Below are positions 1-64,000 of a stretch of 64,000 nucleotides of DNA, one piece after another (within the stretch, counting starts at the first letter, position 1; each line of letters opens with the position of its first letter). The translations under genes were made by a program, and so were the position numbers. Below the pieces are notes generated by a model. That model was given only the letters and a program-made list of their open reading frames with translations, made no database searches and was not told where the DNA came from. Source of the DNA: a virus. The stretch spans positions 32,001 through 96,000 of the IMG/VR virus record IMGVR_UViG_3300045971_000163. The stretch is one strand, 5' to 3'.

Positions 1-468
1 CTTGCCCCAGCGATCATACTCTGCGCCATAAATGCTTATTGTGTCCCATTCCCCAATCGCGTCAATCACCACTACTGTTGCCCGTTGGAAGGGGCTAGTT
101 TGGAAGGATGCGGCTGCGTGAGATAGATGATGCGGCTGGTGAACAAACTGTGTGAGCGGTTTGAACATTACCTCTGGGCAATGGTTAGCGAGATATTTTT
201 TAATCGTTATGTCGCTAAAATCAAACGCATCAGCGTATTGCCCAGCATATAACTGCCGCGTCTTTTTCAGCCACGGACGCTCGTAATACGATACAATGCT
301 TGGCGGTCCATGCGACAATGCCTCTTGCATGAGCTCAAGACAAAGGTGCTCGTCGTGTTTCTTTTTGCTGTATCGCTCAGAGTGTCCGGCAAATAAAATA
401 TTGCCTTTACTATCCACAACGCTTACCGCAGCGTCGTGAAAGCCAGCACTAATACCAAGGACTTTCAT
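1..468 (-). CDS. Carbamoyltransferase (NodU/CmcH/TobZ family), N-terminal part; runs off the window edge
   Basis: Manual translation (absent from ORF track): MKVLGISAGFHDAAVSVV...HSERYSKKKHD...YYERP...HHLSHAAASF..SPF..ATVVVIDAIGE, the Kae1-like N-domain motifs of this family. Confidence 0.92.
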   Translation of the reverse strand, partial: MKVLGISAGFHDAAVSVVDSKGNILFAGHSERYSKKKHDEHLCLELMQEALSHGPPSIVSYYERPWLKKTRQLYAGQYADAFDFSDITIKKYLANHCPEVMFKPLTQFVHQPHHLSHAAASFQTSPFQRATVVVIDAIGEWDTISIYGAEYDRWGK

Positions 469-566
469 TTATAGATAAACGGGTCCATTTTGCGAAGTTT
501 CTTCAACTTCTTGCGATATGCTATCTCAAGTTTAATCTTGTTGATCAGTCGTTTAATCCAGCCCAT
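465..566 (-). CDS. Small basic 33-aa peptide MGWIKRLINKIKLEIAYRKKLKKLRKMDPFIYK
   Basis: Manual translation; start overlaps the end of the 553..1257 gene and stop overlaps the carbamoyltransferase ATG (ATGA), suggesting translational coupling. Confidence 0.7.
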   Translation of the reverse strand: MGWIKRLINKIKLEIAYRKKLKKLRKMDPFIYK

Positions 567-1257
567 GTTGTTTTCCTTGTAAATATTCTGCTAACTCTTC
601 GGGTGTTCCTACCTGTTCTACTTTGTCTACATATTTAATCTTAATTCCCAAATCCAGTGCATAATTGTACACAGGTGCAACATAAAACTCATTGTTAGTT
701 CTATCGTTCGCAGTTACCATCTTCTCGTATGCTGCTAAGTAATCACCAAACTGTTTCCAGTAGTACATGCCAGCAGTGGCACAATTAGATATCTGTACTT
801 TTTCAGCAACCTTAGTTACGTTGCCGTTTGCGCCTGTGGTGCAATATGACCACTTGTCGCCATAACCTGGAAAGCAGAATATAGTACCGTTTGCAGTCAA
901 TGACTCAACGTCTCTGTCCCAATGTAATAGTTGGTCACTATTCACAATTATTACTTCATCGTCGACACTTACTTCCTCAACAGCTTTGCTCACTGTAGTC
1001 GCGGCACCATCTGTCAATCCGTCAATTGCGACAATGGAGAAGTTTTTAACAAACTTAGCAAATACTTTCTTTAACTTATATTTTTCAATGTGCTCGCGTT
1101 GGCATAAGAATACATGATGCAAATTAAGTAATCCTAAATGCTCAACCACATGTTGAATCATTGGCTTATCTAAGAATGGGATTAACGGTTTGGGTAAGTC
1201 GTAACCCACAGTAGTAAACCTACTCCCCAGTCCAGCCATTGGAATAATAATTTTCAT
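553..1257 (-). CDS. Sugar/polyol-phosphate nucleotidyltransferase (NTP_transferase, GT-A-like fold)
   Basis: IIIPMAGLGSRF...PKPLI, NSDQ, VAEK, EFYVAPVYN, GTPEEL motifs. Confidence 0.88.
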   Translation of the reverse strand: MKIIIPMAGLGSRFTTVGYDLPKPLIPFLDKPMIQHVVEHLGLLNLHHVFLCQREHIEKYKLKKVFAKFVKNFSIVAIDGLTDGAATTVSKAVEEVSVDDEVIIVNSDQLLHWDRDVESLTANGTIFCFPGYGDKWSYCTTGANGNVTKVAEKVQISNCATAGMYYWKQFGDYLAAYEKMVTANDRTNNEFYVAPVYNYALDLGIKIKYVDKVEQVGTPEELAEYLQGKQHGLD

Positions 1258-1850
1258 AATGATAGATATTTTAAGTTATTTAATTGAGTGACGTTATACG
1301 TTTCAAATCCAGCTACTGCCGCAGCATTTAGTGTAGGATGAAAATCGTCTACTACCAATATTTCGTTACGTGGCAAGTTGACCATTGCGGCGATATATTC
1401 AAATGCTTCAGTGCTTGGTTTATTTTTAAGCCCAGAATCATTACCAATCACCAGTTGTCCAGTGTGACCTAAGTTGAAATGGTCTAGTATCATTAATATG
1501 TAATCCACTCTGGCATTAGACACATACGATACGGTAATGCCTCTCTCAAGCAATTTCGTAATAACTGGTATTGTGTGTTCATTATATTCAATAAATTCCC
1601 GGTAATACTTGAGCATGTTAAACTTCCACCTTAGGAACTTTACTCGTTGTTCTGGAGTAAGCGTAATACCTTGAGACTCTTCTAGAAATTTTAACTTTGC
1701 GGTAGTTGGAATAGGAGCGTCAATGAAAATGTCAGTCACTGGAGCAAATCCAAACTTTTTCATAGTTACTTCCATGGAAATATGATTGGCTTCTTTACTA
1801 TCAACCAATACCCCGTCAATGTCGAAGATGACGTGCTTTATATTAGACAT
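1254..1850 (-). CDS. HAD-superfamily phosphatase
   Basis: Motif I FDIDGVLVDS, motif II VSN, KP, motif IV VDD. Confidence 0.88.
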   Translation of the reverse strand: MSNIKHVIFDIDGVLVDSKEANHISMEVTMKKFGFAPVTDIFIDAPIPTTAKLKFLEESQGITLTPEQRVKFLRWKFNMLKYYREFIEYNEHTIPVITKLLERGITVSYVSNARVDYILMILDHFNLGHTGQLVIGNDSGLKNKPSTEAFEYIAAMVNLPRNEILVVDDFHPTLNAAAVAGFETYNVTQLNNLKYLSL

Positions 1851-2716
1851 GATATTTTCTTAGCAACGTTTTTATATACCATTGGTGTAAAATGGCCATC
1901 ATAAGAATGGGTCTTTACTGTTGGGCCATATTCTCCGTCAGCTACCATCATAATACCTGGCCAAAATCCCGTCAACATGTCTGTATACCGTGTGTATGTG
2001 TCGTCGACTTCTATTTGTTCCTCACTCCCAAATGTCACCATCAATGGAGTAAAATTGTTTAATTTAGCTATTCCATATACCCAGGAGATTTCTTTGAAAT
2101 AATAGTGATTGTTTTCTTTCTCACCCCAATGTAACATAATTAAATCATGCAGTATTTTTTCAGAGTTCGACAGTTCTGCGGACCGTTGTCCAGGGTTAGC
2201 CATTGCGTATCCTTGACAAGACAATAGCTCGTGTCTATGATGATATGAGTTCCCAAGTATTACTGTTATTTTTTTATTAGGTGCTAAGTTTTTAACTGTA
2301 AGGCTCCACTCGACTAATACACGGGCTGCACGTTCAACACTTCCACCAGGAATAGACAGGTTCAACACCTGTAACTCTGGTCTAAGAATTTGAAGCTGCC
2401 CGGGCCATGACAATCTTCGTTCTAACTCCCATAGAGTTAAATGTTGTTCTCTAGATTCATTCGAATTTTTGAACTTAAACAACGTCGAGACTCGAGTGTT
2501 AGTATCTAATAGAACATTTTCTCTTGTTGTAAGATCGCCAGGATATCCTACTAAGGTATAATCGGCAGTGCCATGACCATGTGAAAAGCTATCCCCAGCA
2601 CAAATTACCAATGGTGAATCATTGCAAAATAACGTCTTAGACTTATTAACAATTTCGTGTGCTGATCGGTCTCCGTTAGTAAGTTTAGGATCAAAATTTA
2701 ATTCAGCAAATTCCAT
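1838..2716 (-). CDS. SGNH/GDSL hydrolase-like protein (possible acyl esterase/transferase)
   Basis: AGDSFSHG block I, NLSIPGGS block II, C-terminal DGH. Confidence 0.65.
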   Translation of the reverse strand: MEFAELNFDPKLTNGDRSAHEIVNKSKTLFCNDSPLVICAGDSFSHGHGTADYTLVGYPGDLTTRENVLLDTNTRVSTLFKFKNSNESREQHLTLWELERRLSWPGQLQILRPELQVLNLSIPGGSVERAARVLVEWSLTVKNLAPNKKITVILGNSYHHRHELLSCQGYAMANPGQRSAELSNSEKILHDLIMLHWGEKENNHYYFKEISWVYGIAKLNNFTPLMVTFGSEEQIEVDDTYTRYTDMLTGFWPGIMMVADGEYGPTVKTHSYDGHFTPMVYKNVAKKISCLI

Positions 2717-2725
2717 GTACTCACC

Positions 2726-3967
2726 TTAGACTGGTCGAGTATTACCATAATGCACCAATGTGCAACCCCATGACTCAACCACGTCGTGGTCTAAGTATCG
2801 CCATGGATCAACAATGATACTACCGGCCTCAAATGTGCAATAAAAGTCTTGATGATCAGCTTGCTTCATCGTAGTATTACCGTAAGTAGTAGGTGCATGG
2901 TGCGCCATTAAAATAACACCTTTAACCGAGGAATGAATATCGTCCGTCAATGGGTCAATGTAATCGAGTTCAATGCCTGCTTGCTCAACATAATGTCCAA
3001 CCAGCAAACTATAGCTACCATCAATGTAAGTAACATTTGGTTTGAACGCCTTGCCGTGAATCCATACTGGAAGGTTATGTTGTTTAGCTAATTTAATTAA
3101 TTTGTTAGCCATGTTCTCTGCTTGCACTTCACGAGCTCGCATAACCATTTCAAACATGTCGTAGCCTAGGTCAAGTTTTTCTGCCATCCAGCGTAACGCA
3201 ATGTTGTCACGTGGGTGGCATCCACCTGCGTCACCCAATCCTGCTTTCAGGTATGCTGGGCCAGTAATACGGTGTGTAGAACGTGCTAGTGCGTTTGTAA
3301 CAACGTCAACGTTCATGTTGCCGTTCTTCTCTGCTACGTCTTGGATCATGTTTACAATACCAATCTTAGTGCTGATAAATGTGTTATAGAAGATCTTAAT
3401 GCCTTCAGCTTCGTCCCATGTGCCAACTTCGTAGCGTGGATCGTTAACCATAAATGTCTTGTAAAAGTCTGTCAGTATTTTTGCGTCATGTGTAACGTCG
3501 CCGTCCTCAGTCCCAATGATTACCATTTCAGGGTTAACCATATCCCATGCCACACTGCCCATGGCAATCAGGTATGGGTTGTAAATGAAACGTGCGTTAG
3601 TGATCAACGGGCGAAGTTCGCGGCGTGTGGTGCCTGGTAGCACAGTGGAGATAAGAACGACAAGTTGATTTTGTGTTACGTATTTGTTAACGTCGTCAAG
3701 CACGCTCTTGACAATGTCGTAGTTGAAGTCTTTTGGCTCAAGTTCCATACAGGGAATGTGTCCGCCGTATTCTGTTACATGTGGTGTAGGAACAGCGATG
3801 AAAATTAGCTCACGACCCATTACTGCGTCTTGTATCGTAGACATAACGGTGATCTTGTTGCTTTCGACCGTGTTAACATCGTAGCCCGCAACATCGTAAC
3901 CTGCGTCTGCCATAACTTCAGCAGCGACCAAACCCAACTTGCCAATACCAATAAACCCTACTTTCAT
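2726..3967 (-). CDS. ugd: UDP-glucose/GDP-mannose 6-dehydrogenase
   Basis: GFIGIGKLG Rossmann motif, IAVPTP, STVLPGT, AEGIKIFYN, catalytic GGCHPRD, AFKP; RBS AGGAG upstream. Confidence 0.93.
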   Translation of the reverse strand: MKVGFIGIGKLGLVAAEVMADAGYDVAGYDVNTVESNKITVMSTIQDAVMGRELIFIAVPTPHVTEYGGHIPCMELEPKDFNYDIVKSVLDDVNKYVTQNQLVVLISTVLPGTTRRELRPLITNARFIYNPYLIAMGSVAWDMVNPEMVIIGTEDGDVTHDAKILTDFYKTFMVNDPRYEVGTWDEAEGIKIFYNTFISTKIGIVNMIQDVAEKNGNMNVDVVTNALARSTHRITGPAYLKAGLGDAGGCHPRDNIALRWMAEKLDLGYDMFEMVMRAREVQAENMANKLIKLAKQHNLPVWIHGKAFKPNVTYIDGSYSLLVGHYVEQAGIELDYIDPLTDDIHSSVKGVILMAHHAPTTYGNTTMKQADHQDFYCTFEAGSIIVDPWRYLDHDVVESWGCTLVHYGNTRPV

Positions 3968-3993
3968 GTGCTCTCCTAAATAAGTATGTATAT

Positions 3994-4000
3994 TATTTAT
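3994..4000 (-). promoter_or_regulatory. Late promoter (ATAAATA) for the ugd-carbamoyltransferase operon
   Basis: T4 late-promoter-like motif 27 nt upstream of the ugd ATG; the same motif recurs upstream of structural operons. Confidence 0.65.
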
Positions 4001-4031
4001 TCTGTATCTGCTGTCAAGATTTATTTAACAG

Positions 4032-4087
4032 TGTTGTAAAAAAGCAACAAACCATTTGTTGACTTTTGATTAAATTCATGTTAAACT
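4032..4087 (+). promoter_or_regulatory. Host sigma70-type promoter with upstream inverted repeat
   Basis: TTGACT(4059-4064)-N17-TAAACT(4082-4087) with extended -10 TG; TGTTG-N8-CAACA at 4032-4049. Confidence 0.75.
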
Positions 4088-4119
4088 ACCGGCATTGTAA
4101 CAAGAAAGGGTGATTTACC

Positions 4120-5781
4120 ATGAAGGTGCGTTTACTGTTAACTGGCGTTTCAATTGCTGTTTTAACAGCATGTGGCGGGGGTGGTGGAGGCAGTGCGCCG
4201 AGTGCTGCTGCTATTGCCACAGTGGGCACAAATTCTTCGCCGGTGGTGACCGCACCAGTAGTTGCCCCTGCTGTAGTAATCAACCACACCTACACCTATG
4301 CGGCGACACCACCAATTCCGCAGCCAACGCTAAATGGCCACTCCTTATCTGCTGGCGACTACAAGTCTACGCACAATTTAGGAACGTGGGAAGTTGCTGA
4401 TTTGCGTGGCATTGGGCGCGAAGACGTTATTTACGTGCCAACATTTGCACCTCAATATATGCCAAAGCAACCGCTGGAAATTTGGTTGAACAATGGTGAC
4501 GGTACTTGGGACGTTGACGGTGCTAACAAACTAATCGTAGGTGGAGCCCCGAGAATGGGCGCATCCTTAGTAAGGACAAGCGACTTAAATGGTGATGGCA
4601 GACCTGACATTTTAATTGCAGAAGGCATTGAGTTAGGTTCTTGTGGTTCTTCAGCAGACACTAATCATGAACTCTGCTACGGCGGAAATATAGTGTATTT
4701 GGAAAGCCAACCAGACGGCAAATATATTAACGCAAGCTCGAAATTTGCGACAGTAAACATTCCCAATGGGAATGTAGTTATTAGCTCATTGAATGGTGAC
4801 GGTATTAATGACATACTTGTAAATCAAGATGGTTCACTGCGTTTGTTTAAGAACGACGGGCATGCAAACTTCACAGAGCAAACAGACAAGTTACCGTTAG
4901 AAATTCGCTATATTGCAGATCCACTAAAAACTGGCACACGGTGGGCAGCAACAAATGGAGTGGCACAAGGCGTTGGCACTTCAAATTTGATCAAACTACG
5001 TGCAAACAGCAAACCCGTAATTGTTACAGGCAGTTATGGTTGGGACTGGGGCACTGACGAACCTGGTGCGATACGGTTTACAACTGGCACTGACAGCATT
5101 AGGTTTTTCGAGCAAGATGCAAACGGAAATTATGTTCGTACCGCAATGATTGTAGAAGAAAAAACACGAGGCAATGCTTGTGGTATCAATTCGATCGTGC
5201 CAATGCAGGTAAGCAATGTTGCTGGGCGAGAAGAGGTATTTATAAACTGGGAACCAACGACTGCTAATACTCCCAGCACTGCAATTCTTTGCTCTCCTAA
5301 AATCTACACCAGCACAGGTAACGCAGACACTGCGGTGTTAAATGTCACTGAAATGATCAACATGATCAATCCAGCGGATGTGACGATCAACTTAGGTGGA
5401 AATGAGCTAACATTTCCGACCCCTAGTCGAGCAATAGACGTTAACAACGACGGATGGGCCGACATTGAACTGCGTCAGGTCGCCACTATTGATAATATCG
5501 CAAATGGCTACGCTACACGGTTATATAACAATGGTGGAACCAGTTTTGGGATTAAACCGTTAGTCATTGGTGGCGTAACGCAAACAGGAGCAACACTTGC
5601 CGCATTGACTGGCACCGATACTACCAGCAGAGTAATGGCAATGCGTATTAAATACGGGCCTAACAAATATGGTTTTGTGTTGCTTGAAGGTTCAAATTTT
5701 GAGGACTCTAAGATTGATGCAAATACTGGGGTTCGTGTTTGGAACACTATGCGGCTGCACAGTATTTTGAAGGTTGACTAA
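4120..5781 (+). CDS. Lipoprotein with FG-GAP/VCBS-type repeats (likely beta-propeller)
   Basis: Signal peptide with lipobox LTAC followed by GGGGGGS; repeats DLRGIGREDV, DLNGDGRPDIL, SLNGDGINDIL, DVNNDGWADI. Confidence 0.8.
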   Translation: MKVRLLLTGVSIAVLTACGGGGGGSAPSAAAIATVGTNSSPVVTAPVVAPAVVINHTYTYAATPPIPQPTLNGHSLSAGDYKSTHNLGTWEVADLRGIGREDVIYVPTFAPQYMPKQPLEIWLNNGDGTWDVDGANKLIVGGAPRMGASLVRTSDLNGDGRPDILIAEGIELGSCGSSADTNHELCYGGNIVYLESQPDGKYINASSKFATVNIPNGNVVISSLNGDGINDILVNQDGSLRLFKNDGHANFTEQTDKLPLEIRYIADPLKTGTRWAATNGVAQGVGTSNLIKLRANSKPVIVTGSYGWDWGTDEPGAIRFTTGTDSIRFFEQDANGNYVRTAMIVEEKTRGNACGINSIVPMQVSNVAGREEVFINWEPTTANTPSTAILCSPKIYTSTGNADTAVLNVTEMINMINPADVTINLGGNELTFPTPSRAIDVNNDGWADIELRQVATIDNIANGYATRLYNNGGTSFGIKPLVIGGVTQTGATLAALTGTDTTSRVMAMRIKYGPNKYGFVLLEGSNFEDSKIDANTGVRVWNTMRLHSILKVD

Positions 5782-5798
5782 CTCAGTGATTAAACTTG

Positions 5799-5824
5799 AA
5801 AAGCGGGGCTGTTGCTCCGCTTTT
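5799..5824. terminator. Intrinsic terminator, probably bidirectional, between convergent genes
   Basis: AAAAGCGGGGC-TGTT-GCTCCGCTTTT stem-loop flanked by A and T tracts. Confidence 0.8.
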
Positions 5825-5834
5825 CCTTGCCTAA

Positions 5835-7055
5835 TTATTCAAGTGTTACGTTTAATTTTGATAGCACAGATTCAAACTCATCAATGATGAAGTTTACACA
5901 TTTTCCTTTTCTTTGAATTAGCATATCTCTATTTTTTATTAACCGTGGCATTAACTCATCTCGTAATGATGTGCATGCTTCGATAGTGTACTTGGCATTG
6001 ATGCGTAAAATTTCAGCAAACACTGCTGTAAGCCTATCTTTTCCAGAAACAATTGAGTCATACGAATGGTCTATAATATCATCAAACACATCAAATCCTG
6101 AATCACGCAAATATGCAATAATACCAGCACCGCCATTAATAATAGATAAATGATAGAAATAAAATGTCTTGTACACTTTGTCAGTCGGAAATACATACGG
6201 AATACCTTCAAATTGACTGTTATAATCCATTTGGATAGTTTCGTTGACTATTGAGAAAAGACTATATCTAAAAAATGGTTCTATTGATGAGCCAATGACA
6301 GGATTTGTATCATTGACTGATACTGACTCGTCTACATAGTCAAGATACACTGGTGAGCCAACTCTAGCAAAGTCATCCTCTGTAATGCTTCCGTTGGTGC
6401 ATTGTCTAGTTTCAGCAATAAGATCAGGAGTTAACTTCATTATATATGAATAATAACTTTCATTAGAAATGCCAGTCTTACACAAAAATGATACCATTGC
6501 TGCTCTGTGTGGTTTTGACACTCTGTTTAAACACAAAAATTTTTTCTTAAGGTCTTCAGTTGAGGGATGTGGGAAATTAATTTCAGTAGTGTATACTTCG
6601 CATTGCGGATATCGTAAAATATTTATTTTCCCGCGCCCGCCAAAATACCCTTTACTAAACATTGCGTCATATACAGCCGTCGCATTTACTGCTCCAGTAA
6701 CATAAAATATGGATTGCGTGGGGAAAAGTCTTTTATCTGCCCATTTATGTATATCTTGTAAAATATAAAAATATGCTTCCTTTTGTAAACTTATAAGTAC
6801 GCCAGCAGTACCATTCTGAATCCGTTGTTCTACATCAATAGGTATAAATTGTCTGTCTAAATAATCCATAAATATATCACTAGTATAATCATAGTTAAGT
6901 TCATAAAGTATAAATTTAAATGAGTTAGTCAATAATTTATACTTGTAATCAATTACTGGTATTTCATAATTGTGCAGAAGTAATAATTCGTCAGATATTG
7001 ATTTGTAGGCAGCACCTGGCGAACTATTTTGTATTATTGCAATACGATTATTCAT
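5835..7055 (-). CDS. Putative glycosyltransferase-like protein (GT-B/exostosin-like C-terminus)
   Basis: FLCLNRVSKPHR...IVNET...TDKVYK...LRDSGFDVFDDIIDHSYD; paralog of the next gene; AT-rich. Confidence 0.5.
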   Translation of the reverse strand: MNNRIAIIQNSSPGAAYKSISDELLLLHNYEIPVIDYKYKLLTNSFKFILYELNYDYTSDIFMDYLDRQFIPIDVEQRIQNGTAGVLISLQKEAYFYILQDIHKWADKRLFPTQSIFYVTGAVNATAVYDAMFSKGYFGGRGKINILRYPQCEVYTTEINFPHPSTEDLKKKFLCLNRVSKPHRAAMVSFLCKTGISNESYYSYIMKLTPDLIAETRQCTNGSITEDDFARVGSPVYLDYVDESVSVNDTNPVIGSSIEPFFRYSLFSIVNETIQMDYNSQFEGIPYVFPTDKVYKTFYFYHLSIINGGAGIIAYLRDSGFDVFDDIIDHSYDSIVSGKDRLTAVFAEILRINAKYTIEACTSLRDELMPRLIKNRDMLIQRKGKCVNFIIDEFESVLSKLNVTLE

Positions 7056-8391
7056 TGTGATATACCTGATTTATTAAATCAACTATTTTACTATCGAGTG
7101 CTGTGTTTTGTATAAGTAATGTATAGTTATGCTCTAATATATCACGGCATAATGCTGCCTGATCCATAAACAGTTGATAATTATATGCATATCTCTTTAT
7201 ATTATCTACTATAATACGATGTCGATCAAACATGTTATCGAACAGGTCGTATGATTCGTCAAATAAAGTGGGGAACGTTTTAAACCCCATATCACGCAGC
7301 ATTTGCAAATTTCCTTTATCGCCAACGAGCATAAATGGACGTTTATAAAATATGGATTTGAATGTTTTTTCACTTATTACCGGAGACGAGCCGGGAAAAT
7401 TAGTAAACCCACCTGTCTCAGAAATCAAATCAAAACAAGTGTCATATATCCATTTATCATTGTATAAAAAGTTTTGATCTTCGTTGCTGAATAAAATGTC
7501 ATCGTCAATACGCTTTGGAGGCAAAATTGTTGTTGCTACTTCATGAAAAACTGCGTAATCTTCGTCATTGGCTGGTAGCTGCTTTCCTTCAAGCATGTCA
7601 AATCCATAAATAGCACATCTAGTGTCACGTTGATTTTCAGTGAAATTCACTATGCCTGATATATCTGTCATAAAACTAACCCTAGCATGTTTAACTAAAT
7701 CGGCAATTATTAGACGACGTAGGAAAAAGATACGATGCCTCCTCGGTTGCATATTTAAATGTAGGAACAAATATTGTTTTTGTTGTGCAAAATATTGGCC
7801 TAGATCAACTCGATGACTAGTTTGTTTCAAATATGAGCGGCGATCGTGTATTGCTCGCAACGGTAAATTAACTGATACCACTAACGGTGGGCATCCATCA
7901 TGACTCTTATTTGCAGAGGACACTAATATACGTCCAGAATAATTTGGATTAAAACAAGTTAACATGTCTGAAACCATAGCTAACGCTTGCGTCCCAAATC
8001 TAGGAAATTCGTAAACCTCTAACGAATAATCATATAATATAGAAATATTATTGTTAACGATTTTTGAAAATTGACTTTCTGTCAAATGATATAGATAACT
8101 ATTTAACCCTACATCTAATTCAGACTTACATGGAATTAGATATATATAAATTTTATCACTTGCAATTATTGCGTCATCCAATAATTCATATGAAATATTG
8201 GTAGATTGGATAATAGGTGATCTATGAATATTTTCACCTGGCATATATTTGCCCAAAAATGCATTCATCCATTCACGTGACTGGTTCATCCTTGTCGGAA
8301 ATATATCAGTCATTGTTTCATATGCAGTTTTTATGTAAATTTCACCGTCTAATGCTTTAATTGAGTCTACTAAAAATACTATTGGTTTCAT
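7048..8391 (-). CDS. Putative glycosyltransferase-like protein, paralog of 5835..7055
   Basis: FLHLNMQPRRHR...LISET...SEKTFKSI..KRPF...LRDMGFKTFPTLFDESYD. Confidence 0.5.
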   Translation of the reverse strand: MKPIVFLVDSIKALDGEIYIKTAYETMTDIFPTRMNQSREWMNAFLGKYMPGENIHRSPIIQSTNISYELLDDAIIASDKIYIYLIPCKSELDVGLNSYLYHLTESQFSKIVNNNISILYDYSLEVYEFPRFGTQALAMVSDMLTCFNPNYSGRILVSSANKSHDGCPPLVVSVNLPLRAIHDRRSYLKQTSHRVDLGQYFAQQKQYLFLHLNMQPRRHRIFFLRRLIIADLVKHARVSFMTDISGIVNFTENQRDTRCAIYGFDMLEGKQLPANDEDYAVFHEVATTILPPKRIDDDILFSNEDQNFLYNDKWIYDTCFDLISETGGFTNFPGSSPVISEKTFKSIFYKRPFMLVGDKGNLQMLRDMGFKTFPTLFDESYDLFDNMFDRHRIIVDNIKRYAYNYQLFMDQAALCRDILEHNYTLLIQNTALDSKIVDLINQVYHNE

Positions 8392-10298
8392 TTTATTCCT
8401 ACTGTTGTTTTTCCAAAATTTCTGCGCCTGCTAAAGTATATAAGCTCTAAAAACTTAGCGAAAGTCATGTCTTTTGCCTCAGTGAAGTCAAAAGTGTAAT
8501 GCTTACGTGGCACTAATGACTCTCCTTGTAAGTATCCTAACACATCGTACTCTACTTTCGCAACCACTGGGTATTCAGAAAGCTTCTTGTGCTGTACAAT
8601 GTAGTTACGGTGCAATACGCATACAGACTGATATAGTCCAGGCGTTAGTCGGAACTGCTTTAAGTATTCATCAATGAGATCAAACATGTGGTCATATTTG
8701 TCCTCCGTGTGAATATTAATGGTAGTACGGTGTATTAAATTCCACCCGTGGATCGGAATATTACCTACTGACGGGTGATTGATTCTCCCATCAATCATCC
8801 AGCGTGAATAGTATTGCCTCGTATCGTCATGCTCTTGCTTAAACCATGGATCACGCATAAGAAATTCATAAAGCCCAGTGTAAAAATCTTCGTACGATAC
8901 ATCCAAAAACTTACGCATAAACCTTGACGCAAAGGTAGTCAGACCGTTAATATGCAATGTGTTAACAAACCAGCTAAAGCATTGCGCATCTAACATGTCG
9001 TCCAATGGCATTACCCGTGTTGAGACCACAACGTCTACTCCTTCTGCTAACACATCGTCGTTATAACTGCCGCTCATATAATCGTATACTGTGGTGGACT
9101 TAATCTTGTGTAATATACGTTGCCCTGTATTCATTTCAGCATTCTCAAGTAACTGTGCTTGGAATATTTCAATTCCAGTGTGGTTGCCTGCTTCAAATAG
9201 TTGCCATAAGTTATTTTTCCACGACGCTAATGTCTCTGCCGGTAGTCCCAAAATTAGCTCAGTATTAACAGGCACACCTTGCTTTTCAGCCATTGCAAAT
9301 ACCTCACTAATTTGATGCATGCCTAAATTCTTACGCTTAATTGCATCTAAGACATCGCCATTCAAACTCTGCACTGATAATGTCAGCCCGTGATTAAAGG
9401 TAGGCGAGTCAAATAGTTTCTTGACAATGTTAATTACTTCAGCCTTTTGCATCTTCGCCCAGCTTGCATTAAATGTATATGGATAACCGTACTCTGTCTG
9501 CAATGCAATAATCTTGTCTGCTATTAAATTATCACGCTCTACGAACATGCCAAAGTTTGCGTCACAAATGCTCATGTGCCCGCAGTTGTGTGCTGCCATC
9601 CAATCAAGTTCAGTGTATACTCGTTCTAACGCAAATTTCTTAACTTTGTTGTAGGTCAAACTCCCCCAGTCGCAAAACGTACATTGATATGGGCAACCAC
9701 GGTTAGTCTCAAGAGTGGAGTTCCATTCGACGTCTGGATTGTCAGCAATAATTTTATCAAATATACCTGTTGTATACGGGCTTGGTAAGTCATCTAAATT
9801 TTCAATACGTTCTGCATCACCAGTGTTTATCACTGTGCCATTATTGTTGATCAGCAGCCCTGGCACCGTAATAATAGTATTGGTAAGGTATGCCTCAAGT
9901 AAACGTTGAAACGTTATCTCACCCTCACCTTTAACTACGATATCCATAAACGGAAATCGCTCAAATATTGCTAAGTCAGTAATCGGTGGTTCTGGCCCAC
10001 CAAACATTATTACAGTATTTGGTGATGCTGCTTTCAACCGTCGTGCTAATTCATAGTTATAGTTTCTGTTCCAAACATACGTGCTAAATCCAACTATATC
10101 CGAGCCCAGTAAGTTTGCTAGCGCGATATCCAAATCTTCACGTTTCCACTGCAACGTTTTTAACTCAAAATTTTCACTGACAATTACTGATTGCTTGGCA
10201 TAAGCCCACAACACGCCAGCACTATAGGGAAGATAGTGAGCATTTAGCTCTTTTGGCCCTTGTTGGAAATTTGGCTGGACTAGACTTAATGAGTACAT
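8388..10298 (-). CDS. Cobalamin-binding radical SAM enzyme (class B methyltransferase-like)
   Basis: N-terminal B12-binding-like domain (GFSTYVWN, GGPE, GEGE), LPSPY, ETNRGCPYQCTFCDW (CxxxCxxC), DANFG, ELILGLP. Confidence 0.9.
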   Translation of the reverse strand: MYSLSLVQPNFQQGPKELNAHYLPYSAGVLWAYAKQSVIVSENFELKTLQWKREDLDIALANLLGSDIVGFSTYVWNRNYNYELARRLKAASPNTVIMFGGPEPPITDLAIFERFPFMDIVVKGEGEITFQRLLEAYLTNTIITVPGLLINNNGTVINTGDAERIENLDDLPSPYTTGIFDKIIADNPDVEWNSTLETNRGCPYQCTFCDWGSLTYNKVKKFALERVYTELDWMAAHNCGHMSICDANFGMFVERDNLIADKIIALQTEYGYPYTFNASWAKMQKAEVINIVKKLFDSPTFNHGLTLSVQSLNGDVLDAIKRKNLGMHQISEVFAMAEKQGVPVNTELILGLPAETLASWKNNLWQLFEAGNHTGIEIFQAQLLENAEMNTGQRILHKIKSTTVYDYMSGSYNDDVLAEGVDVVVSTRVMPLDDMLDAQCFSWFVNTLHINGLTTFASRFMRKFLDVSYEDFYTGLYEFLMRDPWFKQEHDDTRQYYSRWMIDGRINHPSVGNIPIHGWNLIHRTTINIHTEDKYDHMFDLIDEYLKQFRLTPGLYQSVCVLHRNYIVQHKKLSEYPVVAKVEYDVLGYLQGESLVPRKHYTFDFTEAKDMTFAKFLELIYFSRRRNFGKTTVGIK

Positions 10299-10306
10299 GT
10301 GTTAAA

Positions 10307-10325
10307 CGATAAATAATATTTATCG
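10307..10325. promoter_or_regulatory. Palindromic pair of late promoters driving divergent genes
   Basis: CGATAAATA-A-TATTTATCG: ATAAATA on + (10309-10315) and on - (10317-10323) between 8388..10298(-) and 10337..10804(+). Confidence 0.7.
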
Positions 10326-10336
10326 CGCATAAACTA

Positions 10337-10804
10337 ATGACCATTTTAATTGCCCACCGCGGCAACATCAACGGCCCACAGCCAGAAAAGGAAAATACAC
10401 TCAAATATTTATTTGATGCTGTTGAGGCTGGGTATGATGTTGAAGTAGATATATGGCTAGTTGGTAACCAATGGTTTTTAGGTCATGATGAACCGCATAT
10501 TCCAGTGCACGATATTGATCTTCATTATTTAGCACCCCATGCGTGGTTTCATGCTAAAAACTATGCTGCGTTAAGCGAGTTAACTCACATTGAATGTCAT
10601 GTGTTTGCCCATGAGCAAGATCCGTTCGTAGTTACTAACAAAGGTTGGATATGGTCCCATAAAGGCTGTGTTAACCCGCATGGCATAGTGGTAATGCCAT
10701 CGTTAGAAACAGAGCAGCACCTTATACTAAACTGTGCAGGCGTGTGCCACGACTACTTGCTAGACGTTGAGAAAATTCTCGCTAACAATCCGCATAACGT
10801 CTGA
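10337..10804 (+). CDS. GDPD/PLC-like phosphodiesterase-fold protein
   Basis: IAHRGN...ENT...GYDVEVDIW...LGHDEP...WFHAKN. Confidence 0.8.
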   Translation: MTILIAHRGNINGPQPEKENTLKYLFDAVEAGYDVEVDIWLVGNQWFLGHDEPHIPVHDIDLHYLAPHAWFHAKNYAALSELTHIECHVFAHEQDPFVVTNKGWIWSHKGCVNPHGIVVMPSLETEQHLILNCAGVCHDYLLDVEKILANNPHNV

Positions 10805-11767
10805 CGTTGCAGAAATCCGTATCAGTAACTTTCTGCTTACTGGCGGTAGTAATACATCGCGCTTAAACGTTAGCCCAGCTTCTGTAAATTTTGCAAAGTA
10901 ATCATCCTGCGGTACATGCACCCAGTTGCCGCCAATGTTCCACGGATAATGCCGTGCTATCTCTTTGCGGTATGCTATTGTGTTACCAACATAGTTGTCA
11001 TGAAGTTCAGCGTTTTGTAATACCCATTGCGTAAATTTCACACTCGCGCCAGTAATGGGGAACATAGGCCGCATCTTAGCCATGACTTGAATAATCTCTT
11101 TCTTCGCTATAGCGTAGCCAACTCTTGCTCCGGCACCACCAAACGATTTGCTCAGACTATAGGCAAAAATATAGTTCTTGTCTAACTTGTCGTGTACGTT
11201 AAGAGGTGTACAACCAAAGTCTGAGTATACTGAGTCAACCACTATAGGTACTTCGTAACGTTCCAAAGTTGCAAACAAATCAAGTGACGGTGAGTCACCA
11301 ACTGGTGAGTTTGGATTTGTCATCACTACAAGGCTAGGCTTTGTACAGGGAAAGTTAGTGTCGTGTGTTAGTGTAAGCCCGTCGTATTTCAACAGCACCG
11401 GCTCGCATGCGTTTTGTGCTGTGTATACATCGTACATTGGAAAGTGATACTCAGGCATGATTACTTGTGTATTGTGTTTAGTAAAGCACTGAAACGCACA
11501 AAAAATCACGCCGTCTGCTCCTGAAAACAGCATAATATTTTCAGGCTTTACATTGTGTCTATCCGCTAATGTTTGCTTTAGCACGGAGTCATTGGGATAA
11601 TTTATGAAATCCTCTTGCGTTAGTGTGCACATAAACTTATGCCAGTCTAAAGCGTCAAACGGAACAGTTCGCTCACATGCATGTAACCGTTTACCGATGG
11701 TAGCATTACCAATCGTGTTTACCGTATTCATACGGACTACCTTGTCTAAATGCTTATTGTACTTCAT
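10760..11767 (-). CDS. PLP-dependent class I/II aminotransferase/decarboxylase (HisC/CobD-like)
   Basis: YP, NPNSPVG, DSVY, SLSKSFGGAGARVGY (PLP lysine). Confidence 0.85.
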   Translation of the reverse strand: MKYNKHLDKVVRMNTVNTIGNATIGKRLHACERTVPFDALDWHKFMCTLTQEDFINYPNDSVLKQTLADRHNVKPENIMLFSGADGVIFCAFQCFTKHNTQVIMPEYHFPMYDVYTAQNACEPVLLKYDGLTLTHDTNFPCTKPSLVVMTNPNSPVGDSPSLDLFATLERYEVPIVVDSVYSDFGCTPLNVHDKLDKNYIFAYSLSKSFGGAGARVGYAIAKKEIIQVMAKMRPMFPITGASVKFTQWVLQNAELHDNYVGNTIAYRKEIARHYPWNIGGNWVHVPQDDYFAKFTEAGLTFKRDVLLPPVSRKLLIRISATSDVMRIVSENFLNV

Positions 11768-12666
11768 AATATTTGTGACAAGAATTTTGGCAGCTCTTTA
11801 TAGCTACAATTTTTACAATGCTCAGTGGGGTGGTTTGATGCGCAACCCGACGCAATGGTACGCATAGGAACTGACGAGTGAATAAGTTGTAGCGGCTGTT
11901 GGAACAAGTTACCAAGAGGTTTTGCTGATGTGTTCATGCAGCATACCTTTACATTACCGTCTACTGTGACATACAATCCTTTTTTTACCCAAAAGCAATC
12001 ACTATAGTTCCACGGTGTTTTACCTTTGAAATATTGCTTATATTGTCTCAAGTGATCTAACTGTTCTTCAGTGAACCCATTAAGTAAGCCAGTCACTGAT
12101 TTATCCTCGTCCCAGTTTTGTACAAAATTGATGCGTAACCCGTCTAGAGAATACATGTCAACTATTGCTAGTAATATGTCAATGTCAAACACATTTTGCG
12201 GAGTAACAGTAAAGTTAACAGGAAACACACAATTAACTTCTTGTTTAACTGACGCTAATGTCCGTAAAAATTTGTGTAGTTTATCCCAGCTTGAGCCAAA
12301 CCGTATATCTTCGTAGTTTTCCTTGCCACCGTCAATGCTCAAGTAGCACATATCCAAATACTTTACTGCATCTATAAACCTCGTAGTGAGTGCCACTTGA
12401 CAGTTAGTCGCAGATATTACAAATGCTTTTGGAAATGTTTCACGGAACCGTCGTGTAATCGTGTTAAAATGTGGGTGCATGAATGGCTCGCCCATTCCCA
12501 TCAGTTTTGCTTCAGTGATAGGCTGCTTCTCTATTTGCTTTAGCAGCAGATCAAACTGCTCTACTGTCATGTGCGTAGAGCCGTTGATTACTTCTTTACG
12601 GTTGCAAAACTTACAGTCTACATTGCAGTAAGAAGTCGTTTCAAGATAAGCGTATGATATGTTCAT
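11764..12666 (-). CDS. Radical SAM enzyme with C-terminal SPASM/Twitch domain
   Basis: CNVDCKFC, GMGEPF, SIDG; C-terminal CFW...DGNVKVCC...LGN...CKNC. Confidence 0.9.
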   Translation of the reverse strand: MNISYAYLETTSYCNVDCKFCNRKEVINGSTHMTVEQFDLLLKQIEKQPITEAKLMGMGEPFMHPHFNTITRRFRETFPKAFVISATNCQVALTTRFIDAVKYLDMCYLSIDGGKENYEDIRFGSSWDKLHKFLRTLASVKQEVNCVFPVNFTVTPQNVFDIDILLAIVDMYSLDGLRINFVQNWDEDKSVTGLLNGFTEEQLDHLRQYKQYFKGKTPWNYSDCFWVKKGLYVTVDGNVKVCCMNTSAKPLGNLFQQPLQLIHSSVPMRTIASGCASNHPTEHCKNCSYKELPKFLSQIL

Positions 12667-13676
12667 TAGTTAATTTCAAACGGTATATCGTATGATATAA
12701 ACTTTTTAATCCATAGTACCATATTTTCTACATTATCGACATCTTTTTGCCATTGCTCTTCTAATTCTTGCAATTGTGCTACCGTGTTGTCGTCACTGAG
12801 ATCAATGAAATTTAATTTTCGTGCGTCAAGTATATGAGTTGGGCGAATAATTATGTCAGTGACATTCATAAAATGCATTGGAGCGACAGATATTCTAAAA
12901 AGTTCTAAATATTGTAAAACCCACAAGTGCAGCGATGGCGTAAATAACTGCATTCCGCCGCCAGTAGCGCATATATATCTAAACATTAGGCCATATGCAT
13001 AAAAAGCAGTTCTCCCAAAAACATTAAATTGATCAACGAATTGCTCAAACTTAATTACTTGTTTTTGTTCATCTTGACTCCAAAATGCCTGCATTGGTGT
13101 ATATGTAGTAGCAGCTTGTCTGTATACGGTATTCTGTGATACCCCGTTAATTGTGTGAAGTACACTCATACTATTAATTTGAAGGAGCATGTCAGGACGG
13201 GTTAAAATTATTACATCGAATTTAAAATTGCCCTCCTTTTCAAATTGCCTCATTGAATCAAATGATTTTTCATGCAAAAAAGCAACATATGAAAATTCTT
13301 CAACGGTAGGTGGTTCTCCCATTGTTGTGAAATGATTAACGATGTTAACCGTTGACACTACATTTATTTTAATACCTGCAACTAAATCAGTGAATTTGTC
13401 CCCAATGATAGTTAGCAATAACTTTTTTGTAATGCCAGTTTCTAAAAAACTATTAATTTTTTTCGGAAATATCGAGTAAGATTTATCCCAAGTAATAATT
13501 GAAATATAAATTTCTAAATTTGGTAAGGGGAATCCCTCACTTTCAATATTATGCTGCCGTATTATGCTTTTAATAAAGTCAGCATGCGAGTGTACAGCGT
13601 TTCTGTATTCTCTTAATTGGCCAACAAAAGTTAGTAAAATGCGATTTGGTTGCACGTTATCTTCATGTGTTTCCAA
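12666..13676 (-). CDS. Hypothetical protein, possibly glycosyltransferase-related
   Basis: N-terminal LLTFVGQLR and FDVIILTRPD pattern of glycan-locus proteins; AT-rich. Confidence 0.4.
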   Translation of the reverse strand: METHEDNVQPNRILLTFVGQLREYRNAVHSHADFIKSIIRQHNIESEGFPLPNLEIYISIITWDKSYSIFPKKINSFLETGITKKLLLTIIGDKFTDLVAGIKINVVSTVNIVNHFTTMGEPPTVEEFSYVAFLHEKSFDSMRQFEKEGNFKFDVIILTRPDMLLQINSMSVLHTINGVSQNTVYRQAATTYTPMQAFWSQDEQKQVIKFEQFVDQFNVFGRTAFYAYGLMFRYICATGGGMQLFTPSLHLWVLQYLELFRISVAPMHFMNVTDIIIRPTHILDARKLNFIDLSDDNTVAQLQELEEQWQKDVDNVENMVLWIKKFISYDIPFEIN

Positions 13677-14160
13677 AATTTATCCCCCTAATCATATTTT
13701 GGCTATTAAAAATATTTGCTATCAATTGATCATGCGAGTCCGGCGGCGTTCTAACTAAAAGTTGAAACAAAATCAACATTGCTCCAGTGGACCCATTAGC
13801 AGTAATAATGCCGGTGGGAAATGCGGCCAACACCCCACCATTGTGTAATTTTGATGCATGCAAACATCTTTCAGTGACGTTACCGGAAGGCGCTATTAAG
13901 GATTTAGATCTAATAACGTTGTGTTTATTAAAACATATAATAACTTGTTTATAATGAAAATGAGCTACACTTTTTAGAAATTCTGCTATGTCTACTTCCA
14001 TATCAACAAATTGATTAGATTCCGTTAACATGAAAATTTTTTCAGTTATGTAATTAATCCAAAGTAAATCTGTCGGAAATTCAGTAAAATCTTCACCAGT
14101 GGGGTCTACCGTTTCTAATACTATTTGCAATTCTATAGTTTTTGTGATAAAATTCTTCAT
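13663..14160 (-). CDS. Hypothetical protein
   Basis: 165-aa ORF tightly packed in the operon; AT-rich. Confidence 0.55.
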   Translation of the reverse strand: MKNFITKTIELQIVLETVDPTGEDFTEFPTDLLWINYITEKIFMLTESNQFVDMEVDIAEFLKSVAHFHYKQVIICFNKHNVIRSKSLIAPSGNVTERCLHASKLHNGGVLAAFPTGIITANGSTGAMLILFQLLVRTPPDSHDQLIANIFNSQNMIRGINFGNT

Positions 14161-14163
14161 TAA

Positions 14164-15015
14164 TCAAAATCGTTGTATTAAATAATCTGCAATTGTTTTC
14201 TGACCATGCTTGTTATAGTGCCCACCAGCACATCGTAGATGTGATATTCCGAGGTTATCTCCCAAGTCTTCAAAATCTTCTGGAACAACGTCAGGTAATA
14301 TATTTCCATATCTTAAAATATCATATACTAATTGTTTCGTTGATGCTTGCACTTGCATTTTTCGGAAAATGTGCGGCACTGTAGGTATCAAATTTAAAAA
14401 TATTACTTTTTCTACATTATTTACTTTTAACAAATTTGCAGTGTCAACTAATGTCATTGCCCAACTTATTAAAAAATTAGTTACATTAAAATGTGTAATG
14501 AATTCTCTAGCAAATTCCTTTGAAAAATCATTTTGACTGTTTTCTACATTCCCGGGAAAAATTGAGCGCGAAGTAAATCTGCTTAACACAAATTCTAAAT
14601 CATCATTGCGATCTGTCAGCATATTTATCCACACATCGTTGTGCTCTAATAATTGCATAACTCGTGATGGAACTGTTACTCCAACAATCCACGCCGTATC
14701 TTTTGGGTCTACGCTCTTCTTCTTTAGTGATTCAATCAGCAAGTATGTTTGCAGTTTAATTCCTTCTTGACTCGCTCCTGACTGCGCGAAGTTTATATAA
14801 TCATACCCTAACTCTTTAGCCATCAATGACGTAAACCGCATGGTATCAAGTAACTCAAAATACCGGCGAAACATTGCTTGATCAACTGGAATATCAAATT
14901 CCAATGTGGTCATTTCGTCGTGTTTAAGATGCGAAAACTCGTCAGGATAATGTGTGCGTACAAGTTCAGCGCCAAAGATAAAACTATCCCCAACCGCGCA
15001 TAATGTTTTAGCCAT
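14164..15015 (-). CDS. SGNH/GDSL hydrolase-like protein (start reassigned to ATG at 15015)
   Basis: MAKTLCAVGDSFIFG, NFAQSGAS, C-terminal GGHYNKHGQ; ATG overlaps the upstream stop region. Confidence 0.65.
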   Translation of the reverse strand: MAKTLCAVGDSFIFGAELVRTHYPDEFSHLKHDEMTTLEFDIPVDQAMFRRYFELLDTMRFTSLMAKELGYDYINFAQSGASQEGIKLQTYLLIESLKKKSVDPKDTAWIVGVTVPSRVMQLLEHNDVWINMLTDRNDDLEFVLSRFTSRSIFPGNVENSQNDFSKEFAREFITHFNVTNFLISWAMTLVDTANLLKVNNVEKVIFLNLIPTVPHIFRKMQVQASTKQLVYDILRYGNILPDVVPEDFEDLGDNLGISHLRCAGGHYNKHGQKTIADYLIQRF

Positions 15016-16213
15016 GTAATAACCTCGCGAACTCGGGAAAAGTTTCCGCAAACGATGTATGACGCGATGCGTCTAATGCTGTATTAAACTGCAAGCCTTG
15101 TTCTAGTATATCGGTTCCTTTGCTACCGTTAAACATGTTAATCAACATATCTATTTTCCAGCCATCAAGCCCGTTGCATTTCAATAAAATTTCTCCCGTT
15201 AATGCTGCGGGCAGTGCACTCACAGATAAAAATGCTGGATCGTGTACGAAGTTCATGTGTACATGCAACCCACGAGCTTTCATAAACTCATGAAACTCTG
15301 GCAAATAATACACGTTCATCCAACTTACAGTTTGGCATACGCTTGTGTTAATCCACGGTATTGACTGTAACTTATCTAAGTTAGTAATAACATCATCCCA
15401 CTTAGTGCCACTGCGTATGTATTCATTACGGTTACCCAAGTCGTCAATGCTACATGATACCTGTACCGTTTTAAAGTAACTCCATAACTCAATCAAGTTG
15501 TCAGGCAAGTTGGTCATGTTTATGTTGTACCACAGTGTAATCTGCTTGTTCAACCCCCTATCAATTAAGCGTTCCAAATAATGCCAATGCTTTTCGACAA
15601 GAGTGGGTTCGCCACCGTTGATATACAGTAACTCAACGTCTTTGCTATGCTCTAATAAATCGTCCCAGAAAGCTTCACTTTCTGTCCAAGAAGCGTTGAT
15701 TTTCGCATCGTATTGTGTCACAAACTTCAGTTCTTGCTGTAGTTTCTTATACTCTGGAGCCCACTGTGTACTTGATGCTGGATTACATGTTCTGCATTTT
15801 ACATTACACAGATTACCTAAGCGTAGTTCAACAAACTTTAAGTTGACTGGTATTGTGCCGTCTGCTTGCGTTATAGCACGAGCCATATCTTCAGTGAACC
15901 CAAGTTTTTCGTTTTCCTCAATGCGTTTACTTCTTACTCCATTTGCTTCCTCACGATAGCACCGTAAACATGCACGAGGAGTTTCATTATTCAGCATTTG
16001 TAAGCGTGTTTGTTTATAGTAGTCGCTATTCATAATCTCGACTACCTTATTCTCGTTCAAGTTAAGATGTATGGGGCTATTTTTGGGATTACCATCAACA
16101 AAATTTCGAGCACTGTTCCTTGAATAAGTAAAGTCACTCACGCAGCAAAGCGTGACGCCACCATGCGGGTGCGTTGCTAAGTGTATCCACGGTAAACTAC
16201 AGTAAGTGCTCAT
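15008..16213 (-). CDS. Radical SAM enzyme with N-terminal Twitch/SPASM-like Cys domain
   Basis: YCSLPW...LCC...CLRC then GNLCNVKCRTCNP.SS, NGGEP, SIDD. Confidence 0.9.
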   Translation of the reverse strand: MSTYCSLPWIHLATHPHGGVTLCCVSDFTYSRNSARNFVDGNPKNSPIHLNLNENKVVEIMNSDYYKQTRLQMLNNETPRACLRCYREEANGVRSKRIEENEKLGFTEDMARAITQADGTIPVNLKFVELRLGNLCNVKCRTCNPASSTQWAPEYKKLQQELKFVTQYDAKINASWTESEAFWDDLLEHSKDVELLYINGGEPTLVEKHWHYLERLIDRGLNKQITLWYNINMTNLPDNLIELWSYFKTVQVSCSIDDLGNRNEYIRSGTKWDDVITNLDKLQSIPWINTSVCQTVSWMNVYYLPEFHEFMKARGLHVHMNFVHDPAFLSVSALPAALTGEILLKCNGLDGWKIDMLINMFNGSKGTDILEQGLQFNTALDASRHTSFAETFPEFARLLHG

Positions 16214-17616
16214 ATGTTATTCCACCATTCAAGCAGTTTTGGGTTCTCTGCGTAAATATCTTCTATTGTACACGATGCCTCTCGTATCTCAGCAAGTTTT
16301 GACTGCCAACCCTTACCGTTTTTAGCACCTTGCTTGTATTCATTCGGGTATGCTTCTTCATGTGTTGGACGTGTCTTCATTGACTTGAGCGTATTGACTA
16401 GCGACATTTGTTTATGTGACGCTTTTGGTTCCATGTACGCAAGTAAGTCGTTAATCATTTCATCAAGTATTGCCCGCGGCCATGCCATGGGCGTAAACAT
16501 TATGTCAGCATGGAACGCGAACATTATTTTCGTCTCAATCCGCACATCAAGCTCTTGGCTTAGATCAAAAAACTCTTTGAGGCTAAACATGCCAGGGCCA
16601 GTGATGGTCAAATCCAAAATCATTTTGCTGTGGCCACCAGGCAGTGTTGTACCTTGCGTAAAGTTGTCTATCCAAGTTGCCCAGTTTAACCCAGTGCGTA
16701 TAAACTCTGCTATCTCGCCCACACCGTCCATGCTCGCGCACATCATCCAGTCTTTGAAGTGAGGCAGATAGTCATACAAGTTTTTGCCCTTATAACTCAC
16801 TCTGCTTAGGTTGGAGTTGTATCGTAGGTAGCAGTTTTTAGCAGACCCATTGCGCACCATTTCCTCTAATGCCCACCAGTGCATTTCATACATGAGAGGC
16901 TCACCGCCTACCCAATATATTTCCTCTACTATACCTCTGCTAATAGCATCCCTAAACTCAGGCTCAACTACCTCTTGCTGAAACGTTTGCATTGCAGTTT
17001 TTACTTCAGGAATCATAAACGGCTGGTTCTTAGGGTCCCATAAGTTGTGCTGTTTCTTTTCTACTTCCCAGCTTGAGCTAAGTTGTTCTCCACACATACG
17101 ACACTTAAAGTTACACAGGTTACTGTAGCGATAGTCAAAGCTAATGGGCTCCATTGTCGTGTGCCCAGTTTCGTCTGTACTGTCAAAGCATTGCTGTATT
17201 TTGTTGTTAAACAAAAAGCCGGTGAACCACTTCCTGTAAGAGCTGATGCTAAGGATGTCGTCATTACATACATCGCATTGTGGAATACGTTCACCAGCCA
17301 TTAGCTTTTTGCGTATGTCTTTCATGTACTCACTATTCCAATGCTCTTTAAGTGACACTGGATTGTAATCAGATAAAGCTGTCTTAGACTCGGTTACTGC
17401 ACCATACTTTGCATCGTTTGACGAGTCAATGTATTGCTTTTGGAAGCTATGCTCTTCACGTGACGCACAGCAAAGCCTACGTTCAGATTGTGGACTGATG
17501 TAAGTATGTGTCCATGGTGCAGTGCAGAACACCTTGTTAGGTGAGTCCGGACTGCATTGACCGTTTGCCCAAATTGGGATAACCTTGTATTGCTTTACAG
17601 CTTTTTTCTTAGCCAT
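16210..17616 (-). CDS. Radical SAM enzyme with N-terminal Twitch/SPASM-like Cys domain
   Basis: FCTAPW...LCC...CDVC then SNLCNFKCRMC...SS, VGGEPL, SMDG. Confidence 0.9.
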   Translation of the reverse strand: MAKKKAVKQYKVIPIWANGQCSPDSPNKVFCTAPWTHTYISPQSERRLCCASREEHSFQKQYIDSSNDAKYGAVTESKTALSDYNPVSLKEHWNSEYMKDIRKKLMAGERIPQCDVCNDDILSISSYRKWFTGFLFNNKIQQCFDSTDETGHTTMEPISFDYRYSNLCNFKCRMCGEQLSSSWEVEKKQHNLWDPKNQPFMIPEVKTAMQTFQQEVVEPEFRDAISRGIVEEIYWVGGEPLMYEMHWWALEEMVRNGSAKNCYLRYNSNLSRVSYKGKNLYDYLPHFKDWMMCASMDGVGEIAEFIRTGLNWATWIDNFTQGTTLPGGHSKMILDLTITGPGMFSLKEFFDLSQELDVRIETKIMFAFHADIMFTPMAWPRAILDEMINDLLAYMEPKASHKQMSLVNTLKSMKTRPTHEEAYPNEYKQGAKNGKGWQSKLAEIREASCTIEDIYAENPKLLEWWNNI

Positions 17617-19153
17617 TTTTTCCTAATGTATCGTTTGCAGTATCCCAGCCGTGGCCGTTATCTGTATCGTAATCTTCAGTAGTTGCAGGGTCGCCAGCGC
17701 GAGTACGCTCTGTTTCACTTGCGTATACTTGAGTAAGAATCTCAGTCGCAGTTGGTGTTTCAACATCAATACTATCTAAGAAGTCTACGAACTCTTTAGG
17801 GAAAGTAGCACGGAAGTCTTTGCCGCGACGAACGTCGTATTGTAAGTAAAAGTTCTTGAAGTCGTTGTATAACTTAGGAGTCTCTGCCGTGTTCTTATGC
17901 GGAGTTTTAACTACGTCTAAGTAGTCAACTAATCGTAATGTCTGAGCACGTTCCCAGTCGTTAAATATTTGTTGCCCGGTGTGGTCCTTTTCATCAGCAG
18001 TAATCTGCACGTTGTACCAGTCTTCTAACTTCACTTTGTACTTGTGTTTGATCTCTTCTGGTAGTATTGCGCAGGCTTGGAAGCTAGGGAATCGCAAAAT
18101 ATTAAGCGACATTGCACACCATTGCGCTCCATGCTTACGCTTAATAGCCAACATGTCGTCCATAAACTCAGTGATGCTTGCGAGGCAAAGGCTATTGATA
18201 GTCATCATACAATGAAGTCTACGGACGTTACCCTCAACAATAATGCGCTCAATGTTTGCTAACCATTGCTGATAATCCATACCATCGCGAATATACTCGC
18301 TGTGAGCACCAATGCTTTCATTACTTGTATAAATGTCAAACTGTGGAACATAATGGCTCATTGTAATGAGCTTGTCCAACAACGCTTTCTTGGGAACAAG
18401 ATTGGAGTTAACTGCATAGCGCATTTTTGCTCCTTTTTCAGGGTTTGCCTTAAACCAGTCAAACAACTTCCATACAGAGGGAGCCATGAGGGGTTCGCCT
18501 CCTGTAATCCGAATCTCTTCAAGATTATCTGACAGGCTGCTATTCCACCATTTCCAGAAGGCTTGGATGTAGGGATTGTCGTCGTCTTTTTCGGCGGCGT
18601 TTTCTGCCCACGGTGCTGTATCAATGAAGTGCCCTCGTCCATCAGATACGATGTTACGATAGGGACCAAACTTTTTAATGTCGCGTACCCAAGCAGTGCT
18701 AAAGGCAGGATTGCAATAAGAGCAAGAAAAATTGCAAGTGCGCTCAAAGCTAATTTCCAACGTCTTGAGATCGACATCCGCGTCCCACGGCATTTGTGTT
18801 GATTTGGTAATGTCTGCATCTTCGTAAATCTCTGTCTTAAATACACGGTCGCTAACATTATCACGATCCATATCCTCCACTTTCCAGCAGTATTCGCATT
18901 CGTGCGGTCGTGTGCCTTCTAACATCATCTTACGCATTTTCTTCTTGTGTTGCGTATTGTGGATGGCAGACGGGTTGTCTTTAATCTCGTCCAGATCAAT
19001 TTTGTGGGCTGGTGGGTGGTGACAACTTGTCGTCTGTCCATGCCCCAACCATATTGTTGCGTTATACCATTTTGCTGAACAGTACGAATCAGAAATAGGG
19101 TCAATGACCCTAACCTTAAACTCTTTTAGACTCTCGTTTGCTTTGCGACCCAT
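17609..19153 (-). CDS. Radical SAM enzyme with N-terminal Twitch-like domain
   Basis: YCSAKW...SCHHP...CEYCWKVE then CNFSCSYC, TGGEPL. Confidence 0.9.
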   Translation of the reverse strand: MGRKANESLKEFKVRVIDPISDSYCSAKWYNATIWLGHGQTTSCHHPPAHKIDLDEIKDNPSAIHNTQHKKKMRKMMLEGTRPHECEYCWKVEDMDRDNVSDRVFKTEIYEDADITKSTQMPWDADVDLKTLEISFERTCNFSCSYCNPAFSTAWVRDIKKFGPYRNIVSDGRGHFIDTAPWAENAAEKDDDNPYIQAFWKWWNSSLSDNLEEIRITGGEPLMAPSVWKLFDWFKANPEKGAKMRYAVNSNLVPKKALLDKLITMSHYVPQFDIYTSNESIGAHSEYIRDGMDYQQWLANIERIIVEGNVRRLHCMMTINSLCLASITEFMDDMLAIKRKHGAQWCAMSLNILRFPSFQACAILPEEIKHKYKVKLEDWYNVQITADEKDHTGQQIFNDWERAQTLRLVDYLDVVKTPHKNTAETPKLYNDFKNFYLQYDVRRGKDFRATFPKEFVDFLDSIDVETPTATEILTQVYASETERTRAGDPATTEDYDTDNGHGWDTANDTLGKNG

Positions 19154-19155
19154 TG

Positions 19156-20691
19156 TTATCCTTTAGTGAATGCTTTCATGCACTCGATGTAATATTTACG
19201 CATTTCAGGGAACACTTCCATAAATTCTGTGTTGCGCCTGTTATCGTACTCAGTTATGAACTCGTAGAATGTCACTTTGTTTGTTAGTGTTTGCTGTGGT
19301 GGCAATTCCTGTTCCATTATAGCAAGATCACGTTTAACTTTCAATATCTCATATGGTTTGAATCCCTCAAACGTTGTAGAGTAATCGTCTTGCTGTACAT
19401 TCTCTTCCATAAACGCGAGCACTTCCTTTACTTGTTCAATGCCCCATTGTCCAGCATTTTGAATACTGAACCACGGAGGGTATCTCAAAATTGGTATATC
19501 GAACCAAATACGCTGATGCTTTTTAATCGTTACAGGCGGATGTTTGAAATCACCATTATCTGGCGGGTATATAACATAGTCCTCTTGCACACGACCACCA
19601 AACTCTTTGCGCAAGTCTAAAATCATTTGCAAAAACTGTCGCAGCGATGGAATACTTAGCAAGGTAAACGTGTTGATGAAACTAATACTTGAGTATTTTG
19701 TTTCACGCAAGTAAGTACGCACGTTAGCTAACATTTGCTCAAAGTCTAATCCAGTACGCATATACTCTGCTTGCTTACCATATCCGTCCACGCTGACAAA
19801 CACCATAAAGTGTTTGTATGCTGGCGCCACATACCAGTTATTTTGCGAGTTCTCGTTGAAGTTTTCTTTGTCTTCCCAAATACGAACTTCCTCTAATGCT
19901 TGCACTTTGCTTATAAACTTGGTAAACAGTTTCTGATCTGGAGGGCAAAAGTTGCTCGTAATAGATAGCTCAAGTTGTCCATTTGGATGTTCGTTTACAT
20001 AGTCAAGAACTTTAAAAGTGTTCTTGTCCATCAACGGCTCGCCACCCGTCATTCGGAATACTTTTAGCTGCCTATATATTGTAGGCCACCATTCCCAAAA
20101 TGCCGATACATACGGATTGTCTTTGTTTGCTACTTTAAGCGGCATCATACCGCGCTTGGCTAATGCGTCTATGTTATTGTGCGCACCAGTGCTCAACATG
20201 TAGGGACCAAACTTTTTAATCTCATCTTCCCATGTTGTGGACAAGTGTGGAGAGCAGTACATACATTTAAAATTGCATGCTTGGTTGAAGTTTACCTCTA
20301 CATAACGAGGGGTAACGCTTTCATCTATAGTGCCGCTTGCTACTTCGTTAAAGGTGGGCGCTGCCCACCATTCACTAGAACGGTAATGACGGTCAGATAA
20401 ATGGTCTCCTGCGTCCTCTACTTTCCAGCAGTAAGCACAGCCAGGTGGTCGCTCGCCAGCGATCATTTGCTTACGCTCGTGTATTTTTATTTTTGTATTG
20501 TGTAGCGCAGATGGTGATGCTGCTAACTCGTCTAGCGGAATAAGGTGCGCTGGCGGGTGATAACATGATTGTGTCATGCCTGCTGGCAAGTTGATGCTTA
20601 CTTGCTGCCATTTTGCTAGGCAGAGTGAAGGCGACACTGCATTTAACTTGGTTCGCATTTCTGCGGCAGCGTCATTATATTCCATTACCAA
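19156..20691 (-). CDS. Radical SAM enzyme with N-terminal Twitch-like domain
   Basis: LCLAKW...SCYHP...CAYCWKVE then CNFKCMYC, TGGEPL, SVDG. Confidence 0.9.
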   Translation of the reverse strand: MVMEYNDAAAEMRTKLNAVSPSLCLAKWQQVSINLPAGMTQSCYHPPAHLIPLDELAASPSALHNTKIKIHERKQMIAGERPPGCAYCWKVEDAGDHLSDRHYRSSEWWAAPTFNEVASGTIDESVTPRYVEVNFNQACNFKCMYCSPHLSTTWEDEIKKFGPYMLSTGAHNNIDALAKRGMMPLKVANKDNPYVSAFWEWWPTIYRQLKVFRMTGGEPLMDKNTFKVLDYVNEHPNGQLELSITSNFCPPDQKLFTKFISKVQALEEVRIWEDKENFNENSQNNWYVAPAYKHFMVFVSVDGYGKQAEYMRTGLDFEQMLANVRTYLRETKYSSISFINTFTLLSIPSLRQFLQMILDLRKEFGGRVQEDYVIYPPDNGDFKHPPVTIKKHQRIWFDIPILRYPPWFSIQNAGQWGIEQVKEVLAFMEENVQQDDYSTTFEGFKPYEILKVKRDLAIMEQELPPQQTLTNKVTFYEFITEYDNRRNTEFMEVFPEMRKYYIECMKAFTKG

Positions 20692-21641
20692 CCCTCAAGT
20701 TTCCTAATTACTGAAATCTCTGTCGTCATCAGTGCTAGGTTTTTGTGCCCTGTTGCGTAGTGGTGCTTGAAAAACTTTGATTGGTCGTAGTCGTAGTCAA
20801 CAATAGGCAGCGACAATTTTTGTTGTAACCCGTTCCATATGTCGCATTGCAAACTTGACCAATCACGAGAATCTATTTCTTGAAATTCAAACTCTACATC
20901 TTCCCACAGTTCTTCTAGTTTAGCAAAGTCTTGTACATCACGGTAGTCCCAGTCTTTGCCAAGCATAGTTAAGTAAGTGCCGTATCGTGCGCCCCACATC
21001 GCGTAGTTACCGTTCGTTACATCAGCACCAACACTCTGCCAGATACATAGATGGTCGTAGTTACGATTATGTACTTTTTCCTCAAACTCTTTGAGCGTGG
21101 GTTTTGCTCCACGGTCGAGGCACATTTTTACACCTTCCCTGAAGCCTGCTCTCCATGCTTGGAACGGTGAAGCGTTAGGGTAAGTGGTTGAGTAGCAGTT
21201 GTGCATGGCAATGTATTTTGGATCATAGCAAAACTCAACCGCAGTGTCATCACTACCATTGCTAGCCTCATGTGTTTTCATGTTGTAAACAAACTCTTTG
21301 CTCCAGCATGACATGCCACCGTTACCGTACATTAGTCCGTTGATGTGGTTACGGGCTTTCCAGCGAAATGCTTTACCCTTGTCCTCTACATCGTCTAGTG
21401 TAAGTTGTAGGTTAAAAAATTCTGCGTCAGGTAGATTATCGCCGTCAATGAGCACAAAGTAATCTGTGTCGCTTGCATCTGCCGCTGCCTTGTGCGCTGC
21501 ATCACTACCCTTAACCCCGTCTACTCGTTTTGCCCACGGCACCATGTTTTGAATCTTAATCCAAAACTCTTCTTTTTTCGGCTCATCAAACGTAAGGAAA
21601 ACGCAATCCAAATCCGCAATATCAATAATCTGTTTAGTCAT
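20685..21641 (-). CDS. GT-A fold glycosyltransferase-like protein
   Basis: VFLTFDEP, RVDGVKGSDAAH, DxD motif IDGDN, YGNGG, AWRAGFREGVK. Confidence 0.65.
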   Translation of the reverse strand: MTKQIIDIADLDCVFLTFDEPKKEEFWIKIQNMVPWAKRVDGVKGSDAAHKAAADASDTDYFVLIDGDNLPDAEFFNLQLTLDDVEDKGKAFRWKARNHINGLMYGNGGMSCWSKEFVYNMKTHEASNGSDDTAVEFCYDPKYIAMHNCYSTTYPNASPFQAWRAGFREGVKMCLDRGAKPTLKEFEEKVHNRNYDHLCIWQSVGADVTNGNYAMWGARYGTYLTMLGKDWDYRDVQDFAKLEELWEDVEFEFQEIDSRDWSSLQCDIWNGLQQKLSLPIVDYDYDQSKFFKHHYATGHKNLALMTTEISVIRKLEGW

Positions 21642-21990
21642 ATTTTATGTCGCTGTAATATTCGTGTTCAAAATCTTCGTCTTCTTCAAGTATCAACGCA
21701 GCATGTTTCTTTGCTACCTTATACTGATCGCCGCCTTGTGCAAGCTTTTTATATTTTGGCGACCTGTCAATCAATTTCAACTTGCCGTTCCGTACACAAT
21801 ACTCAAAAAAGTTATCGTACTCAACTCGTGTCACCACAATGTAGTTACCAGATTCTGGATGTTGCTGCATACAGCACATTATGATATCACCAGCATCATT
21901 ATAGTAAACTCTGTACTCTAACTCAAGTGGTTTGACTGGTTCTATTAGCTCAAATGCTTTTATTAGCTCATCTAAAGAGTTCATGCTCAT
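21634..21990 (-). CDS. Hypothetical protein
   Basis: 118-aa ORF overlapping both neighbours. Confidence 0.65.
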   Translation of the reverse strand: MSMNSLDELIKAFELIEPVKPLELEYRVYYNDAGDIIMCCMQQHPESGNYIVVTRVEYDNFFEYCVRNGKLKLIDRSPKYKKLAQGGDQYKVAKKHAALILEEDEDFEHEYYSDIKYD

Positions 21991-22822
21991 ACTCCTTAAT
22001 AATATCGTCCGTTACCCATTCTTTTTCGTGGTAGTGTACGGGATGATATTGATTTACAGTGCCAATACGCAACATTGGCAAATCAAGTTCAAATGTCGTA
22101 GTTTCGTGCCATGGTTTTTCTGGCCATTGATTGATAGCTGATTTCATGTGTACAAAGTTGATGAATTCTGCTGTAGGCAATGTACATTGTTCAACACCTA
22201 GCAGTTTAGCAGTTAACGCATACACCACATCAGTAGTTGGATGTGGATCTCTACAGTTTTTTAGTGTGTTGCTTACTGTATCCCAGTTTTCAAAAATCAT
22301 TCTCGCTACATTAAAAAATGTCGTTGAAAGTCGTGTGTATCTAAAATACATTAGCCCATTGTAAGTATCTGGCAACTGGTTGTCGTCAAATACACGGCGA
22401 TATTTTCTGCTCGTTGCTGTTTTTTGCTGATAGTCTTTACATCCAGTGCTTAACACTATATCACGCAACCTAAACGCATGCCACCAATGCGAAATACTTC
22501 TGGTGAATAAAATGTCGCTCTCTACTTTTATCGTTTCTTTAAACGGCGTTAGGTCGCCCACTTGCCACTCGTTGGACAACTTCCATTCTTCGTCTTTAGC
22601 AGTGTCGTTATCAATCAAAATAACATAGTCAAACACTTTCCTATGTTTGTTTGTTACTTCTTTCATTGTCTGCTCGTCAACTAGCACAGCATACTTTTCT
22701 GTTGGCATCGTTAGCTTAATGCTCATTGCTTGTAAGTATGCCAGCCGCAGATAATCTGTGTCGCTATTGTTTTGCGCAATAGTCACAAATCCTTTTTGCT
22801 CTTGGTGTGGTGTTATCCGCAT
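21968..22822 (-). CDS. GT-A (GT8-like) glycosyltransferase-like protein
   Basis: GFVTIAQN..DYLRLA, TPFKETIKVESD, C-terminal FVHMK; paralog of the next gene. Confidence 0.55.
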   Translation of the reverse strand: MRITPHQEQKGFVTIAQNNSDTDYLRLAYLQAMSIKLTMPTEKYAVLVDEQTMKEVTNKHRKVFDYVILIDNDTAKDEEWKLSNEWQVGDLTPFKETIKVESDILFTRSISHWWHAFRLRDIVLSTGCKDYQQKTATSRKYRRVFDDNQLPDTYNGLMYFRYTRLSTTFFNVARMIFENWDTVSNTLKNCRDPHPTTDVVYALTAKLLGVEQCTLPTAEFINFVHMKSAINQWPEKPWHETTTFELDLPMLRIGTVNQYHPVHYHEKEWVTDDIIKEYEHELFR

Positions 22823-23574
22823 ATTCGTGTTATGAACCGTAAATGTGCATCGCTTAACAAATACTGTTTGTCAATGACATGTATATTTTGTCTCGCAATA
22901 GCGTGTGCTTTATTTTCCTCTTTTACTATTAGCAAGTTACCCTTTACTGTAATGCTAGACACTTTGTCTTTAATCGTTAACATTGTAAAGGGTAGCTTAC
23001 ACTTTTCTTCCGTTGCGTATCCGTTTAGAACATGGTTGGCAATGGTGAATGCGTAGTCGTTGCGGAAGTTTGATTGATCAATCTGAAACAGTTTACAGTA
23101 ATACGCATAGTTACGCTGGACTTTACCCGCTAGATCAAATAGTTGCTTTGCTTTTAGTGTTTTCTTAAACGCTATCACCGTTGCCCACACATAGGGCAGG
23201 CTAGTAATGCCCATTGTGTATGTTGCGTCAGTGGCAAGCATCTTGTTATCGTGAACGATTTGATAATCTTCTAAAGTGTTTAGTATTTGCACTAACGAGT
23301 CATCTAGCATTAAGTAGTCGCTGTCAATGAGCAATGTTTCATCATACGGGCTTAACTCAAATGCGTTAAATCTGTTGCCGTTACGCCATTCTGTGCCGCC
23401 CTCATACTCACCTATACGCTTGTTTTCTAGTGTATTTTCTATATCTTCGTCAGTGATGATTGTGGTAGGCAGGTTCAGTGTGCTTTTAACTAGTTTTGCT
23501 GCTCGTGCTGCTATTTCCACATAGTCTACTGTGGGCGTATTAAACGCAAACATCACTACACCGCGTGTGCTCAT
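22813..23574 (-). CDS. GT-A (GT8-like) glycosyltransferase-like protein
   Basis: GVVMFAFN..DYVEIA, SPYDETLLIDSDY (DxD), WATV, FRNDYA. Confidence 0.6.
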   Translation of the reverse strand: MSTRGVVMFAFNTPTVDYVEIAARAAKLVKSTLNLPTTIITDEDIENTLENKRIGEYEGGTEWRNGNRFNAFELSPYDETLLIDSDYLMLDDSLVQILNTLEDYQIVHDNKMLATDATYTMGITSLPYVWATVIAFKKTLKAKQLFDLAGKVQRNYAYYCKLFQIDQSNFRNDYAFTIANHVLNGYATEEKCKLPFTMLTIKDKVSSITVKGNLLIVKEENKAHAIARQNIHVIDKQYLLSDAHLRFITRICG

Positions 23575-23885
23575 AGTTTCCTCAACTTCTTAAGCTCTGC
23601 GTGTTCTGTGTGCCAGTAGTTCATTACCTTTTGATAATGTTGCTGTGCTGTTACTAGAAAAACTTGCCTGCCAACCTCAATAGGATTGTTATAAGTATCC
23701 TCAATGTAAAGTGTATCTACTGGCCAAGTTGACACAAATGCTAGTAACTCTGGTGTGATTTTGAATAGCCCACCGTTATGAGCAAAATGTAGATCAGTTT
23801 GGATTTTTTCTCGTAAAATAGTTTTGTTGGTTTGGTAATCAGTTGCTAACTTTATTTGTGCAACTAATGTTTCGGTTTCACTCAT
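23571..23885 (-). CDS. Hypothetical phage protein (start reassigned to ATG at 23885)
   Basis: ORF-track start lies inside a stem-loop; MSETETL start follows it; ATGA overlap with the downstream gene. Confidence 0.65.
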   Translation of the reverse strand: MSETETLVAQIKLATDYQTNKTILREKIQTDLHFAHNGGLFKITPELLAFVSTWPVDTLYIEDTYNNPIEVGRQVFLVTAQQHYQKVMNYWHTEHAELKKLRKL

Positions 23886-23899
23886 TGTGTTTTGTCCAT

Positions 23900-23929
23900 A
23901 AAAATAGGTAAGTTGTGACACTTACCTAT
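23900..23929 (-). terminator. Stem-loop/terminator separating tail-fibre genes from the modification island
   Basis: ATAGGTAAG-N8-CTTACCTAT perfect 9-bp stem followed by a T tract on the minus strand. Confidence 0.6.
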
Positions 23930-23973
23930 ATTTTAGCATGGAAGCTGGTTATGCTTCAACTATTTTGGCTGTA

Positions 23974-24843
23974 TTAAGTTAATACTGGTGTGCCCCACAC
24001 GTTTGTTAAGTTTGTGGTTTCTGGGTAGATTGCATAGGCTGTTACTGTGAGTGACAGTACCACTGTACCACCAAAAGAATTATCAGCTGGAATAGTTAAC
24101 GTTGCGTTATGCATAACTGATGCACCGTTTGCCCCATTTGTGGTATCTGCCACTGAGGCTGAATAAATGGATTGGCTAGCTGATGTAGTTGCATATGGTG
24201 CTGCTGAAGCAGTAGTTGATACTAACGACGATACAGTAGTTAATCCGCGATAGCCAACGGCTGTAATATTGTTTGTTGCATTATTAACAGTAACATTGAG
24301 TGCAGAAAAATCATTTTTTGCTGCAATTGATCGCGCTGTGCCAGAAGAATCAACTGCCGAGCAAACAAATTGTATTCTGCCACCACAATTAAAAAATAAT
24401 CTTGCTTGGTTTGCTGAAGCAAAAGTAACTGTACTGATAACAGATGGTGTTGCTGCTGCGGTAGCAGCAATATTAACTGACCCTGTTTTAGTGCCCAATG
24501 ACACCGTTGCCCCACTGGATGCATAATTTGCTCTATTAGTATACGCCGTATTCACCGCAGCTTGTAATGTACTTAAATATGTAATTGTATTACCGGCTGT
24601 AGGTGCTGAAATACCAGATCCAGCCCCAGCTTGGTGAGTAAGTATACTATTAAGATTATTAATCAGTGATGCCCATTGTACTGCGGTTACTGTGTCAGTA
24701 CCAGCAGTTACCACTGGAATTGCAGTTTGACCATAACCAGCGGCGCCACTGCCAGTGGACCAAACCGTGTTTAGCTGATTAGTGCCGTTAATTAAATTGT
24801 TGTAATCTGATGCCTGAATCAGGCCGCCTGATGCGTATGTCAT
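23974..24843 (-). CDS. Virion structural/tail-fibre-associated protein
   Basis: A/T/S/G-rich; MTYASGGLIQASDYNN...GYGQ, ARLFFNCGG; lies in the fibre cluster; ATAAATA at 24867-24873. Confidence 0.6.
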   Translation of the reverse strand: MTYASGGLIQASDYNNLINGTNQLNTVWSTGSGAAGYGQTAIPVVTAGTDTVTAVQWASLINNLNSILTHQAGAGSGISAPTAGNTITYLSTLQAAVNTAYTNRANYASSGATVSLGTKTGSVNIAATAAATPSVISTVTFASANQARLFFNCGGRIQFVCSAVDSSGTARSIAAKNDFSALNVTVNNATNNITAVGYRGLTTVSSLVSTTASAAPYATTSASQSIYSASVADTTNGANGASVMHNATLTIPADNSFGGTVVLSLTVTAYAIYPETTNLTNVWGTPVLT

Positions 24844-24861
24844 AATATTAAATCCTTGATT

Positions 24862-26808
24862 TTATGTATTTATCTTAACAATAGCATTAATTAACTTTTC
24901 TAATGCATTATCGTTCGTTTCCAACGCACGGCCAATCACGTTAAATGCAGTTAATTCTGCCATTTCTGCTGCCCTTGCTACGCCGTTTCCAGCACTTACT
25001 AACCTGTCGCCTTTTTTCACTGTCCCAACCACCCTAACTGGCGCTTTACCAGCCAAAACTACTGCGGGATGCGTTTCGTTACTACCAGATTCCGCATTCA
25101 TTAAATATGCTGGATTCGTAGATACAACACCAAAAATTTTCTCGCTGCTATCACGTAGTTCCATTGTAACTTCAGCAGTTCCGCCAATGGTCAACACCGT
25201 GCCAGGTACATACTCTGCGTCAGCCGCAAAGCGTTCTGCCAAGTCAGCGTAGTTTGCTGTTGACGCATTACCATTAAACGTCGTAGCATACACTGCATTG
25301 AACTTTAAACCACTGGAACCAATGTTGTATACATTGTTAAACCCTGCGGCTGGGATAATATTTCCAGTAATTGCTGTTAAGTTTACTGCTCCAGCACTAA
25401 TTCCGTCAACATACCCTTTCGTAGCAATAGTAGTAGGTACATCGCCTGTAACAGGGGTTATAGTAGTTGCTTTACCTGTGGTGCCATCAATGCTAATAAC
25501 GTTGGTAGGCACACCACCAACTTTAACAGACAAGTACATTGACTTCCCAGATACATCACTAACTAAATTTACTGCGTTTGAGTTGACATTAACTTTAAAG
25601 TCTGCTGATGCGCCAATAGAAATACCAGTATTAGTAGTAATACTTGGGGCAACCGTAAACACTGCGTTAGCTGCGTTATCTAATCTAGCGTAGCTAGTTG
25701 CTAACACACCAGATAACCTAGAAGAGTCATACGCTAACCCTGTGAAATTTGTAGCATATATATTAGCAAATGATGCTGCTACAGAACCCAAATTGTATGA
25801 TCCTGTGGTTTGCGGTAAAATAGTGCCAGTAATTTCGTTAGCACCATCTCGCATTAGCGCCGCGCTAGTTGAGCCAGAAGTAACACTATCAAGATACCCC
25901 TTAGTTACGATTGTAGCTGCTGGGTCCGACACTGTCGTAGTCTGTGCACTTGCTTTGCCTGTTGTGCCATCTAACCAGATAAGTTTAGTTGCTGTACCGC
26001 CTACTGTAGCGTACAATCCCAAATCACAGCCTGTAATATTGCTAATTAATTGCGTATCTGTGTTGGAAGTTTTTACTGTGAAGTTACTGCTTGCACCAAC
26101 AGTTAATCCATTGTTTGCAGTAATTGCCAACGCACCAGTCAACGTACCAGGTACGTCAGTACGCAAGTAGTTTGCTGCTATAATTCCACCCAATTTGGCA
26201 GCATTGTCCGTCAAACCATAGTAGCCTAAGCTGTTTTCTGACGACAAGTTAAAACCTGGGTTAATAATGCTGAAACCAGGGATTGTTGTGATAGTAAACG
26301 ATGGGTCTTTGCTTAGGATAGCGACTACAGTGTTGAACACTGTAAATTTAATAATAATGTGTGATTGTCCGCCGCCTGCTTCAAGGATGCTATCCGCAAC
26401 CATACCAGTTTGCCCAGTGTTAGCACTGTTCATTGGGCCAATAATTTTCCATTCTGTGCCCGCATACGCTTTCAACTGTAAATTAACTGGGTCCCACCAA
26501 ATATCACCAGCCATTGGGTTGGTTGGTTGCGTTGGAGTAGAGCCTGATACTGTTTTCCAGCCAGAGTTAGACCTGATACTAAGGCGTTTGTTTGTGGTAT
26601 CCCACCATAATTGACCTTCAACTGCGGCGCGAGGTTCTGTACTATTAGCAAAGTTCTCTAAGATTTGAACAAAATTCTCGTTCAAAAACTTACCGTAGCC
26701 TGGGTAATTCTTGCCAATTAGGGTCAAACTTGACGCTGATTCATCCACTTGCCCGTCTGGGACAGTAACCAGTGGTTGACCATTAGAAAGTGTTATATTG
26801 TATGCCAT
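24862..26808 (-). CDS. Tail fibre protein with C-terminal intramolecular chaperone (peptidase G2/IMC-like)
   Basis: Shared N-terminus LTLIGKNYPGYG...LENFAN...GQLWWD; C-terminal ANYADLAERF..D..Y.PGTV..GG..EVT, GVVSTNPAYLMN, VKKGDRLVS, IGRALE. Confidence 0.8.
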   Translation of the reverse strand: MAYNITLSNGQPLVTVPDGQVDESASSLTLIGKNYPGYGKFLNENFVQILENFANSTEPRAAVEGQLWWDTTNKRLSIRSNSGWKTVSGSTPTQPTNPMAGDIWWDPVNLQLKAYAGTEWKIIGPMNSANTGQTGMVADSILEAGGGQSHIIIKFTVFNTVVAILSKDPSFTITTIPGFSIINPGFNLSSENSLGYYGLTDNAAKLGGIIAANYLRTDVPGTLTGALAITANNGLTVGASSNFTVKTSNTDTQLISNITGCDLGLYATVGGTATKLIWLDGTTGKASAQTTTVSDPAATIVTKGYLDSVTSGSTSAALMRDGANEITGTILPQTTGSYNLGSVAASFANIYATNFTGLAYDSSRLSGVLATSYARLDNAANAVFTVAPSITTNTGISIGASADFKVNVNSNAVNLVSDVSGKSMYLSVKVGGVPTNVISIDGTTGKATTITPVTGDVPTTIATKGYVDGISAGAVNLTAITGNIIPAAGFNNVYNIGSSGLKFNAVYATTFNGNASTANYADLAERFAADAEYVPGTVLTIGGTAEVTMELRDSSEKIFGVVSTNPAYLMNAESGSNETHPAVVLAGKAPVRVVGTVKKGDRLVSAGNGVARAAEMAELTAFNVIGRALETNDNALEKLINAIVKINT

Positions 26809-26842
26809 TTAGATCTAAACTCCAATTTGTGTATCTTACTCT

Positions 26843-26849
26843 TATTTAT
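26843..26849 (-). promoter_or_regulatory. Late promoter (ATAAATA)
   Basis: Intergenic motif 35 nt upstream of the 26808 ATG. Confidence 0.65.
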
Positions 26850-26858
26850 CCGCGGATA

Positions 26859-27788
26859 TTAACTTATTGTTCCTAAACGTGTGCCAACTGCATTCCAAGT
26901 AACTAAACCGTTACCAATAACTGCTGAGCCTGCTGCTCCACCAGCATAATTAGCTCCAGGACCCCCGATCCTACTTACTAAAGGTGCCCCAGTGCCCGGA
27001 GCACCTGGTTGACCCAAATCTCCACCTTTACCGCCAATACTGTACCAGCCAGAGTTATTACCCAACCCGCCCGTTGTTGCGGTTCCAGCTATTCCGTCTC
27101 CACCATAATTAGTAAATCGAGTTGCAAAAGTATTTGGCCCGTGTAATCCACCTGCTCCTGCAATAATGCCAGCACCGCCACCGCCTGGTGCGCCTGACAA
27201 TTCCCAATATCCATTATCGCCACTGAGTGATGATCCTCCGCCACCACCACCACCTGCCATTGTCCCGTTATTTGTGACTGTTACAGCAACTGATGTTGAA
27301 AATGCTGCCCCACCTGGCTGCCCAGGCCCAGCACTCCAAGTATCAGTACCACTACTTTGTGCGTATGAAAACCATTGGTTTGCGCCGCCAATACCACCTT
27401 TTCCAACAATGTAGCCATTGTTAATTAAAGATACTCCGCCAGGAAAAGACCCAGCTATAAACAAAGCTGGAGTAGCCACAGTGTTACTCATAATGATAAC
27501 CCCAACATTAATAGTAGCAGCCAATGGAGTAGCACTATTCCATCCAGCCGCTATCGCCATTGCTCGCAAATCTAAATTAGCTTGATTTGATGAAACTACG
27601 AGTACAAACTGATTTGCTGCTCCGTGAAACTGTGATAACGACATGGTCCCTGATAATGGGACATTTGGGGCACCGGCACCAACAATTCCGCCATTACGAT
27701 GGTACGCAGAAAAATTTACTGCACCAGATTTAGCAAATTCTGTTCGCAATGATGAGAAACTTAAAGTACCGGTGGTTGGTAGAGTCAT
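26859..27788 (-). CDS. Glycine-rich receptor-binding adhesin (T-even gp38-like)
   Basis: LINNGYIVGKGG, NNGTMAGGGGGGG, GGGAG, GGKGGDLGQPG, GGAAGSAV..N...W...GTRLG; directly after a fibre gene. Confidence 0.7.
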   Translation of the reverse strand: MTLPTTGTLSFSSLRTEFAKSGAVNFSAYHRNGGIVGAGAPNVPLSGTMSLSQFHGAANQFVLVVSSNQANLDLRAMAIAAGWNSATPLAATINVGVIIMSNTVATPALFIAGSFPGGVSLINNGYIVGKGGIGGANQWFSYAQSSGTDTWSAGPGQPGGAAFSTSVAVTVTNNGTMAGGGGGGGSSLSGDNGYWELSGAPGGGGAGIIAGAGGLHGPNTFATRFTNYGGDGIAGTATTGGLGNNSGWYSIGGKGGDLGQPGAPGTGAPLVSRIGGPGANYAGGAAGSAVIGNGLVTWNAVGTRLGTIS

Positions 27789-27790
27789 AA

Positions 27791-29887
27791 TTAAACAGAT
27801 CCCGCGCCAAATAGTGCTGTAATGTCACCCGCCACAGTAAAATTACCGGTTGAGTCTAACCTAGCTTTATTTGCCCCACCAAATGCAAAATATAGTGAAG
27901 AGCCTGAGGCTATGATGGACCATGAGCCAGACTGCAATTGTGATGCAATACCTGACGTTGGACCTGCTGGCCCTGTGGCACCTTGAGGTCCAGTGGCACC
28001 TGGAGTACCTGCTGGCCCTTGAGGTCCAGTGGCACCTTGAGGTCCAGTGGCACCTGGAGTACCTGCTGGCCCTTGAAGTCCAGTTGGGCCGATGACTCCA
28101 GTGGAAGGACCTGCTGGTCCCATTGGGCCCGTTGGGCCCATTGGTCCGACTACCCCAGTCACTGGACCTTCTGGCCCTGTGGCACCTTGAGGTCCTTGTG
28201 GGCCAGTGGCACCTTGAAGTCCGCGTGGCCCAGTGGCACCTTGGGGGCCTACTAGGCCTTGGGGGCCTGGGGTTAGCGACATAGTGTTTATTTTATCAAC
28301 AACAAATGCTGTCGTTGCAACAGTAGTACCGGAACTCGTAGCCGGTGGAGTAGGTGCAGTTACAGTTCCGGTAAATGTTGGATTGGCTAGCGGTGCTTTA
28401 AGTGCTAGTTCAGTATTGGTTGTGTTTGCTACTACTGCAACTGAATTAGATATCGCAGTAGCCACAAAATTAGTAGTAGCTAATTTGTCTGAGTTATCTG
28501 ATGCTACTGGAGTTGGTGCAACTGGAACTCCAACAAAAATTGGCGAGTCCAATGGTGCCTTAGTTGCAAGGGCTGCGGTATTATTAGATGCAAAATTTGT
28601 AGCGTTCCCAAGTGATGTTGCTATAGCCCCTAGTGTTTGTAATGATGATGGTGCAGTACCTTTCAATGCTGCTATAGCGATGTCAGTATACACATTTGCG
28701 CTAGATGTGCTACTATCTATGCTGTTAGTAACAAACAACTTATTCGCAACATCTGTATTAGCAGTTGGCGCCACCGTAACTGTTGCATTTGTAAACGAGC
28801 CAGATGTTGCAGAAACATTATCTCCCATGAACAATGAAGCGTGAATATTAGCAAACCGCATACCAACAGAACCCAAACTACGGGTATTGGTAGTATTTGG
28901 TAATAAGTCTGCTTTAATGCTTACACTACCATCATCTTTAATAAAGTTTAAAGCTCGTGTTGTCAACGTAGAATCTACATAAGCCTTATTTGCAACACCA
29001 TCATTAGAGTCTGGTTGCAACGGAACAAATACTTTGCCCGTGATGCCCTCAACACGCAAAGCTGTACGTGTAAGACCGCCAGTATTAGTATGAATAACTA
29101 TGTCTTGGTCTTGTACATTGCTGTTTAGTGTTACTTCATTACCACTAGTACCAATAGTAAAATTATTGTTAGTGCCAACAGTTAACCCAGTGTTACTCGC
29201 TACTGTCAGTGAAGCATTAGTGGTACTTGGGATATCAGAGCGTAAAAAGTTTGCTGCTGCAACATTACCTAAGTTTAACGCATTATTTGCGTTACCGTAG
29301 TATTGTGCTGAATAAGAGGATAAATTAATACCTGGATTTATCGTAGTAAACCCACCAATGTTATTTGTTGTAAACTGCGAATCCTTACTAATAATAGCAA
29401 TAATGGACCCAGCAACATAAAGTTTAACTATTTCGTGATTTGCCCCATATATATCGGTCACAGTTGCAGCAATCGCTCCGCCAATGCCGTTTGTGGCTTT
29501 ATATGCTGGTCCAACTGTAGTCCAAGCCGCGCCATCGTATACGTTAAGTTGCTTACCTGTAGTATCCCACCAAAAGTCACCCTCGACATTCACTGATGGC
29601 GCTGTATTGCGCGGCCCTGATCCACTTATTACTTTCCAATCAATTCCATTGCGGACTTTCATTGCTTTAGCAACAGAATCCCACCATAATTGACCCTGTA
29701 ATGGATTAATAGGCGGGGTTGTATTTGCAAAGTTTTCCAAAATCTTAACCATGTTTTGGTTTTGCAATGGGCCATAACCTGCAAAGTTTTTACCAAACAG
29801 TGTTAAGCTTGTATATGATGAATCTTGGCTACCATCATTAATAGTAACTAGAGGTAAACCATTAGATAATTTTATATTGTATGACAT
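27791..29887 (-). CDS. Tail fibre protein with collagen-like Gly-X-Y segment
   Basis: Same N-terminal module as 24862; [11 protein letters not shown] / [11 protein letters not shown] fibre motifs; ~105-aa GXY region. Confidence 0.8.
27950..28267 (-). repeat. Collagen-like repeat region containing a 48-bp exact direct repeat at 54-bp spacing
   Basis: [18 protein letters not shown] units; 27975-28022 identical to 28029-28076. Confidence 0.85.
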
Positions 29888-29898
29888 CTTTTTATTTC

Positions 29899-30882
29899 CT
29901 AAAATCGGCCAACTGCAATAGACACTAATCGTACACCTGAAGTTGAACTATCTTCCAAACTCTTTCCTATTACACAACCAGGGACCCATTGGCTTGCGTT
30001 GGTTAATGCGGTTGCTACCCCTGCTATTGTGGACTGTACTAACAAATCACCCTTATTAACTACCCCAGTTACTTTGCATCGTGTCTTTCCTAGCGTTGTT
30101 ACTGGTACAAAAAATACAGTACCTGCTGACGTATACGCAATATTTTCTGTGATAACCCCAGCAATTTTTGTGTTTAAGTACAAATTACTAGTAGTTACTT
30201 CGTATGCACCTCCAAATACTACTACGCTACCTGCTTCGTATGCTGCATCAGCGTTGTATGTTTCTGATAGTTTTTCGGATGCAGTAGCAGTTCCATTAAA
30301 TTTTAATGTGCTTGCCAGTGTAATACCAGGCAGTAGTTTAGAAAATCCTGACACGTTATCTGATATTTCAAACGCTGCACCAGTATTAATAATAGCTGCA
30401 TTGTGCCCATCAACTTTTATAAGTGCTACATTATGGTTAGTTCCACCAGCATCGCTTAATAATACTGGGTCCATACCGTAATAGTTTTGCCCCTTCCTGT
30501 ATGATGGGCCAACTAGTAACCACTCTGCTCCCGTATAAACCATAAGCTGGTGTGTGTCTGTGTTCCACCATTGATCCCCGTCAATGGGGTTAATAGGGGT
30601 AAGGTGGCCAACTGCTGAACTAGAGCATGGTTTGAACCTATTGCCGTCAAAAAAGTTTAATACTTTACCGTCTGAATCCCACCATAACTGTCCAGCTATA
30701 GGATTCAGTGGCGGTGTTATATTTGCGCTATTTTCTAGTAAGGAAACAAAATTGTTGGCTATTAGTTGTCCATAGTTATTAAAGTTTTGGCCAACCAATG
30801 AAATACCTAGCGAATTGTTAACAGTGCCTTCGTTAACGATTGCGTATATTTTACCATCAGTATGTGAAACGTTGTATGCCAT
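29899..30882 (-). CDS. Short tail-fibre paralog with degenerate IMC-like C-terminus
   Basis: Shared N-terminus ([11 protein letters not shown]...LLENSAN...GQLWWD); C-terminal [16 protein letters not shown]...VNKGDLLV...IGKSLE. Confidence 0.7.
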
Positions 30883-30887
30883 GTTCT

Positions 30888-31502
30888 TTATCCAATAAAG
30901 TTCAAGTTAGTCAACGTGCTAATACGTATAGTGTAATCAATTTGGATCAATCGATTTAGTGATTTTTGCACTGGGTGGAATATAACATGAGTAAGTAACT
31001 TGCCTTGACCAGCTGCATTTTGTTTAAATCCTTTGAGTCCAAGCTCGTCAAAAACGTATGAGCCAGATAAATTCTGGCTATTGTCAAATGCTGCTTGGTC
31101 GTTAGGCTCGCCGTAATCTAGTAAACAAGAAACCAAAATATCAGAATAGTTCTTGCCGACTATAGGGCGAACTTCCATCTTGTTTCGCAAACTATCTGGA
31201 TTAAGCAAATTGTTATCGTCTACAATTTTGTAGTATGTTGGGCTGTATAAATCAGCGTTCACACCTTCAGAATTTGGTGGCAAATACGCAATAACGCCTG
31301 TTGGATCAATGCTTGTTCCACCGTTGCCAAAATGCATTTCTGATATGAAACTATGCCCTTTATTAGATAAACTGTAAGCTAATGCTTCTGAAAAATTTTC
31401 AAAATGTATGGCATTATCCTTATCCACAAAAACCTCTTTGGTCTCTGGATTCCAAATCTTAATGTGTCCTTTAACCCCAAGTGTAAAATTCATTTCATTC
31501 AT
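30888..31502 (-). CDS. Baseplate/tail-fibre attachment-type structural protein
   Basis: GHIKIW, HFGNGG, VFDELGL, LLTHVIFHPVQKS..LIQIDYTI; position between wedge and fibres. Confidence 0.6.
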   Translation of the reverse strand: MNEMNFTLGVKGHIKIWNPETKEVFVDKDNAIHFENFSEALAYSLSNKGHSFISEMHFGNGGTSIDPTGVIAYLPPNSEGVNADLYSPTYYKIVDDNNLLNPDSLRNKMEVRPIVGKNYSDILVSCLLDYGEPNDQAAFDNSQNLSGSYVFDELGLKGFKQNAAGQGKLLTHVIFHPVQKSLNRLIQIDYTIRISTLTNLNFIG

Positions 31503-31675
31503 TATGCTCTTCCTTCGACTAAGGTTTCACCAGTGTTTTTATCAAAAATCTTAAATTTTGCGTCAATGCTAATACCTGACACATCGTCTGGTGCTTTTTT
31601 AGGCAGAGTTTCTGACAGAAATTGCTTGCCGTTCTCAACTTTTACAGTATCAGTTAATATGCGTTTTTCGTTCAT
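31502..31675 (-). CDS. Small 57-aa hypothetical protein
   Basis: Manual translation MNEKRILTDTV...KFKIFDKNTGETLVEGRA; TAATG overlap with the next gene; late promoter at 31681-31687. Confidence 0.65.
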   Translation of the reverse strand: MNEKRILTDTVKVENGKQFLSETLPKKAPDDVSGISIDAKFKIFDKNTGETLVEGRA

Positions 31676-31680
31676 ACAGT

Positions 31681-31687
31681 TATTTAT
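31681..31687 (-). promoter_or_regulatory. Late promoter (ATAAATA)
   Basis: Intergenic motif just upstream of ATG 31675. Confidence 0.65.
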
Positions 31688-31695
31688 CTATTATT

Positions 31696-34600
31696 TCAGC
31701 CTATAATATAGGAATCAAACGGGTCTATGTCGTATGGGTGTACTGGAGTACCATATTCTCCAAATCCATCGTCGTCAAACCTTGTATTGTTTGCGTTCGG
31801 ATCAATTCTACCACCCAAATCACCAGGAGCAGACGGCAAGAACGACCTTCCAGCATGTAAGAATCTTGCTTGAATTGTCCCGCTATCAAATAAACCAACC
31901 CCGTCCACAATACGGTCTGTAGTAGCGTATGGAACAGCGATAACGTTGTCAGCGTTTGGCACTGAGTCGTTTAACCAAGTCCGTTGTGGGACCGCAGTAT
32001 CACCTGGAATTGTTTGATATTCTGAGGCGTCAACTACGCGAGATCCAATGTCGTGAACCGCTGCGACTCCAGTGCCGTTAGTTCCGCGGCGTAAGTTAAG
32101 GAGCAGGTTATTACTACGATCAATGCCGTAATACACAATACGCTCTCCGTTAATATACACTACACCAGGGCGTAAAAGCGATGGATTTGGCGTTGGTAAA
32201 CCGCTAGTGTCTGCTACTGCTATTTGCCCAGGTGCCTTCACCACGCTAACCAGTGCTGATGTGTTGCCCGTTTGCTTACGTGCAAACAGTAATGCGTCTG
32301 CTTCGTTTAGTGCCCTAACTACCTTACTGCCAGTATCAAACGTTACAATCCATGAGTCCTGTGAATACAGTGGCGCTACTAGAGTTGTGGTGCTTGCTGC
32401 ACTGATACGCTTGAACTCCCAATCTGGTGCTGATGTAAATACTTCAGTCATTACTGTTGTAAAGTTACCTGGAGATACTTCAGTAGTTCTAGCCATTGGG
32501 TGAATCACTGTATTGATGTCGCGGCTGCGTAGTGTTAGTGTATTTGCAACGTAATCAACCCCGTAGAACAAGAATTTTTCACCTTCAATAAACACTGGGA
32601 GTGGATTCACTTGATCGTATGTTTTGTAAACTGGTTGCGGCGGCACAGATGCATCGAAATGGCTAAATGTTGGATCACTGAACATTGACACATCTGTGAG
32701 CTGTATTGTTAAATCTGCTGGTAACAAGTCAGCAGCTAGTGTTGTGGCATAGTTAGCCACATACTTCATAGGTTTTACTATTCTGTAACCAATGACTTGC
32801 GTTGTGCTCATATCAGCTGGCAACGTAAACACCTGCATGTCTAATGTGTCAAGCATCAAGCCTGGCACATATTCTTCAGGTGCGTGGCTGTTGTATTTGT
32901 CAATGAAGTAGCTGTTACCTAACTCTATTGAGCCGTCAGCGTCAGGGACATTAAAGAAGCTTTCAATGATTGTTTTTTCTTCGTCTGTGTCAAGGAATGT
33001 GGCGCCCACTACTTGGTCAGCAGTGTAACCGCCGCCCGTAAACAGTCGTGCATAGTCTTTTGGTGGCATACCTGGCACTGGATTGTAAAACTGGTCTACA
33101 CGGTTAGCTGCGTTGCTATAACTATTTGCTGCGTCTATAGTATCAGGCACATAACTAATACGGTCAAACGTAAGTGTTGAGTCAAACGAGCGTATCGTAT
33201 TGTTACGCATCATTACGTAGCCTTTAGCTGTTTGCTCACCAGCAGCATCAATGCCGTCACCCAATATTTGTAGCTCTGGTGTTGATGTATAGCCTGAGCC
33301 TGGATTTATAACATTGATTTTAACGATAGCACCCGTATAGAAATCAATAACTGCTTCAAGCACTGCCCCAGATCCGCCACCGCCTACTGCCAACACTGTT
33401 GGTGGAAGTGAGTAGCCGTAGCCTTGGCTTGACATTTTTACTGACTCAATAGAGTATGTATAGTTTGCTTTCCAGTCCGCATATTTTGTGTCGCTAGCAA
33501 GTAACAGGTCGTCTCTTGCATGTTCGCCAGACGGTGAGCGCCAAACGTTCAAGTCCGTGTCAAAGTATGCTGGCAAGTCAAAGTCAGTTGGCGTTACGTT
33601 TGCGGTTGTTGCTGCTTCATACTCTACAATATACTCACGTATCTTGGTTCTGTAAGGCTTAACTTCCTTAATGTATTCTTCGTAGAATGTTTGGTTGTCC
33701 CTAATATAACTTGGGAACTGCTCAAGTTTACGTAGTTTGTGCAACACAGAGATAAAGCTGGTTTTAAATGCCCAGTCAACCATACGTTGCTCAGATAGTA
33801 TGTAGTTGAGCATTATAAAGAACAAGTTATTGAACTCACCCTCTAGCGCACCCGTAAACAAGTCGTTTTTGACTGCGTTGAAAATATTGCGTATTTCAAT
33901 AGTAGGGTTTAAATCAAATCTTACTTCGTCAAAGTTTGCATTATCAAAGCCAATGTCACTGCTTTCGTGAGCCCAAAACGAGTTGGATATTTGTATAGTG
34001 CCGTCTTGTAATCCTACTAGCGTATGAGTTAAATCAGCCTCTATGCGATAAAACGCAAACTTCCCTTTGCCATTATCCTTAACAAACACCACATTGCTGT
34101 ATGCTAGTTTTGTTAGTTTGGAAATGTCTTTAAACGTTGGTACGGTATATGTTGGTTTAACTGTAAAATCAAACGCACTATCATACCAGTCGTCAAACTC
34201 CCAGTAATCTGTCGTAGCATAACTTTGTGTTCTAAATATAGTGTAAGTAAAATCTGCTTGAACTATGTATATAGCCCATTGATTATTATAACCATTATCA
34301 GACTTAACTAATACCTTACCATCAACTGGTAATGCATGTGGATTTAAATACGATAGTTCTTCAATTGTGTTAACTTCAGCAATATACATATATTCTGTTG
34401 GAATATTTTCAACCAAGTATAAAGTATCTAAGTTAAACTCAGATGCTGCTGGTTGTTTTTTTAATACTGAGTTTACATAGCCAGCAAACACACGCAATGC
34501 TTTCTGACGATTAACAATCATCGTTTGTTTTGGACGTATGGCAACGCCATAACGTTCTGCAGGTGTTAGTTTATTGTCTGGGACTAAGTTGCCCATCATG

Positions 34601-37600
34601 TCAGTGCCTGCTAAACTGTCTATTAACTTAGCAACTATTTTATCTGGGATTTTAGCGAAAGTTGAGTTTTCTTTGACCAGTTCATATTCATTGTGTGACA
34701 ATATGCTATTTTTAATGTTTGAGTAGTTAACTCGCAAAATCGTGTCGTCTGCAGACAGCAACGAGTCAATGTTCACTAACGCAACGGCATTGTCCTTAAT
34801 AACTTCCGCATAAGCTATGCCTTCTGTAGCTGGGCTATTAATCAAACTGGCAATACGCACTATACTCGCCCGTCGTGTGTTTGTCGCTGCATCTAATGTG
34901 TCTTTACCCGTTACCCAAAAGTAGTAGGTTGATTGGATAACGCCGGTTACATTGTTTACTGCTAATTTTTCAGTGTATGCTGTATTACTACTGTAAACAG
35001 GTACGCCTGGCCCAGTGTAACTTGCTGGCGGCACTGTACTCTTGACCCACTCGCATACTACAATCTCAGAGCCTGGGAACATTTGCCCCCAGTGTCTAAT
35101 ACGGTAATCTAAACCGTCTTGCTCGTAGTCTATATAGCGAACTTTAGATAAATCCCACCATACTTGACCAACTTTTTCTTCACCCCATACAAAAGTTTGA
35201 TCCAGTGTAGTATCCGCCACGTGCGTGGTGTTGTACTGAGCTGGGTCATATGAGGTTTTGTAAGTAATATCTTGTTCCGCAATGCCAAGAATTTTGCCCT
35301 TAGCTGGATCAATATAATCAAGTGTATCAATAATTTGCTGTGTTTTCTTACTGTAAACCATCAAGCCGTCAATGCTTTCTAAATCAACTGTTGGGCTTTC
35401 TGATCTAAATAATGCCCAACCTGGAGTTTTGTTTTTGTTTGTAAAGTATGCAACACCACCGACGTCTAACGCCGTGTGATCATTTGTTGGCGATCCAACA
35501 AATATACCACCGTTGGCTGCTGCAAGTGCCGCCCCAAAGTTATCGCCCATACTAATAACTGAACTAGACAGGGATTGTGTGAACGAGTATACTGTTTCTG
35601 TAGCACTACGCAATGGCTCATAAACGTATACTGCACCAGCATTCGGAATACTGTCACTGAACATAGTAGTGCCACTATCTAGTAGGAAATCAGTATTATC
35701 TATTTGCATTGGGCCAAAGTTAGTTGCTCCTGAGCTAGAGATCGCAATTGCACCAGTTGCTGTATCTTCAGCAAACGCCACACCAAAATACTCTAGTGAT
35801 TCGCTAAATGGTTTCTTTATTACTTGTACTATGTTAAAGTTACCAGTGCCGTCATTGACTAATCTATACACAACACCTGCGTGGTTGTCGTCTGTGATCT
35901 GGAATGGAGAACCAATCAACAACTCGTTGTTAGCAGTAAACATTACTGTTTGTCCAAACTTTTCATTTGCTTGCGGTACTAATGACTCTATAACGTCAGT
36001 GACCGTAGTAAATGTAAATGTGCCTGGTACTGGCTCTGCTCTCTTGTATACAAATACTTTACCAGCATTAACTATGGCATTGCTTGGTGCTGTAGTAGCA
36101 GATATTACTAACAATGAGCCATCACTGTTTGTAGCAATAGAATCACCAAAGTTAATACCAGGTAACACTAAAGTATCTACTAGAATAGGATCAGACAATA
36201 TAGTTTTAGTAAACGTTGTGGTGCTATTATCAAACGTCATTATAAATTTAGCAAAACAAAGAACTGTGCCTTCTGTTGGCGACGATACAAAGAACCACAT
36301 ATCGTCTTTACTAATTGCAATACTATGACCATAGCTGTCATTAGGCAACACTATTTCATCTGGTTCTATTGATGCCTGCTGTAAATTTTCTAAACTATAG
36401 TGAAGCAATTTGGTAGACAAATCCAAAGGATCAGTATGTGCATTTTGTGCACTAACTACGTATGACTTCGTGTTCATTGCGGCCGTTTTGCCTACAATGT
36501 AGTTATTGTTGTATTCCTCAATACCACCAACACCATTGTCCCTATACTTTAATAGGTGTGTAATGCTTGAACTCTTTAAGTATTCACCTGTAGCAGATTT
36601 AACATACATTGTCAAGCTATTTGATGTATTTCCTGGCGAGGTAACGATGACCACGCTGCCGTTGAAAGTAGACACTGTTGCCCCAAAGTTGCCATTAGCA
36701 ACTTCGGTAAACTCTGTTAGGTTGGCTGAAAAATCCCACAGTGAAGACTTTTTGTAAACTCCCCACTTAGCATCTATCGTGTTGTCCACCCACAGCATAT
36801 CCGTATCAAGCCAGTCAAACACTGGTGGCGTCTTAGTAACGATGTCTACGATTTCATTCACCCGTAAGCTATACAGTGTAAACATTGTGCCTGTGCCTTC
36901 TAAGCTTGGCACGGTTAGCATAGATTTTTCAAGTGTCGTAGAGATTGCTGCCACGATTGTATTAGCATCCTCCACTTGCGTTACCTTGTAGAACCCATCT
37001 ACGGAGTCCATAAAGTTTTTCACTGTGAAGATATCGTTCACTGCTAAGTGGTGTGGGCCGTCCGTTGAGAACCGTGCAGTTGTGTCAAGGTTGTAGTCTA
37101 CGTTTGTTAGCATTGCTGCTGCTTGCGACACCCTAAACACATTCCAATCACTCTTCAAGTCTTTCGCTACCCAGATCTTGAAACCTGCGTATAGTCTTGG
37201 CAACAATGCGTCTAATGCTGATGAGTGCTGTAAATCAAACACCGTTGCGTCTATGTCATTCAAGTTTACATAGCCAGCAGTAAGTAAATCACCGTCGTAT
37301 AGTGATGTCACTGACCTGTTGTTGAATAGCGTTGGTGTAAACTCACGAGATTTTTTATACAGTGTATTTTTGTTCTCTGCCACTGCGGCAATCGTAGAAG
37401 CCACTGCTCCAGGTTCAGTAAACTCCACAGTAAGCGGGATATTCTTATATTTGCTGTCGGACAGTTGTACTTCCACAAACTTGTCTGTACCAGTGGCACC
37501 GTATTCACCAACTCTAAATGCCCATTCTTCGTTTACTTGAACATCACCCATCAAGTTATTAAACGTAGCAGATGTCAGTGCAGTAATGGCGTCTGTTGTG

Positions 37601-40600
37601 CCCTTGTCGCGGATATAGCCTTGGTAGAACTTAGTTTGTGACGTTGAGTTAATACCCAAGTCAGTTAAGTATGAACGTTCTTGGTAACCAATCAAGTTTG
37701 AACTATGAGATTGTATTTTCTCGTTAACCACGTTTGAGTCAACGTCATACATATCTATAAACTTGCTTGCGTTGTAAGATAAGTTAGGTAACAAGCTTGG
37801 TTTTATTGACTGGTTGACTGCTACAGCCCATTGCCCGAAGTTAAACGCAGTAGCAGCATCAATGTTGTCAATGGCAGTGTATATTATATTTTTATACTTG
37901 ACTATCTCACCCTTTCTGTAATCAGATCCAGATGACCAGTTTTTGTATGCCGCGCCATAGTAAATAAAACCTGGTGGCGTTAGTTGTCCATCCCACGCAC
38001 CTGTCTTGTTACCTATAACTTTTAATCTGAACTGTCTGTTACCCAACTCTGGTGAGTAGATTACATCGTTGAATGCAGTTTTGTTATCAAATACTAATAC
38101 GTGCTCAAACTGCACCATATCAATGTCAGCAAATCCAACAGTGTTGCCCACTGCTGAGCCAATCTCAAATGTTTGCCCCTCGCGTACTACGTTAAACTCA
38201 GTAGTTGGTATCAAGTTAAAGTTTGTATCTAATATCTTAGACCCAAGTGGCAGGTTATTGATTTGATCCGCAACAGCATTAGCGTAAATAACTTTAATCT
38301 TGTCCTTCACTGGACTCAATACTACAATGTTTCCAATAGCCCAGCCTTGTTGTGACCAAGTTAAAAACTCTTTTGCTGACAATGGCCAATCCATTGCCTC
38401 GCCAAGTTCGCGGTTAAACTCATCGAATATAAAACCTTGCGATTCCAAATATCTGCCATAGCTAACTAAAAAGTCAACCACTTGCTGCTTGTTCTTAAAC
38501 TCTGTACCATACGGAATATCTAACTTCACACGTTGGTAATCTGAATAGATTGTGGCGCTAGAGTTGAATATGTTTATAGTGTAGTTATTAGACGTTACTT
38601 CACTAGGAATAATAGTAAAATATGGATTTGCTATATCATATCCGCTAACTGAAAATCCTGCTGCTGTTTTCTCAATAATAACCGCGCTATACGACAATCT
38701 CTCCACTGGAGATGATTTGTGTAAGTAGACAGCATAGTTTTCATCTGGCACCATGATTGAACTGTTAGTGCTAGATGGACTGCTTTGTTCAGCCAATACA
38801 CGTAAAAATGTCTTATCACTAAACCCAGCCATCTTGTATGCCAGTTTAACGTCAAGATTCTCTAATAGCGGTGTAAGTATAGAATCTGGTGTTAGCCCGT
38901 TAGAGGTTATATAATCCACTACCCAGTTTAAGTAGCCAGCATTGCGGGTCACTTCTTTACCAACTAGTTTACCATTGATTTTAAAATCCAACTTGGTTAG
39001 GCGCCTATTGCTCACTGACGACGTAAACTGATCAATAAGTGAATTTCTGTAGTAATCGTGAACTGACGATAGCTGGCCAAAATACACGCCTGGTCGCATT
39101 AGCGCCAATGCTTGCTGTACCGCAAAAGGATAGTTACTGGATTTTCTCCATGCTGACTCCACTGGACCACCGTCCCCAATAGCAAATGCTAAATCTGTCT
39201 TGCCGCCGTCAAAGTTGCTAACTAAAAACTCGTATGGGGCACGTAATTCGCCATTTTCAGTAACCGGAATTATTTTGGATAAGCCAGGGCGAGCATAATT
39301 TACATCAATACCTGCTCGTGTCCCTTCTCTAATCAATCCTAACTCCAAGTCACCCCATAACACCAAGTTACCACCAGTGTATGGTGCTGGACCATAATAG
39401 TTTTCCCACCAGGTTGGCTTCATGCCAAATCCTAAACATTCCCATGGGCGGGCATGCGGTGCGTCTGTGTCGTAGAAATAGTTAAAAATTCCGCGCCAGT
39501 AACCAGGCAACGCTGATCCATTGACAGTATCAGTGAATGCGTTATATGTCCACGAGAATGGGTTACCGCTTGTATACCATTGGTTAGAGCTGTAATCAAC
39601 CTTGTTGTTGCCTAACCAGCGTAAAAAGTTACGTGATACAATATTGTCGAAGTCTGATTTTGCGTAGTTGGTATTTCTAAAACGTCCAGGTACAACGGAG
39701 TTGATATCAAATGTGTGGTGGTCGTATACTGCTTTAATATTGTTATAAATGCGTAACTCTAATTCCATTAGCAAGTTATCGCGTATATCGCCAAACGCTG
39801 GGGTAATACTTCCATCGTGACCGCGTATTGCGTTTATTGGAGTTGTATACGTATTATCTAAAAACACCTCAGGGACAAACTTAGGGTATAGACCTAGTTT
39901 AGTAGGAGTTTCAGGAACGTAGCAACCGTCGGTATTGTTAAACGTAGTTATAGTTATTACATCATCATATGATAACTTATGTAAAAACTTAACCGCGGGC
40001 CGTGTTTGATTGAATATATAATCCTGGCCCTTAACTAACTGCACGCCGTTTACATATACTAATACTGCCTTGCTGCCTAAGTCAATGTCATTGAAGATGC
40101 TGTCTATTTCGTATTCAGCAATTTCTTCGTTCAACACGATATCAGTGATCATTGACCTGTTAGCATCGTACGGTACCATGTCGCTGTAGTACCAAGGCAT
40201 TTGCCTATTTTTCACTGCGTTCAACGACTTCATAATCATGTCAACACCAGTAGCGGGATCAGTGACACCCGCATCAACTACCATCGCGTATGATTCTAAG
40301 AATCTGTTTTTAAACTTAACATACTCGTTTTGCGCTAGGGTAATACTGTCAATGAAGTTAGTGTTGCTGTTAAGCAAAAATACCGAGCTATATGCTGCGG
40401 GTGCGCTATGTTGTAAAATCTTGCCGCCAATGTCTTTTACAAATATATCACGCAAGTTGCTATTGCCTGGTACATTACCAGTAATAGACAAACTATTTTC
40501 AGCTAGCGCAGTTACGTGGGAACTAATCTGTCCTAAACTTAAATTGTCAAACTTTGCGTTAAGTGCGTTAAACTCTAAACTTGGTGGTACTTCGTAGTAA

Positions 40601-43600
40601 CCGAGTGCTGACACTGACTCAGAGTGTAAAAAGATGTCAACTTTGTCTCCAGCAGCGATAGTAGACAATATTTTCACTGCTAACCGTACACCGTACGAAA
40701 CGATCATATAGTCAGTGGTGGTGATAAGTTTATTGTTTACATACACCTTAATATTTGGAGTACGTTTATTTTTCTTAGGCAATATGTCTATTTCAAAGAA
40801 TGATGTTTTACCATCGCAAATATGCGAAATATTTTGATACTGCTTTGTTTGCTCTACATTTTTCTCCCACAAGTTGCGTAACGCAAATGTGTCAATGTCA
40901 GTAATTTTACCAACAAACATATTTCCTATTAGGTGAGGTGTTTTCACCTTGTTCAATATGGTCGTAAACTCTTCTGTGTCAAAGTTATTTTGGAACACGA
41001 TATCGCCAATGTTTGAAAAGTTGCGATACGATAAAGGGAATTTCAATACTGTGTCTGTGTGGCCGTTACCAGTTTTATACGAGAATATTTTGCTGCCAGT
41101 GAACGTTGTACCAGGGTAGAATGCTACGTCTGATGCACTGTGTTTGTTCTCATCTAAGATGTCAAACAGTGGTGGTACGTTAATTGTTGTCTTTTGCTGA
41201 GCTGCTACCCATTCAGTTCCGTTAAACCAAAATGTAGTACCTGTTACTAAGCCAACGTTATCAGCTAATACACCAGTTAGCACAATGCCCGCTGACGCCA
41301 TTTTTGCTGGTAACTTAGAAAAATCTATTTGCCTAGCATCTTTGTTAAACAACTGAGCTTTTGTTGCTCCACTAAGTGGAACAAGAGGAACCAACACACT
41401 ACTTTTCGCAGTAACTGACTGATTTGTGACGATTGGCTCGTTAACTAGATCCGTTAAGTGCGCTTTTTTAACTGCGTTTATATCAATTGCGTCAATACTA
41501 AACACTTTATCTTTCACCGTGACATCGGAATCATTTGCAAAAATAATCTGGGCATTGCGTGAAATCCCCGCTGATTCCCAAAAAGTTTTATACTTGCTCG
41601 TTTGCACTAGCTGTATACTAGATCCAACACCAGTAACATAATAATTTTTGCCCCTGTACTCTGCCTGAACTATTTTCTGTCCGAAAATAATAAGTAAACC
41701 ATTTGCAAATTTAACGTTATTGGGACCAACATACTCTGTCTGTCCTAAAAAGTCGTTAACATTAAACGGATCAGTACTAGTACCTGGATCAATAACTAAC
41801 CTGTTAACAATGGAACCCTCAACCTCGTTCATTGCGCTAACTACTGTGAAGTCCAGCACATCAATATTAGAGTGGTAGTTAGTGCCGTAGTTAAACAGTT
41901 TTAAGTCTGCTTCAAACTCAATGATGGGACGTTTTGCCCTCATTGTATAATCCACGTTCGGCGTAGTATTATTGTATGTCGCTGTAGCTAGGATTACATC
42001 AGTATGGAACCAACGATTTGTTCTTGACCAAGCATTGCCGTCCACGCTAGCACGATTTATAGTAATGTAATCTGGCGTAAGTGGGCCATCTAAAATTTGA
42101 TCATATTCACCATCGTCATACCCGTATAAATCAAACGGAACCGTATCTACATTGGTGTCAAACTCAGGAGTAATAAGTGAGCTAACATCTACTAATCTAA
42201 TGCTTGTGCCAACCCCCTCAACGTAGTAATCTTTTCCACGATACTCTTCTTGAACTACGTTCCTGCCAAAGTTTATTTTTAGCCCATTGGTAAACGTTAC
42301 CTTGTTGGGGCTTATATATTGTTTTTTACCTAAAAAGTCAGTAACATCCAATGGGTTGTCTGGGTTAGTAACTAATTTTATACGCCCGAAGAATTGTTGA
42401 TCTGTTCCATCGTTATACCACAACTCAGTCAATGTAGCCGTTATTAACGGCACTTCAGTGATTGTACGCTCATCACTGCGGTAAAATTCTTTTGCCGCGT
42501 TCAGTGAGCCTGCTTTAATATATACTTTGTTACGTACTGGAATAGGAGTTATAGGGTTAAGTCTCACAACTTTATCACCGTTGACCTCAATAATGGCGAT
42601 TTCCCATACACCAAATCTAGCATCACCAGTAATAATTCTACCAGCAGAATAAGGTATTCTGTTAGTAATAACAGACGGCACAAGAGGAGTACCGTCAGTC
42701 ATTGACCCGTCCTCGCCCCAGTTTCCATTGGCGTAAATACCTGGTTCTTTCCAAGCATCATCAGTCATATCGTTGTTGATGAAAATCAACTTCCTACCAG
42801 CAACAATATCAGTAGCACCATCTATGCCGCCATTTTTAATAACGGTTGAAAGCAGTTGATTGCTAAGTTGCGAAAATGCAGTGGTTGATGCGTAGTCTAC
42901 ATCTGTTGCTGCGTATGGCATTTCAGTGTAGAATGCTTGCGCGGTGATAGGCGGCACCGTAAAGGTTATAGTACCAGCGTCAGTGCCGTTTTCAGAAACA
43001 CCCATAACATTACGTGTGTTAATGTTGGCTTGATTTTTACGGAAACCTGACACGCCTGGATCTGTTTGAATCCAAAACTTGAATCCCGGCTGATTCACGA
43101 TGAAAGTGTATGTGCCGCCTCGTGCTAGCACAATGTCAGGATTTTCAGAATTTTTCGCGTTGCTAAACTTGTATGAGTTCGTTGATGTATCACGTGTTAC
43201 TGTAAACGTACTGTCTGTGTCAACCAAACCTGTAAATACCTCAACTGCATCTGGACCGTGTGGCATCCAGTAATACTGATTAAAGTTAACCAGCTTATCA
43301 AAATCCACCAACCCATTAAACGAGTATGCTTCGTTCGCAAACAAGCGAGAGTGATTCGCAGCAGATCCACCGTAATATTCAATCTGTTGCAGTAAGTCTG
43401 TATAGCTACCAAAAAAGTTAATATTGTTGTCAGAGTCTGTAGAAACTACACTTGGCTCAAACTGATAGTTTTGGCGAGAAGTGCTTGGCTCAGGGAGATA
43501 GTTGTCTGTTGAGTGATATGTTGGTGCAAATTTACGGCCAATATATCCGTTAAGCTTCTTAAAATTTGGCTCTGCTATTAACTGATCAACAGTAGCATTT

Positions 43601-43665
43601 AAAAACTTTCTGTTGGCAGGAGTTTTAAAAACTTCTGGCAGAAAATTAATAGTTTTAGTAGACAT
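31696..43665 (-). CDS. Giant (3989 aa) baseplate wedge-like structural protein
   Basis: Follows the gp6-like gene; FG-GAP-like repeats (FGDSIA..LVISA..AGKVFVY), G.GY...P.V..GGGGSGA modules, VKPYRTKIRE motif. Confidence 0.7.
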   Translation of the reverse strand: MSTKTINFLPEVFKTPANRKFLNATVDQLIAEPNFKKLNGYIGRKFAPTYHSTDNYLPEPSTSRQNYQFEPSVVSTDSDNNINFFGSYTDLLQQIEYYGGSAANHSRLFANEAYSFNGLVDFDKLVNFNQYYWMPHGPDAVEVFTGLVDTDSTFTVTRDTSTNSYKFSNAKNSENPDIVLARGGTYTFIVNQPGFKFWIQTDPGVSGFRKNQANINTRNVMGVSENGTDAGTITFTVPPITAQAFYTEMPYAATDVDYASTTAFSQLSNQLLSTVIKNGGIDGATDIVAGRKLIFINNDMTDDAWKEPGIYANGNWGEDGSMTDGTPLVPSVITNRIPYSAGRIITGDARFGVWEIAIIEVNGDKVVRLNPITPIPVRNKVYIKAGSLNAAKEFYRSDERTITEVPLITATLTELWYNDGTDQQFFGRIKLVTNPDNPLDVTDFLGKKQYISPNKVTFTNGLKINFGRNVVQEEYRGKDYYVEGVGTSIRLVDVSSLITPEFDTNVDTVPFDLYGYDDGEYDQILDGPLTPDYITINRASVDGNAWSRTNRWFHTDVILATATYNNTTPNVDYTMRAKRPIIEFEADLKLFNYGTNYHSNIDVLDFTVVSAMNEVEGSIVNRLVIDPGTSTDPFNVNDFLGQTEYVGPNNVKFANGLLIIFGQKIVQAEYRGKNYYVTGVGSSIQLVQTSKYKTFWESAGISRNAQIIFANDSDVTVKDKVFSIDAIDINAVKKAHLTDLVNEPIVTNQSVTAKSSVLVPLVPLSGATKAQLFNKDARQIDFSKLPAKMASAGIVLTGVLADNVGLVTGTTFWFNGTEWVAAQQKTTINVPPLFDILDENKHSASDVAFYPGTTFTGSKIFSYKTGNGHTDTVLKFPLSYRNFSNIGDIVFQNNFDTEEFTTILNKVKTPHLIGNMFVGKITDIDTFALRNLWEKNVEQTKQYQNISHICDGKTSFFEIDILPKKNKRTPNIKVYVNNKLITTTDYMIVSYGVRLAVKILSTIAAGDKVDIFLHSESVSALGYYEVPPSLEFNALNAKFDNLSLGQISSHVTALAENSLSITGNVPGNSNLRDIFVKDIGGKILQHSAPAAYSSVFLLNSNTNFIDSITLAQNEYVKFKNRFLESYAMVVDAGVTDPATGVDMIMKSLNAVKNRQMPWYYSDMVPYDANRSMITDIVLNEEIAEYEIDSIFNDIDLGSKAVLVYVNGVQLVKGQDYIFNQTRPAVKFLHKLSYDDVITITTFNNTDGCYVPETPTKLGLYPKFVPEVFLDNTYTTPINAIRGHDGSITPAFGDIRDNLLMELELRIYNNIKAVYDHHTFDINSVVPGRFRNTNYAKSDFDNIVSRNFLRWLGNNKVDYSSNQWYTSGNPFSWTYNAFTDTVNGSALPGYWRGIFNYFYDTDAPHARPWECLGFGMKPTWWENYYGPAPYTGGNLVLWGDLELGLIREGTRAGIDVNYARPGLSKIIPVTENGELRAPYEFLVSNFDGGKTDLAFAIGDGGPVESAWRKSSNYPFAVQQALALMRPGVYFGQLSSVHDYYRNSLIDQFTSSVSNRRLTKLDFKINGKLVGKEVTRNAGYLNWVVDYITSNGLTPDSILTPLLENLDVKLAYKMAGFSDKTFLRVLAEQSSPSSTNSSIMVPDENYAVYLHKSSPVERLSYSAVIIEKTAAGFSVSGYDIANPYFTIIPSEVTSNNYTINIFNSSATIYSDYQRVKLDIPYGTEFKNKQQVVDFLVSYGRYLESQGFIFDEFNRELGEAMDWPLSAKEFLTWSQQGWAIGNIVVLSPVKDKIKVIYANAVADQINNLPLGSKILDTNFNLIPTTEFNVVREGQTFEIGSAVGNTVGFADIDMVQFEHVLVFDNKTAFNDVIYSPELGNRQFRLKVIGNKTGAWDGQLTPPGFIYYGAAYKNWSSGSDYRKGEIVKYKNIIYTAIDNIDAATAFNFGQWAVAVNQSIKPSLLPNLSYNASKFIDMYDVDSNVVNEKIQSHSSNLIGYQERSYLTDLGINSTSQTKFYQGYIRDKGTTDAITALTSATFNNLMGDVQVNEEWAFRVGEYGATGTDKFVEVQLSDSKYKNIPLTVEFTEPGAVASTIAAVAENKNTLYKKSREFTPTLFNNRSVTSLYDGDLLTAGYVNLNDIDATVFDLQHSSALDALLPRLYAGFKIWVAKDLKSDWNVFRVSQAAAMLTNVDYNLDTTARFSTDGPHHLAVNDIFTVKNFMDSVDGFYKVTQVEDANTIVAAISTTLEKSMLTVPSLEGTGTMFTLYSLRVNEIVDIVTKTPPVFDWLDTDMLWVDNTIDAKWGVYKKSSLWDFSANLTEFTEVANGNFGATVSTFNGSVVIVTSPGNTSNSLTMYVKSATGEYLKSSSITHLLKYRDNGVGGIEEYNNNYIVGKTAAMNTKSYVVSAQNAHTDPLDLSTKLLHYSLENLQQASIEPDEIVLPNDSYGHSIAISKDDMWFFVSSPTEGTVLCFAKFIMTFDNSTTTFTKTILSDPILVDTLVLPGINFGDSIATNSDGSLLVISATTAPSNAIVNAGKVFVYKRAEPVPGTFTFTTVTDVIESLVPQANEKFGQTVMFTANNELLIGSPFQITDDNHAGVVYRLVNDGTGNFNIVQVIKKPFSESLEYFGVAFAEDTATGAIAISSSGATNFGPMQIDNTDFLLDSGTTMFSDSIPNAGAVYVYEPLRSATETVYSFTQSLSSSVISMGDNFGAALAAANGGIFVGSPTNDHTALDVGGVAYFTNKNKTPGWALFRSESPTVDLESIDGLMVYSKKTQQIIDTLDYIDPAKGKILGIAEQDITYKTSYDPAQYNTTHVADTTLDQTFVWGEEKVGQVWWDLSKVRYIDYEQDGLDYRIRHWGQMFPGSEIVVCEWVKSTVPPASYTGPGVPVYSSNTAYTEKLAVNNVTGVIQSTYYFWVTGKDTLDAATNTRRASIVRIASLINSPATEGIAYAEVIKDNAVALVNIDSLLSADDTILRVNYSNIKNSILSHNEYELVKENSTFAKIPDKIVAKLIDSLAGTDMMGNLVPDNKLTPAERYGVAIRPKQTMIVNRQKALRVFAGYVNSVLKKQPAASEFNLDTLYLVENIPTEYMYIAEVNTIEELSYLNPHALPVDGKVLVKSDNGYNNQWAIYIVQADFTYTIFRTQSYATTDYWEFDDWYDSAFDFTVKPTYTVPTFKDISKLTKLAYSNVVFVKDNGKGKFAFYRIEADLTHTLVGLQDGTIQISNSFWAHESSDIGFDNANFDEVRFDLNPTIEIRNIFNAVKNDLFTGALEGEFNNLFFIMLNYILSEQRMVDWAFKTSFISVLHKLRKLEQFPSYIRDNQTFYEEYIKEVKPYRTKIREYIVEYEAATTANVTPTDFDLPAYFDTDLNVWRSPSGEHARDDLLLASDTKYADWKANYTYSIESVKMSSQGYGYSLPPTVLAVGGGGSGAVLEAVIDFYTGAIVKINVINPGSGYTSTPELQILGDGIDAAGEQTAKGYVMMRNNTIRSFDSTLTFDRISYVPDTIDAANSYSNAANRVDQFYNPVPGMPPKDYARLFTGGGYTADQVVGATFLDTDEEKTIIESFFNVPDADGSIELGNSYFIDKYNSHAPEEYVPGLMLDTLDMQVFTLPADMSTTQVIGYRIVKPMKYVANYATTLAADLLPADLTIQLTDVSMFSDPTFSHFDASVPPQPVYKTYDQVNPLPVFIEGEKFLFYGVDYVANTLTLRSRDINTVIHPMARTTEVSPGNFTTVMTEVFTSAPDWEFKRISAASTTTLVAPLYSQDSWIVTFDTGSKVVRALNEADALLFARKQTGNTSALVSVVKAPGQIAVADTSGLPTPNPSLLRPGVVYINGERIVYYGIDRSNNLLLNLRRGTNGTGVAAVHDIGSRVVDASEYQTIPGDTAVPQRTWLNDSVPNADNVIAVPYATTDRIVDGVGLFDSGTIQARFLHAGRSFLPSAPGDLGGRIDPNANNTRFDDDGFGEYGTPVHPYDIDPFDSYIIG

Positions 43666-43700
43666 TCATTAATCCTAATTTATACAGCGTATCTGTATAT

Positions 43701-46700
43701 TTACCCTACGATATTCACGTTTAATTCAGCCGCTGTAACTGCGCTAATAACTTCTACGTTATCAACTGTTGCTGCGCTGGTTAAAATCTCATTTGCTTCT
43801 GCATTAATCTGATACAAGTTACCAAACATTGACGCTGGGTCAGCTGGCACAATAATAATAGACGATACGTTAGGTGTCAACGCAGTATGTAAATATGCGC
43901 TTAACTCACTAAAGTAAAAGCTTTCGCCAAAATCCCAGTTGTCTACGTCAAAATACGTGTTAAGTGCGCTAATCACGCTCGTCTTAATATCGTTGTCGCT
44001 AACGATCACTGCTTGGTTTTTTACTACTTTAAATATTGCTTGCAACGGCAAGTCTGCTTTAGCACCAAATAGAGGCTTAAACTTTGCGCTATTATAGATT
44101 AGCGAGTCGCTAACGGCCTTGATGTTTTCTAACGAGCTGTAGTTTAATTTTAACTCTTCCGTAGTTGGGGGTGTTGGCTCTGCCAGCGTATTAGTTGTAT
44201 CTCGCATCCATTGTGTGTACGATGTGCTGTACGCTGATGTAAGCATAAACATATCAATCAAGTTATTAGGACTTGGATCAATTCTACGATAGTCTGGACT
44301 ATTGTGCCTATATTGGAATAGTAATTTGCTACGGCCTACATTTGCCACATAACTAGTTTTGTTTGCCACAATGCTAGATCCAATAAGTTCATAAAATATA
44401 CCCGCTTTTCCAGTGTTAGTGTCAACTTCATCTTTAGCATAAAAAATCTGCCCGTTAATGTCAACACCAGTACGAGTATTGATGTCCGCTAAGTAGTGAT
44501 AATGTGTAATTACCTTTTCCTTAGGCACAGGGGTATACCATAAAAAGCTATCCTCAGTAAATGTTTTCTTGAAAAATACAAATTTGTCCTCGGCGAATGA
44601 TGCTGGTGCCACTACAGATTCAAACAATGTTGGGTCATCTGGTATTCCGTCTACATTGGTATCAGTAAACGAAAGGTGGATCTTATTTTGATTTACAAAT
44701 CCGTCATCTTCTACAACGTTTTCATAAATTTTCCAATTGTAATCCATCCCTAACGGAGCACCAGTGACTGGGTGTGGGTTAACCCTTAGGATTTTGATTA
44801 GATCAGGAATAGTGGTTCCAGTTTTGCTGTCATATACCCTTACTTTCTCATCAAAGTAAAATTTTGTTTCAGCTAAACTTTCAAATACGTAATCTGTTTT
44901 TCTCCAATATATCGTATACTCAAATCCAATATTATGCTTGAAATATATTAACCAACGATCGTCAACTCCTGAACCTAAATAGCTATTTGAGAAGTTACCT
45001 GCAGCGGGGTTAACTGGTAATTCCGCTGCGTTAATAATTTCCCATGTTTCTGAATTTTGGTCGTAGCGCATACCAAAATTAACGCGACTTATTGCTTTTG
45101 CTGTTACATCAGCTAGTGTAGTAGGAAGCATTGTATTTTTAAACACAGATCGTACATTCATTGCTATTGATCCGTTTGGCACTACTTGGTTTAATTTAAT
45201 TGTGCCAATACCGTTAGAAAGAACCCCTAATCCTCCGTTAGTTCCATCGCCGACAACGGTTACTACTGAGGCAAACAAAAATAATTTATCGCCGTCATTT
45301 TTTGGCAATCCAGATGCGATTCTATTTTGGGCATTAAAAAACTTACCTACACCAGCACTAAACTGAATTATTGCACCAGCTTTAATATGCTTTGTGCTTG
45401 CACTCGTGATGCTACCAACTTGATGTATATGGTTAGCTGAGTCAATAAAATACCCAGTGCTTGCATTACTATCTCGTGTACTAAAAACCCATTTAACGTC
45501 GTTCAAAGTAGCTGGTATAAAGTTAGTAACATCGTAGTAGAAATGTTTCATTTCAACAGAATTAGTGATACTTAAAAGTTCTTGATTGATTACTTGTGAC
45601 ACTGTTGGCAGCGATGAAAATTTTATCTTCCTTGATGGAACGCTCGTGTCTTTGTACAGTATTCCGTCTTGACCAAATATGTTCGTGCTGGAATATTTGC
45701 CACTTACGTCAATGACATCTAAGTAACGGCTAACTCCGGAACTAGACCTGTTGACTGCTTTGACTTTTAATAAGTCAGTGAATGTTGTGTATGGTAAGAT
45801 GTTGTAATCTTCACCCGTAATCATACGCCCTTGTGTATAGTATTGCTGTGGCGCTTTACTTTTAATATCTGTAATAGACTCTGCGGCAACGCCGTTCGTC
45901 ACTGTATATTTTAAGCTTGCTGCTATAGTCAATGTTTCAGTAGTACCTGAACGTGAAATATAGTTAATAGACACTGAAACATTTTGTAGCTCATCTGGTG
46001 TAATCTTGTATGTTTGCCCGTTTGACGTTCTAAAGTATAGGCGATAGTTTCCTTGCGGAATGTTTGAAAAAGATCCGTCGCCAAATACTAGATCGATTTG
46101 GTCGCCCTCACCCGTGTTAACTTGATACAAGTTGCGCTCTGTCTTCTTGTTATAGATTACGTTAATGCCAGCGATTGTAGGCACGTTGATCCATTTTGTT
46201 TTGTCAACGCCAGAGCTGTTAACATCATACAACCATACGTCTGTACTGTTGATGTTGTTATACCCAACGTTAAGCACACGGTTAGCCAATGCTTCTGCTA
46301 CGTTAAACTCAACCTTCTGCATCGTCCCTTGCTTGAAATGCAAGAAAAAGCCTGTGTTATTACTGCCGTTGCCTTGGTTATCGTTGCGATACAGAACGTT
46401 AAACTTGCTGCGTGGGGAAGGCTCTACTTCGTACAAGTAAGGTTGTCCTGCGCTCGTAACGCTTACTGCCTCAAATTGTGTCGTTGTTCCGCCCACTGTA
46501 TTGGAGAATGGGTATACAGGCACAACGTTTGAAAGTATATTGATTGCGTATTCGTCGTTTTTAATGCCGTTAATCGTTTGTGTGTTGCCAGGATTGCCAA
46601 TGATTTGGCTATTGATTAAAGTAGCATTTAGCACTATAGAAAATTGTTCGTGCCAGTTATTGTTAGATATGTCGTTCCAGCTTATGTTTAAGTTTGCTAG

Positions 46701-47105
46701 GTTTATACCGTTAGAATCATATACAGATTCAGTGGTAGCAACAGAGTTGATTTTCAATAGCCCGTTTGCTGCGGTGTTACGCTTAGGGTTGTAGTTAATA
46801 AGTTTTGCTAGCTTGAGTATGCTATCGCGGCGTTCAGCAGTATCTAAGAAGTTTTCACGAGCATTTAGCTCTGTACGGAATGCTAAACTTTGTCCAAGGA
46901 ACGCAATCAAGTCAATCAGCGCAATGTATTCGCTTGATTCAATGAAATCGTTAAAGTCCTCGGGATAATATAGCTTCAGATAGTCAATCATCGACTTCCG
47001 AAGCGTTTCAAAGTCATAAGACTGAAAATCAGCTTCACGGAACGTCTGATAGATTTTTTTCCAATCTTCAACTACTAGTAAACTATTTTGGCGATTTGAT
47101 GACAT
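43701..47105 (-). CDS. gp6: Baseplate wedge subunit (T4 gp6-like)
   Basis: DFETLRKSMIDYL, DFNDFIESS, ENFLDTAERRDSILKLAKLINYNP, LVFGDG, ESITDIKSKAP..Y.TQGRMITGEDY. Confidence 0.82.
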   Translation of the reverse strand: MSSNRQNSLLVVEDWKKIYQTFREADFQSYDFETLRKSMIDYLKLYYPEDFNDFIESSEYIALIDLIAFLGQSLAFRTELNARENFLDTAERRDSILKLAKLINYNPKRNTAANGLLKINSVATTESVYDSNGINLANLNISWNDISNNNWHEQFSIVLNATLINSQIIGNPGNTQTINGIKNDEYAINILSNVVPVYPFSNTVGGTTTQFEAVSVTSAGQPYLYEVEPSPRSKFNVLYRNDNQGNGSNNTGFFLHFKQGTMQKVEFNVAEALANRVLNVGYNNINSTDVWLYDVNSSGVDKTKWINVPTIAGINVIYNKKTERNLYQVNTGEGDQIDLVFGDGSFSNIPQGNYRLYFRTSNGQTYKITPDELQNVSVSINYISRSGTTETLTIAASLKYTVTNGVAAESITDIKSKAPQQYYTQGRMITGEDYNILPYTTFTDLLKVKAVNRSSSGVSRYLDVIDVSGKYSSTNIFGQDGILYKDTSVPSRKIKFSSLPTVSQVINQELLSITNSVEMKHFYYDVTNFIPATLNDVKWVFSTRDSNASTGYFIDSANHIHQVGSITSASTKHIKAGAIIQFSAGVGKFFNAQNRIASGLPKNDGDKLFLFASVVTVVGDGTNGGLGVLSNGIGTIKLNQVVPNGSIAMNVRSVFKNTMLPTTLADVTAKAISRVNFGMRYDQNSETWEIINAAELPVNPAAGNFSNSYLGSGVDDRWLIYFKHNIGFEYTIYWRKTDYVFESLAETKFYFDEKVRVYDSKTGTTIPDLIKILRVNPHPVTGAPLGMDYNWKIYENVVEDDGFVNQNKIHLSFTDTNVDGIPDDPTLFESVVAPASFAEDKFVFFKKTFTEDSFLWYTPVPKEKVITHYHYLADINTRTGVDINGQIFYAKDEVDTNTGKAGIFYELIGSSIVANKTSYVANVGRSKLLFQYRHNSPDYRRIDPSPNNLIDMFMLTSAYSTSYTQWMRDTTNTLAEPTPPTTEELKLNYSSLENIKAVSDSLIYNSAKFKPLFGAKADLPLQAIFKVVKNQAVIVSDNDIKTSVISALNTYFDVDNWDFGESFYFSELSAYLHTALTPNVSSIIIVPADPASMFGNLYQINAEANEILTSAATVDNVEVISAVTAAELNVNIVG

Positions 47106-47125
47106 AAAATTTTGCTCATTTTATG

Positions 47126-47132
47126 TATTTAT
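47126..47132 (-). promoter_or_regulatory. Late promoter (ATAAATA)
   Basis: Intergenic motif 21 nt upstream of the gp6-like ATG. Confidence 0.65.
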
Positions 47133-47153
47133 CTAGTTTAAAAAGTGCTATGT

Positions 47154-47516
47154 TTATTTTACTGCGTCACGTTCAAAATTTAGCAGCATTTGAGCTGTTT
47201 GATTGGTTTCTGAGAATGTTAAATCTAATGCTATTTGTATGCCGTATTCATACTCAATAATCGTAATTTCGTTTATGATTAGTCGTGGATCATATGCTGC
47301 AATACGCTGCAAATCCTCAGCTATAGCTTTCTTTACCTCTGGTGTTAACTGCTCAAATAGTAAACCCCAAATAATAGTGCCAAAATTTGGGTTCATTAGC
47401 TTTTCACCCTTGCGAATATGTAGGTGATTGATCAAGTCTTGCTTTGCAAGGTCAAAATCAGTCAACCTATATTTTTTAGAGTTGCCAACGGTAGAAAAGC
47501 CTTTGTATATAGTCAT
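47154..47516 (-). CDS. gp25: Baseplate wedge subunit gp25-like
   Basis: KQDLINHLHIRKGEKLMNPNFGTIIWGLLFE...YDPR; ATAAATA at 47521-47527. Confidence 0.88.
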   Translation of the reverse strand: MTIYKGFSTVGNSKKYRLTDFDLAKQDLINHLHIRKGEKLMNPNFGTIIWGLLFEQLTPEVKKAIAEDLQRIAAYDPRLIINEITIIEYEYGIQIALDLTFSETNQTAQMLLNFERDAVK

Positions 47517-47531
47517 AGCGTATTTATGCTG

Positions 47532-49622
47532 TTAACCAGTGACTGGCGGTGTGCCGGCAAGCACATTAACAGCATACCTGCCCTTGTTGTAATACATATC
47601 ACCAGTTGTACCGTTAGCATCTGAGCCACCCTGTCCTTTAGCCCATTTATTAGTGCCACCAGCCCCAAGCAAGTGCGCTACTGACAACTTACCTGCTATA
47701 TCATCTGGGCTTGATTCAGATGTAATCGTCTTGGAAGCTTTTAATGCATTAAAGTTACTTTGCAAGTTCACATCCATGATTTTTTCTTGTACATCGTGCG
47801 CAGCTAAAAAGTCTGCTTTGCTGCCAATACCGTCTTTAAGCGGAGTGCCGTCAGCGTTCTGCCAGTTTGCGGGGTTGTTCATACCTTGCAGCGATGTGCC
47901 AGGCTTAACATACCCTTGAGCCGCAAGTGCCTCTGCCCCAAACTGATACTTACCAATGTAGCCCAATGTTGCTTTGCCGTTAACTATTTTAGTGTTATCA
48001 GCATTGTAGTTCATGCCAGACTCTGCTAGGCCCATTTGTGCTTTTAATGCCGTTGTCTGTGCCGCAGTTAGAGAGCCAACTCCGTTTATATTTGGCGGTT
48101 GCATCGCTAATGTAGCTGCGGTTGCTGGATTTCTAATGCCTGCAGAAGTAACTGACGGCGGAACTGGGCTTGATCCTGTTGATATTGGATTACCTTGAGA
48201 ATCTGTTAGTGGCGCACCTGATCCCGTAGACACGGTGTGGCTTTGACCGTGTAATGAGTCGCACGGTTCATGCGTTGGGATTGGCCCAGGCATGGTTGTC
48301 TGTATTGCACTAGATTGCTTCCATTTATATATTGGTGCTGGCTTGGTAGGAACTGTCTCTGGCTGTACTGTTGCTGGGATGGGCGTGGGCTTTGTTACGC
48401 CAGGTGCACCCATAGTATTCAAGTATATTTTACCTGCTTTAAATATTAAGTCGCTATTTGCTCCCCACGATCCAGTTGTTGCAGCTTGTAATTTTAATGT
48501 GCTGCCTGACGACAAATTAGCTTCGCCGCCGTACATATTAAGATTAGTCGTTGCTCGCAAACTCAGTACATCTGACTGTTGTTTAAATTCATTACCAGCA
48601 TGCATGTTTATATTTCGTGCAGCATACATGTTTATGTCGTTATCGGAGTGAAGATTAAAGTCGTTCTTAGTTCTAAAGTTTATATCTGACTCTGCATAAA
48701 AGTGCATTTTGCCATCGTCTGTAAACTCCATCCAAGCAGTACCAGCTGAGTTAGCTATGTAAACAACCTTCTCCGCATCGTTCATCAGAATCTGATGGCC
48801 ACCTGCGGTTCGAAGACGGATCATCTGATCTTTGCCGTTGACATCGCCATCATCTAAGACTACAGAGTGCCCACCTTTTCTGTTTAATACCGCGCTTGTG
48901 TCTCTGTCTTTGTTTGGCCCAGGACGGCCAGGTGTACTAATGCCAAATACTGCACTAGGTGATTCGCGTTGTGAACTACTAGATACTACACCACGAACAC
49001 TATCATCCTCTAAACCTTCGTACAGCAATCTGTACACTAAATCTTCATGCACTGGTTTAGGGATTGTTAAAAAATCACCCCAGCGATCCTTAAATTCAGG
49101 ATTAGAGTCGTTAAACTCTACAACTGGGTAATACCCGGTAGTAAGTGCTGCGGCTAATGCAGTGTCTTTTGGTGCTTGCGGTGGCACCATTGACCCCGCA
49201 ATTGTTGGTAGTCCGTGATGTGTAAGTTCAGGCATAACACACGCAAACCAATATCCCCTATTAATATCACCCGACACAAAAATTGTTAATACAAAGTTAC
49301 CAATGTCAGGCGGTGTCATCCACATTCCGTATGTGTGATTTACATACGGATATTCATTTTGCTCGGGCCGTTGTGATTTATATGTCGGCCATCGTGTTGA
49401 CCCCATATATGGTGATGCATATTGTATTGTTATCCAATGCGATTCTTGATCTTCGACGCCGCCAAAGTCTGGAATGAATACTTGCACACGACCTGACCTA
49501 TTAGGGTCTACATTATTTTTAACTATACCAATATACGGGCCAGGTGTGGAGACCGCCCCTATAACTTTAGTAGGATCAGCCCAACTTGGTACTTTTTTAC
49601 CAATGCGTTTGTCTATTGTCAT
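47532..49622 (-). CDS. gp5: Baseplate central spike gp5-like protein with C-terminal lysozyme-like domain
   Basis: OB-fold DPNRSGRVQVFIP...PPDIG; beta-helix region (RTAGGHQILMND); C-terminal AESG.NY...GYIGKYQFG...AHLLGAGG. Confidence 0.8.
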   Translation of the reverse strand: MTIDKRIGKKVPSWADPTKVIGAVSTPGPYIGIVKNNVDPNRSGRVQVFIPDFGGVEDQESHWITIQYASPYMGSTRWPTYKSQRPEQNEYPYVNHTYGMWMTPPDIGNFVLTIFVSGDINRGYWFACVMPELTHHGLPTIAGSMVPPQAPKDTALAAALTTGYYPVVEFNDSNPEFKDRWGDFLTIPKPVHEDLVYRLLYEGLEDDSVRGVVSSSSQRESPSAVFGISTPGRPGPNKDRDTSAVLNRKGGHSVVLDDGDVNGKDQMIRLRTAGGHQILMNDAEKVVYIANSAGTAWMEFTDDGKMHFYAESDINFRTKNDFNLHSDNDINMYAARNINMHAGNEFKQQSDVLSLRATTNLNMYGGEANLSSGSTLKLQAATTGSWGANSDLIFKAGKIYLNTMGAPGVTKPTPIPATVQPETVPTKPAPIYKWKQSSAIQTTMPGPIPTHEPCDSLHGQSHTVSTGSGAPLTDSQGNPISTGSSPVPPSVTSAGIRNPATAATLAMQPPNINGVGSLTAAQTTALKAQMGLAESGMNYNADNTKIVNGKATLGYIGKYQFGAEALAAQGYVKPGTSLQGMNNPANWQNADGTPLKDGIGSKADFLAAHDVQEKIMDVNLQSNFNALKASKTITSESSPDDIAGKLSVAHLLGAGGTNKWAKGQGGSDANGTTGDMYYNKGRYAVNVLAGTPPVTG

Positions 49623-49623
49623 T

Positions 49624-52600
49624 TTACGGATCTATGTATATTGGTTCTACTGCGTCGGGTGTAGCTGCTGGTGTAGTAGGTGCACTATATTTAATAGGAC
49701 CAGCAGCCTTGAATTTGTTTATTATGTTTTCGCCGCTAGCAATAGCGTTAGTAGCTGTTGGCAGTAGTTTACCAACTGCGTCTATGTTTACTGCTCCTAA
49801 GTTCGAGAATCCTGTGCCTAGTGCCGTAGTTGCTTGCGTAAGTTGTGCTGTTGCTACGTTTAATCCACCCATTGCTGTTCCCGCTGCGTCTTTAATATTA
49901 CCCATAACTGACGGTATATCGCTACCTGTACCTGTTGGAATACTAGTAGGAATCGTTGGGACATTCATCGTAAGTGAATCCATTGGAGTGGTTGCGGTAC
50001 TGGCAGCAAGACGTAAGTCAGACGGGTTAGTGTTAGCTGATGCGGCGTCTGGCCTATCATTAGTCTGATTTTCTTTGTCAATGCCGTCAACCGGCTGCAA
50101 CGCAAACCTCACAGTATTAAGTTCTTGTTCAAACTTACCATTTGAGAATGTCGACACTACTTTTAACACTTTGTACAGTCCAGAGTACACTGATGTTTCG
50201 TAAGTTATTTTCGAGGCGGAAGCCGTTGGATCAGCTAACCCCTTGCTGTTATAATCTACTGGTGTTTTAAACTTCAGTTTAATAAATATCTCGCCCTCGT
50301 CTGTAGCAATGCTACCGTTTGGGGTACGTTGATTTTTAATGTGTATAGTGTCGTAAAACAAGTCGTCCTGTTTAATAAAATCAGGATCACCTACTATTTT
50401 TAAATTTACTTCAAGTAAATCGCCAGCAGCACCCATCATTTGCTCTGCTAGTGATGCTCGGTCGTCCCTAGAGTTTTGTGAAAGTGAAACCATTGATGCT
50501 GGATTAGCTACGTGCACTTGTGTTGAGCTAAATTCAGGCAACACGCCCAATTTGTCTTTTTTAATTTTTACACTATCTTCTGTGGCTTTATAGTTTGGGC
50601 CAGCAGCAGCACTCTGCGAAGGTACTGCGTTAGCTGCGCCAGTAATACTATCTTTATTAGCATTGCCAGAAGTCTTAGCAGTCCAATATAATGCATCAAA
50701 ATTAATTTCAAATTTAAGTATATCTGCGTTTTTACCAGTAAACAAGTATTCATATTCTTTAACCCATCCGCGAGGAGTTCCTAGTGGAGCAAACGCATTT
50801 TCAGTATTATACACTTTGTACGGCACTACCCTGTATATGTACTCTTTGGCATAGGTGTATCTATAATGGTCATACCCTAGAATGTTAATGCGTGGGATGA
50901 TTTTGAACCAGTCTAATGCGTTTTTGTCTGACGCTATTTTTCCAGTGTCAGGGTCGGCTAACTGATCTCTAATGTAATCACTATTACGCAACGCCATACC
51001 AATTACATCAATAATAGTTGTACCACTGTTAATAGACATTACTGCGGATGTTTTGCCATCTGCTATACGACTAGTGATTGCTCCATTTTGCGTCTCGCTA
51101 GCAGGTTTCATTGGAGTAGCACTACCAGACACTGTCTTTGGATCTGGAAATTTTGCGTCAGTCATTTTCGTACTTAAAAACTCAAACTTGATGACATCTT
51201 GAATTTCAACTTTAGATTTTTTAAATAGCTCGTTACGCCAAGCATTCATAGCACCAGCATAACTTTTAACTGTAGCTTTGGCTGGTCTAGTAGTTTCGTA
51301 TTCTTGCTTAAGGTCGTTGATTGACGTTTTGGTATGATTAAGCATCCGCACATCTTCTGGACCGGCGCTGCCACTAGAGATAGAATCTCGTAACTGACCC
51401 TGTAACGCAACTACGTTTTCAGCTTTGGCAGTCACAGCACGTTGAGCATCATACTCGGTCATTGGCTCATCATTAGCCATAAAAAACTCACCGATATTTT
51501 GCGCCATTACTTCGAGTTTAATTGGATTAATGGCTGAACTTGATTCTAAAAATCCACCGTGATTATACGGGAAGGCATCAATGTCGTATGTTGCCCCAGA
51601 CGTAGTAACTTTAGAAACAAACGACCCAAATTTTATTGGGATGCTTTTTGTTATTTCTTTTATTTTCGACGGTATACCATTGTCATCATACCCGTAAAAA
51701 TCAATTTGCAATAGGTATGGCATATCTCTAAAATTTGGAATATGCATATCACGGGCAGCATTGATAAGCCTATTCATAAATGTCATACCGTATGGTTCAA
51801 TGATAGTGAACTTTACCTCTATAGTGTTTGAGTTTCTTGCTTCAGCTGACATGCCAATAACCGTAGTCATTGTTAAATTGTCAAAGAAAAAATCTTCGTT
51901 AAATCGCACTTGCCTGTCAAAGTCCTCTATCCCTCGCCTACCTGCACTGGCAATCAACACATTCTTAGGAACATACTTGCCAGGGTCTGAATTTATTTTA
52001 GCATAGTCCTCAACAGTAAGTGCATGTAAACTTAACCCATACGTGTAAGAAGCATAGTTGTGTAATACATTTTCTGACGGGACTTGATCAGGTACGTTTG
52101 AATCGTTAACTTTTGTTGCTGTATTTGCTTCTAATCGTCGAGTTTCATTTTTATCATACGAGCCGTCATCTGAGCTAACACCCAATCGTTTATTTTCTAG
52201 CTTAGTGTATGAATCATCTACAGATGCGACCCCTAACCTTTTGCTCTCTAAATTATCGTATGAAACGTCTGGCGGAGTAACTCCTAGTCTATTATTTTCT
52301 AATCTGTCATATGATGCATCAGCAACGACTGGCGGTATAGTTGCTGGTGGTTTATCTAAATTTACTGGCGTTGGCTCTGTAGTGTTTACTACTAGTGTAG
52401 GTGCTGGTTCAGTATTGGGTCCAGGTGTGGCTGAGTTTACTTGTTCTCCATTTGGAGACACTGAACTAAGCGTATACATATTTGTTAATTTGTTTATGTA
52501 TCTATGTAACCCCGTTACTGGGTCTATACCAACGTAATCAAAGGCTGCTAAATTCGTAACGTCTGTTGACGTTGCCCTTGCTAACTGATCTTCTAACCGA

Positions 52601-52707
52601 ACCAATGCAGTTGTTGCCAACTTATATCGTATTGAGGTGGGATCTGCACTGGCTAAAATAGCTTTGTTTTGATCTATTTGTGCTTGAATTCCAGATACGC
52701 TAGCCAT
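49624..52707 (-). CDS. Baseplate hub-like tail protein
   Basis: NVLHNYASYTY, FTIIEPYG, PYLLQIDFYGYD, YEYLFTGKN, IVGDPDFI, SGLYKVLKV.STFSNGKFEQ.L; lies between gp53-like and gp5-like genes. Confidence 0.6.
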   Translation of the reverse strand: MASVSGIQAQIDQNKAILASADPTSIRYKLATTALVRLEDQLARATSTDVTNLAAFDYVGIDPVTGLHRYINKLTNMYTLSSVSPNGEQVNSATPGPNTEPAPTLVVNTTEPTPVNLDKPPATIPPVVADASYDRLENNRLGVTPPDVSYDNLESKRLGVASVDDSYTKLENKRLGVSSDDGSYDKNETRRLEANTATKVNDSNVPDQVPSENVLHNYASYTYGLSLHALTVEDYAKINSDPGKYVPKNVLIASAGRRGIEDFDRQVRFNEDFFFDNLTMTTVIGMSAEARNSNTIEVKFTIIEPYGMTFMNRLINAARDMHIPNFRDMPYLLQIDFYGYDDNGIPSKIKEITKSIPIKFGSFVSKVTTSGATYDIDAFPYNHGGFLESSSAINPIKLEVMAQNIGEFFMANDEPMTEYDAQRAVTAKAENVVALQGQLRDSISSGSAGPEDVRMLNHTKTSINDLKQEYETTRPAKATVKSYAGAMNAWRNELFKKSKVEIQDVIKFEFLSTKMTDAKFPDPKTVSGSATPMKPASETQNGAITSRIADGKTSAVMSINSGTTIIDVIGMALRNSDYIRDQLADPDTGKIASDKNALDWFKIIPRINILGYDHYRYTYAKEYIYRVVPYKVYNTENAFAPLGTPRGWVKEYEYLFTGKNADILKFEINFDALYWTAKTSGNANKDSITGAANAVPSQSAAAGPNYKATEDSVKIKKDKLGVLPEFSSTQVHVANPASMVSLSQNSRDDRASLAEQMMGAAGDLLEVNLKIVGDPDFIKQDDLFYDTIHIKNQRTPNGSIATDEGEIFIKLKFKTPVDYNSKGLADPTASASKITYETSVYSGLYKVLKVVSTFSNGKFEQELNTVRFALQPVDGIDKENQTNDRPDAASANTNPSDLRLAASTATTPMDSLTMNVPTIPTSIPTGTGSDIPSVMGNIKDAAGTAMGGLNVATAQLTQATTALGTGFSNLGAVNIDAVGKLLPTATNAIASGENIINKFKAAGPIKYSAPTTPAATPDAVEPIYIDP
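52117..52320 (-). repeat. Four tandem 17-aa (51-bp) repeats D.SYD.LE.KRLGV
   Basis: DASYDRLENNRLGVTPP/DVSYDNLESKRLGVASV/DDSYTKLENKRLGVSSD/DGSYDKNETRRLEA. Confidence 0.85.
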
Positions 52708-52710
52708 CTA

Positions 52711-53013
52711 TTATATCCCCAAGTCTTTAACTAGCGTGTCTTTTGAAGGCAAGTATACAGTGTTACCTGTAATGAAGTCAAACAACGGATCTTTAAGCGT
52801 GTTTGGGTTACGTGCGGCAAATACCCACCACAATGCAGCGTCGCCGTAGATGTCATATGCTAGCAAATCTGGACGTAAGTGATATACGCGGTCGATTTGA
52901 TACAACTTGTCAGACGCTAACTTTGTAATTTTGCGTTTAGCACTTACATCTAAAAAGTTACCGTATAACCCAGTCCCAAAGAATGGGCTTGATTTTGAAT
53001 ATATTGCTGCCAT
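52711..53013 (-). CDS. gp53: Baseplate wedge gp53-like (LysM-like) protein
   Basis: RPDLLAYDIYGDAALWWVFAARN. Confidence 0.78.
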   Translation of the reverse strand: MAAIYSKSSPFFGTGLYGNFLDVSAKRKITKLASDKLYQIDRVYHLRPDLLAYDIYGDAALWWVFAARNPNTLKDPLFDFITGNTVYLPSKDTLVKDLGI

Positions 53014-53990
53014 TATACAAATCCCTTACCAAGTAGTTTTCCTGACGCAAAGTCCCCTAACTTAAACTGAGCTACCGCAGCCCTACTATAGATAGGTTGC
53101 AGCGTAACCTGTATAGTGCTTTGCGTTGGCAGTCTAGTAGAAGTTGCCCCATCAGGTGTCCATACTTCAATATAATCTTTGTCTTCAGGCATAGTATGAG
53201 AAAAACTCTTAACAACGCACGGAACATTTGGAAAATAATGTGATCCATACCCACTGAGTTTAACCATAGGTGGTGGAGTCCCTGCTCGATTATCTTCACC
53301 CCAAAACATTTTCGTTGCTGATCTAAAAAAGTAAATCGCCGCCAATAAATATCTACCTTCATCAATGCTTTGAATTGGAAACTCACCGTTTAATTGAATT
53401 TCACCCACCTCACTTCCTTCATAAAACTGCATCGCATAGTTACTATGTGTCAACGACGATGAATTATACTTCGCAGTATGAGTCATCTGTATAGTTGGTG
53501 TAATTGGGAAGATGACGCCGTCGGTTGCTTTTACTGGTGATAATAACGAGTTGTTAGCATCGTTGTATAAAAAATCTGTTCCTGAAAACAGTGACACTCT
53601 AACGCGCCAGTCAATAGCAGAATCAGTCATTGCCGCGGACTTCCCACTCTGGGCATAATTTACCGGAACTGGTGATCCGGATTTACCTCCGCCTAATAAC
53701 CCGCCAGCTGCCCCGCCTATTAATCCAGCGGCCTGTGCCCTAAGTTTACTTGGGTCTAATGCTCCAGCTAACCCTCCAGCCAATCCACTGACAGCCCCAC
53801 CAATTTTGTCTGTAATAGACGATAACCCCGCCCCTACATTTTGAGCAGTGTCTTTAAACGTAGAAGTAAAGCCCCCTGGAGAAAACGATGACCCACCGGC
53901 TCGCGCAAGGATATATGGGTCGTTTTGATTCGCCCCACCTAATGAACTAGCTTGGCTGAGTGATAGCCCAGGAATGTCGCTTGCTGCCAT
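53013..53990 (-). CDS. Tail tube initiator/baseplate-tube junction protein (gp48/gp54-like)
   Basis: FPITPTI...THSNY...GTPPPMVKLSGYG...NVPCVVKSF; Gly/Ala/Ser-rich N-terminus. Confidence 0.6.
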   Translation of the reverse strand: MAASDIPGLSLSQASSLGGANQNDPYILARAGGSSFSPGGFTSTFKDTAQNVGAGLSSITDKIGGAVSGLAGGLAGALDPSKLRAQAAGLIGGAAGGLLGGGKSGSPVPVNYAQSGKSAAMTDSAIDWRVRVSLFSGTDFLYNDANNSLLSPVKATDGVIFPITPTIQMTHTAKYNSSSLTHSNYAMQFYEGSEVGEIQLNGEFPIQSIDEGRYLLAAIYFFRSATKMFWGEDNRAGTPPPMVKLSGYGSHYFPNVPCVVKSFSHTMPEDKDYIEVWTPDGATSTRLPTQSTIQVTLQPIYSRAAVAQFKLGDFASGKLLGKGFV

Positions 53991-54026
53991 ATGTTTGCCC
54001 TATTGTTAGAAATGGCTAAATGACCA

Positions 54027-54096
54027 TTGCTTTATATATTTATCAATGTTATTATGTACTAGTATTATATCCGGGCGTGTCTGAATCAGATAAATA
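54027..54096. promoter_or_regulatory. Divergent control region with a sigma70 promoter (+), a late promoter (-) and a late promoter (+)
   Basis: TTGCTT(54027-32)-N17-TATTAT(54050-55) with extended TG; ATAAATA on - at 54037-54043; ATAAATA on + at 54090-54096. Confidence 0.68.
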
Positions 54097-54119
54097 CATA
54101 ACAACAAGGCTAACGCTAC

Positions 54120-55106
54120 ATGAACATCAAAAAAGTCAATTATTTAAATAACAAAGACCTCCTTAAAGAAATCCACAAAAGCAAAACAAACTATTGTTCA
54201 TACTCAAAACCAGAATACTCAGATTACGATATCATCATACGTGATTTGTCCGTTATCCCCTCATTACTAAACCCCAAAACTGAAACCCGCAAGGTCGTTG
54301 ACGAAGATACTGAAGAAGTTACTACAGTTACGGCAACATTTCCACCAGAAGCAATGCATGCTCGTGCACTGCGTTTGACTAAGTTACTACAGGCTGAGGA
54401 GTTATTGGGTGGTAAACGTCCAAAATCCGAACTTACTGTTATTTCCTACGAAACGATTAAACCACAAGATGTAGTGTTTAGACTTATGACGTGGGATCAT
54501 ATTCCAGAAGCGCCAAAAGCTGAACCAAAGTTAGCTAAGGGTAAAAAAGCCAAAATGGTTATGATTGACGATGATTCAGACTTGCTGGAAGAGTTAGAAG
54601 AGATTGATTTGCCAGCAAGCCTAGCTACGTCAACGCCAACCAAGTATGTCAAAGTAAATTTCCCTGCGTTCCAGCACTATATCCTTGATGATAACTTGCA
54701 ACCCGTGATGGTAGGTAAGAGCCATTGGAAGGGTGATATTAACACTGGTGCATTTTGTAAAGATCATGGACAGATTACAAATAAGCTAGCAACGATGTAT
54801 ATGAAACTGTGCGATCGCTACGCAACACGTTCAAACTGGCGCGGGTATACTTATAACGACGAAATGCGGGCACAGGCTTTGCTACAGTTAACGCAAGTTG
54901 GTCTACAGTTTGATGAGTTCAAATCTCAGAACCCGTTTGCGTATTACACCGCAGCTATCACAAACTCCTTTATCCGTGTGCTCAATACGGAAAAGCGTAA
55001 TCAAAATATCCGCGATGATATTCTTGAACTTAATAATCTAAATCCATCATATACTCGTCAGGGTATGGGCAGTGCTGTTGGGCACGACGGGGGATACGAA
55101 GATTGA
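54120..55106 (+). CDS. gp55: Late-transcription sigma factor (T4 gp55-like) with a large insertion
   Basis: NYLNNKDLL; ITNKLATMYMKLCDRYATRSNWRGYTYNDEM..QFDEFKSQNPFAYYT..ITNSFIRVLNTEK; adjacent to gp47/gp46. Confidence 0.88.
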   Translation: MNIKKVNYLNNKDLLKEIHKSKTNYCSYSKPEYSDYDIIIRDLSVIPSLLNPKTETRKVVDEDTEEVTTVTATFPPEAMHARALRLTKLLQAEELLGGKRPKSELTVISYETIKPQDVVFRLMTWDHIPEAPKAEPKLAKGKKAKMVMIDDDSDLLEELEEIDLPASLATSTPTKYVKVNFPAFQHYILDDNLQPVMVGKSHWKGDINTGAFCKDHGQITNKLATMYMKLCDRYATRSNWRGYTYNDEMRAQALLQLTQVGLQFDEFKSQNPFAYYTAAITNSFIRVLNTEKRNQNIRDDILELNNLNPSYTRQGMGSAVGHDGGYED

Positions 55107-55117
55107 GCCAATTAAGT

Positions 55118-55146
55118 TTGATTTTACTAACGCAATATCGTAGAAT
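55118..55146 (+). promoter_or_regulatory. Sigma70 promoter for gp47, predicted leaderless
   Basis: TTGATT(55118-23)-N17-TAGAAT(55141-46); ATG starts 7 nt later. Confidence 0.65.
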
Positions 55147-55152
55147 AGGCTG

Positions 55153-56169
55153 ATGTCAAACTTATTTAAAAAAGCAATGTGTTTAACGGATATCCACTTT
55201 GGATTGAAGTCTAACAGTCAGTTGCATAACGAAGATTGTCTCAACTTTGTAAAGTGGGCTGCTCTCAAGGGTAAAGAAGAAGGTTGTGAAACTTGCTTCT
55301 TTCTCGGTGACTGGCACCACAATAGAGCGAGCATTAACTTGGTCACTCTTAACTACAGTCTTGAAGCATTAGAGTTTCTAAGCAAAACGTTTACACAGGT
55401 ATTTTTCATACCTGGCAATCACGATCTCTATTATCGTGATAAGCGTGACATTCAATCTGCTGAGTGGGCAAAGCACATTCCGAATATTAAAATCGTCAAT
55501 GACTTTTTTATTGACGGTGATGTGGCTATTGTTCCGTGGCTAGTTAAGGATGAGCACAAGAAGATTCAAAAGATGGCAGCAAAGTATTGTTTTGGACACT
55601 TTGAGTTGCCGCATTTTTATATGAATGCTCAAATCCAAATGCCCGATCATGGTGAGATCCAGCAAGACCATTTTAAGAACATCGAAAAAGTGTTCAGCGG
55701 ACACTTTCACAAGCGTCAGGAAGGCAAAAATATCAACTACATTGGTAACTGCTTCCCACATAACTACAGTGACGTAGGCGATGACGAGCGTGGGTGTATG
55801 ATTATGGAATGGGGTAAGCCACATGAGTATCATACATGGCCGGATCAACCTCGCTTCCGCATTTACGGACTGTCACACGTTCTCAACAAAGCAGAAATAT
55901 TACTAAAACCCAAAATGCACGTTCGCGTTAACTTAGACATCGACATCAGTTATGAGGAAGCAACGTTTGTTAAAGATACGTTTGCTGATCAGTTCAAACT
56001 GCGAGAAATTACACTTATACCAGTTAAGAAGGATGTCACGGGGGCTGAAGTGCAACCCGGCAGCATAGAATTTTTGTCTGTTGACCAAATTGTTGCGGAA
56101 CAAATAACACAAATCAAGAGCGATCATTACGACCCCAAGATGCTGTTAGAAATTTACAATAACTTATGA
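55153..56169 (+). CDS. gp47: Recombination endonuclease subunit (gp47, Mre11/SbcD-like)
   Basis: TDIHFG, LGDWHH, GNHD, GHFE, SGHFH metallophosphoesterase motifs. Confidence 0.93.
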   Translation: MSNLFKKAMCLTDIHFGLKSNSQLHNEDCLNFVKWAALKGKEEGCETCFFLGDWHHNRASINLVTLNYSLEALEFLSKTFTQVFFIPGNHDLYYRDKRDIQSAEWAKHIPNIKIVNDFFIDGDVAIVPWLVKDEHKKIQKMAAKYCFGHFELPHFYMNAQIQMPDHGEIQQDHFKNIEKVFSGHFHKRQEGKNINYIGNCFPHNYSDVGDDERGCMIMEWGKPHEYHTWPDQPRFRIYGLSHVLNKAEILLKPKMHVRVNLDIDISYEEATFVKDTFADQFKLREITLIPVKKDVTGAEVQPGSIEFLSVDQIVAEQITQIKSDHYDPKMLLEIYNNL

Positions 56170-56939
56170 TTTACCATTATAATCATATATTAGTTGTGGG
56201 CCACCCGGGCGCAGGAACTCGATTTCTTTCTAGTATTTTTAACTATATAGCAAATGCAGCACCATTGCCACTGGTTAATAAAGATACAGGGTCAGTACAT
56301 GGTACTGACGCAAATAATTTATTTTTATGGCCGTCAGATGTTATGTTTGATAGTCTATCAAACATAACTCAGTTCAAGAATAACACCAAAAGACCAAGCA
56401 ATTTCCTGCATTATAACAAGAAGGTTTTTGAAACTCTACAACTTGAGCAGCTTATTAATGACAATTTTGAATTTTTTAACACATCTGTTAAGAACCAGAT
56501 TCTGACCATCTACGCCAATGAGCTTTCAAAAAAAATACCTATATTTTGTTTACGATCGCATGCTCCCACGACATTGTTAACTCAAATTTTACAGTTAACC
56601 AATATAAAGTTTTGGATTATTGAAATACAAGCTGAATCATTAATGGCACGTTGTGCCATGTACGCTTTTGGTAAAATGAAAAATGGAGCAATATTACCAG
56701 AAATGGTACAAAAAGTTTTTGATTATGAGTTACAGCATCGTAATTTCTCAAATATAAGCAACGTTGTAATGCCTAATTTTTCTTTTTCATTTATTTTAAA
56801 TAAAGATATTAACAATATTATGAATTTTATCGATAATACCACACTAACGATAAATTTACACACAACACAAAACCAGATGCATAGCATAAAAAATTTCGTC
56901 AAAGAGTATTGCGAATATCAACCATATATCATAAAATGA
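56166..56939 (+). CDS. AT-rich hypothetical protein, possibly sulfotransferase/P-loop-like
   Basis: N-terminal VVGHPGAGTRFL, later LRSH; ATGA overlaps at both ends. Confidence 0.45.
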   Translation: MIYHYNHILVVGHPGAGTRFLSSIFNYIANAAPLPLVNKDTGSVHGTDANNLFLWPSDVMFDSLSNITQFKNNTKRPSNFLHYNKKVFETLQLEQLINDNFEFFNTSVKNQILTIYANELSKKIPIFCLRSHAPTTLLTQILQLTNIKFWIIEIQAESLMARCAMYAFGKMKNGAILPEMVQKVFDYELQHRNFSNISNVVMPNFSFSFILNKDINNIMNFIDNTTLTINLHTTQNQMHSIKNFVKEYCEYQPYIIK

Positions 56940-58711
56940 CATTCTTAATCCGCAACTTAACGGTTAAAAATTTCATGAGCGTGGGTAATAACACGCAAGC
57001 AATTAACTTTGACAGAAAAGACTTAACACTCGTGCTAGGTGAGAACTTAGACTTGGGTGGCGACGATAGCGGTGCACGTAACGGCACTGGCAAAACAACT
57101 ATTGCTAATGCGTTAAGTTATGCTTTCTTTGGGCAAGCACTAACAAATATAAAAAAAGATAATTTAATTAATAAAACGAACGGCAAGGGCATGCTGGTTA
57201 CGATTGAGTTTATTAAAGATGGTGTAACTTATCGTATTGAGCGTGGACGCAAACCTGCAGTGTTGGAACTATACAAGGGTGATGTCGCGTTTGAAGCAAA
57301 GGACAACGATGCTCAAGGTGACTCGCGTGAGACTCAGAACGAAATCGATAAAATTTTGTGCATGTCACCCGACATGTTCCGCCACATTGTCGCCCTTAAC
57401 ACATATACTGAGCCATTTCTTAGTTTGCGAGCTAATGATCAACGGATTATCATTGAGCAGCTACTAGGGATTACGGTTTTAAGTGAGAAGTCGGAAGCAC
57501 TTAAAGAGCAAATTAGGCTTTCCAAAGAAACAGTAACATCCGAAGAGCATAGAATTAAAGCTATCACCGAGGCTAACAAGAAGATTGAAGAGCAAGTGGT
57601 TGCTATTAAGCGTAGGCAAGCACTATGGGACACAAAGCATGAGGAAGAGCTTACTGAGTTGTCAGGATCGCTGGGAGAAATGCTTACCATCGACGTGGAT
57701 CACGAAATTGAGCAGCATAGGTTGCTTGCTGAGTGGACTCTTAAAGATTCAGAGTTATCGTCGTTGGGTGAATTGTTATCTCGCACTGAAACTGACATGG
57801 CTCGTGAAGATAAGGCAATTACAAAACTGTTAGCAGAGATTGAGAACATCAAGGACCATAAGTGTCATACTTGCGGGCAAGAGTTACACGACGAAAAGCA
57901 AAGTGAAATCTTAGCTGCTAAGGATGCTACGTTAGCAGAGCATGTTAACAAGTTGGCTGACTTGATGGAGAAGAAAGACGTCACTGTTGGTAAAATAGAG
58001 CAGTGTGGAGAGTTATACGCTAAACCCAACACGCATTATAAAAAAGCGTTAGACGCACACAATCACAAAAATACAGTTAACAACTTAACAGCACAGCTAG
58101 AGGCTAAGTTGGCAGAGGAGAATCCATACACTGATCAAATTAGTGAAATGGAAACTTCCGCATTGATCCCAGTTGACTATTCCTTGATAGACAAAACAAA
58201 CAAAACTAAAGAGCATCAAGAGTTCTTGCTTAAACTGTTAACAAACAAAGATTCGTTTATTCGTAAGAGAATCATTGATCAAAACTTAACCTACTTAAAC
58301 GCTAGATTGTCACATTACTTAGATAAAATTGGTCTACCACATACTGTTGTATTCCAAAGTGACCTCAGTGTTAACATTGAGGAACTAGGTCGTGAGTTAG
58401 ACTTTGACAACTTGAGCAGGGGTGAGCGTGGGCGGTTAATATTGTCGTTGAACTTTGCTTTTAGAGATGTTTGGGAAAGTTTGTATGAAAAGATAAATAT
58501 ATTAATAGTTGATGAACTTCTTGACAACGGATTAGATGCTAGTGGTGTAGAAGCATCATTTGGAATTTTAAAGAAAATGTCAAGAGATTATGAAAAAAGT
58601 ATTTGGCTAATATCACACCGTGATGATCTAACAGCAAGGGCAACTAGCATATTAAAAGTAATTAAAGACGGAGGATTTACTACATATTCTGGAGTAGGAA
58701 ATGAATTATGA
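56936..58711 (+). CDS. gp46: Recombination ATPase subunit (gp46, Rad50/SbcC-like); start at ATG 56936
   Basis: KNFMSVGN, Walker A NGTGKTT, zinc hook CHTCGQ, signature LSRGE, Walker B IVDE, ISH. Confidence 0.94.
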   Translation: MTFLIRNLTVKNFMSVGNNTQAINFDRKDLTLVLGENLDLGGDDSGARNGTGKTTIANALSYAFFGQALTNIKKDNLINKTNGKGMLVTIEFIKDGVTYRIERGRKPAVLELYKGDVAFEAKDNDAQGDSRETQNEIDKILCMSPDMFRHIVALNTYTEPFLSLRANDQRIIIEQLLGITVLSEKSEALKEQIRLSKETVTSEEHRIKAITEANKKIEEQVVAIKRRQALWDTKHEEELTELSGSLGEMLTIDVDHEIEQHRLLAEWTLKDSELSSLGELLSRTETDMAREDKAITKLLAEIENIKDHKCHTCGQELHDEKQSEILAAKDATLAEHVNKLADLMEKKDVTVGKIEQCGELYAKPNTHYKKALDAHNHKNTVNNLTAQLEAKLAEENPYTDQISEMETSALIPVDYSLIDKTNKTKEHQEFLLKLLTNKDSFIRKRIIDQNLTYLNARLSHYLDKIGLPHTVVFQSDLSVNIEELGRELDFDNLSRGERGRLILSLNFAFRDVWESLYEKINILIVDELLDNGLDASGVEASFGILKKMSRDYEKSIWLISHRDDLTARATSILKVIKDGGFTTYSGVGNEL

Positions 58712-59453
58712 AAATATATACAATTTAATCGTGTCACGTGCTAAAATAAGACCTTTACTATCTTTTGAGATTCATCATATTTTACCAAAATCACTAGGCG
58801 GCGATAATTCTATAGAAAATTTAGTTCAGCTTACTCATAAAGAGCATATTTTGTGTCATGAATTATTATGGAAAAAATATAGAAAATTGGTTGGCATCAA
58901 CCATGAGTCAACAAGAAAAATGGCACATGCTTTCCATTTTTTAATGACTGACCACAATGGATTAAGATTTCCTTCAATACGGCAGGCTGCTTTAGCATTA
59001 GTTGCAGCAAGAGAAGCACAATTGGGTAAAAAATTATCAGAAGACACTAAACATAAAATAAGTCTTGGTCATAAAGGACAAATACCTTGGAATAAAAATA
59101 TGCAAGGATGGGCATCTACAGAAACTTCAGAAAAAATTAGCAATGCTAATAAAGGAAACAAACATGCGTTAGGTATTAAACTCAATGAGAGCCAATTAGT
59201 TCGTAGAAGTGAAATTAACTCAGGCATTAATAACCCAATGTTTGGGCACTCGCATAGTGAGAAATCACGTAAAGCAATGAGTGATTCACAAAAACAATTA
59301 TGGACTCTTGAACGAAGAAAACAATATAGCAATGTTGCTTTATCTAGAAAGAAAATTATGTGTAATCATTGTGGCAAAAAAGCAACTGCTGGTATGTTTG
59401 CCAGGTGGCATGGGCAAAACTGTAAAAATTACAACGCAGACACAAATGACTAA
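58701..59453 (+). CDS. Free-standing HNH homing endonuclease with NUMOD3-like repeats
   Basis: EIHHILPKSLGGDNSIENLVQLTHKEHILCH; LSEDTKHKIS, PWNK, NPMFGHSHSEKSRKAMS; C-terminal CNHCGK..RWHGQNC. Confidence 0.88.
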   Translation: MNYENIYNLIVSRAKIRPLLSFEIHHILPKSLGGDNSIENLVQLTHKEHILCHELLWKKYRKLVGINHESTRKMAHAFHFLMTDHNGLRFPSIRQAALALVAAREAQLGKKLSEDTKHKISLGHKGQIPWNKNMQGWASTETSEKISNANKGNKHALGIKLNESQLVRRSEINSGINNPMFGHSHSEKSRKAMSDSQKQLWTLERRKQYSNVALSRKKIMCNHCGKKATAGMFARWHGQNCKNYNADTND

Positions 59454-59506
59454 CTATTTTGTAGCCACCGGCCAATGAGCATAAATTAATATATAAGGAG
59501 ACAAAT

Positions 59507-59692
59507 ATGGCAACACATGAAGATATCGTAGCAGCATTCACAACTTATATTGATGAATCACTAAAATTTGAAGACAAGGGCGTAAAAGCCGCAGCAGCTC
59601 GCGCTCGTGCAGCATTGGGTGATGTAGCTAAATTAGCTAAAGTACGCCGAGCTGAGATTCAGGAAAAGAAAAATCTGATGGCAAAAGCATAA
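59507..59692 (+). CDS. Histone H1-like (Hc1-family-like) small DNA-binding protein
   Basis: KFEDKGVKAAAARARAAL..KLAKVRRAEIQ; strong RBS TAAGGAG. Confidence 0.65.
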   Translation: MATHEDIVAAFTTYIDESLKFEDKGVKAAAARARAALGDVAKLAKVRRAEIQEKKNLMAKA

Positions 59693-59717
59693 ATAAAAGA
59701 GTGGAAACACTCTTTTA
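59689..59717 (+). promoter_or_regulatory. Late promoter overlapping a 10-bp GAAA hairpin upstream of the HNH gene
   Basis: ATAAATA 59689-95; TAAAAGAGTG-GAAA-CACTCTTTTA 59694-59717 abutting the AGGA RBS. Confidence 0.7.
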
Positions 59718-59726
59718 GGAATGCTT

Positions 59727-60446
59727 ATGATTTTTCTTGATAACAAATATACTAACTGGTATTTTAACATAGTAGCGAATGCGAAACAAACAGCAGCATA
59801 TACTGAAAAGCACCACATTGTTCCAAGATCATTGGGTGGTAGTAACGACAAGAGCAACATAATAAAGTTATCCGCAAGAGAGCATTTTATTTGTCACTGG
59901 TTATTATCAAAGATGTGTGCTGGTAATGAAAGAAACAAAATGGTGTATGCTTTGTTTATGATGAAGAAAGAATCAAAACAGCATCAACGATATTTTACAC
60001 CTATCACAAGCCGTGTTTTTGAAAAATATAAATCTTGTCTTCGTCATTCAGATGAAACTAAACAAAAGATGAGGAAGCCCAAATCTCAAGTTCATTGTAA
60101 TAACATAAGTAAGGCGAGACAAGGTATTGCGTTTAGTGATCAACAAATTCATAATATGAGTATTGCTCACAAAGGAATTGTGACATATAAACGAACAGAT
60201 AAGCACCGTGAGATTACAAGAAATATACATAAAAATAAAGTTGTATCTGAAGAATCAAGAAAAAAGATGAGTGAATCGCACATAGGAAAATCGCCAGGCA
60301 ACAAGGGAGTTCAGCTATCAGTAGAACAAAAGGCACTACGGCCATGGCACCATTGTTCTATATGTGGGACAAAATCTCAAAATAAAGCAAATATAGTACG
60401 ATACCACGGAAACAATTGTAAAAATGGCAGTAAACGGAAAGAATAA
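59727..60446 (+). CDS. Free-standing HNH homing endonuclease with NUMOD3-like repeats
   Basis: EKHHIVPRSLGGSNDKSNIIKLSAREHFICH; HSDETKQKM, VSEESRKKMSESHIGK; CSICG..RYHGNNC; RBS spacing favours ATG 59727. Confidence 0.88.
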   Translation: MIFLDNKYTNWYFNIVANAKQTAAYTEKHHIVPRSLGGSNDKSNIIKLSAREHFICHWLLSKMCAGNERNKMVYALFMMKKESKQHQRYFTPITSRVFEKYKSCLRHSDETKQKMRKPKSQVHCNNISKARQGIAFSDQQIHNMSIAHKGIVTYKRTDKHREITRNIHKNKVVSEESRKKMSESHIGKSPGNKGVQLSVEQKALRPWHHCSICGTKSQNKANIVRYHGNNCKNGSKRKE

Positions 60447-60921
60447 AGGAAGCTCTTTTGAACGGAAGATAGCAAATTTGCTATCTGAACGATTTGAGCC
60501 CATAACAGGGATTAAGTCATCGTTTAGAAGGAATCCAGATTCTGGCTCGTTCTTTGGTGGGACTAATAAAAAACGCACAGTAACACATGATTTAAGTCAT
60601 GCTAACTTTGGGGACATTATTTGCCCAGAAAACTTTAAGTTTTCCGTAGAGTGCAAGCATTATAAAACAGGGCCATCGTTTGCTGCCATTGTGAAGGGTA
60701 AAATCACGCAATGGGACACGTGGATAGCGCAAGCTTCGCAGGATGCTGAAAGTAGCCAGCGAAGCATGATGCTTATTATCAAGTATAACGGTGTCGATGA
60801 GATCGTTATAACTGAAAAACAGCTAGACCTAGAATCAAAACTAATATATAATAAATTCGTAGGGTACCGTTTAGCTGATGTATTATCATTACCCGACGAA
60901 GACTTTTTTATAAAAACTTAA
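60424..60921 (+). CDS. Holliday junction resolvase-like PD-(D/E)xK nuclease
   Basis: GKNKGSSFERKIA...FRRNPDSG...GDII...FSVECKHY...W..QA. Confidence 0.8.
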   Translation: MAVNGKNKGSSFERKIANLLSERFEPITGIKSSFRRNPDSGSFFGGTNKKRTVTHDLSHANFGDIICPENFKFSVECKHYKTGPSFAAIVKGKITQWDTWIAQASQDAESSQRSMMLIIKYNGVDEIVITEKQLDLESKLIYNKFVGYRLADVLSLPDEDFFIKT

Positions 60922-61020
60922 ACCCACTTCTGAGACCATCTCAAATCACACGTTAACAAACCCAAACCCCATGCAAGCGTCAAGTGACCATGTGTTAGTA
61001 GGGCAAGTTAATATCCATAG

Positions 61021-61700
61021 GTTACAACAGAGACAAACTCTTATACTTTTTCAGGTATTTTTCTAGTAACAACTCACACGCTTCATTCGCCGTAAGTTAG
61101 TTGACACAAGGATTTGCACGGAGTCCAAATTGTTCCGTGTGCTAAGGCCCTCATTGGTGGTGTGGCCCACTAGCGTAAGTGCAAGTCAGCACGATCTAAC
61201 ACACTGCGATGAGCAGTCCTTAAAATAATATCAACCCCAGAGCCATGAGTTGCGCTGGAGCGATGTTTTAGTGTTAGTTTATATAGGTTTTAAATGTGGT
61301 TGGTGGTTAATGACACGCGGTATATCCCACCAAATCAGCGGAAAGTGCTAAGATAACGATCCGATCAAAACTGATGACACACGCCTGGATCCGTACGGAG
61401 TAATGCTCATGTGCGGTAGGAGAGACATAGCCAGTTCCCCCTCCTAAAGAAATTTCAGAATCTAGTGGTACGCGACGGTAAGGTACAACGTAAATGGGAT
61501 TAGGATAGGAACGATTCGGTTTTTTCTATCTTCTTTCCACATTTACCGTGGTCTGACTCTGGTAAGATAGGACTTCAATACCGGCTTCGCCTAATACCTG
61601 AATACCAAAACACCCAACCACCAATACTGGCTATAAGGAAAGGGATAAAACGCTCGAGACGCGATAGCGTCGAAGAGCAGTAGTGCGTAGCACTACTATA
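61021..61700 (+). ncRNA. Candidate large structured non-coding RNA (~600-700 nt, multiple predicted pseudoknots); family unknown
   Basis: No ORF of 60 aa or more in 60922-61725; many nested helices whose G-U pairs work only on the + strand; three loop-to-3'-tail complementarities of 9-10 bp; boundaries approximate. Confidence 0.72.
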
Positions 61701-61725
61701 TAACAATCACACTTTGATTTTGCTA

Positions 61726-61962
61726 TTAGAAAAATGGCAATCCAGATTTTTTAGTGGTCTCGAGATTATCTTTAACGATCTTGTTGATCATTTCACGTTC
61801 TGAAAACGATAATAGCATAGCGTCCTCATAAGAAAGACCACCCCGCATAAACCAGCTTAGTTTGAGTGCTTCTTCTTTGAAGGCTTTTGCCTCTTTCTCC
61901 ATTTTGCCGATATACCCTTCGATTCTATCGGCGGGCAGTGACAAAAGCCTTAGGCGAAAAAA
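61726..61962 (-). CDS. C-terminal extension of the tail/baseplate assembly chaperone, reached by predicted -1 frameshift (gp51-like / lambda T-like)
   Basis: The -1 frame is open from slippery T-TTT-TTC (61962-61956) into the ORF LSLPADRIEG...SWFMRGGLSYEDAMLLSFSERE; only a TTG start with no RBS otherwise. Confidence 0.72.
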   Translation of the reverse strand, partial: FFRLRLLSLPADRIEGYIGKMEKEAKAFKEEALKLSWFMRGGLSYEDAMLLSFSEREMINKIVKDNLETTKKSGLPFF

Positions 61963-62786
61963 TTAGAATAGTCGAATGATAAGGTTATGTCGAAGTTATG
62001 TCCGCAAGATGAGCAAGCAACATTAACTGGCTTGATTTTTGCTGTTTCTGCATGCGCAGATAATACATCTTTTACTTTGACAGTAATTTGCCTACCAGTG
62101 TTCTTAAAGAACTCAACAATAAATGCATGATTAGTAACTTTAACCCCATCCTCTGTTAAGATGTATTCTATTGAGTCAGCGTATAAATCATTTGTCATTT
62201 CAACAATACGTGTTAAGTGATTTGTAAACTGTTCAGTTTTCTCAGCATCGTTTAACGTAACGTCACGTATTGTGTTAAGCAACTTTTGCTCTTCAAAGTT
62301 TACTAAGTTTGCTTTGGTTACGTCGGAGTATTTCCTAGGCTTAAACTTAAACGTTAGCCCATCAACTTGCAACTGCTCGTTATAGTTTGGTGGTCTAATA
62401 GATCCAAGCACATTATTCAAATCAATATTGTACGAGTTCTCTTCGTCACATTTTGGGCACTTAGCTTCAACTTCCATCATATTTGTATAGCTAGCAATGC
62501 GTATTGCTACTAAAATAGCATCTACGTCAATAGATGGCATTTCCCAAGCATTTTTAATTTCTGGAATACAAGATTGGATCACGCTTACTACCCCGCTACC
62601 GTTAAGTAGTGCGTCAGGAGTCCTGAGAGTAATCTCATCTTTAGTAGTCATTGAGTATACTGGAATTTCCCCAGTTACTGGCAACGATAGAGCATTCTCT
62701 GGCCAAAAAGAACCCCCGCTTGGTAGTTTGATGTAAATGGCTGGCTGGCGAAAGTGCTTGAAAAGTGGATTACTAGAATCTGTCAT
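61950..62786 (-). CDS. Baseplate hub/tail assembly chaperone (T4 gp26-like)
   Basis: YIKLPSGG, MTTKDEITL, DVDAILVAIRIASY, CPKC and CSSC zinc motifs, ends NFF. Confidence 0.75.
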   Translation of the reverse strand: MTDSSNPLFKHFRQPAIYIKLPSGGSFWPENALSLPVTGEIPVYSMTTKDEITLRTPDALLNGSGVVSVIQSCIPEIKNAWEMPSIDVDAILVAIRIASYTNMMEVEAKCPKCDEENSYNIDLNNVLGSIRPPNYNEQLQVDGLTFKFKPRKYSDVTKANLVNFEEQKLLNTIRDVTLNDAEKTEQFTNHLTRIVEMTNDLYADSIEYILTEDGVKVTNHAFIVEFFKNTGRQITVKVKDVLSAHAETAKIKPVNVACSSCGHNFDITLSFDYSNFFA

Positions 62787-62795
62787 AAAATCTCC

Positions 62796-62832
62796 TATAA
62801 ATACATATGGTGCATGTAGTATCTATATTTAT
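62796..62832. promoter_or_regulatory. Crossing pair of late promoters
   Basis: TATAAATA on + at 62796-62803 (exact T4 late consensus); ATAAATA on - at 62826-62832. Confidence 0.72.
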
Positions 62833-62846
62833 GTGAGCATATATTG

Positions 62847-64000
62847 ATGGATGAAGAAAATTCAAGCAGTTTTACCGAAGCAATTAATCGAGTAACCGAA
62901 GGCCTTAACGTTGAGGCTGATACTCGCGAGAAAATTGCAAAGGAGCTCAAGCGCGAACTAACAGAATCTATTAGGAGAGAGTCGTTCGCTAAATTATCAG
63001 CGGCACAGCAAAAGAAACGCACCCAAGAGTTAATATCTCACATACAATTACAAACTGACAAGCTAAAAAATAACACCATTGAACTAGCTGAGTTTAGGGA
63101 CACCACGGAAAGTGCTACTCGAGACTTAGCTCAATTTCGTAAAACTGCTGACTCTAGCACAAAAGCACAAATACAGCAAACTCTTGGGGCAGTTAAAGAC
63201 ATCGAGGGAAGGAAAAAAGTAAACGATCAGTTACTAACATCATCGGGTATGCTGGTTGGTACTCTTCTGCGGTCGGCTGGAACATTAACCACTGGTATTA
63301 TACGAGCAGTTCAAGATGGTGGGGATGGTATTAGGGTTGCGTCGACCATTCTGCAAGCTGAGTTAACTGCTGGTGGGGCAGTCGCTGGCGCCATATTTAA
63401 AGGTGTGGCATCAGTTGGTGGTGCAATGCAAAGTATGGGTCCTGGCGCCGCTAAGGCAGGTAAAGGATTAGCAATGCTTGGCAATACAGCGGGCTTTGTA
63501 TCTGACTCATTTATTGCTTTTGAAAAATTCAAATTCGAGCTACTTTCTAAGGAAGCAGAGATAGTAGTAACATCGTTCCGTGACATATCGTCAACTGGTG
63601 CAATGTTTGAAGAAGGGATGAGCGCATTAAAAAATGCGTCTATTGAGTCCGGGTTGTCTATCCAAGCATTAGGAAAAATACAAAAAACGTCAGCGGAAAA
63701 TATTTCGGGTGCTGGTTTAGGTATGGCAAAAGGGTTTAAGCTACTAGCCAAAACATTTTCAGGTGATGCTGGTAATCAGTTAAAAACTAGTTTGCTTAAC
63801 CTGGGATTTGCACTTGAGGAACAAGGCGATGTTGTAGCCAAGACAATGGAACAAATGCGTATGGCTGGCAGAGATATGAATACAGTATCTCAATCTGACA
63901 TCAAGCAAAGTACTGAAGACTACGCTAAAAACTTAAGAACAATATCGGCCATAACAGGTAAAGATGCGAAAGCAAAAATGGAAGAAGCTAGGAAAGCTTC
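62847..64000 (+). CDS. Tape-measure-like protein, N-terminal part; runs off the window edge
   Basis: Manual translation MDEENSSSFTEAINRV... open to the end; helical Ala/Gly-rich; LLNLGFALEEQ...YAKNLRTISAITGK; adjacent to the chaperone pair. Confidence 0.7.
   Translation, partial: MDEENSSSFTEAINRVTEGLNVEADTREKIAKELKRELTESIRRESFAKLSAAQQKKRTQELISHIQLQTDKLKNNTIELAEFRDTTESATRDLAQFRKTADSSTKAQIQQTLGAVKDIEGRKKVNDQLLTSSGMLVGTLLRSAGTLTTGIIRAVQDGGDGIRVASTILQAELTAGGAVAGAIFKGVASVGGAMQSMGPGAAKAGKGLAMLGNTAGFVSDSFIAFEKFKFELLSKEAEIVVTSFRDISSTGAMFEEGMSALKNASIESGLSIQALGKIQKTSAENISGAGLGMAKGFKLLAKTFSGDAGNQLKTSLLNLGFALEEQGDVVAKTMEQMRMAGRDMNTVSQSDIKQSTEDYAKNLRTISAITGKDAKAKMEEARKA

Follow-up and report, generated by a model that had tools for sequence, protein, structure and literature searches.

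A soluble sugar-tailoring island with a conserved radical SAM array behind the tail-fibre genes of a jumbo phage: a candidate pathway for glycosylating phage proteins

Twitch and SPASM radical SAM enzymes act mostly on peptides. BtrN-type sugar/cyclitol dehydrogenases or epimerases and BlsE, which join a radical SAM core to a Cys-ligated auxiliary cluster, work in sugar pathways with a PLP enzyme close by. Capsule glucuronamide tailoring in Campylobacter jejuni combines a dehydrogenase, HisC/CobD-type PLP enzymes and a HAD phosphatase. Among viruses, chlorovirus PBCV-1 and giant viruses glycosylate capsids or fibrils with virus-encoded cytoplasmic machinery that is independent of membrane carriers. 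Virion glycosylation, which we infer for the phage described here, is proven in mycobacteriophages (Freeman et al. 2023, cited in PMC12619734); their systems comprise a few soluble glycosyltransferases encoded beside the structural genes and are not known to include radical SAM, carbamoyl or sugar-nucleotide genes. A T4-like marine virus whose genome holds 12 radical SAM genes, discussed only as Fe-S clients (Nishimura et al. 2017, PMC5332604), resembles our phage in being uncultured, T4-like and rich in such genes.

The window analysed here is a stretch of 64,000 nt within a 104-kb fragment of a Rak2/Atu_ph07-like jumbo myovirus, the fragment representing only about 29% of the phage genome. 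Directly behind the tail-fibre genes lies an island of about 32 kb encoding soluble enzymes for making, transferring and editing unusual sugars. The original prediction, made from the letters of the window, had described a biosynthetic island of more than 23 kb that continues past the left edge. The island is real and larger than proposed: beyond the left edge of the window it also encodes a multidomain protein of 1102 aa and, as a pair, a sugar dehydratase (a 4,6-dehydratase-like SDR) and a DegT-type aminotransferase. The genes lie on the minus strand where they had been placed, and neighbouring minus-strand genes overlap at 14 of 22 junctions. Nearly all of the enzyme calls hold up, and a pathway of sugar-nucleotide, glycosyltransferase and tailoring steps is supported. 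The position behind the fibre genes is shared with diverged relatives (loci L031 and L091). The genes for sugar supply and small-group tailoring, with their neighbours, are as follows.

1..468, minus strand: 5' part (first 156 codons) of a NodU/CmcH-type carbamoyltransferase (Pfam N and C domains)
465..566, minus strand: 33-aa basic mini-ORF whose translation ends DPFIYK, overlapping both neighbours
553..1257, minus strand: sugar-1-phosphate nucleotidylyltransferase (PF00483, 41.5 bits, cut-off 21.2)
1254..1850, minus strand: HAD-IA phosphatase (HAD_2, 58.2 bits)
1838..2716, minus strand: SGNH-like protein, 292 aa, putative O-acyl esterase/transferase (GDS, PGGS and DGH motifs; alignment A12)
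2726..3967, minus strand: NDP-sugar 6-dehydrogenase, uronic-acid-forming (UDPG_MGDP_dh N 69 bits, central 59.7 bits)
10337..10804, plus strand: 155-aa protein, possibly a truncated GDPD-like enzyme (weak phmmer match)
10760..11767, minus strand: PLP enzyme of the HisC/CobD class, aminotransferase or decarboxylase (Aminotran_1_2, 100 bits)
13663..14160, minus strand: 165-aa protein, no database matches (including Pfam and PHROG)
14164..15051, minus strand: SGNH-like protein, 295 aa, first sequence of alignment A12

Curated Pfam models back the earlier carbamoyltransferase, NTP-transferase, HAD, UGD and PLP calls. The carbamoyltransferase is 505 aa at full length, its gene reaching G000 30951, 1050 nt beyond the left edge of the window; it scores 139 bits with Carbam_trans_N and 172 bits with Carbam_trans_C, and 36 related loci encode homologs that are 45-66% identical to it. 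ORFs ending DPF[IV]Y[KR] adjoin the carbamoyltransferase in 28 loci, including that of Ralstonia phage RsoM2USA, and a predicted complex of the two proteins (score 0.56 versus 0.01 for the best control) weakly supports the mini-ORF as a candidate partner. In NCBIfam, the matches of the nucleotidylyltransferase were to sugar-1-phosphate nucleotidylyltransferases, every one below its cut-off, the 6-dehydrogenase scored 156.8 with TIGR03026 (cut-off 189.8), and the PLP enzyme fell under the cut-off of every equivalog. Searched alone, the 292-aa SGNH-like ORF had no Pfam or PDB match; the A12 profile, which includes both SGNH-like ORFs, matched GDSL/SGNH esterases at 1.6e-6 with G21, S23 and H278 invariant (numbering of the 295-aa ORF), upholding both SGNH calls. 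The GDPD-like call is weak, with one phmmer match to a Thermus GDPD (E 0.041, residues 6-58). The 155-aa ORF in question converges on the PLP gene with a 45-nt overlap and matches phrog_34507 at 1e-23, a PHROG entry without assigned function. In joining a dehydrogenase that would form a uronic acid with a PLP enzyme of the HisC/CobD class and a HAD phosphatase, the island resembles the C. jejuni capsule system; unlike there, an amide ligase was not found.

Five proteins have a glycosyltransferase fold: one GT-A, two GT8-like, one GT-B and one weaker GT-B paralog. They are listed here with the intervening small ORFs and one further candidate.

5835..7055, minus strand: 406-aa protein, weak paralog of the adjoining GT-B protein (blastp against the 447-aa ORF)
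7048..8391, minus strand: GT-B-fold glycosyltransferase-like protein, 447 aa (AF2, VIA, Foldseek)
12666..13676, minus strand: 336-aa protein, glycosyltransferase-like call without support
20685..21641, minus strand: GT-A-fold protein, 318 aa, with DxD (AF2 model), adjoining the radical SAM array
21634..21990, minus strand: 118-aa protein, no matches, single homolog in L011
21968..22822, minus strand: GT8-like (glycogenin-like) GT-A protein, 284 aa (profile A3 against glycogenin-1)
22813..23574, minus strand: paralog of the GT8-like protein, 253 aa (hhalign, A3 against A4)
23571..23921, minus strand: 116-aa protein, homologs at the same position in L058, L012, L040 and L057

About six such proteins had been proposed, and structure and profile comparisons bore out the folds of the 318-, 447- and 284-aa ORFs and the 253-aa ORF as a paralog. 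The 318-aa model (AF2 pLDDT 83.7) matched B4GALNT1 (VIA Z 9.4, rmsd 3.4, 142 aligned), STIV A197 (8.8) and BcsA (8.6), and more weakly mycobacteriophage glycosyltransferases; PBCV-1 A64R aligned at Z 7.6 (rmsd 4.1, 141 aligned). Its D66 and D68, the DxD, are invariant, and its homologs fill at least 8000 clusters, all of them without a Pfam family. The A3 profile, built on the 284-aa family, matched glycogenin-1 at 1.8e-6 (profile positions 2-109), and hhalign joined it to the 253-aa family (A4) with 99.4% probability (E 1e-21). The 447-aa model (pLDDT 80.3) matched EXT1-EXT2 (VIA Z 12.3, rmsd 4.2, 287 aligned) and, by Foldseek, TreT (5.8e-5); almost all VIA matches above Z 7.5 were GT-B glycosyltransferases. 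The 406-aa ORF, with no Pfam or PHROG match, resembles it at 4e-6 over about 95 C-terminal residues only. The 336-aa ORF was dropped as a glycosyltransferase: it scored below 2% probability against three glycosyltransferase profiles in hhalign, matched nothing in Pfam, PHROG or NCBIfam, and its look-alikes in Atlas are viral hypothetical proteins. The 1102-aa protein recalls the multidomain glycosyltransferases of giant viruses in having a GT-A-like end, here without a DxD. Those viruses differ in infecting another domain of life and in lacking a radical SAM array.

All six radical SAM enzymes of the original prediction retain an intact CxxxCxxC motif.

8388..10298, minus strand: B12-binding radical SAM enzyme, class B methyltransferase type, 636 aa (PF02310 and PF04055 above cut-off)
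11764..12666, minus strand: radical SAM enzyme with C-terminal SPASM, 300 aa (Radical_SAM 55 bits, SPASM 36.5 bits)
15008..16213, minus strand: NTw1, N-terminal-twitch radical SAM enzyme (NF033640, 361.6 bits)
16210..17616, minus strand: NTw2, the same type (309.6 bits)
17609..19153, minus strand: NTw3, the same type (295.3 bits)
19156..20691, minus strand: NTw4, the same type (294.2 bits)

The B12 enzyme carries CPYQCTFC and lies outside the KedN5 family, given a score of 248 bits with that model, far under its cut-off of 700; the SPASM enzyme carries CNVDCKFC. The four tandem paralogs exceed the 170-bit cut-off of NF033640 (N_Twi_rSAM, NCBIfam), and all keep four N-terminal Cys, an auxiliary-cluster motif, ahead of CxxxCxxC (CNVKCRTC in NTw1), as well as GGEP. 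Each falls in its own orthologous clade: NTw1 (16 rows, 99% support), NTw2 (16 rows, 100%; orthologs 70-78% identical), NTw3 (18 rows, 99%, RsoM2USA included) and NTw4 (13 rows, 100%). Almost all loci contribute a single member per phage to each clade, which points to four distinct roles. NF033640 has no assigned reaction, whereas here four orthologous types sit in a fixed, glycan-like phage module; our literature search found no functional study of this large family, which appears never to have been assayed. Profile matches to the PDB were weak and mixed (BlsE 7.6e-4, viperin, SkfB, YydG, BtrN 0.8), and the auxiliary domain is N-terminal here and C-terminal in BtrN and BlsE, to which sequence similarity is marginal. 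In common with those enzymes, the paralogs pair a radical SAM core with a Cys-ligated auxiliary cluster and lie among sugar-pathway genes not far from a PLP enzyme.

The array belongs to a module that recurs in related phages. Its core, the GT-A gene followed by four NF033640 paralogs and the carbamoyltransferase, is kept in at least 57 viral contigs and in RsoM2USA, and is the most informative feature of the island. Across these 58 loci the recurring order is GT8-like, GT8-like, GT-A, N-twitch array (up to about 10 paralogs in relatives), mini-ORF, carbamoyltransferase and 1102-aa protein. All four N-twitch types occur in 58 of 58 loci; because the loci end at 10 kb, the other counts are lower bounds, with the GT-A gene in at least 38, the carbamoyltransferase in at least 36, the 1102-aa protein in at least 25 and the dehydrogenase in at least 22. 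The 14.5 kb between NTw1 and the carbamoyltransferase form a variable cassette. Further ORFs of related loci include three NeuB, a sugar C-methyltransferase, DegT, an epimerase and methyltransferases, and in many loci sugar enzymes sit between the N-twitch paralogs. The first reading of the window had not singled out the core of GT-A, four orthologous N-twitch genes, carbamoyltransferase with mini-ORF, and 1102-aa protein.

Expression timing was examined through the promoter motifs and the gene that heads the long operon.

3990..4017, minus strand: left-operon promoter region, AATAAATA overlapping a sigma-70-like TTGACA-16-TAATAT
10307..10325, both strands: palindrome with GATAAATA on each strand, 19 nt before the B12 radical SAM start and 28 nt before the 155-aa ORF
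23974..24843, minus strand: 289-aa Ser/Thr/Ala-rich protein (27% S+T), first gene of the long operon
24864..24874, minus strand: GATAAATA, 24 nt upstream of the 289-aa ORF

The motif GATAAATA occurs 10 times in the window, 7 of them no more than 60 nt ahead of a start on the same strand (binomial 3e-10), and precedes the baseplate wedge, a fibre gene, the 289-aa ORF and the B12 radical SAM gene. The copy at 24864..24874 is the only one ahead of the genes down to 10760. This sharing of the motif with baseplate and fibre genes, along with a phage-encoded gp55-like sigma factor (3.4e-74), speaks for two of the three operons being expressed late. Late promoters had been placed at 3994 and 10307-10325. 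The latter carries the motif common to structural genes; the 3994 site reads AATAAATA and overlaps a sigma-70-like promoter, so that the timing of the left operon is ambiguous, and it could be a host-type early promoter.

We tentatively favour soluble cytoplasmic synthesis of a heavily tailored glycan, most likely placed on phage-made, Ser/Thr-rich fibre proteins. To judge by family membership, the nucleotidylyltransferase, phosphatase and 6-dehydrogenase would supply an activated uronic acid, and the SDR/aminotransferase pair just outside the window an amino-dideoxy sugar. At least five glycosyltransferase-fold proteins would string the activated sugars together. The product would then be edited by the carbamoyltransferase with its mini-peptide, by the SGNH-like proteins (O-acyl handling) and by the B12-type, SPASM-type and four N-twitch radical SAM enzymes. 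By analogy with BtrN-type twitch enzymes, each N-twitch paralog may take hydrogen from a different sugar carbon for oxidation or epimerisation, creating sites for amination and other tailoring. The late sigma factor would read two of the three operons along with the fibre genes, and the acceptor would be a phage-made protein, likeliest the Ser/Thr-rich fibre proteins at the operon head and next door. The 289-aa protein, a putative fibre-associated structural protein, is one candidate acceptor: its homologs likewise come first in the operon in L058, L012 and L040, the last with three tandem copies. However, the adjacency to fibre genes may only mirror conserved genome order. In RsoM2USA, about 160 kb separate the homolog of the 289-aa ORF, which has very large ORFs around it (1257 and 1369 aa, annotated only as hypothetical), from the genes for the radical SAM enzymes and the carbamoyltransferase.

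The same sugar chemistry could decorate a host glycoconjugate (LPS, capsule, S-layer, flagellin or pili) or yield a free oligosaccharide, possibly to block superinfection or alter the surface of the dying cell. Among aquatic phages, auxiliary genes directed at the host widely include carbamoyltransferase and sugar-nucleotide genes; the module shows the patchiness and variability of surface-glycan loci, and the left operon has the sigma-70-like promoter. We nevertheless consider a host target unlikely. The island encodes no initiating phosphoglycosyl transferase, flippase or polymerase, and its proteins lack membrane-spanning segments: the Kyte-Doolittle values of 19-residue windows stay at or below 1.6, with one borderline exception in the 165-aa protein (1.64). 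The lack of a membrane-bound protein argues that the pathway is not a lipid-linked one for the host surface and that the acceptor is cytoplasmic, and the structural-gene motif on two operons and the conserved place behind the fibre genes also weigh against a host target. A role of the radical SAM array in maturing a protein, the 289-aa protein or the fibres, by RiPP-like epimerisation, C-methylation or cross-linking, with glycosylation separate, seems quite improbable to us. It would suit the peptide substrates usual for SPASM/twitch enzymes, the PDB matches to SkfB and YydG, the low-complexity 289-aa gene at the operon head (up to three copies in relatives) and the arrays of several radical SAM genes in proteusin-type clusters. 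Yet the array keeps constant synteny with the GT-A and carbamoyltransferase genes, whereas the 289-aa gene was seen in only 4 of 58 loci; sugar enzymes lie among the paralogs, and a leader peptide or RiPP recognition element was not found.

Glycosyltransferase-fold proteins also glycosylate DNA, and the 447-aa model resembles T4 beta- and alpha-glucosyltransferase (Z 10.8 and 9.1), so that these and the tailoring enzymes might instead modify the bases of phage DNA with a glycan or another group. Known thymidine hypermodification involves radical SAM and PLP enzymes. DNA modification genes are early genes, whereas the motif common to structural genes points late. Phage DNA glycans are on record, as reported in a citing article (Pyle 2024, cited in PMC12619734). 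The phage has a canonical thymidylate synthase (342 bits, cut-off 327), and neither hydroxymethylase nor base-kinase was seen within the roughly 29% of the genome at hand; we give DNA hypermodification very little weight. Least of all do we expect a free aminoglycoside- or nucleoside-antibiotic-like molecule made late in infection. The set does recall a TobZ-type carbamoyltransferase, a GenK-type B12 radical SAM enzyme, BtrN-type twitch enzymes and, weakly, BlsE, but at least five glycosyltransferase-fold proteins, the 1102-aa multidomain protein and fibre-gene synteny are atypical of such clusters, and the island has no exporter or resistance gene.

The bacterial homologs weigh against the favoured reading: they come mostly from Bdellovibrionota and have heterogeneous neighbouring genes, with only 5 GT2 among 140.

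From window position 24843 to the left edge, all ORFs except two lie on the minus strand, and where two minus-strand genes adjoin they overlap, by 1-44 nt, in 14 of 22 cases. The original prediction of a biosynthetic island of more than 23 kb with overlapping genes was thus borne out, and the island proved to be longer: because four further genes sit to the left of the carbamoyltransferase gene, which itself extends 1050 nt beyond the window's left edge, the whole span is ~32 kb. These four genes encode an opposite-strand non-specific endonuclease, a 1102-aa protein, a DegT-type sugar aminotransferase, and an SDR 4,6-dehydratase/epimerase. The source record is linear, 104 kb long, and ~29% complete (CheckV).

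Features within and to the left of the island (window positions unless given for the whole record, G000)
465-566, minus strand: mini-ORF of 33 aa ending in DPFIYK, overlapping the nucleotidylyltransferase and carbamoyltransferase genes
L008:4214-4954 (G000 30214-30954), plus strand: DNA/RNA non-specific endonuclease (PF01223, 4.9e-45)
L008:878-4186 (G000 26878-30186), minus strand: 1102-aa protein

The endonuclease gene sits between the carbamoyltransferase and 1102-aa genes, an arrangement shared by the related locus L058. The 1102-aa protein has ~5 N-terminal tandem repeats of roughly 67-85 aa each (PNPFEPPYIYVFGNPWY motif), two middle domains, and a C-terminal domain homologous to the island's 318-aa GT-A protein (98.4%) in which the DxD is replaced; its Atlas look-alikes are viral hypothetical proteins only. 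Just left of the sugar genes, the region L007:8099-10588 (G000 22099-24588) holds a canonical thymidylate synthase gene, with a NUMOD3/HNH-like ORF on one side and a GIY-YIG/I-TevI-like ORF on the other. Within the island, a 553-aa FG-GAP repeat protein is encoded on the opposite strand (4032-5824, plus strand); its gene has its own sigma-70-like promoter (TTGACT-17-TAAACT with a TG extension) and looks like an inserted, separately regulated cassette that is not a member of the pathway. Thirteen ORFs gave no Pfam match even at E up to 10, a PHROG search of the island ORFs added a single family of unknown function, and megablast of the 24-kb island against cultured phages returned zero matches.

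All six radical SAM enzymes called from the sequence were recovered, with CxxxCxxC occurring once in each protein. Four of them, NTw1-NTw4 (window 15008-20691), are tandem paralogs of NCBIfam family NF033640 (N_Twi_rSAM, here N-twitch), scoring 361.6, 309.6, 295.3, and 294.2 bits against a curated cut-off of 170 bits and covering model positions ~1-398. Their alignment has invariant C5, C24, C82, and C85, then C136, C140, and C143, plus GGEP, with an N-terminal auxiliary site, fully ligated by Cys, preceding the CxxxCxxC motif of the retained SAM cluster. The N-twitch profile gave weak, mixed matches to solved structures (BlsE at 7.6e-4, viperin, SkfB, MoaA, and BtrN). The remaining two are a radical SAM/SPASM enzyme, confirmed by curated models, and a B12-binding radical SAM enzyme, for which both Pfam domains pass. 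Membership of the latter in the KedN5 family was rejected (248 bits, below the cut-off of 700, over only model positions 5-388 of 624).

The co-occurrence of these genes across related phages was then examined. Viral contigs were scanned for relatives of NTw1, which turned up at 57 loci, and the island proteins were searched by tblastn against these loci and that of the cultured Ralstonia phage RsoM2USA; the module recurs across this set. The four N-twitch types are present in every locus. Locus counts for other members are lower bounds, as each locus is cut off at 10 kb or where its contig stops: 38 for the GT-A protein, 36 for the carbamoyltransferase, 28 for the GT-B-like C-terminus, 25 for the 1102-aa protein, 22 for the dehydrogenase, and 20 for the GT8-like gene. 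Gene order is fixed, running from the 289-aa and 116-aa ORFs through two GT8-like genes, the GT-A gene, and the N-twitch array to the carbamoyltransferase and 1102-aa genes. Arrays in relatives reach 8-10 paralogs. In a FastTree phylogeny of 120 N-twitch proteins (support values SH-like only), each window paralog belongs to a separate starred clade (13-18 rows), each clade has one member from nearly every phage locus, and the extra paralogs form variable clades. Where relatives hold extra N-twitch paralogs, the window carries a different 14.5-kb cassette (468-15051), which encodes the PLP enzyme together with the SPASM-type and B12-type radical SAM enzymes, the GT-B pair, and the sugar-nucleotide enzymes. 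Pfam models run on a pool of 119 unlabelled ORFs from 16 related loci identified four methyltransferases, three NeuB proteins, one sugar C-methyltransferase domain, DegT, an epimerase, and 2OG oxygenases. Judged by gene content, what unites the lineage is sugar tailoring, around which the accessory genes change fast. In RsoM2USA the module is minimal: one N-twitch gene (54% identity), a further match that is weaker, the carbamoyltransferase and mini-ORF genes, and a gene homologous to the 289-aa ORF.

Curated models confirmed the NTP-transferase as a sugar-1-phosphate nucleotidylyltransferase, the HAD protein as a phosphatase, and the PLP enzyme as one of the HisC/CobD class. The carbamoyltransferase call also held; this 505-aa protein is of the NodU/CmcH type, with Pfam domains at 139.4 and 171.8 bits, both above cut-off, while the NodU equivalog was rejected (151 against a cut-off of 1000). 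The enzyme called UGD is probably an NDP-sugar 6-dehydrogenase by its UDPG_MGDP_dh N and central domains, which pass; TIGR03026 scored 156.8 against a cut-off of 189.8, and the C domain 21.6 against 30. The GDPD-like call applies to a 155-aa ORF (10337-10804, plus strand) that weakly matched GDPD, over residues 6-58 only (phmmer E 0.041), and found no match in Pfam and NCBIfam searches. Both predicted SGNH proteins, the 292-aa and 295-aa ORFs, group with a recurrent ~280-aa protein family in related loci. Single-sequence PDB searches with the two ORFs gave no matches; the family profile alone succeeded, matching GDSL/SGNH structures at 1.6e-6 to 1e-4. G21, S23, and H278 are invariant in the family and G92 nearly so (block I Ser, block II Gly, block V His), and block III was not identified.

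ORFs ending in DPF[IV]Y[KR], like the mini-ORF, occur in 28 loci including that of RsoM2USA, most of them directly upstream of the carbamoyltransferase gene. Complex prediction of the mini-ORF product with the carbamoyltransferase gave a median score of 0.56, compared with 0.01 for the best of three controls, with at least 90% contact agreement between runs and a partner pLDDT of at least 63. Among 80 solved complexes 58 attained the score mark used, as did 2 among 110 mismatched pairs, yet scores of 0.60 or less at that mark came from just 7 of the 80 solved complexes and from both mismatches. The modeled complex weakly suggests that the mini-ORF product may bind the carbamoyltransferase.

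About six GT-like proteins had been predicted. The 318-aa GT-A protein and the 447-aa GT-B protein stood up, as did, less strongly, the 284-aa and 253-aa GT8-like proteins and the 406-aa ORF; the 336-aa ORF did not, having no likeness to three GT profiles and only viral hypothetical proteins as Atlas look-alikes. Fold searches were needed for the GT-A and GT-B proteins because their family profiles gave no matches to the PDB by sequence. The 318-aa ORF has a confidently predicted fold (pLDDT 83.7) in which residues 5-156 form a GT-A domain, with VIA Z scores of 9.4 to B4GALNT1 (rmsd 3.4, 142 aligned), 8.8 to STIV A197, and 8.6 to BcsA. Its top matches are GT-A enzymes; as nucleotidyltransferases of similar fold are also present at Z 7-8, it is a putative glycosyltransferase. 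D66 and D68 of its DxD are invariant across 14 sequences, and its family, which lacks a Pfam entry, comprises at least 8,000 clusters at 90% identity, none of them named. The 284-aa and 253-aa ORFs had no Pfam match; the family profile of the former matches glycogenin (GT8) at 1.8e-6, only over profile positions 2-109, and the latter is its paralog (profile comparison, 99.4% probability). The 447-aa ORF adopts a GT-B fold (Z 12.3, rmsd 4.2, 287 aligned; Foldseek 5.8e-5, probability 0.99), and nearly every row above Z 7.5 is a GT-B enzyme. The likeness of the 406-aa ORF to it is confined to a C-terminal stretch.

The timing of the island was read entirely from motifs and is accordingly an inference. 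The T4-type late element TATAAATA, looked for ~20-40 nt ahead of structural-gene starts, is not enriched in exact form (2 copies versus 6.3 expected in all). The variant GATAAATA has 10 copies, 7 of which precede a start on the same strand by no more than 60 nt (binomial 3e-10). Putative late units were recognized by this enrichment ahead of starts and by the encoded gp55-like sigma factor.

Putative late-promoter variant sites and structural genes (window positions)
10307-10325, both strands: palindrome carrying GATAAATA
24867: GATAAATA before the 289-aa ORF
26843: GATAAATA before the 648-aa fibre gene
47126: GATAAATA before the baseplate wedge gene
24862-53990: fibre and baseplate genes (gp38-like adhesin, collagen-like fibre, wedge, hub/lysozyme)
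54120-55106, plus strand: gp55-like late sigma factor (phrog_12791, 3.4e-74)

The jumbo myoviruses Atu_ph07, Phosso, SCTP-2, Rak2, and others have baseplate wedge proteins with 31-35% identity to the one encoded here (1134 aa). A single 3989-aa ORF (31696-43665, minus strand) separates the fibre genes from the wedge gene. The plus-strand region 54120-60446 holds the sigma factor gene, then SbcD- and SbcC-like genes, and, downstream of the latter, two paralogous homing-endonuclease ORFs (58701-59453 and 59721-60446).

Because no GATAAATA lies upstream of any gene start between 10298 and 24843 (a lone copy at 14622 is within the 295-aa ORF), the 15-gene stretch that begins with the 289-aa ORF and ends with the PLP enzyme has the appearance of a single late operon. 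The B12 radical SAM, GT-B, and 406-aa genes look like a second. Of the two late promoters originally placed in the island, the palindrome does carry the variant motif, while the one at 3994 has the sequence AATAAATA and shares positions with a good sigma-70-like promoter (TTGACA-16-TAATAT), so that transcription of the operon from the dehydrogenase to the carbamoyltransferase may be early, late, or both. Terminator-like sites were as numerous as expected from shuffled sequence, and neither terminator nor sigma-70 scans were informative on operon ends.

The island had been interpreted as building a glycan on virion proteins. The sugar tailoring, the adjacent Ser/Thr-rich fibres, and the structural-type motif before two operons agree with that interpretation, in which the acceptor is the inferred part. 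A surface polysaccharide made on a lipid carrier (Und-P) would call for a membrane initiating transferase, a flippase, and a polymerase. None of these families was found among the island proteins by Pfam, and none of these proteins contains a 19-residue stretch that is convincingly hydrophobic, which argues against a lipid-carrier route and for a cytoplasmic acceptor. Virion proteins are the favoured acceptor, since the 289-aa protein at the head of the operon is 27% Ser/Thr, the neighbouring fibres are 18-21% Ser/Thr, and L031 and L091, although diverged, also have the module next to fibre homologs. Comparison of the 289-aa ORF with the 648-aa fibre protein encoded beside it revealed no similarity. 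The virion-acceptor reading is weakened by RsoM2USA, where the 289-aa homolog sits among very large ORFs, annotated only as hypothetical, ~160 kb from the N-twitch and carbamoyltransferase genes. Hypermodification of DNA by the island enzymes is less likely, given that the promoters are of structural type and that the thymidylate synthase is canonical in a record ~29% complete.

Some known twitch enzymes oxidise or epimerise sugar carbons, and this analogy and the genomic context favour hydrogen abstraction on sugars by the N-twitch enzymes as well; a peptide substrate appears improbable. Cellular homologs are ~30% identical, come mostly from Bdellovibrionota, and form tandem arrays of up to seven among heterogeneous neighbours. 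They do not settle the substrate, because Pfam domains, pooled over 140 neighbours of N-twitch genes in bacteria, revealed no dominant partner family. More speculatively, the N-twitch enzymes might carry out undescribed carbohydrate chemistry, with four fixed and further lineage-specific steps on a glycan or NDP-sugar destined for tail fibres, which would make this the first radical-SAM-tailored viral glycan. If so, diversification of the paralogs, of which a phage has 4 to ~10, would adjust adsorption or protect the fibres against host defences.

Chloroviruses, giant viruses, and a few mycobacteriophages are known to encode the glycosylation of their own particles; to our knowledge, radical SAM tailoring is not part of it. 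The original observation is confirmed and extended, and its interpretation is partly supported; the distinctive part of this proposed viral glycosylation system is the fixed set of four radical SAM enzymes without a known reaction. A product located on fibres would have consequences for host range, for defence evasion, and for the reading of phage receptor-binding proteins from sequence. Because the cultured RsoM2USA carries the minimal module, both chemistry and target are directly testable. In the literature searched, we found no published function for the N-twitch family, its GT-A partner, or the module; the yield was general reviews and a comment that one T4-like marine genome has 12 radical SAM genes (PMC5332604).

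A profile search placed 5,325 clusters (50% identity) in the N-twitch family at E up to 1e-30, and tblastn with an N-twitch protein matched only 4 phage records. Some bacterial rows (from loci among L067-L145) fall inside the phage NTw1, NTw2, and NTw4 clades of the FastTree phylogeny, which hints at gene exchange between these phages and predatory bacteria. Three contigs labelled as MAGs (L088, L091, and L115) are clearly phage. Several metagenomic proteins of 800-1200 aa (P0334, P0335, and others) contain two or three N-twitch domains in an apparently single chain, and are either natural fusions of tandem genes or gene-calling run-throughs.

Follow-up and report, generated by a model that had tools for sequence, protein, structure and literature searches.

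Positions 60930 to 61697 (+ strand) of a 64,000-nucleotide stretch of viral DNA, referred to here as the window, probably constitute a non-coding RNA gene of approximately 770 nt, which would be a divergent subtype of the twin-box RNAs found at the same locus in more distantly related phages and whose product would act in trans as a scaffold. Its conserved multi-domain fold is kept in six jumbo-phage contigs by compensatory base changes and combines a three-way junction domain with a second domain of four helices, several hairpins, one long-range helix and two hairpins at the 3' end (Table 1). Few large RNAs have many conserved helices together with invariant junctions, and those that are understood have mostly proved to be ribozymes or the cores of RNA-protein machines.

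The window comprises bases 32001 to 96000 of a 104-kb IMG/VR record (IMGVR_UViG_3300045971_000163), a linear fragment estimated to be 29% complete. Its baseplate-hub protein shows 34% identity to the counterpart from the Agrobacterium jumbo phage Atu_ph07 and approximately 30 to 33% identity to those of PA5oct, Rak2-like and Asteriusvirus phages; the source is therefore an uncultured T4-like jumbo phage. The ORF-free gap of about 800 bp that drew attention in the original prediction measures 804 nt (60922-61725), is flanked by convergent genes, an arrangement that the prediction did not mention, and contains no ORF longer than 43 aa. On its 5' side, on the + strand, lie a gp46-like SMC/AAA_23 gene, two HNH-NUMOD3 genes and the gene for a 165-aa PDDEXK_15 endonuclease (ending at 60921), and on its 3' side, on the - strand, are a 72-aa ORF (61726-61944) and then the T4_baseplate hub gene (61950-62786). 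The G+C content of the gap is 0.44, compared with 0.35 to 0.39 in the flanks. The cumulative GC skew reaches a maximum at the gap, where it is confounded by the change in gene orientation. ARAGORN detected no tRNA or tmRNA around the locus (L001, window 59425-63225), and no second copy of the gap RNA was found within the 104-kb record.

The order hub gene, 72-aa ORF, gap (410 to 870 nt) and convergent gene is kept at the 48 loci of relatives collected by means of the hub protein (43 to 51% identity). The gene preceding the RNA varies by phage and can be PDDEXK_15, a SegE-like GIY-YIG or an unrelated gene. We infer that freshwater T4-like jumbo phages have a twin-box slot, situated behind a small nuclease gene that ends the gp46/47 recombination block and converging with the baseplate-hub genes. 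In what follows, type A denotes the RNA of the window and its five full-length homologues, and type B denotes the twin-box RNAs that more distant relatives carry at this locus.

Table 1. Parts of the RNA from 5' to 3', with positions in the window.
Feature	Position	Strand	Remarks
Leader word GAGACCATCTC	60932-60942	+	Invariant 11 nt; 4-bp mini-hairpin with CCA loop; 10 nt past the PDDEXK stop
Domain 1	61021-61066	+	Degenerate second leader copy GAGACAAACTC (61031-61041); tail-complementary loop 61050-61059
P1 5' strand CCGT	61090-61093	+	Predicted to pair with ACGG 61475-61478 (RNAalifold, six sequences, columns 23-26 with 552-555)
Three-way junction domain (Domain 2)	61100-61190	+	61100-05/61185-90; 61116-22/61134-40; 61141-44/61171-74; 61146-53/61158-67
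Second domain (four helices)	61193-61280	+	61193-202/61271-80; hairpin 61203-17; 61224-32/61262-69; hairpin of variable length 61237-43/61252-58
TTGGTGG/CCACCAA hairpin	61296-61337	+	Columns 285-293 with 314-322; both-side changes in 5/8 pairs
Conserved ACACGCCUGG stretch, then variable-sequence hairpin (CCGTAC/GTGCGG)	61386-61416	+	Hairpin differs in every homologue (inspection)
G-rich stem GGAG/CTCC with 17-nt loop	61418-61444	+	Loop includes tail-complementary 61427-35
Unit 1: GCGAC, then twin word 1 GGTAAG (61477-61482)	61471-61482	+	ACGG 61475-78 is the P1 3' strand
Long hairpin between twin words	61490-61546	+	In 6/6 sequences, formed from unrelated sequence; example from L065, TGTAACACA/TGTGTTACA
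Unit 2: CTCT, then twin word 2 GGTAAG (61561-61566)	61557-61566	+	CTCTGG 61557-62 is the candidate partner of CCAGAG 61237-42
C/A-rich variable linker (tail)	61567-61651	+	Segments 61593-602, 61609-25 and 61626-34 complement upstream loops
3' module hairpin 1	61652-61678	+	Outer stem, GA / GAA internal loop, inner G+C stem, GAUA loop
3' module hairpin 2	61679-61697	+	8-bp stem; a C-G pair closes the GUA loop; 29 nt separate its end from the stop of the convergent ORF (61726-61728)

Homologues of the RNA are few. Searches of the gap against 50,697 GenBank phages with blastn gave no match, as was also the case when one type B gap was searched against GenBank phages, and blastn and nhmmer revealed no sequence similarity between the gap and the 48 hub-based relatives. 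Closer relatives were reached through the PDDEXK protein (497 homologues at 66 to 98% identity, many of them on contigs of more than 10 kb) and its alignment, and DNA-word scans supplied more. This gave five distinct full-length homologues from IMG/VR and JGI contigs, namely L064, L065 (= L050), L066 (= L051), L070 (= L071-73) and L075, together with a partial homologue (L161) that is a fragment at a contig end. They share a core of about 480 nt on the + strand (window 61090-61565), in which DNA identity is 75 to 84% in the nearer relatives, equal to or above that of the flanking coding sequence. L070 carries insertions at hairpin tips (expansion inserts), two of them in the second domain.

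A profile searched with nhmmer and a covariance model of the family (R1), run over approximately 100 loci, recovered the six family members only, and R1 detected nothing outside these six and the contig-end fragment. An exact 17-mer scan of viral contigs returned family members and chance matches (10 to 24 bits with R1); an exact-word scan of metagenomes added L064 alone, and one of genome contigs gave 0 matches. A two-block pattern scan contributed the fragment L161 and one chance match inside a gene (L160). Among cultured jumbo phages, neither PA5oct nor E. coli phage A4 gave anything significant with R1 or with a covariance model of the type B twin-box domain (R2). Phage A4 has an unannotated gap of 909 nt (ON286972 205447-206354). 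The four ncRNAs identified by RNA-seq in PA5oct are located elsewhere in its genome (PMC7318152).

The expectation that no known family would be recognized was borne out. None of the 4227 families of Rfam 15 matches the window at gathering scores, and nothing relevant appears in 60800-61800 at E values up to 10. The Rfam models of group I and group II introns, RNase P, tmRNA and known ribozymes likewise find no match, and no gene is interrupted by the gap. AGUCC and GAGACAUAG resemble the R and S elements of a group I intron; they stand in the opposite order, however, and Rfam finds no match. A decayed protein gene was also rejected, given ORFs of at most 43 aa, indels that are not multiples of three and changes that are compensatory. 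The gap appears to hold a real structured RNA gene that has no match in Rfam 15 or in the literature searched.

The large, multi-domain structured RNA that had been predicted on the + strand is supported by compensatory changes across six sequences. RNAalifold gives 71 pairs for the six cores, 30 of them with at least one compensatory change, counts that may include phylogenetic inflation as there are only six full sequences. In the 5' half (61096-61290), where covariation was counted explicitly in the six sequences, 93.7% of cells are paired over 54 pairs and 21 pairs have both partners changed. On each of five measures these values exceed those of all 500 shuffles, and in slid controls only one to five pairs have both partners changed. 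These compensatory changes indicate that the structured RNA, about 770 nt long, is genuine. Where a pair is G-U in 6/6 sequences (columns 23-48 and 101-247), it would read C-A on the opposite strand; the + strand, which G-U pairs had first suggested, is therefore the RNA strand. The folding z-score, proposed at the outset as a further check, is unremarkable: for the minimum free energy of the whole region it is weak on both strands (+ strand, -1.35; - strand, -1.99).

All the sequence words quoted in the original prediction are in place, and most of its local stems are kept by the family. The Domain 2 stems (GTTGAC/GTCAGC, GCACGGA/TCCGTGT and GCTA-GGCC/GGCC-TAGC) covary in the six sequences; helices 1 to 4 of this three-way junction domain have 25 pairs, of which 12 are changed on both sides, with 90 to 100% of cells paired. 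In the second domain, helix 5 has compensatory changes in 5/10 pairs, the junction stretches are invariant and the hairpin ACUGC-GAUGA-GCAGU (61203-17) is near-invariant. Covariation in six sequences also upholds the TTGGTGG/CCACCAA stem, while inspection of the alignment shows that TAGGAG/CTCCTA is kept and that a variable hairpin is retained at the site of CCGTAC/GTGCGG. At the long stem seen within Domain 3 every family member has a long hairpin. The G-rich stem is GATG/CATC in L066, amounting to two compensatory changes (inspection), and its loop carries the most conserved word of the family, GACAUAG-N-CA-R-U-Y-CC.

The closure of Domain 3 had to be revised. AGTCCT is invariant, but its supposed partner AGGACT is not kept (46.7% of cells paired, no compensatory pairs), and the model favoured in its place is a long-range helix between 61090-93 and 61475-78 (P1). 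Inspection of the alignment shows variants of P1 in L070 (CCTGT/ACAGG), L066 (TCGTC/GACGG) and L075 (GTACCGT/ACGGTTAC); the L070 variant supports the helix. The second pairing proposed for the base of Domain 3, CCAGAG with CTCTGG, is paired in 82.9% of cells with three compensatory pairs, but a rival local helix (61237-43/61252-58) is about equally supported. This pairing (61237-42 with 61557-62) may form a pseudoknot crossing P1. A further predicted helix joins CTGGA (61388-92) to TCTAG (61459-63; columns 416-420 with 529-533, three compensatory pairs).

The leader word GAGACCATCTC lies upstream of the core in 6/6 members, with three copies in L064; L067 also has one copy. It is found only once in the window and once in the 104-kb record. 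This word marks the 5' leader of the RNA and, since none of its positions varies, may serve as a site for a protein or at the level of DNA and not as a helix. No conserved promoter was seen upstream of it. Domain 1, which had been taken for an integral part of the structure, cannot be aligned beyond the window and, in part, its closest relative L064, and is thus lineage-specific. At the 3' end, every member finishes in two hairpins, with GNNA in the first loop and GNA or GNNA in the second. The outer stem of hairpin 1 has compensatory changes in 5/7 pairs among 11 sequences of types A and B, and hairpin 2 is probably the 3' end of the RNA. No U-tract follows these hairpins, and the window holds no further copy of the 3' module.

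The most striking claim of the original prediction was that one loop from each of three domains pairs, in order, with the 3' tail. The complements are real: 61050-59 with 61593-602, 61153-61 with 61617-25 and 61427-35 with 61626-34 are perfectly complementary. Two more complements fall in the same tail. The linker segment 61609-25 is complementary to 61153-61 and 61296-308. Altogether, the linker has four perfect upstream complements of at least 9 nt, compared with 0.27 expected, and 0/500 dinucleotide shuffles reach four. The complementarity is nevertheless absent from the five homologues, in which there is no enrichment of linker-to-core complementarity (P 0.41 to 0.72). Their linkers (53 to 199 nt) share neither length nor sequence, and the tail cannot be aligned beyond the closest relative. 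The loops are kept, among them the word ATTGGTGG in 4/6 sequences and GACATAG-N-CAAT-CCC (GACATAGCCAGTTCC in the window) in 6/6, but the linkers are unlike; the loop-tail pairings are therefore private to the phage of the window, and the loops are conserved for reasons other than tail pairing. A search of the homologues' contigs for trans copies of the loop complements returned only the RNAs' own loops. Since the pairings are lacking from all five homologues, they are not the conserved architecture of the family and give no family-wide basis for the oligomerizing scaffold that had been suggested. The linker complementary to conserved loops would be a lineage-specific addition, possibly an internal clamp. 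The first reading was thus right about the existence of the RNA and most local stems, but the pairings that looked exceptional belong to one phage and not to the family.

A relationship with type B RNAs, which the original prediction missed, is suggested by locus, twin words and 3' module. The type B set includes L006, L008, L084, L085, L089, L109 and others. In seven of ten hub-based relatives scanned, the Rfam family RF01718 scores 80 to 117 bits on the strand equivalent to the + strand of the window, directly after the preceding gene. RF01718 covers only the first 140 nt or so of a conserved gap RNA of about 420 nt, the 3' end of which is the same two-hairpin module. In the window, RF01718 finds no match at its 37-bit gathering score, nor at E values up to 10 in 60800-61800. 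The twin 7-mers of type B are identical within the RNA in 17/17 cases and have four variants among RNAs; further word variants include ACAGAA, ATATGAA and CGTCGAAT. A search of type B RNAs for a partner of the twin words in cis gave no consistent site.

The type A RNAs occupy the equivalent locus, a gap converging with the 72-aa ORF and baseplate-hub genes, and are on the strand of the preceding gene. Their layout is GCGAC-word, long hairpin, CTCT-word, the words being GGTAAG, GGCAAT, GGAAT, GGCAAAA, GGTAA and GGTTA. These short words are equal within an RNA, differ between phages and flank a hairpin (n = 6, with the register in L065 chosen by eye). Within RNAs, 36/42 positions of the twin words match, compared with a mean of 26.8 across RNAs, and 1/720 permutations of the six sequences reaches 36. 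The 3' module takes the same form in 11 sequences from types A and B: the first hairpin has a GNNA loop and an internal loop of GA/GAA, and the terminal one a loop of GNA or GNNA. R2, which was built from 22 type B sequences and has only 8 base pairs, so that it makes a weak test, finds no match in the window or the five other type A loci at E values up to 10. As R2 misses the window and R1 finds only its own family, the link to the twin-box RNAs rests on architecture and short motifs and not on statistical homology. We infer from the shared position, strand, 3' module and twin-word layout that the RNA of the window is a new, larger and divergent twin-box subtype by architecture, rather than a proven homologue. 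One fixed genome slot would then hold several RNA forms, with the 3' end and two-word layout in common and the 5' domains swapped.

This modularity, together with words that change in step, points to a function in recognition. The RNA may act in trans as a folded scaffold presenting one short A/U-rich word (GGUAAG here) twice, once on each side of the variable hairpin and both times directly behind the 3' strand of a long-range helix. A single fast-evolving partner would read both words, and this partner is more likely to be a nucleic acid than a protein. It is distinctly unlikely, if conceivable, that the conserved loops and the twin words are nucleic-acid-reading elements of a programmable phage RNA and that the linker of this one phage has captured copies of the natural target words, which would show what the loops pair with (ACCACCAAU, ACUGGCUAU). 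If true, the family would represent a new class of jumbo-phage RNA that acts in trans by base pairing at multiple sites, either binding host or phage transcripts or marking DNA for replication or packaging.

The main rival to a trans-acting scaffold, although an unlikely one, is an RNA of a replication origin, the transcript of which would stay hybridized to its template in an R-loop and serve as a primer for DNA synthesis, while on the displaced strand its two 3' hairpins would form stable mini-hairpins of single-stranded DNA. The words d(GCGNNAGC) and d(GCGNAGC) form unusually stable DNA mini-hairpins, and the 3' loops match such words (GCGATAGC at 61661 and GCGTAGC at 61685), with related words in the homologues. 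Several of the 3' module loops are GAUA or GACA, which as RNA are not GNRA. The position of the RNA, directly after gp46-like, homing-endonuclease and resolvase-like genes and at the switch in transcription direction, would suit an origin, and ColE1 RNA II, a folded RNA of about 550 nt, is likewise long. However, the dense compensatory changes and invariant G-U pairs indicate a folded free RNA and not a DNA hybrid. Neither an A+T-rich unwinding element nor a G-rich/C-rich stretch for anchoring a hybrid was identified, the skew maximum is confounded as described above and the element is present in a single copy in 104 kb. Alternatively, and with very little probability, the RNA could be no more than the cis-acting 3' end of the upstream operon, protecting the PDDEXK mRNA from 3' exonucleases and insulating the convergent late transcripts, with no function in trans. 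It is on the same strand as the upstream gene and starts 10 nt past its stop codon, no conserved promoter was found, and two strong hairpins terminate it shortly ahead of the convergent ORF. Yet about 480 nt of conserved junctions and multi-helix architecture far exceed what end protection needs, a terminator-like hairpin lies between the nuclease gene and the RNA in L066, L067 and L070, and the RNA module persists while the upstream gene changes between phages. Twin words that change together would also be left unexplained.

Self-assembly, in which separate molecules would be joined through the loop-tail complements into an oligomeric scaffold resembling ROOL or GOLLD, is highly improbable. 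ROOL and GOLLD offer a precedent, being reported as RNA-only multimers (bioRxiv 10.1101/2024.12.08.627333), and the complements that join the linker to exposed or conserved loops exceed those of every shuffle. Their absence from 5/5 homologues means that they are not the family's conserved mode of action; moreover, the linker is C/A-rich and two of the targets are G/U-rich, which favours matches, and the Rfam models of ROOL, GOLLD and OLE find nothing. It is barely credible that the RNA is a dedicated guide or scaffold for the adjoining PDDEXK nuclease, even though it is immediately downstream of, and co-oriented with, this small nuclease gene in 6/6 type A members. In other relatives, RNAs that occupy this locus and end in the same 3' module follow GIY-YIG or unrelated genes, which argues against a dedicated guide, and Atu_ph07 (L097) has the PDDEXK gene without any gap.

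The trans-acting scaffold favoured here can be set beside several known systems. The original prediction placed the RNA in the class of ROOL, GOLLD and OLE, and the resemblance in size stands: all are in the 500 to 800 nt class and have many helices, conserved junctions and an association with phages. The assignment fails on the lack of a model match; the RNA has no tRNA genes close by, and no conserved intermolecular contacts were found. ColE1 RNA II and the T4 oriF and oriG transcripts prime DNA synthesis. They, too, are long transcripts beside replication and recombination genes that end near hairpins with a potential to act on DNA, but they act as RNA-DNA hybrids, whereas the RNA of the window has dense RNA-type covariation and no origin features were found.

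There is a close likeness to the type B twin-box RNAs, which share the locus, the strand, the 3' module, an upstream G-rich hairpin with a long conserved loop, two units that flank a hairpin and each end in the same word, and long-range crossing helices. In contrast, the RNA of the window is about twice as long, its words are GGUAAG-like where those of type B are GGAUGAU-like, the left-hand GUGAC boxes of type B are absent from it, and its leader word is shared with L067 only among the type B comparisons.

Polynucleobacter-1 (RF01718) was catalogued as a possible cis-regulatory motif from Burkholderiales and freshwater samples (Weinberg et al. 2010, PMC2864571), whereas its carriers here are jumbo-phage contigs. 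The RNA of which it is part occupies the same slot, on the same strand and with the same two-hairpin 3' module, as the RNA of the window, but where Polynucleobacter-1 is a 141-nt motif the window instead has about 390 nt of unrelated, differently folded 5' domains. The subtype of approximately 770 nt described here would thus join a class of jumbo-phage RNA that is represented in public catalogues only by this one orphan motif of 2010.

In the window, two tandem genes encoding HNH + NUMOD3 homing-endonuclease-like proteins lie after the gp46-like gene and before the PDDEXK_15 gene (Features at and around the RNA slot), which suggests that mobile endonucleases have invaded this operon repeatedly. 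On the other side of the gap RNA, on the - strand, the hub gene is followed after a 5-nt spacer by the 72-aa ORF, whose product had no match in Pfam. In four of the homologous loci (L064, L065, L066 and L070), a small extra gene on the + strand, encoding a product with a G-R-W-D...A-K-x-W motif, follows the RNA and precedes the 72-aa ORF. No such gene is present in the window.

In the gap RNA of locus L067, the leader word GAGACCATCTC of the window's family (type A) occurs alongside twin ACAGAA words and the G-rich hairpin of the twin-box RNAs that occupy the same slot in hub-based relatives (type B). This RNA may be a bridge between the two subtypes. The syntenic place in the cultured Escherichia phage A4 is an unannotated 909-nt gap, in which the word GATGAGCA occurs twice and which also has a TGnTATAAT-like promoter and a pair of terminator-like hairpins. 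It was matched by neither model, R1 (type A) or R2 (type B twin-box domain). Atu_ph07 has all three genes (hub, 72-aa-like ORF and PDDEXK) side by side in one orientation, with no gap, so not every jumbo phage carrying these genes has the RNA slot.

Features at and around the RNA slot
Feature	Location	Strand or remark
HNH + NUMOD3 gene 1	window 58701-59453	+
HNH + NUMOD3 gene 2	window 59721-60446	+
72-aa ORF + hub gene	window 61726-62786	-
Type B RNA	L006 4072-4495	-
Type B RNA	L008 7050-7459	-
Intermediate gap RNA	L067 3508-4081	+
Unannotated syntenic gap	L159 5046-5955 = ON286972 205447-206354	phage A4, E. coli jumbo phage
Hub gene, 72-aa-like ORF, PDDEXK gene	L097 (Atu_ph07) 1923-3489	same orientation, adjacent

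L006, L008 and other hub-based loci hold a conserved phage RNA of ~420 nt that has twin 7-mers and ends in two hairpins at its 3' side; the match to Rfam RF01718 (Polynucleobacter-1) is confined to its 5' ~140 nt. The known family RF01718 seems to represent just one part of a larger RNA borne by jumbo phages.
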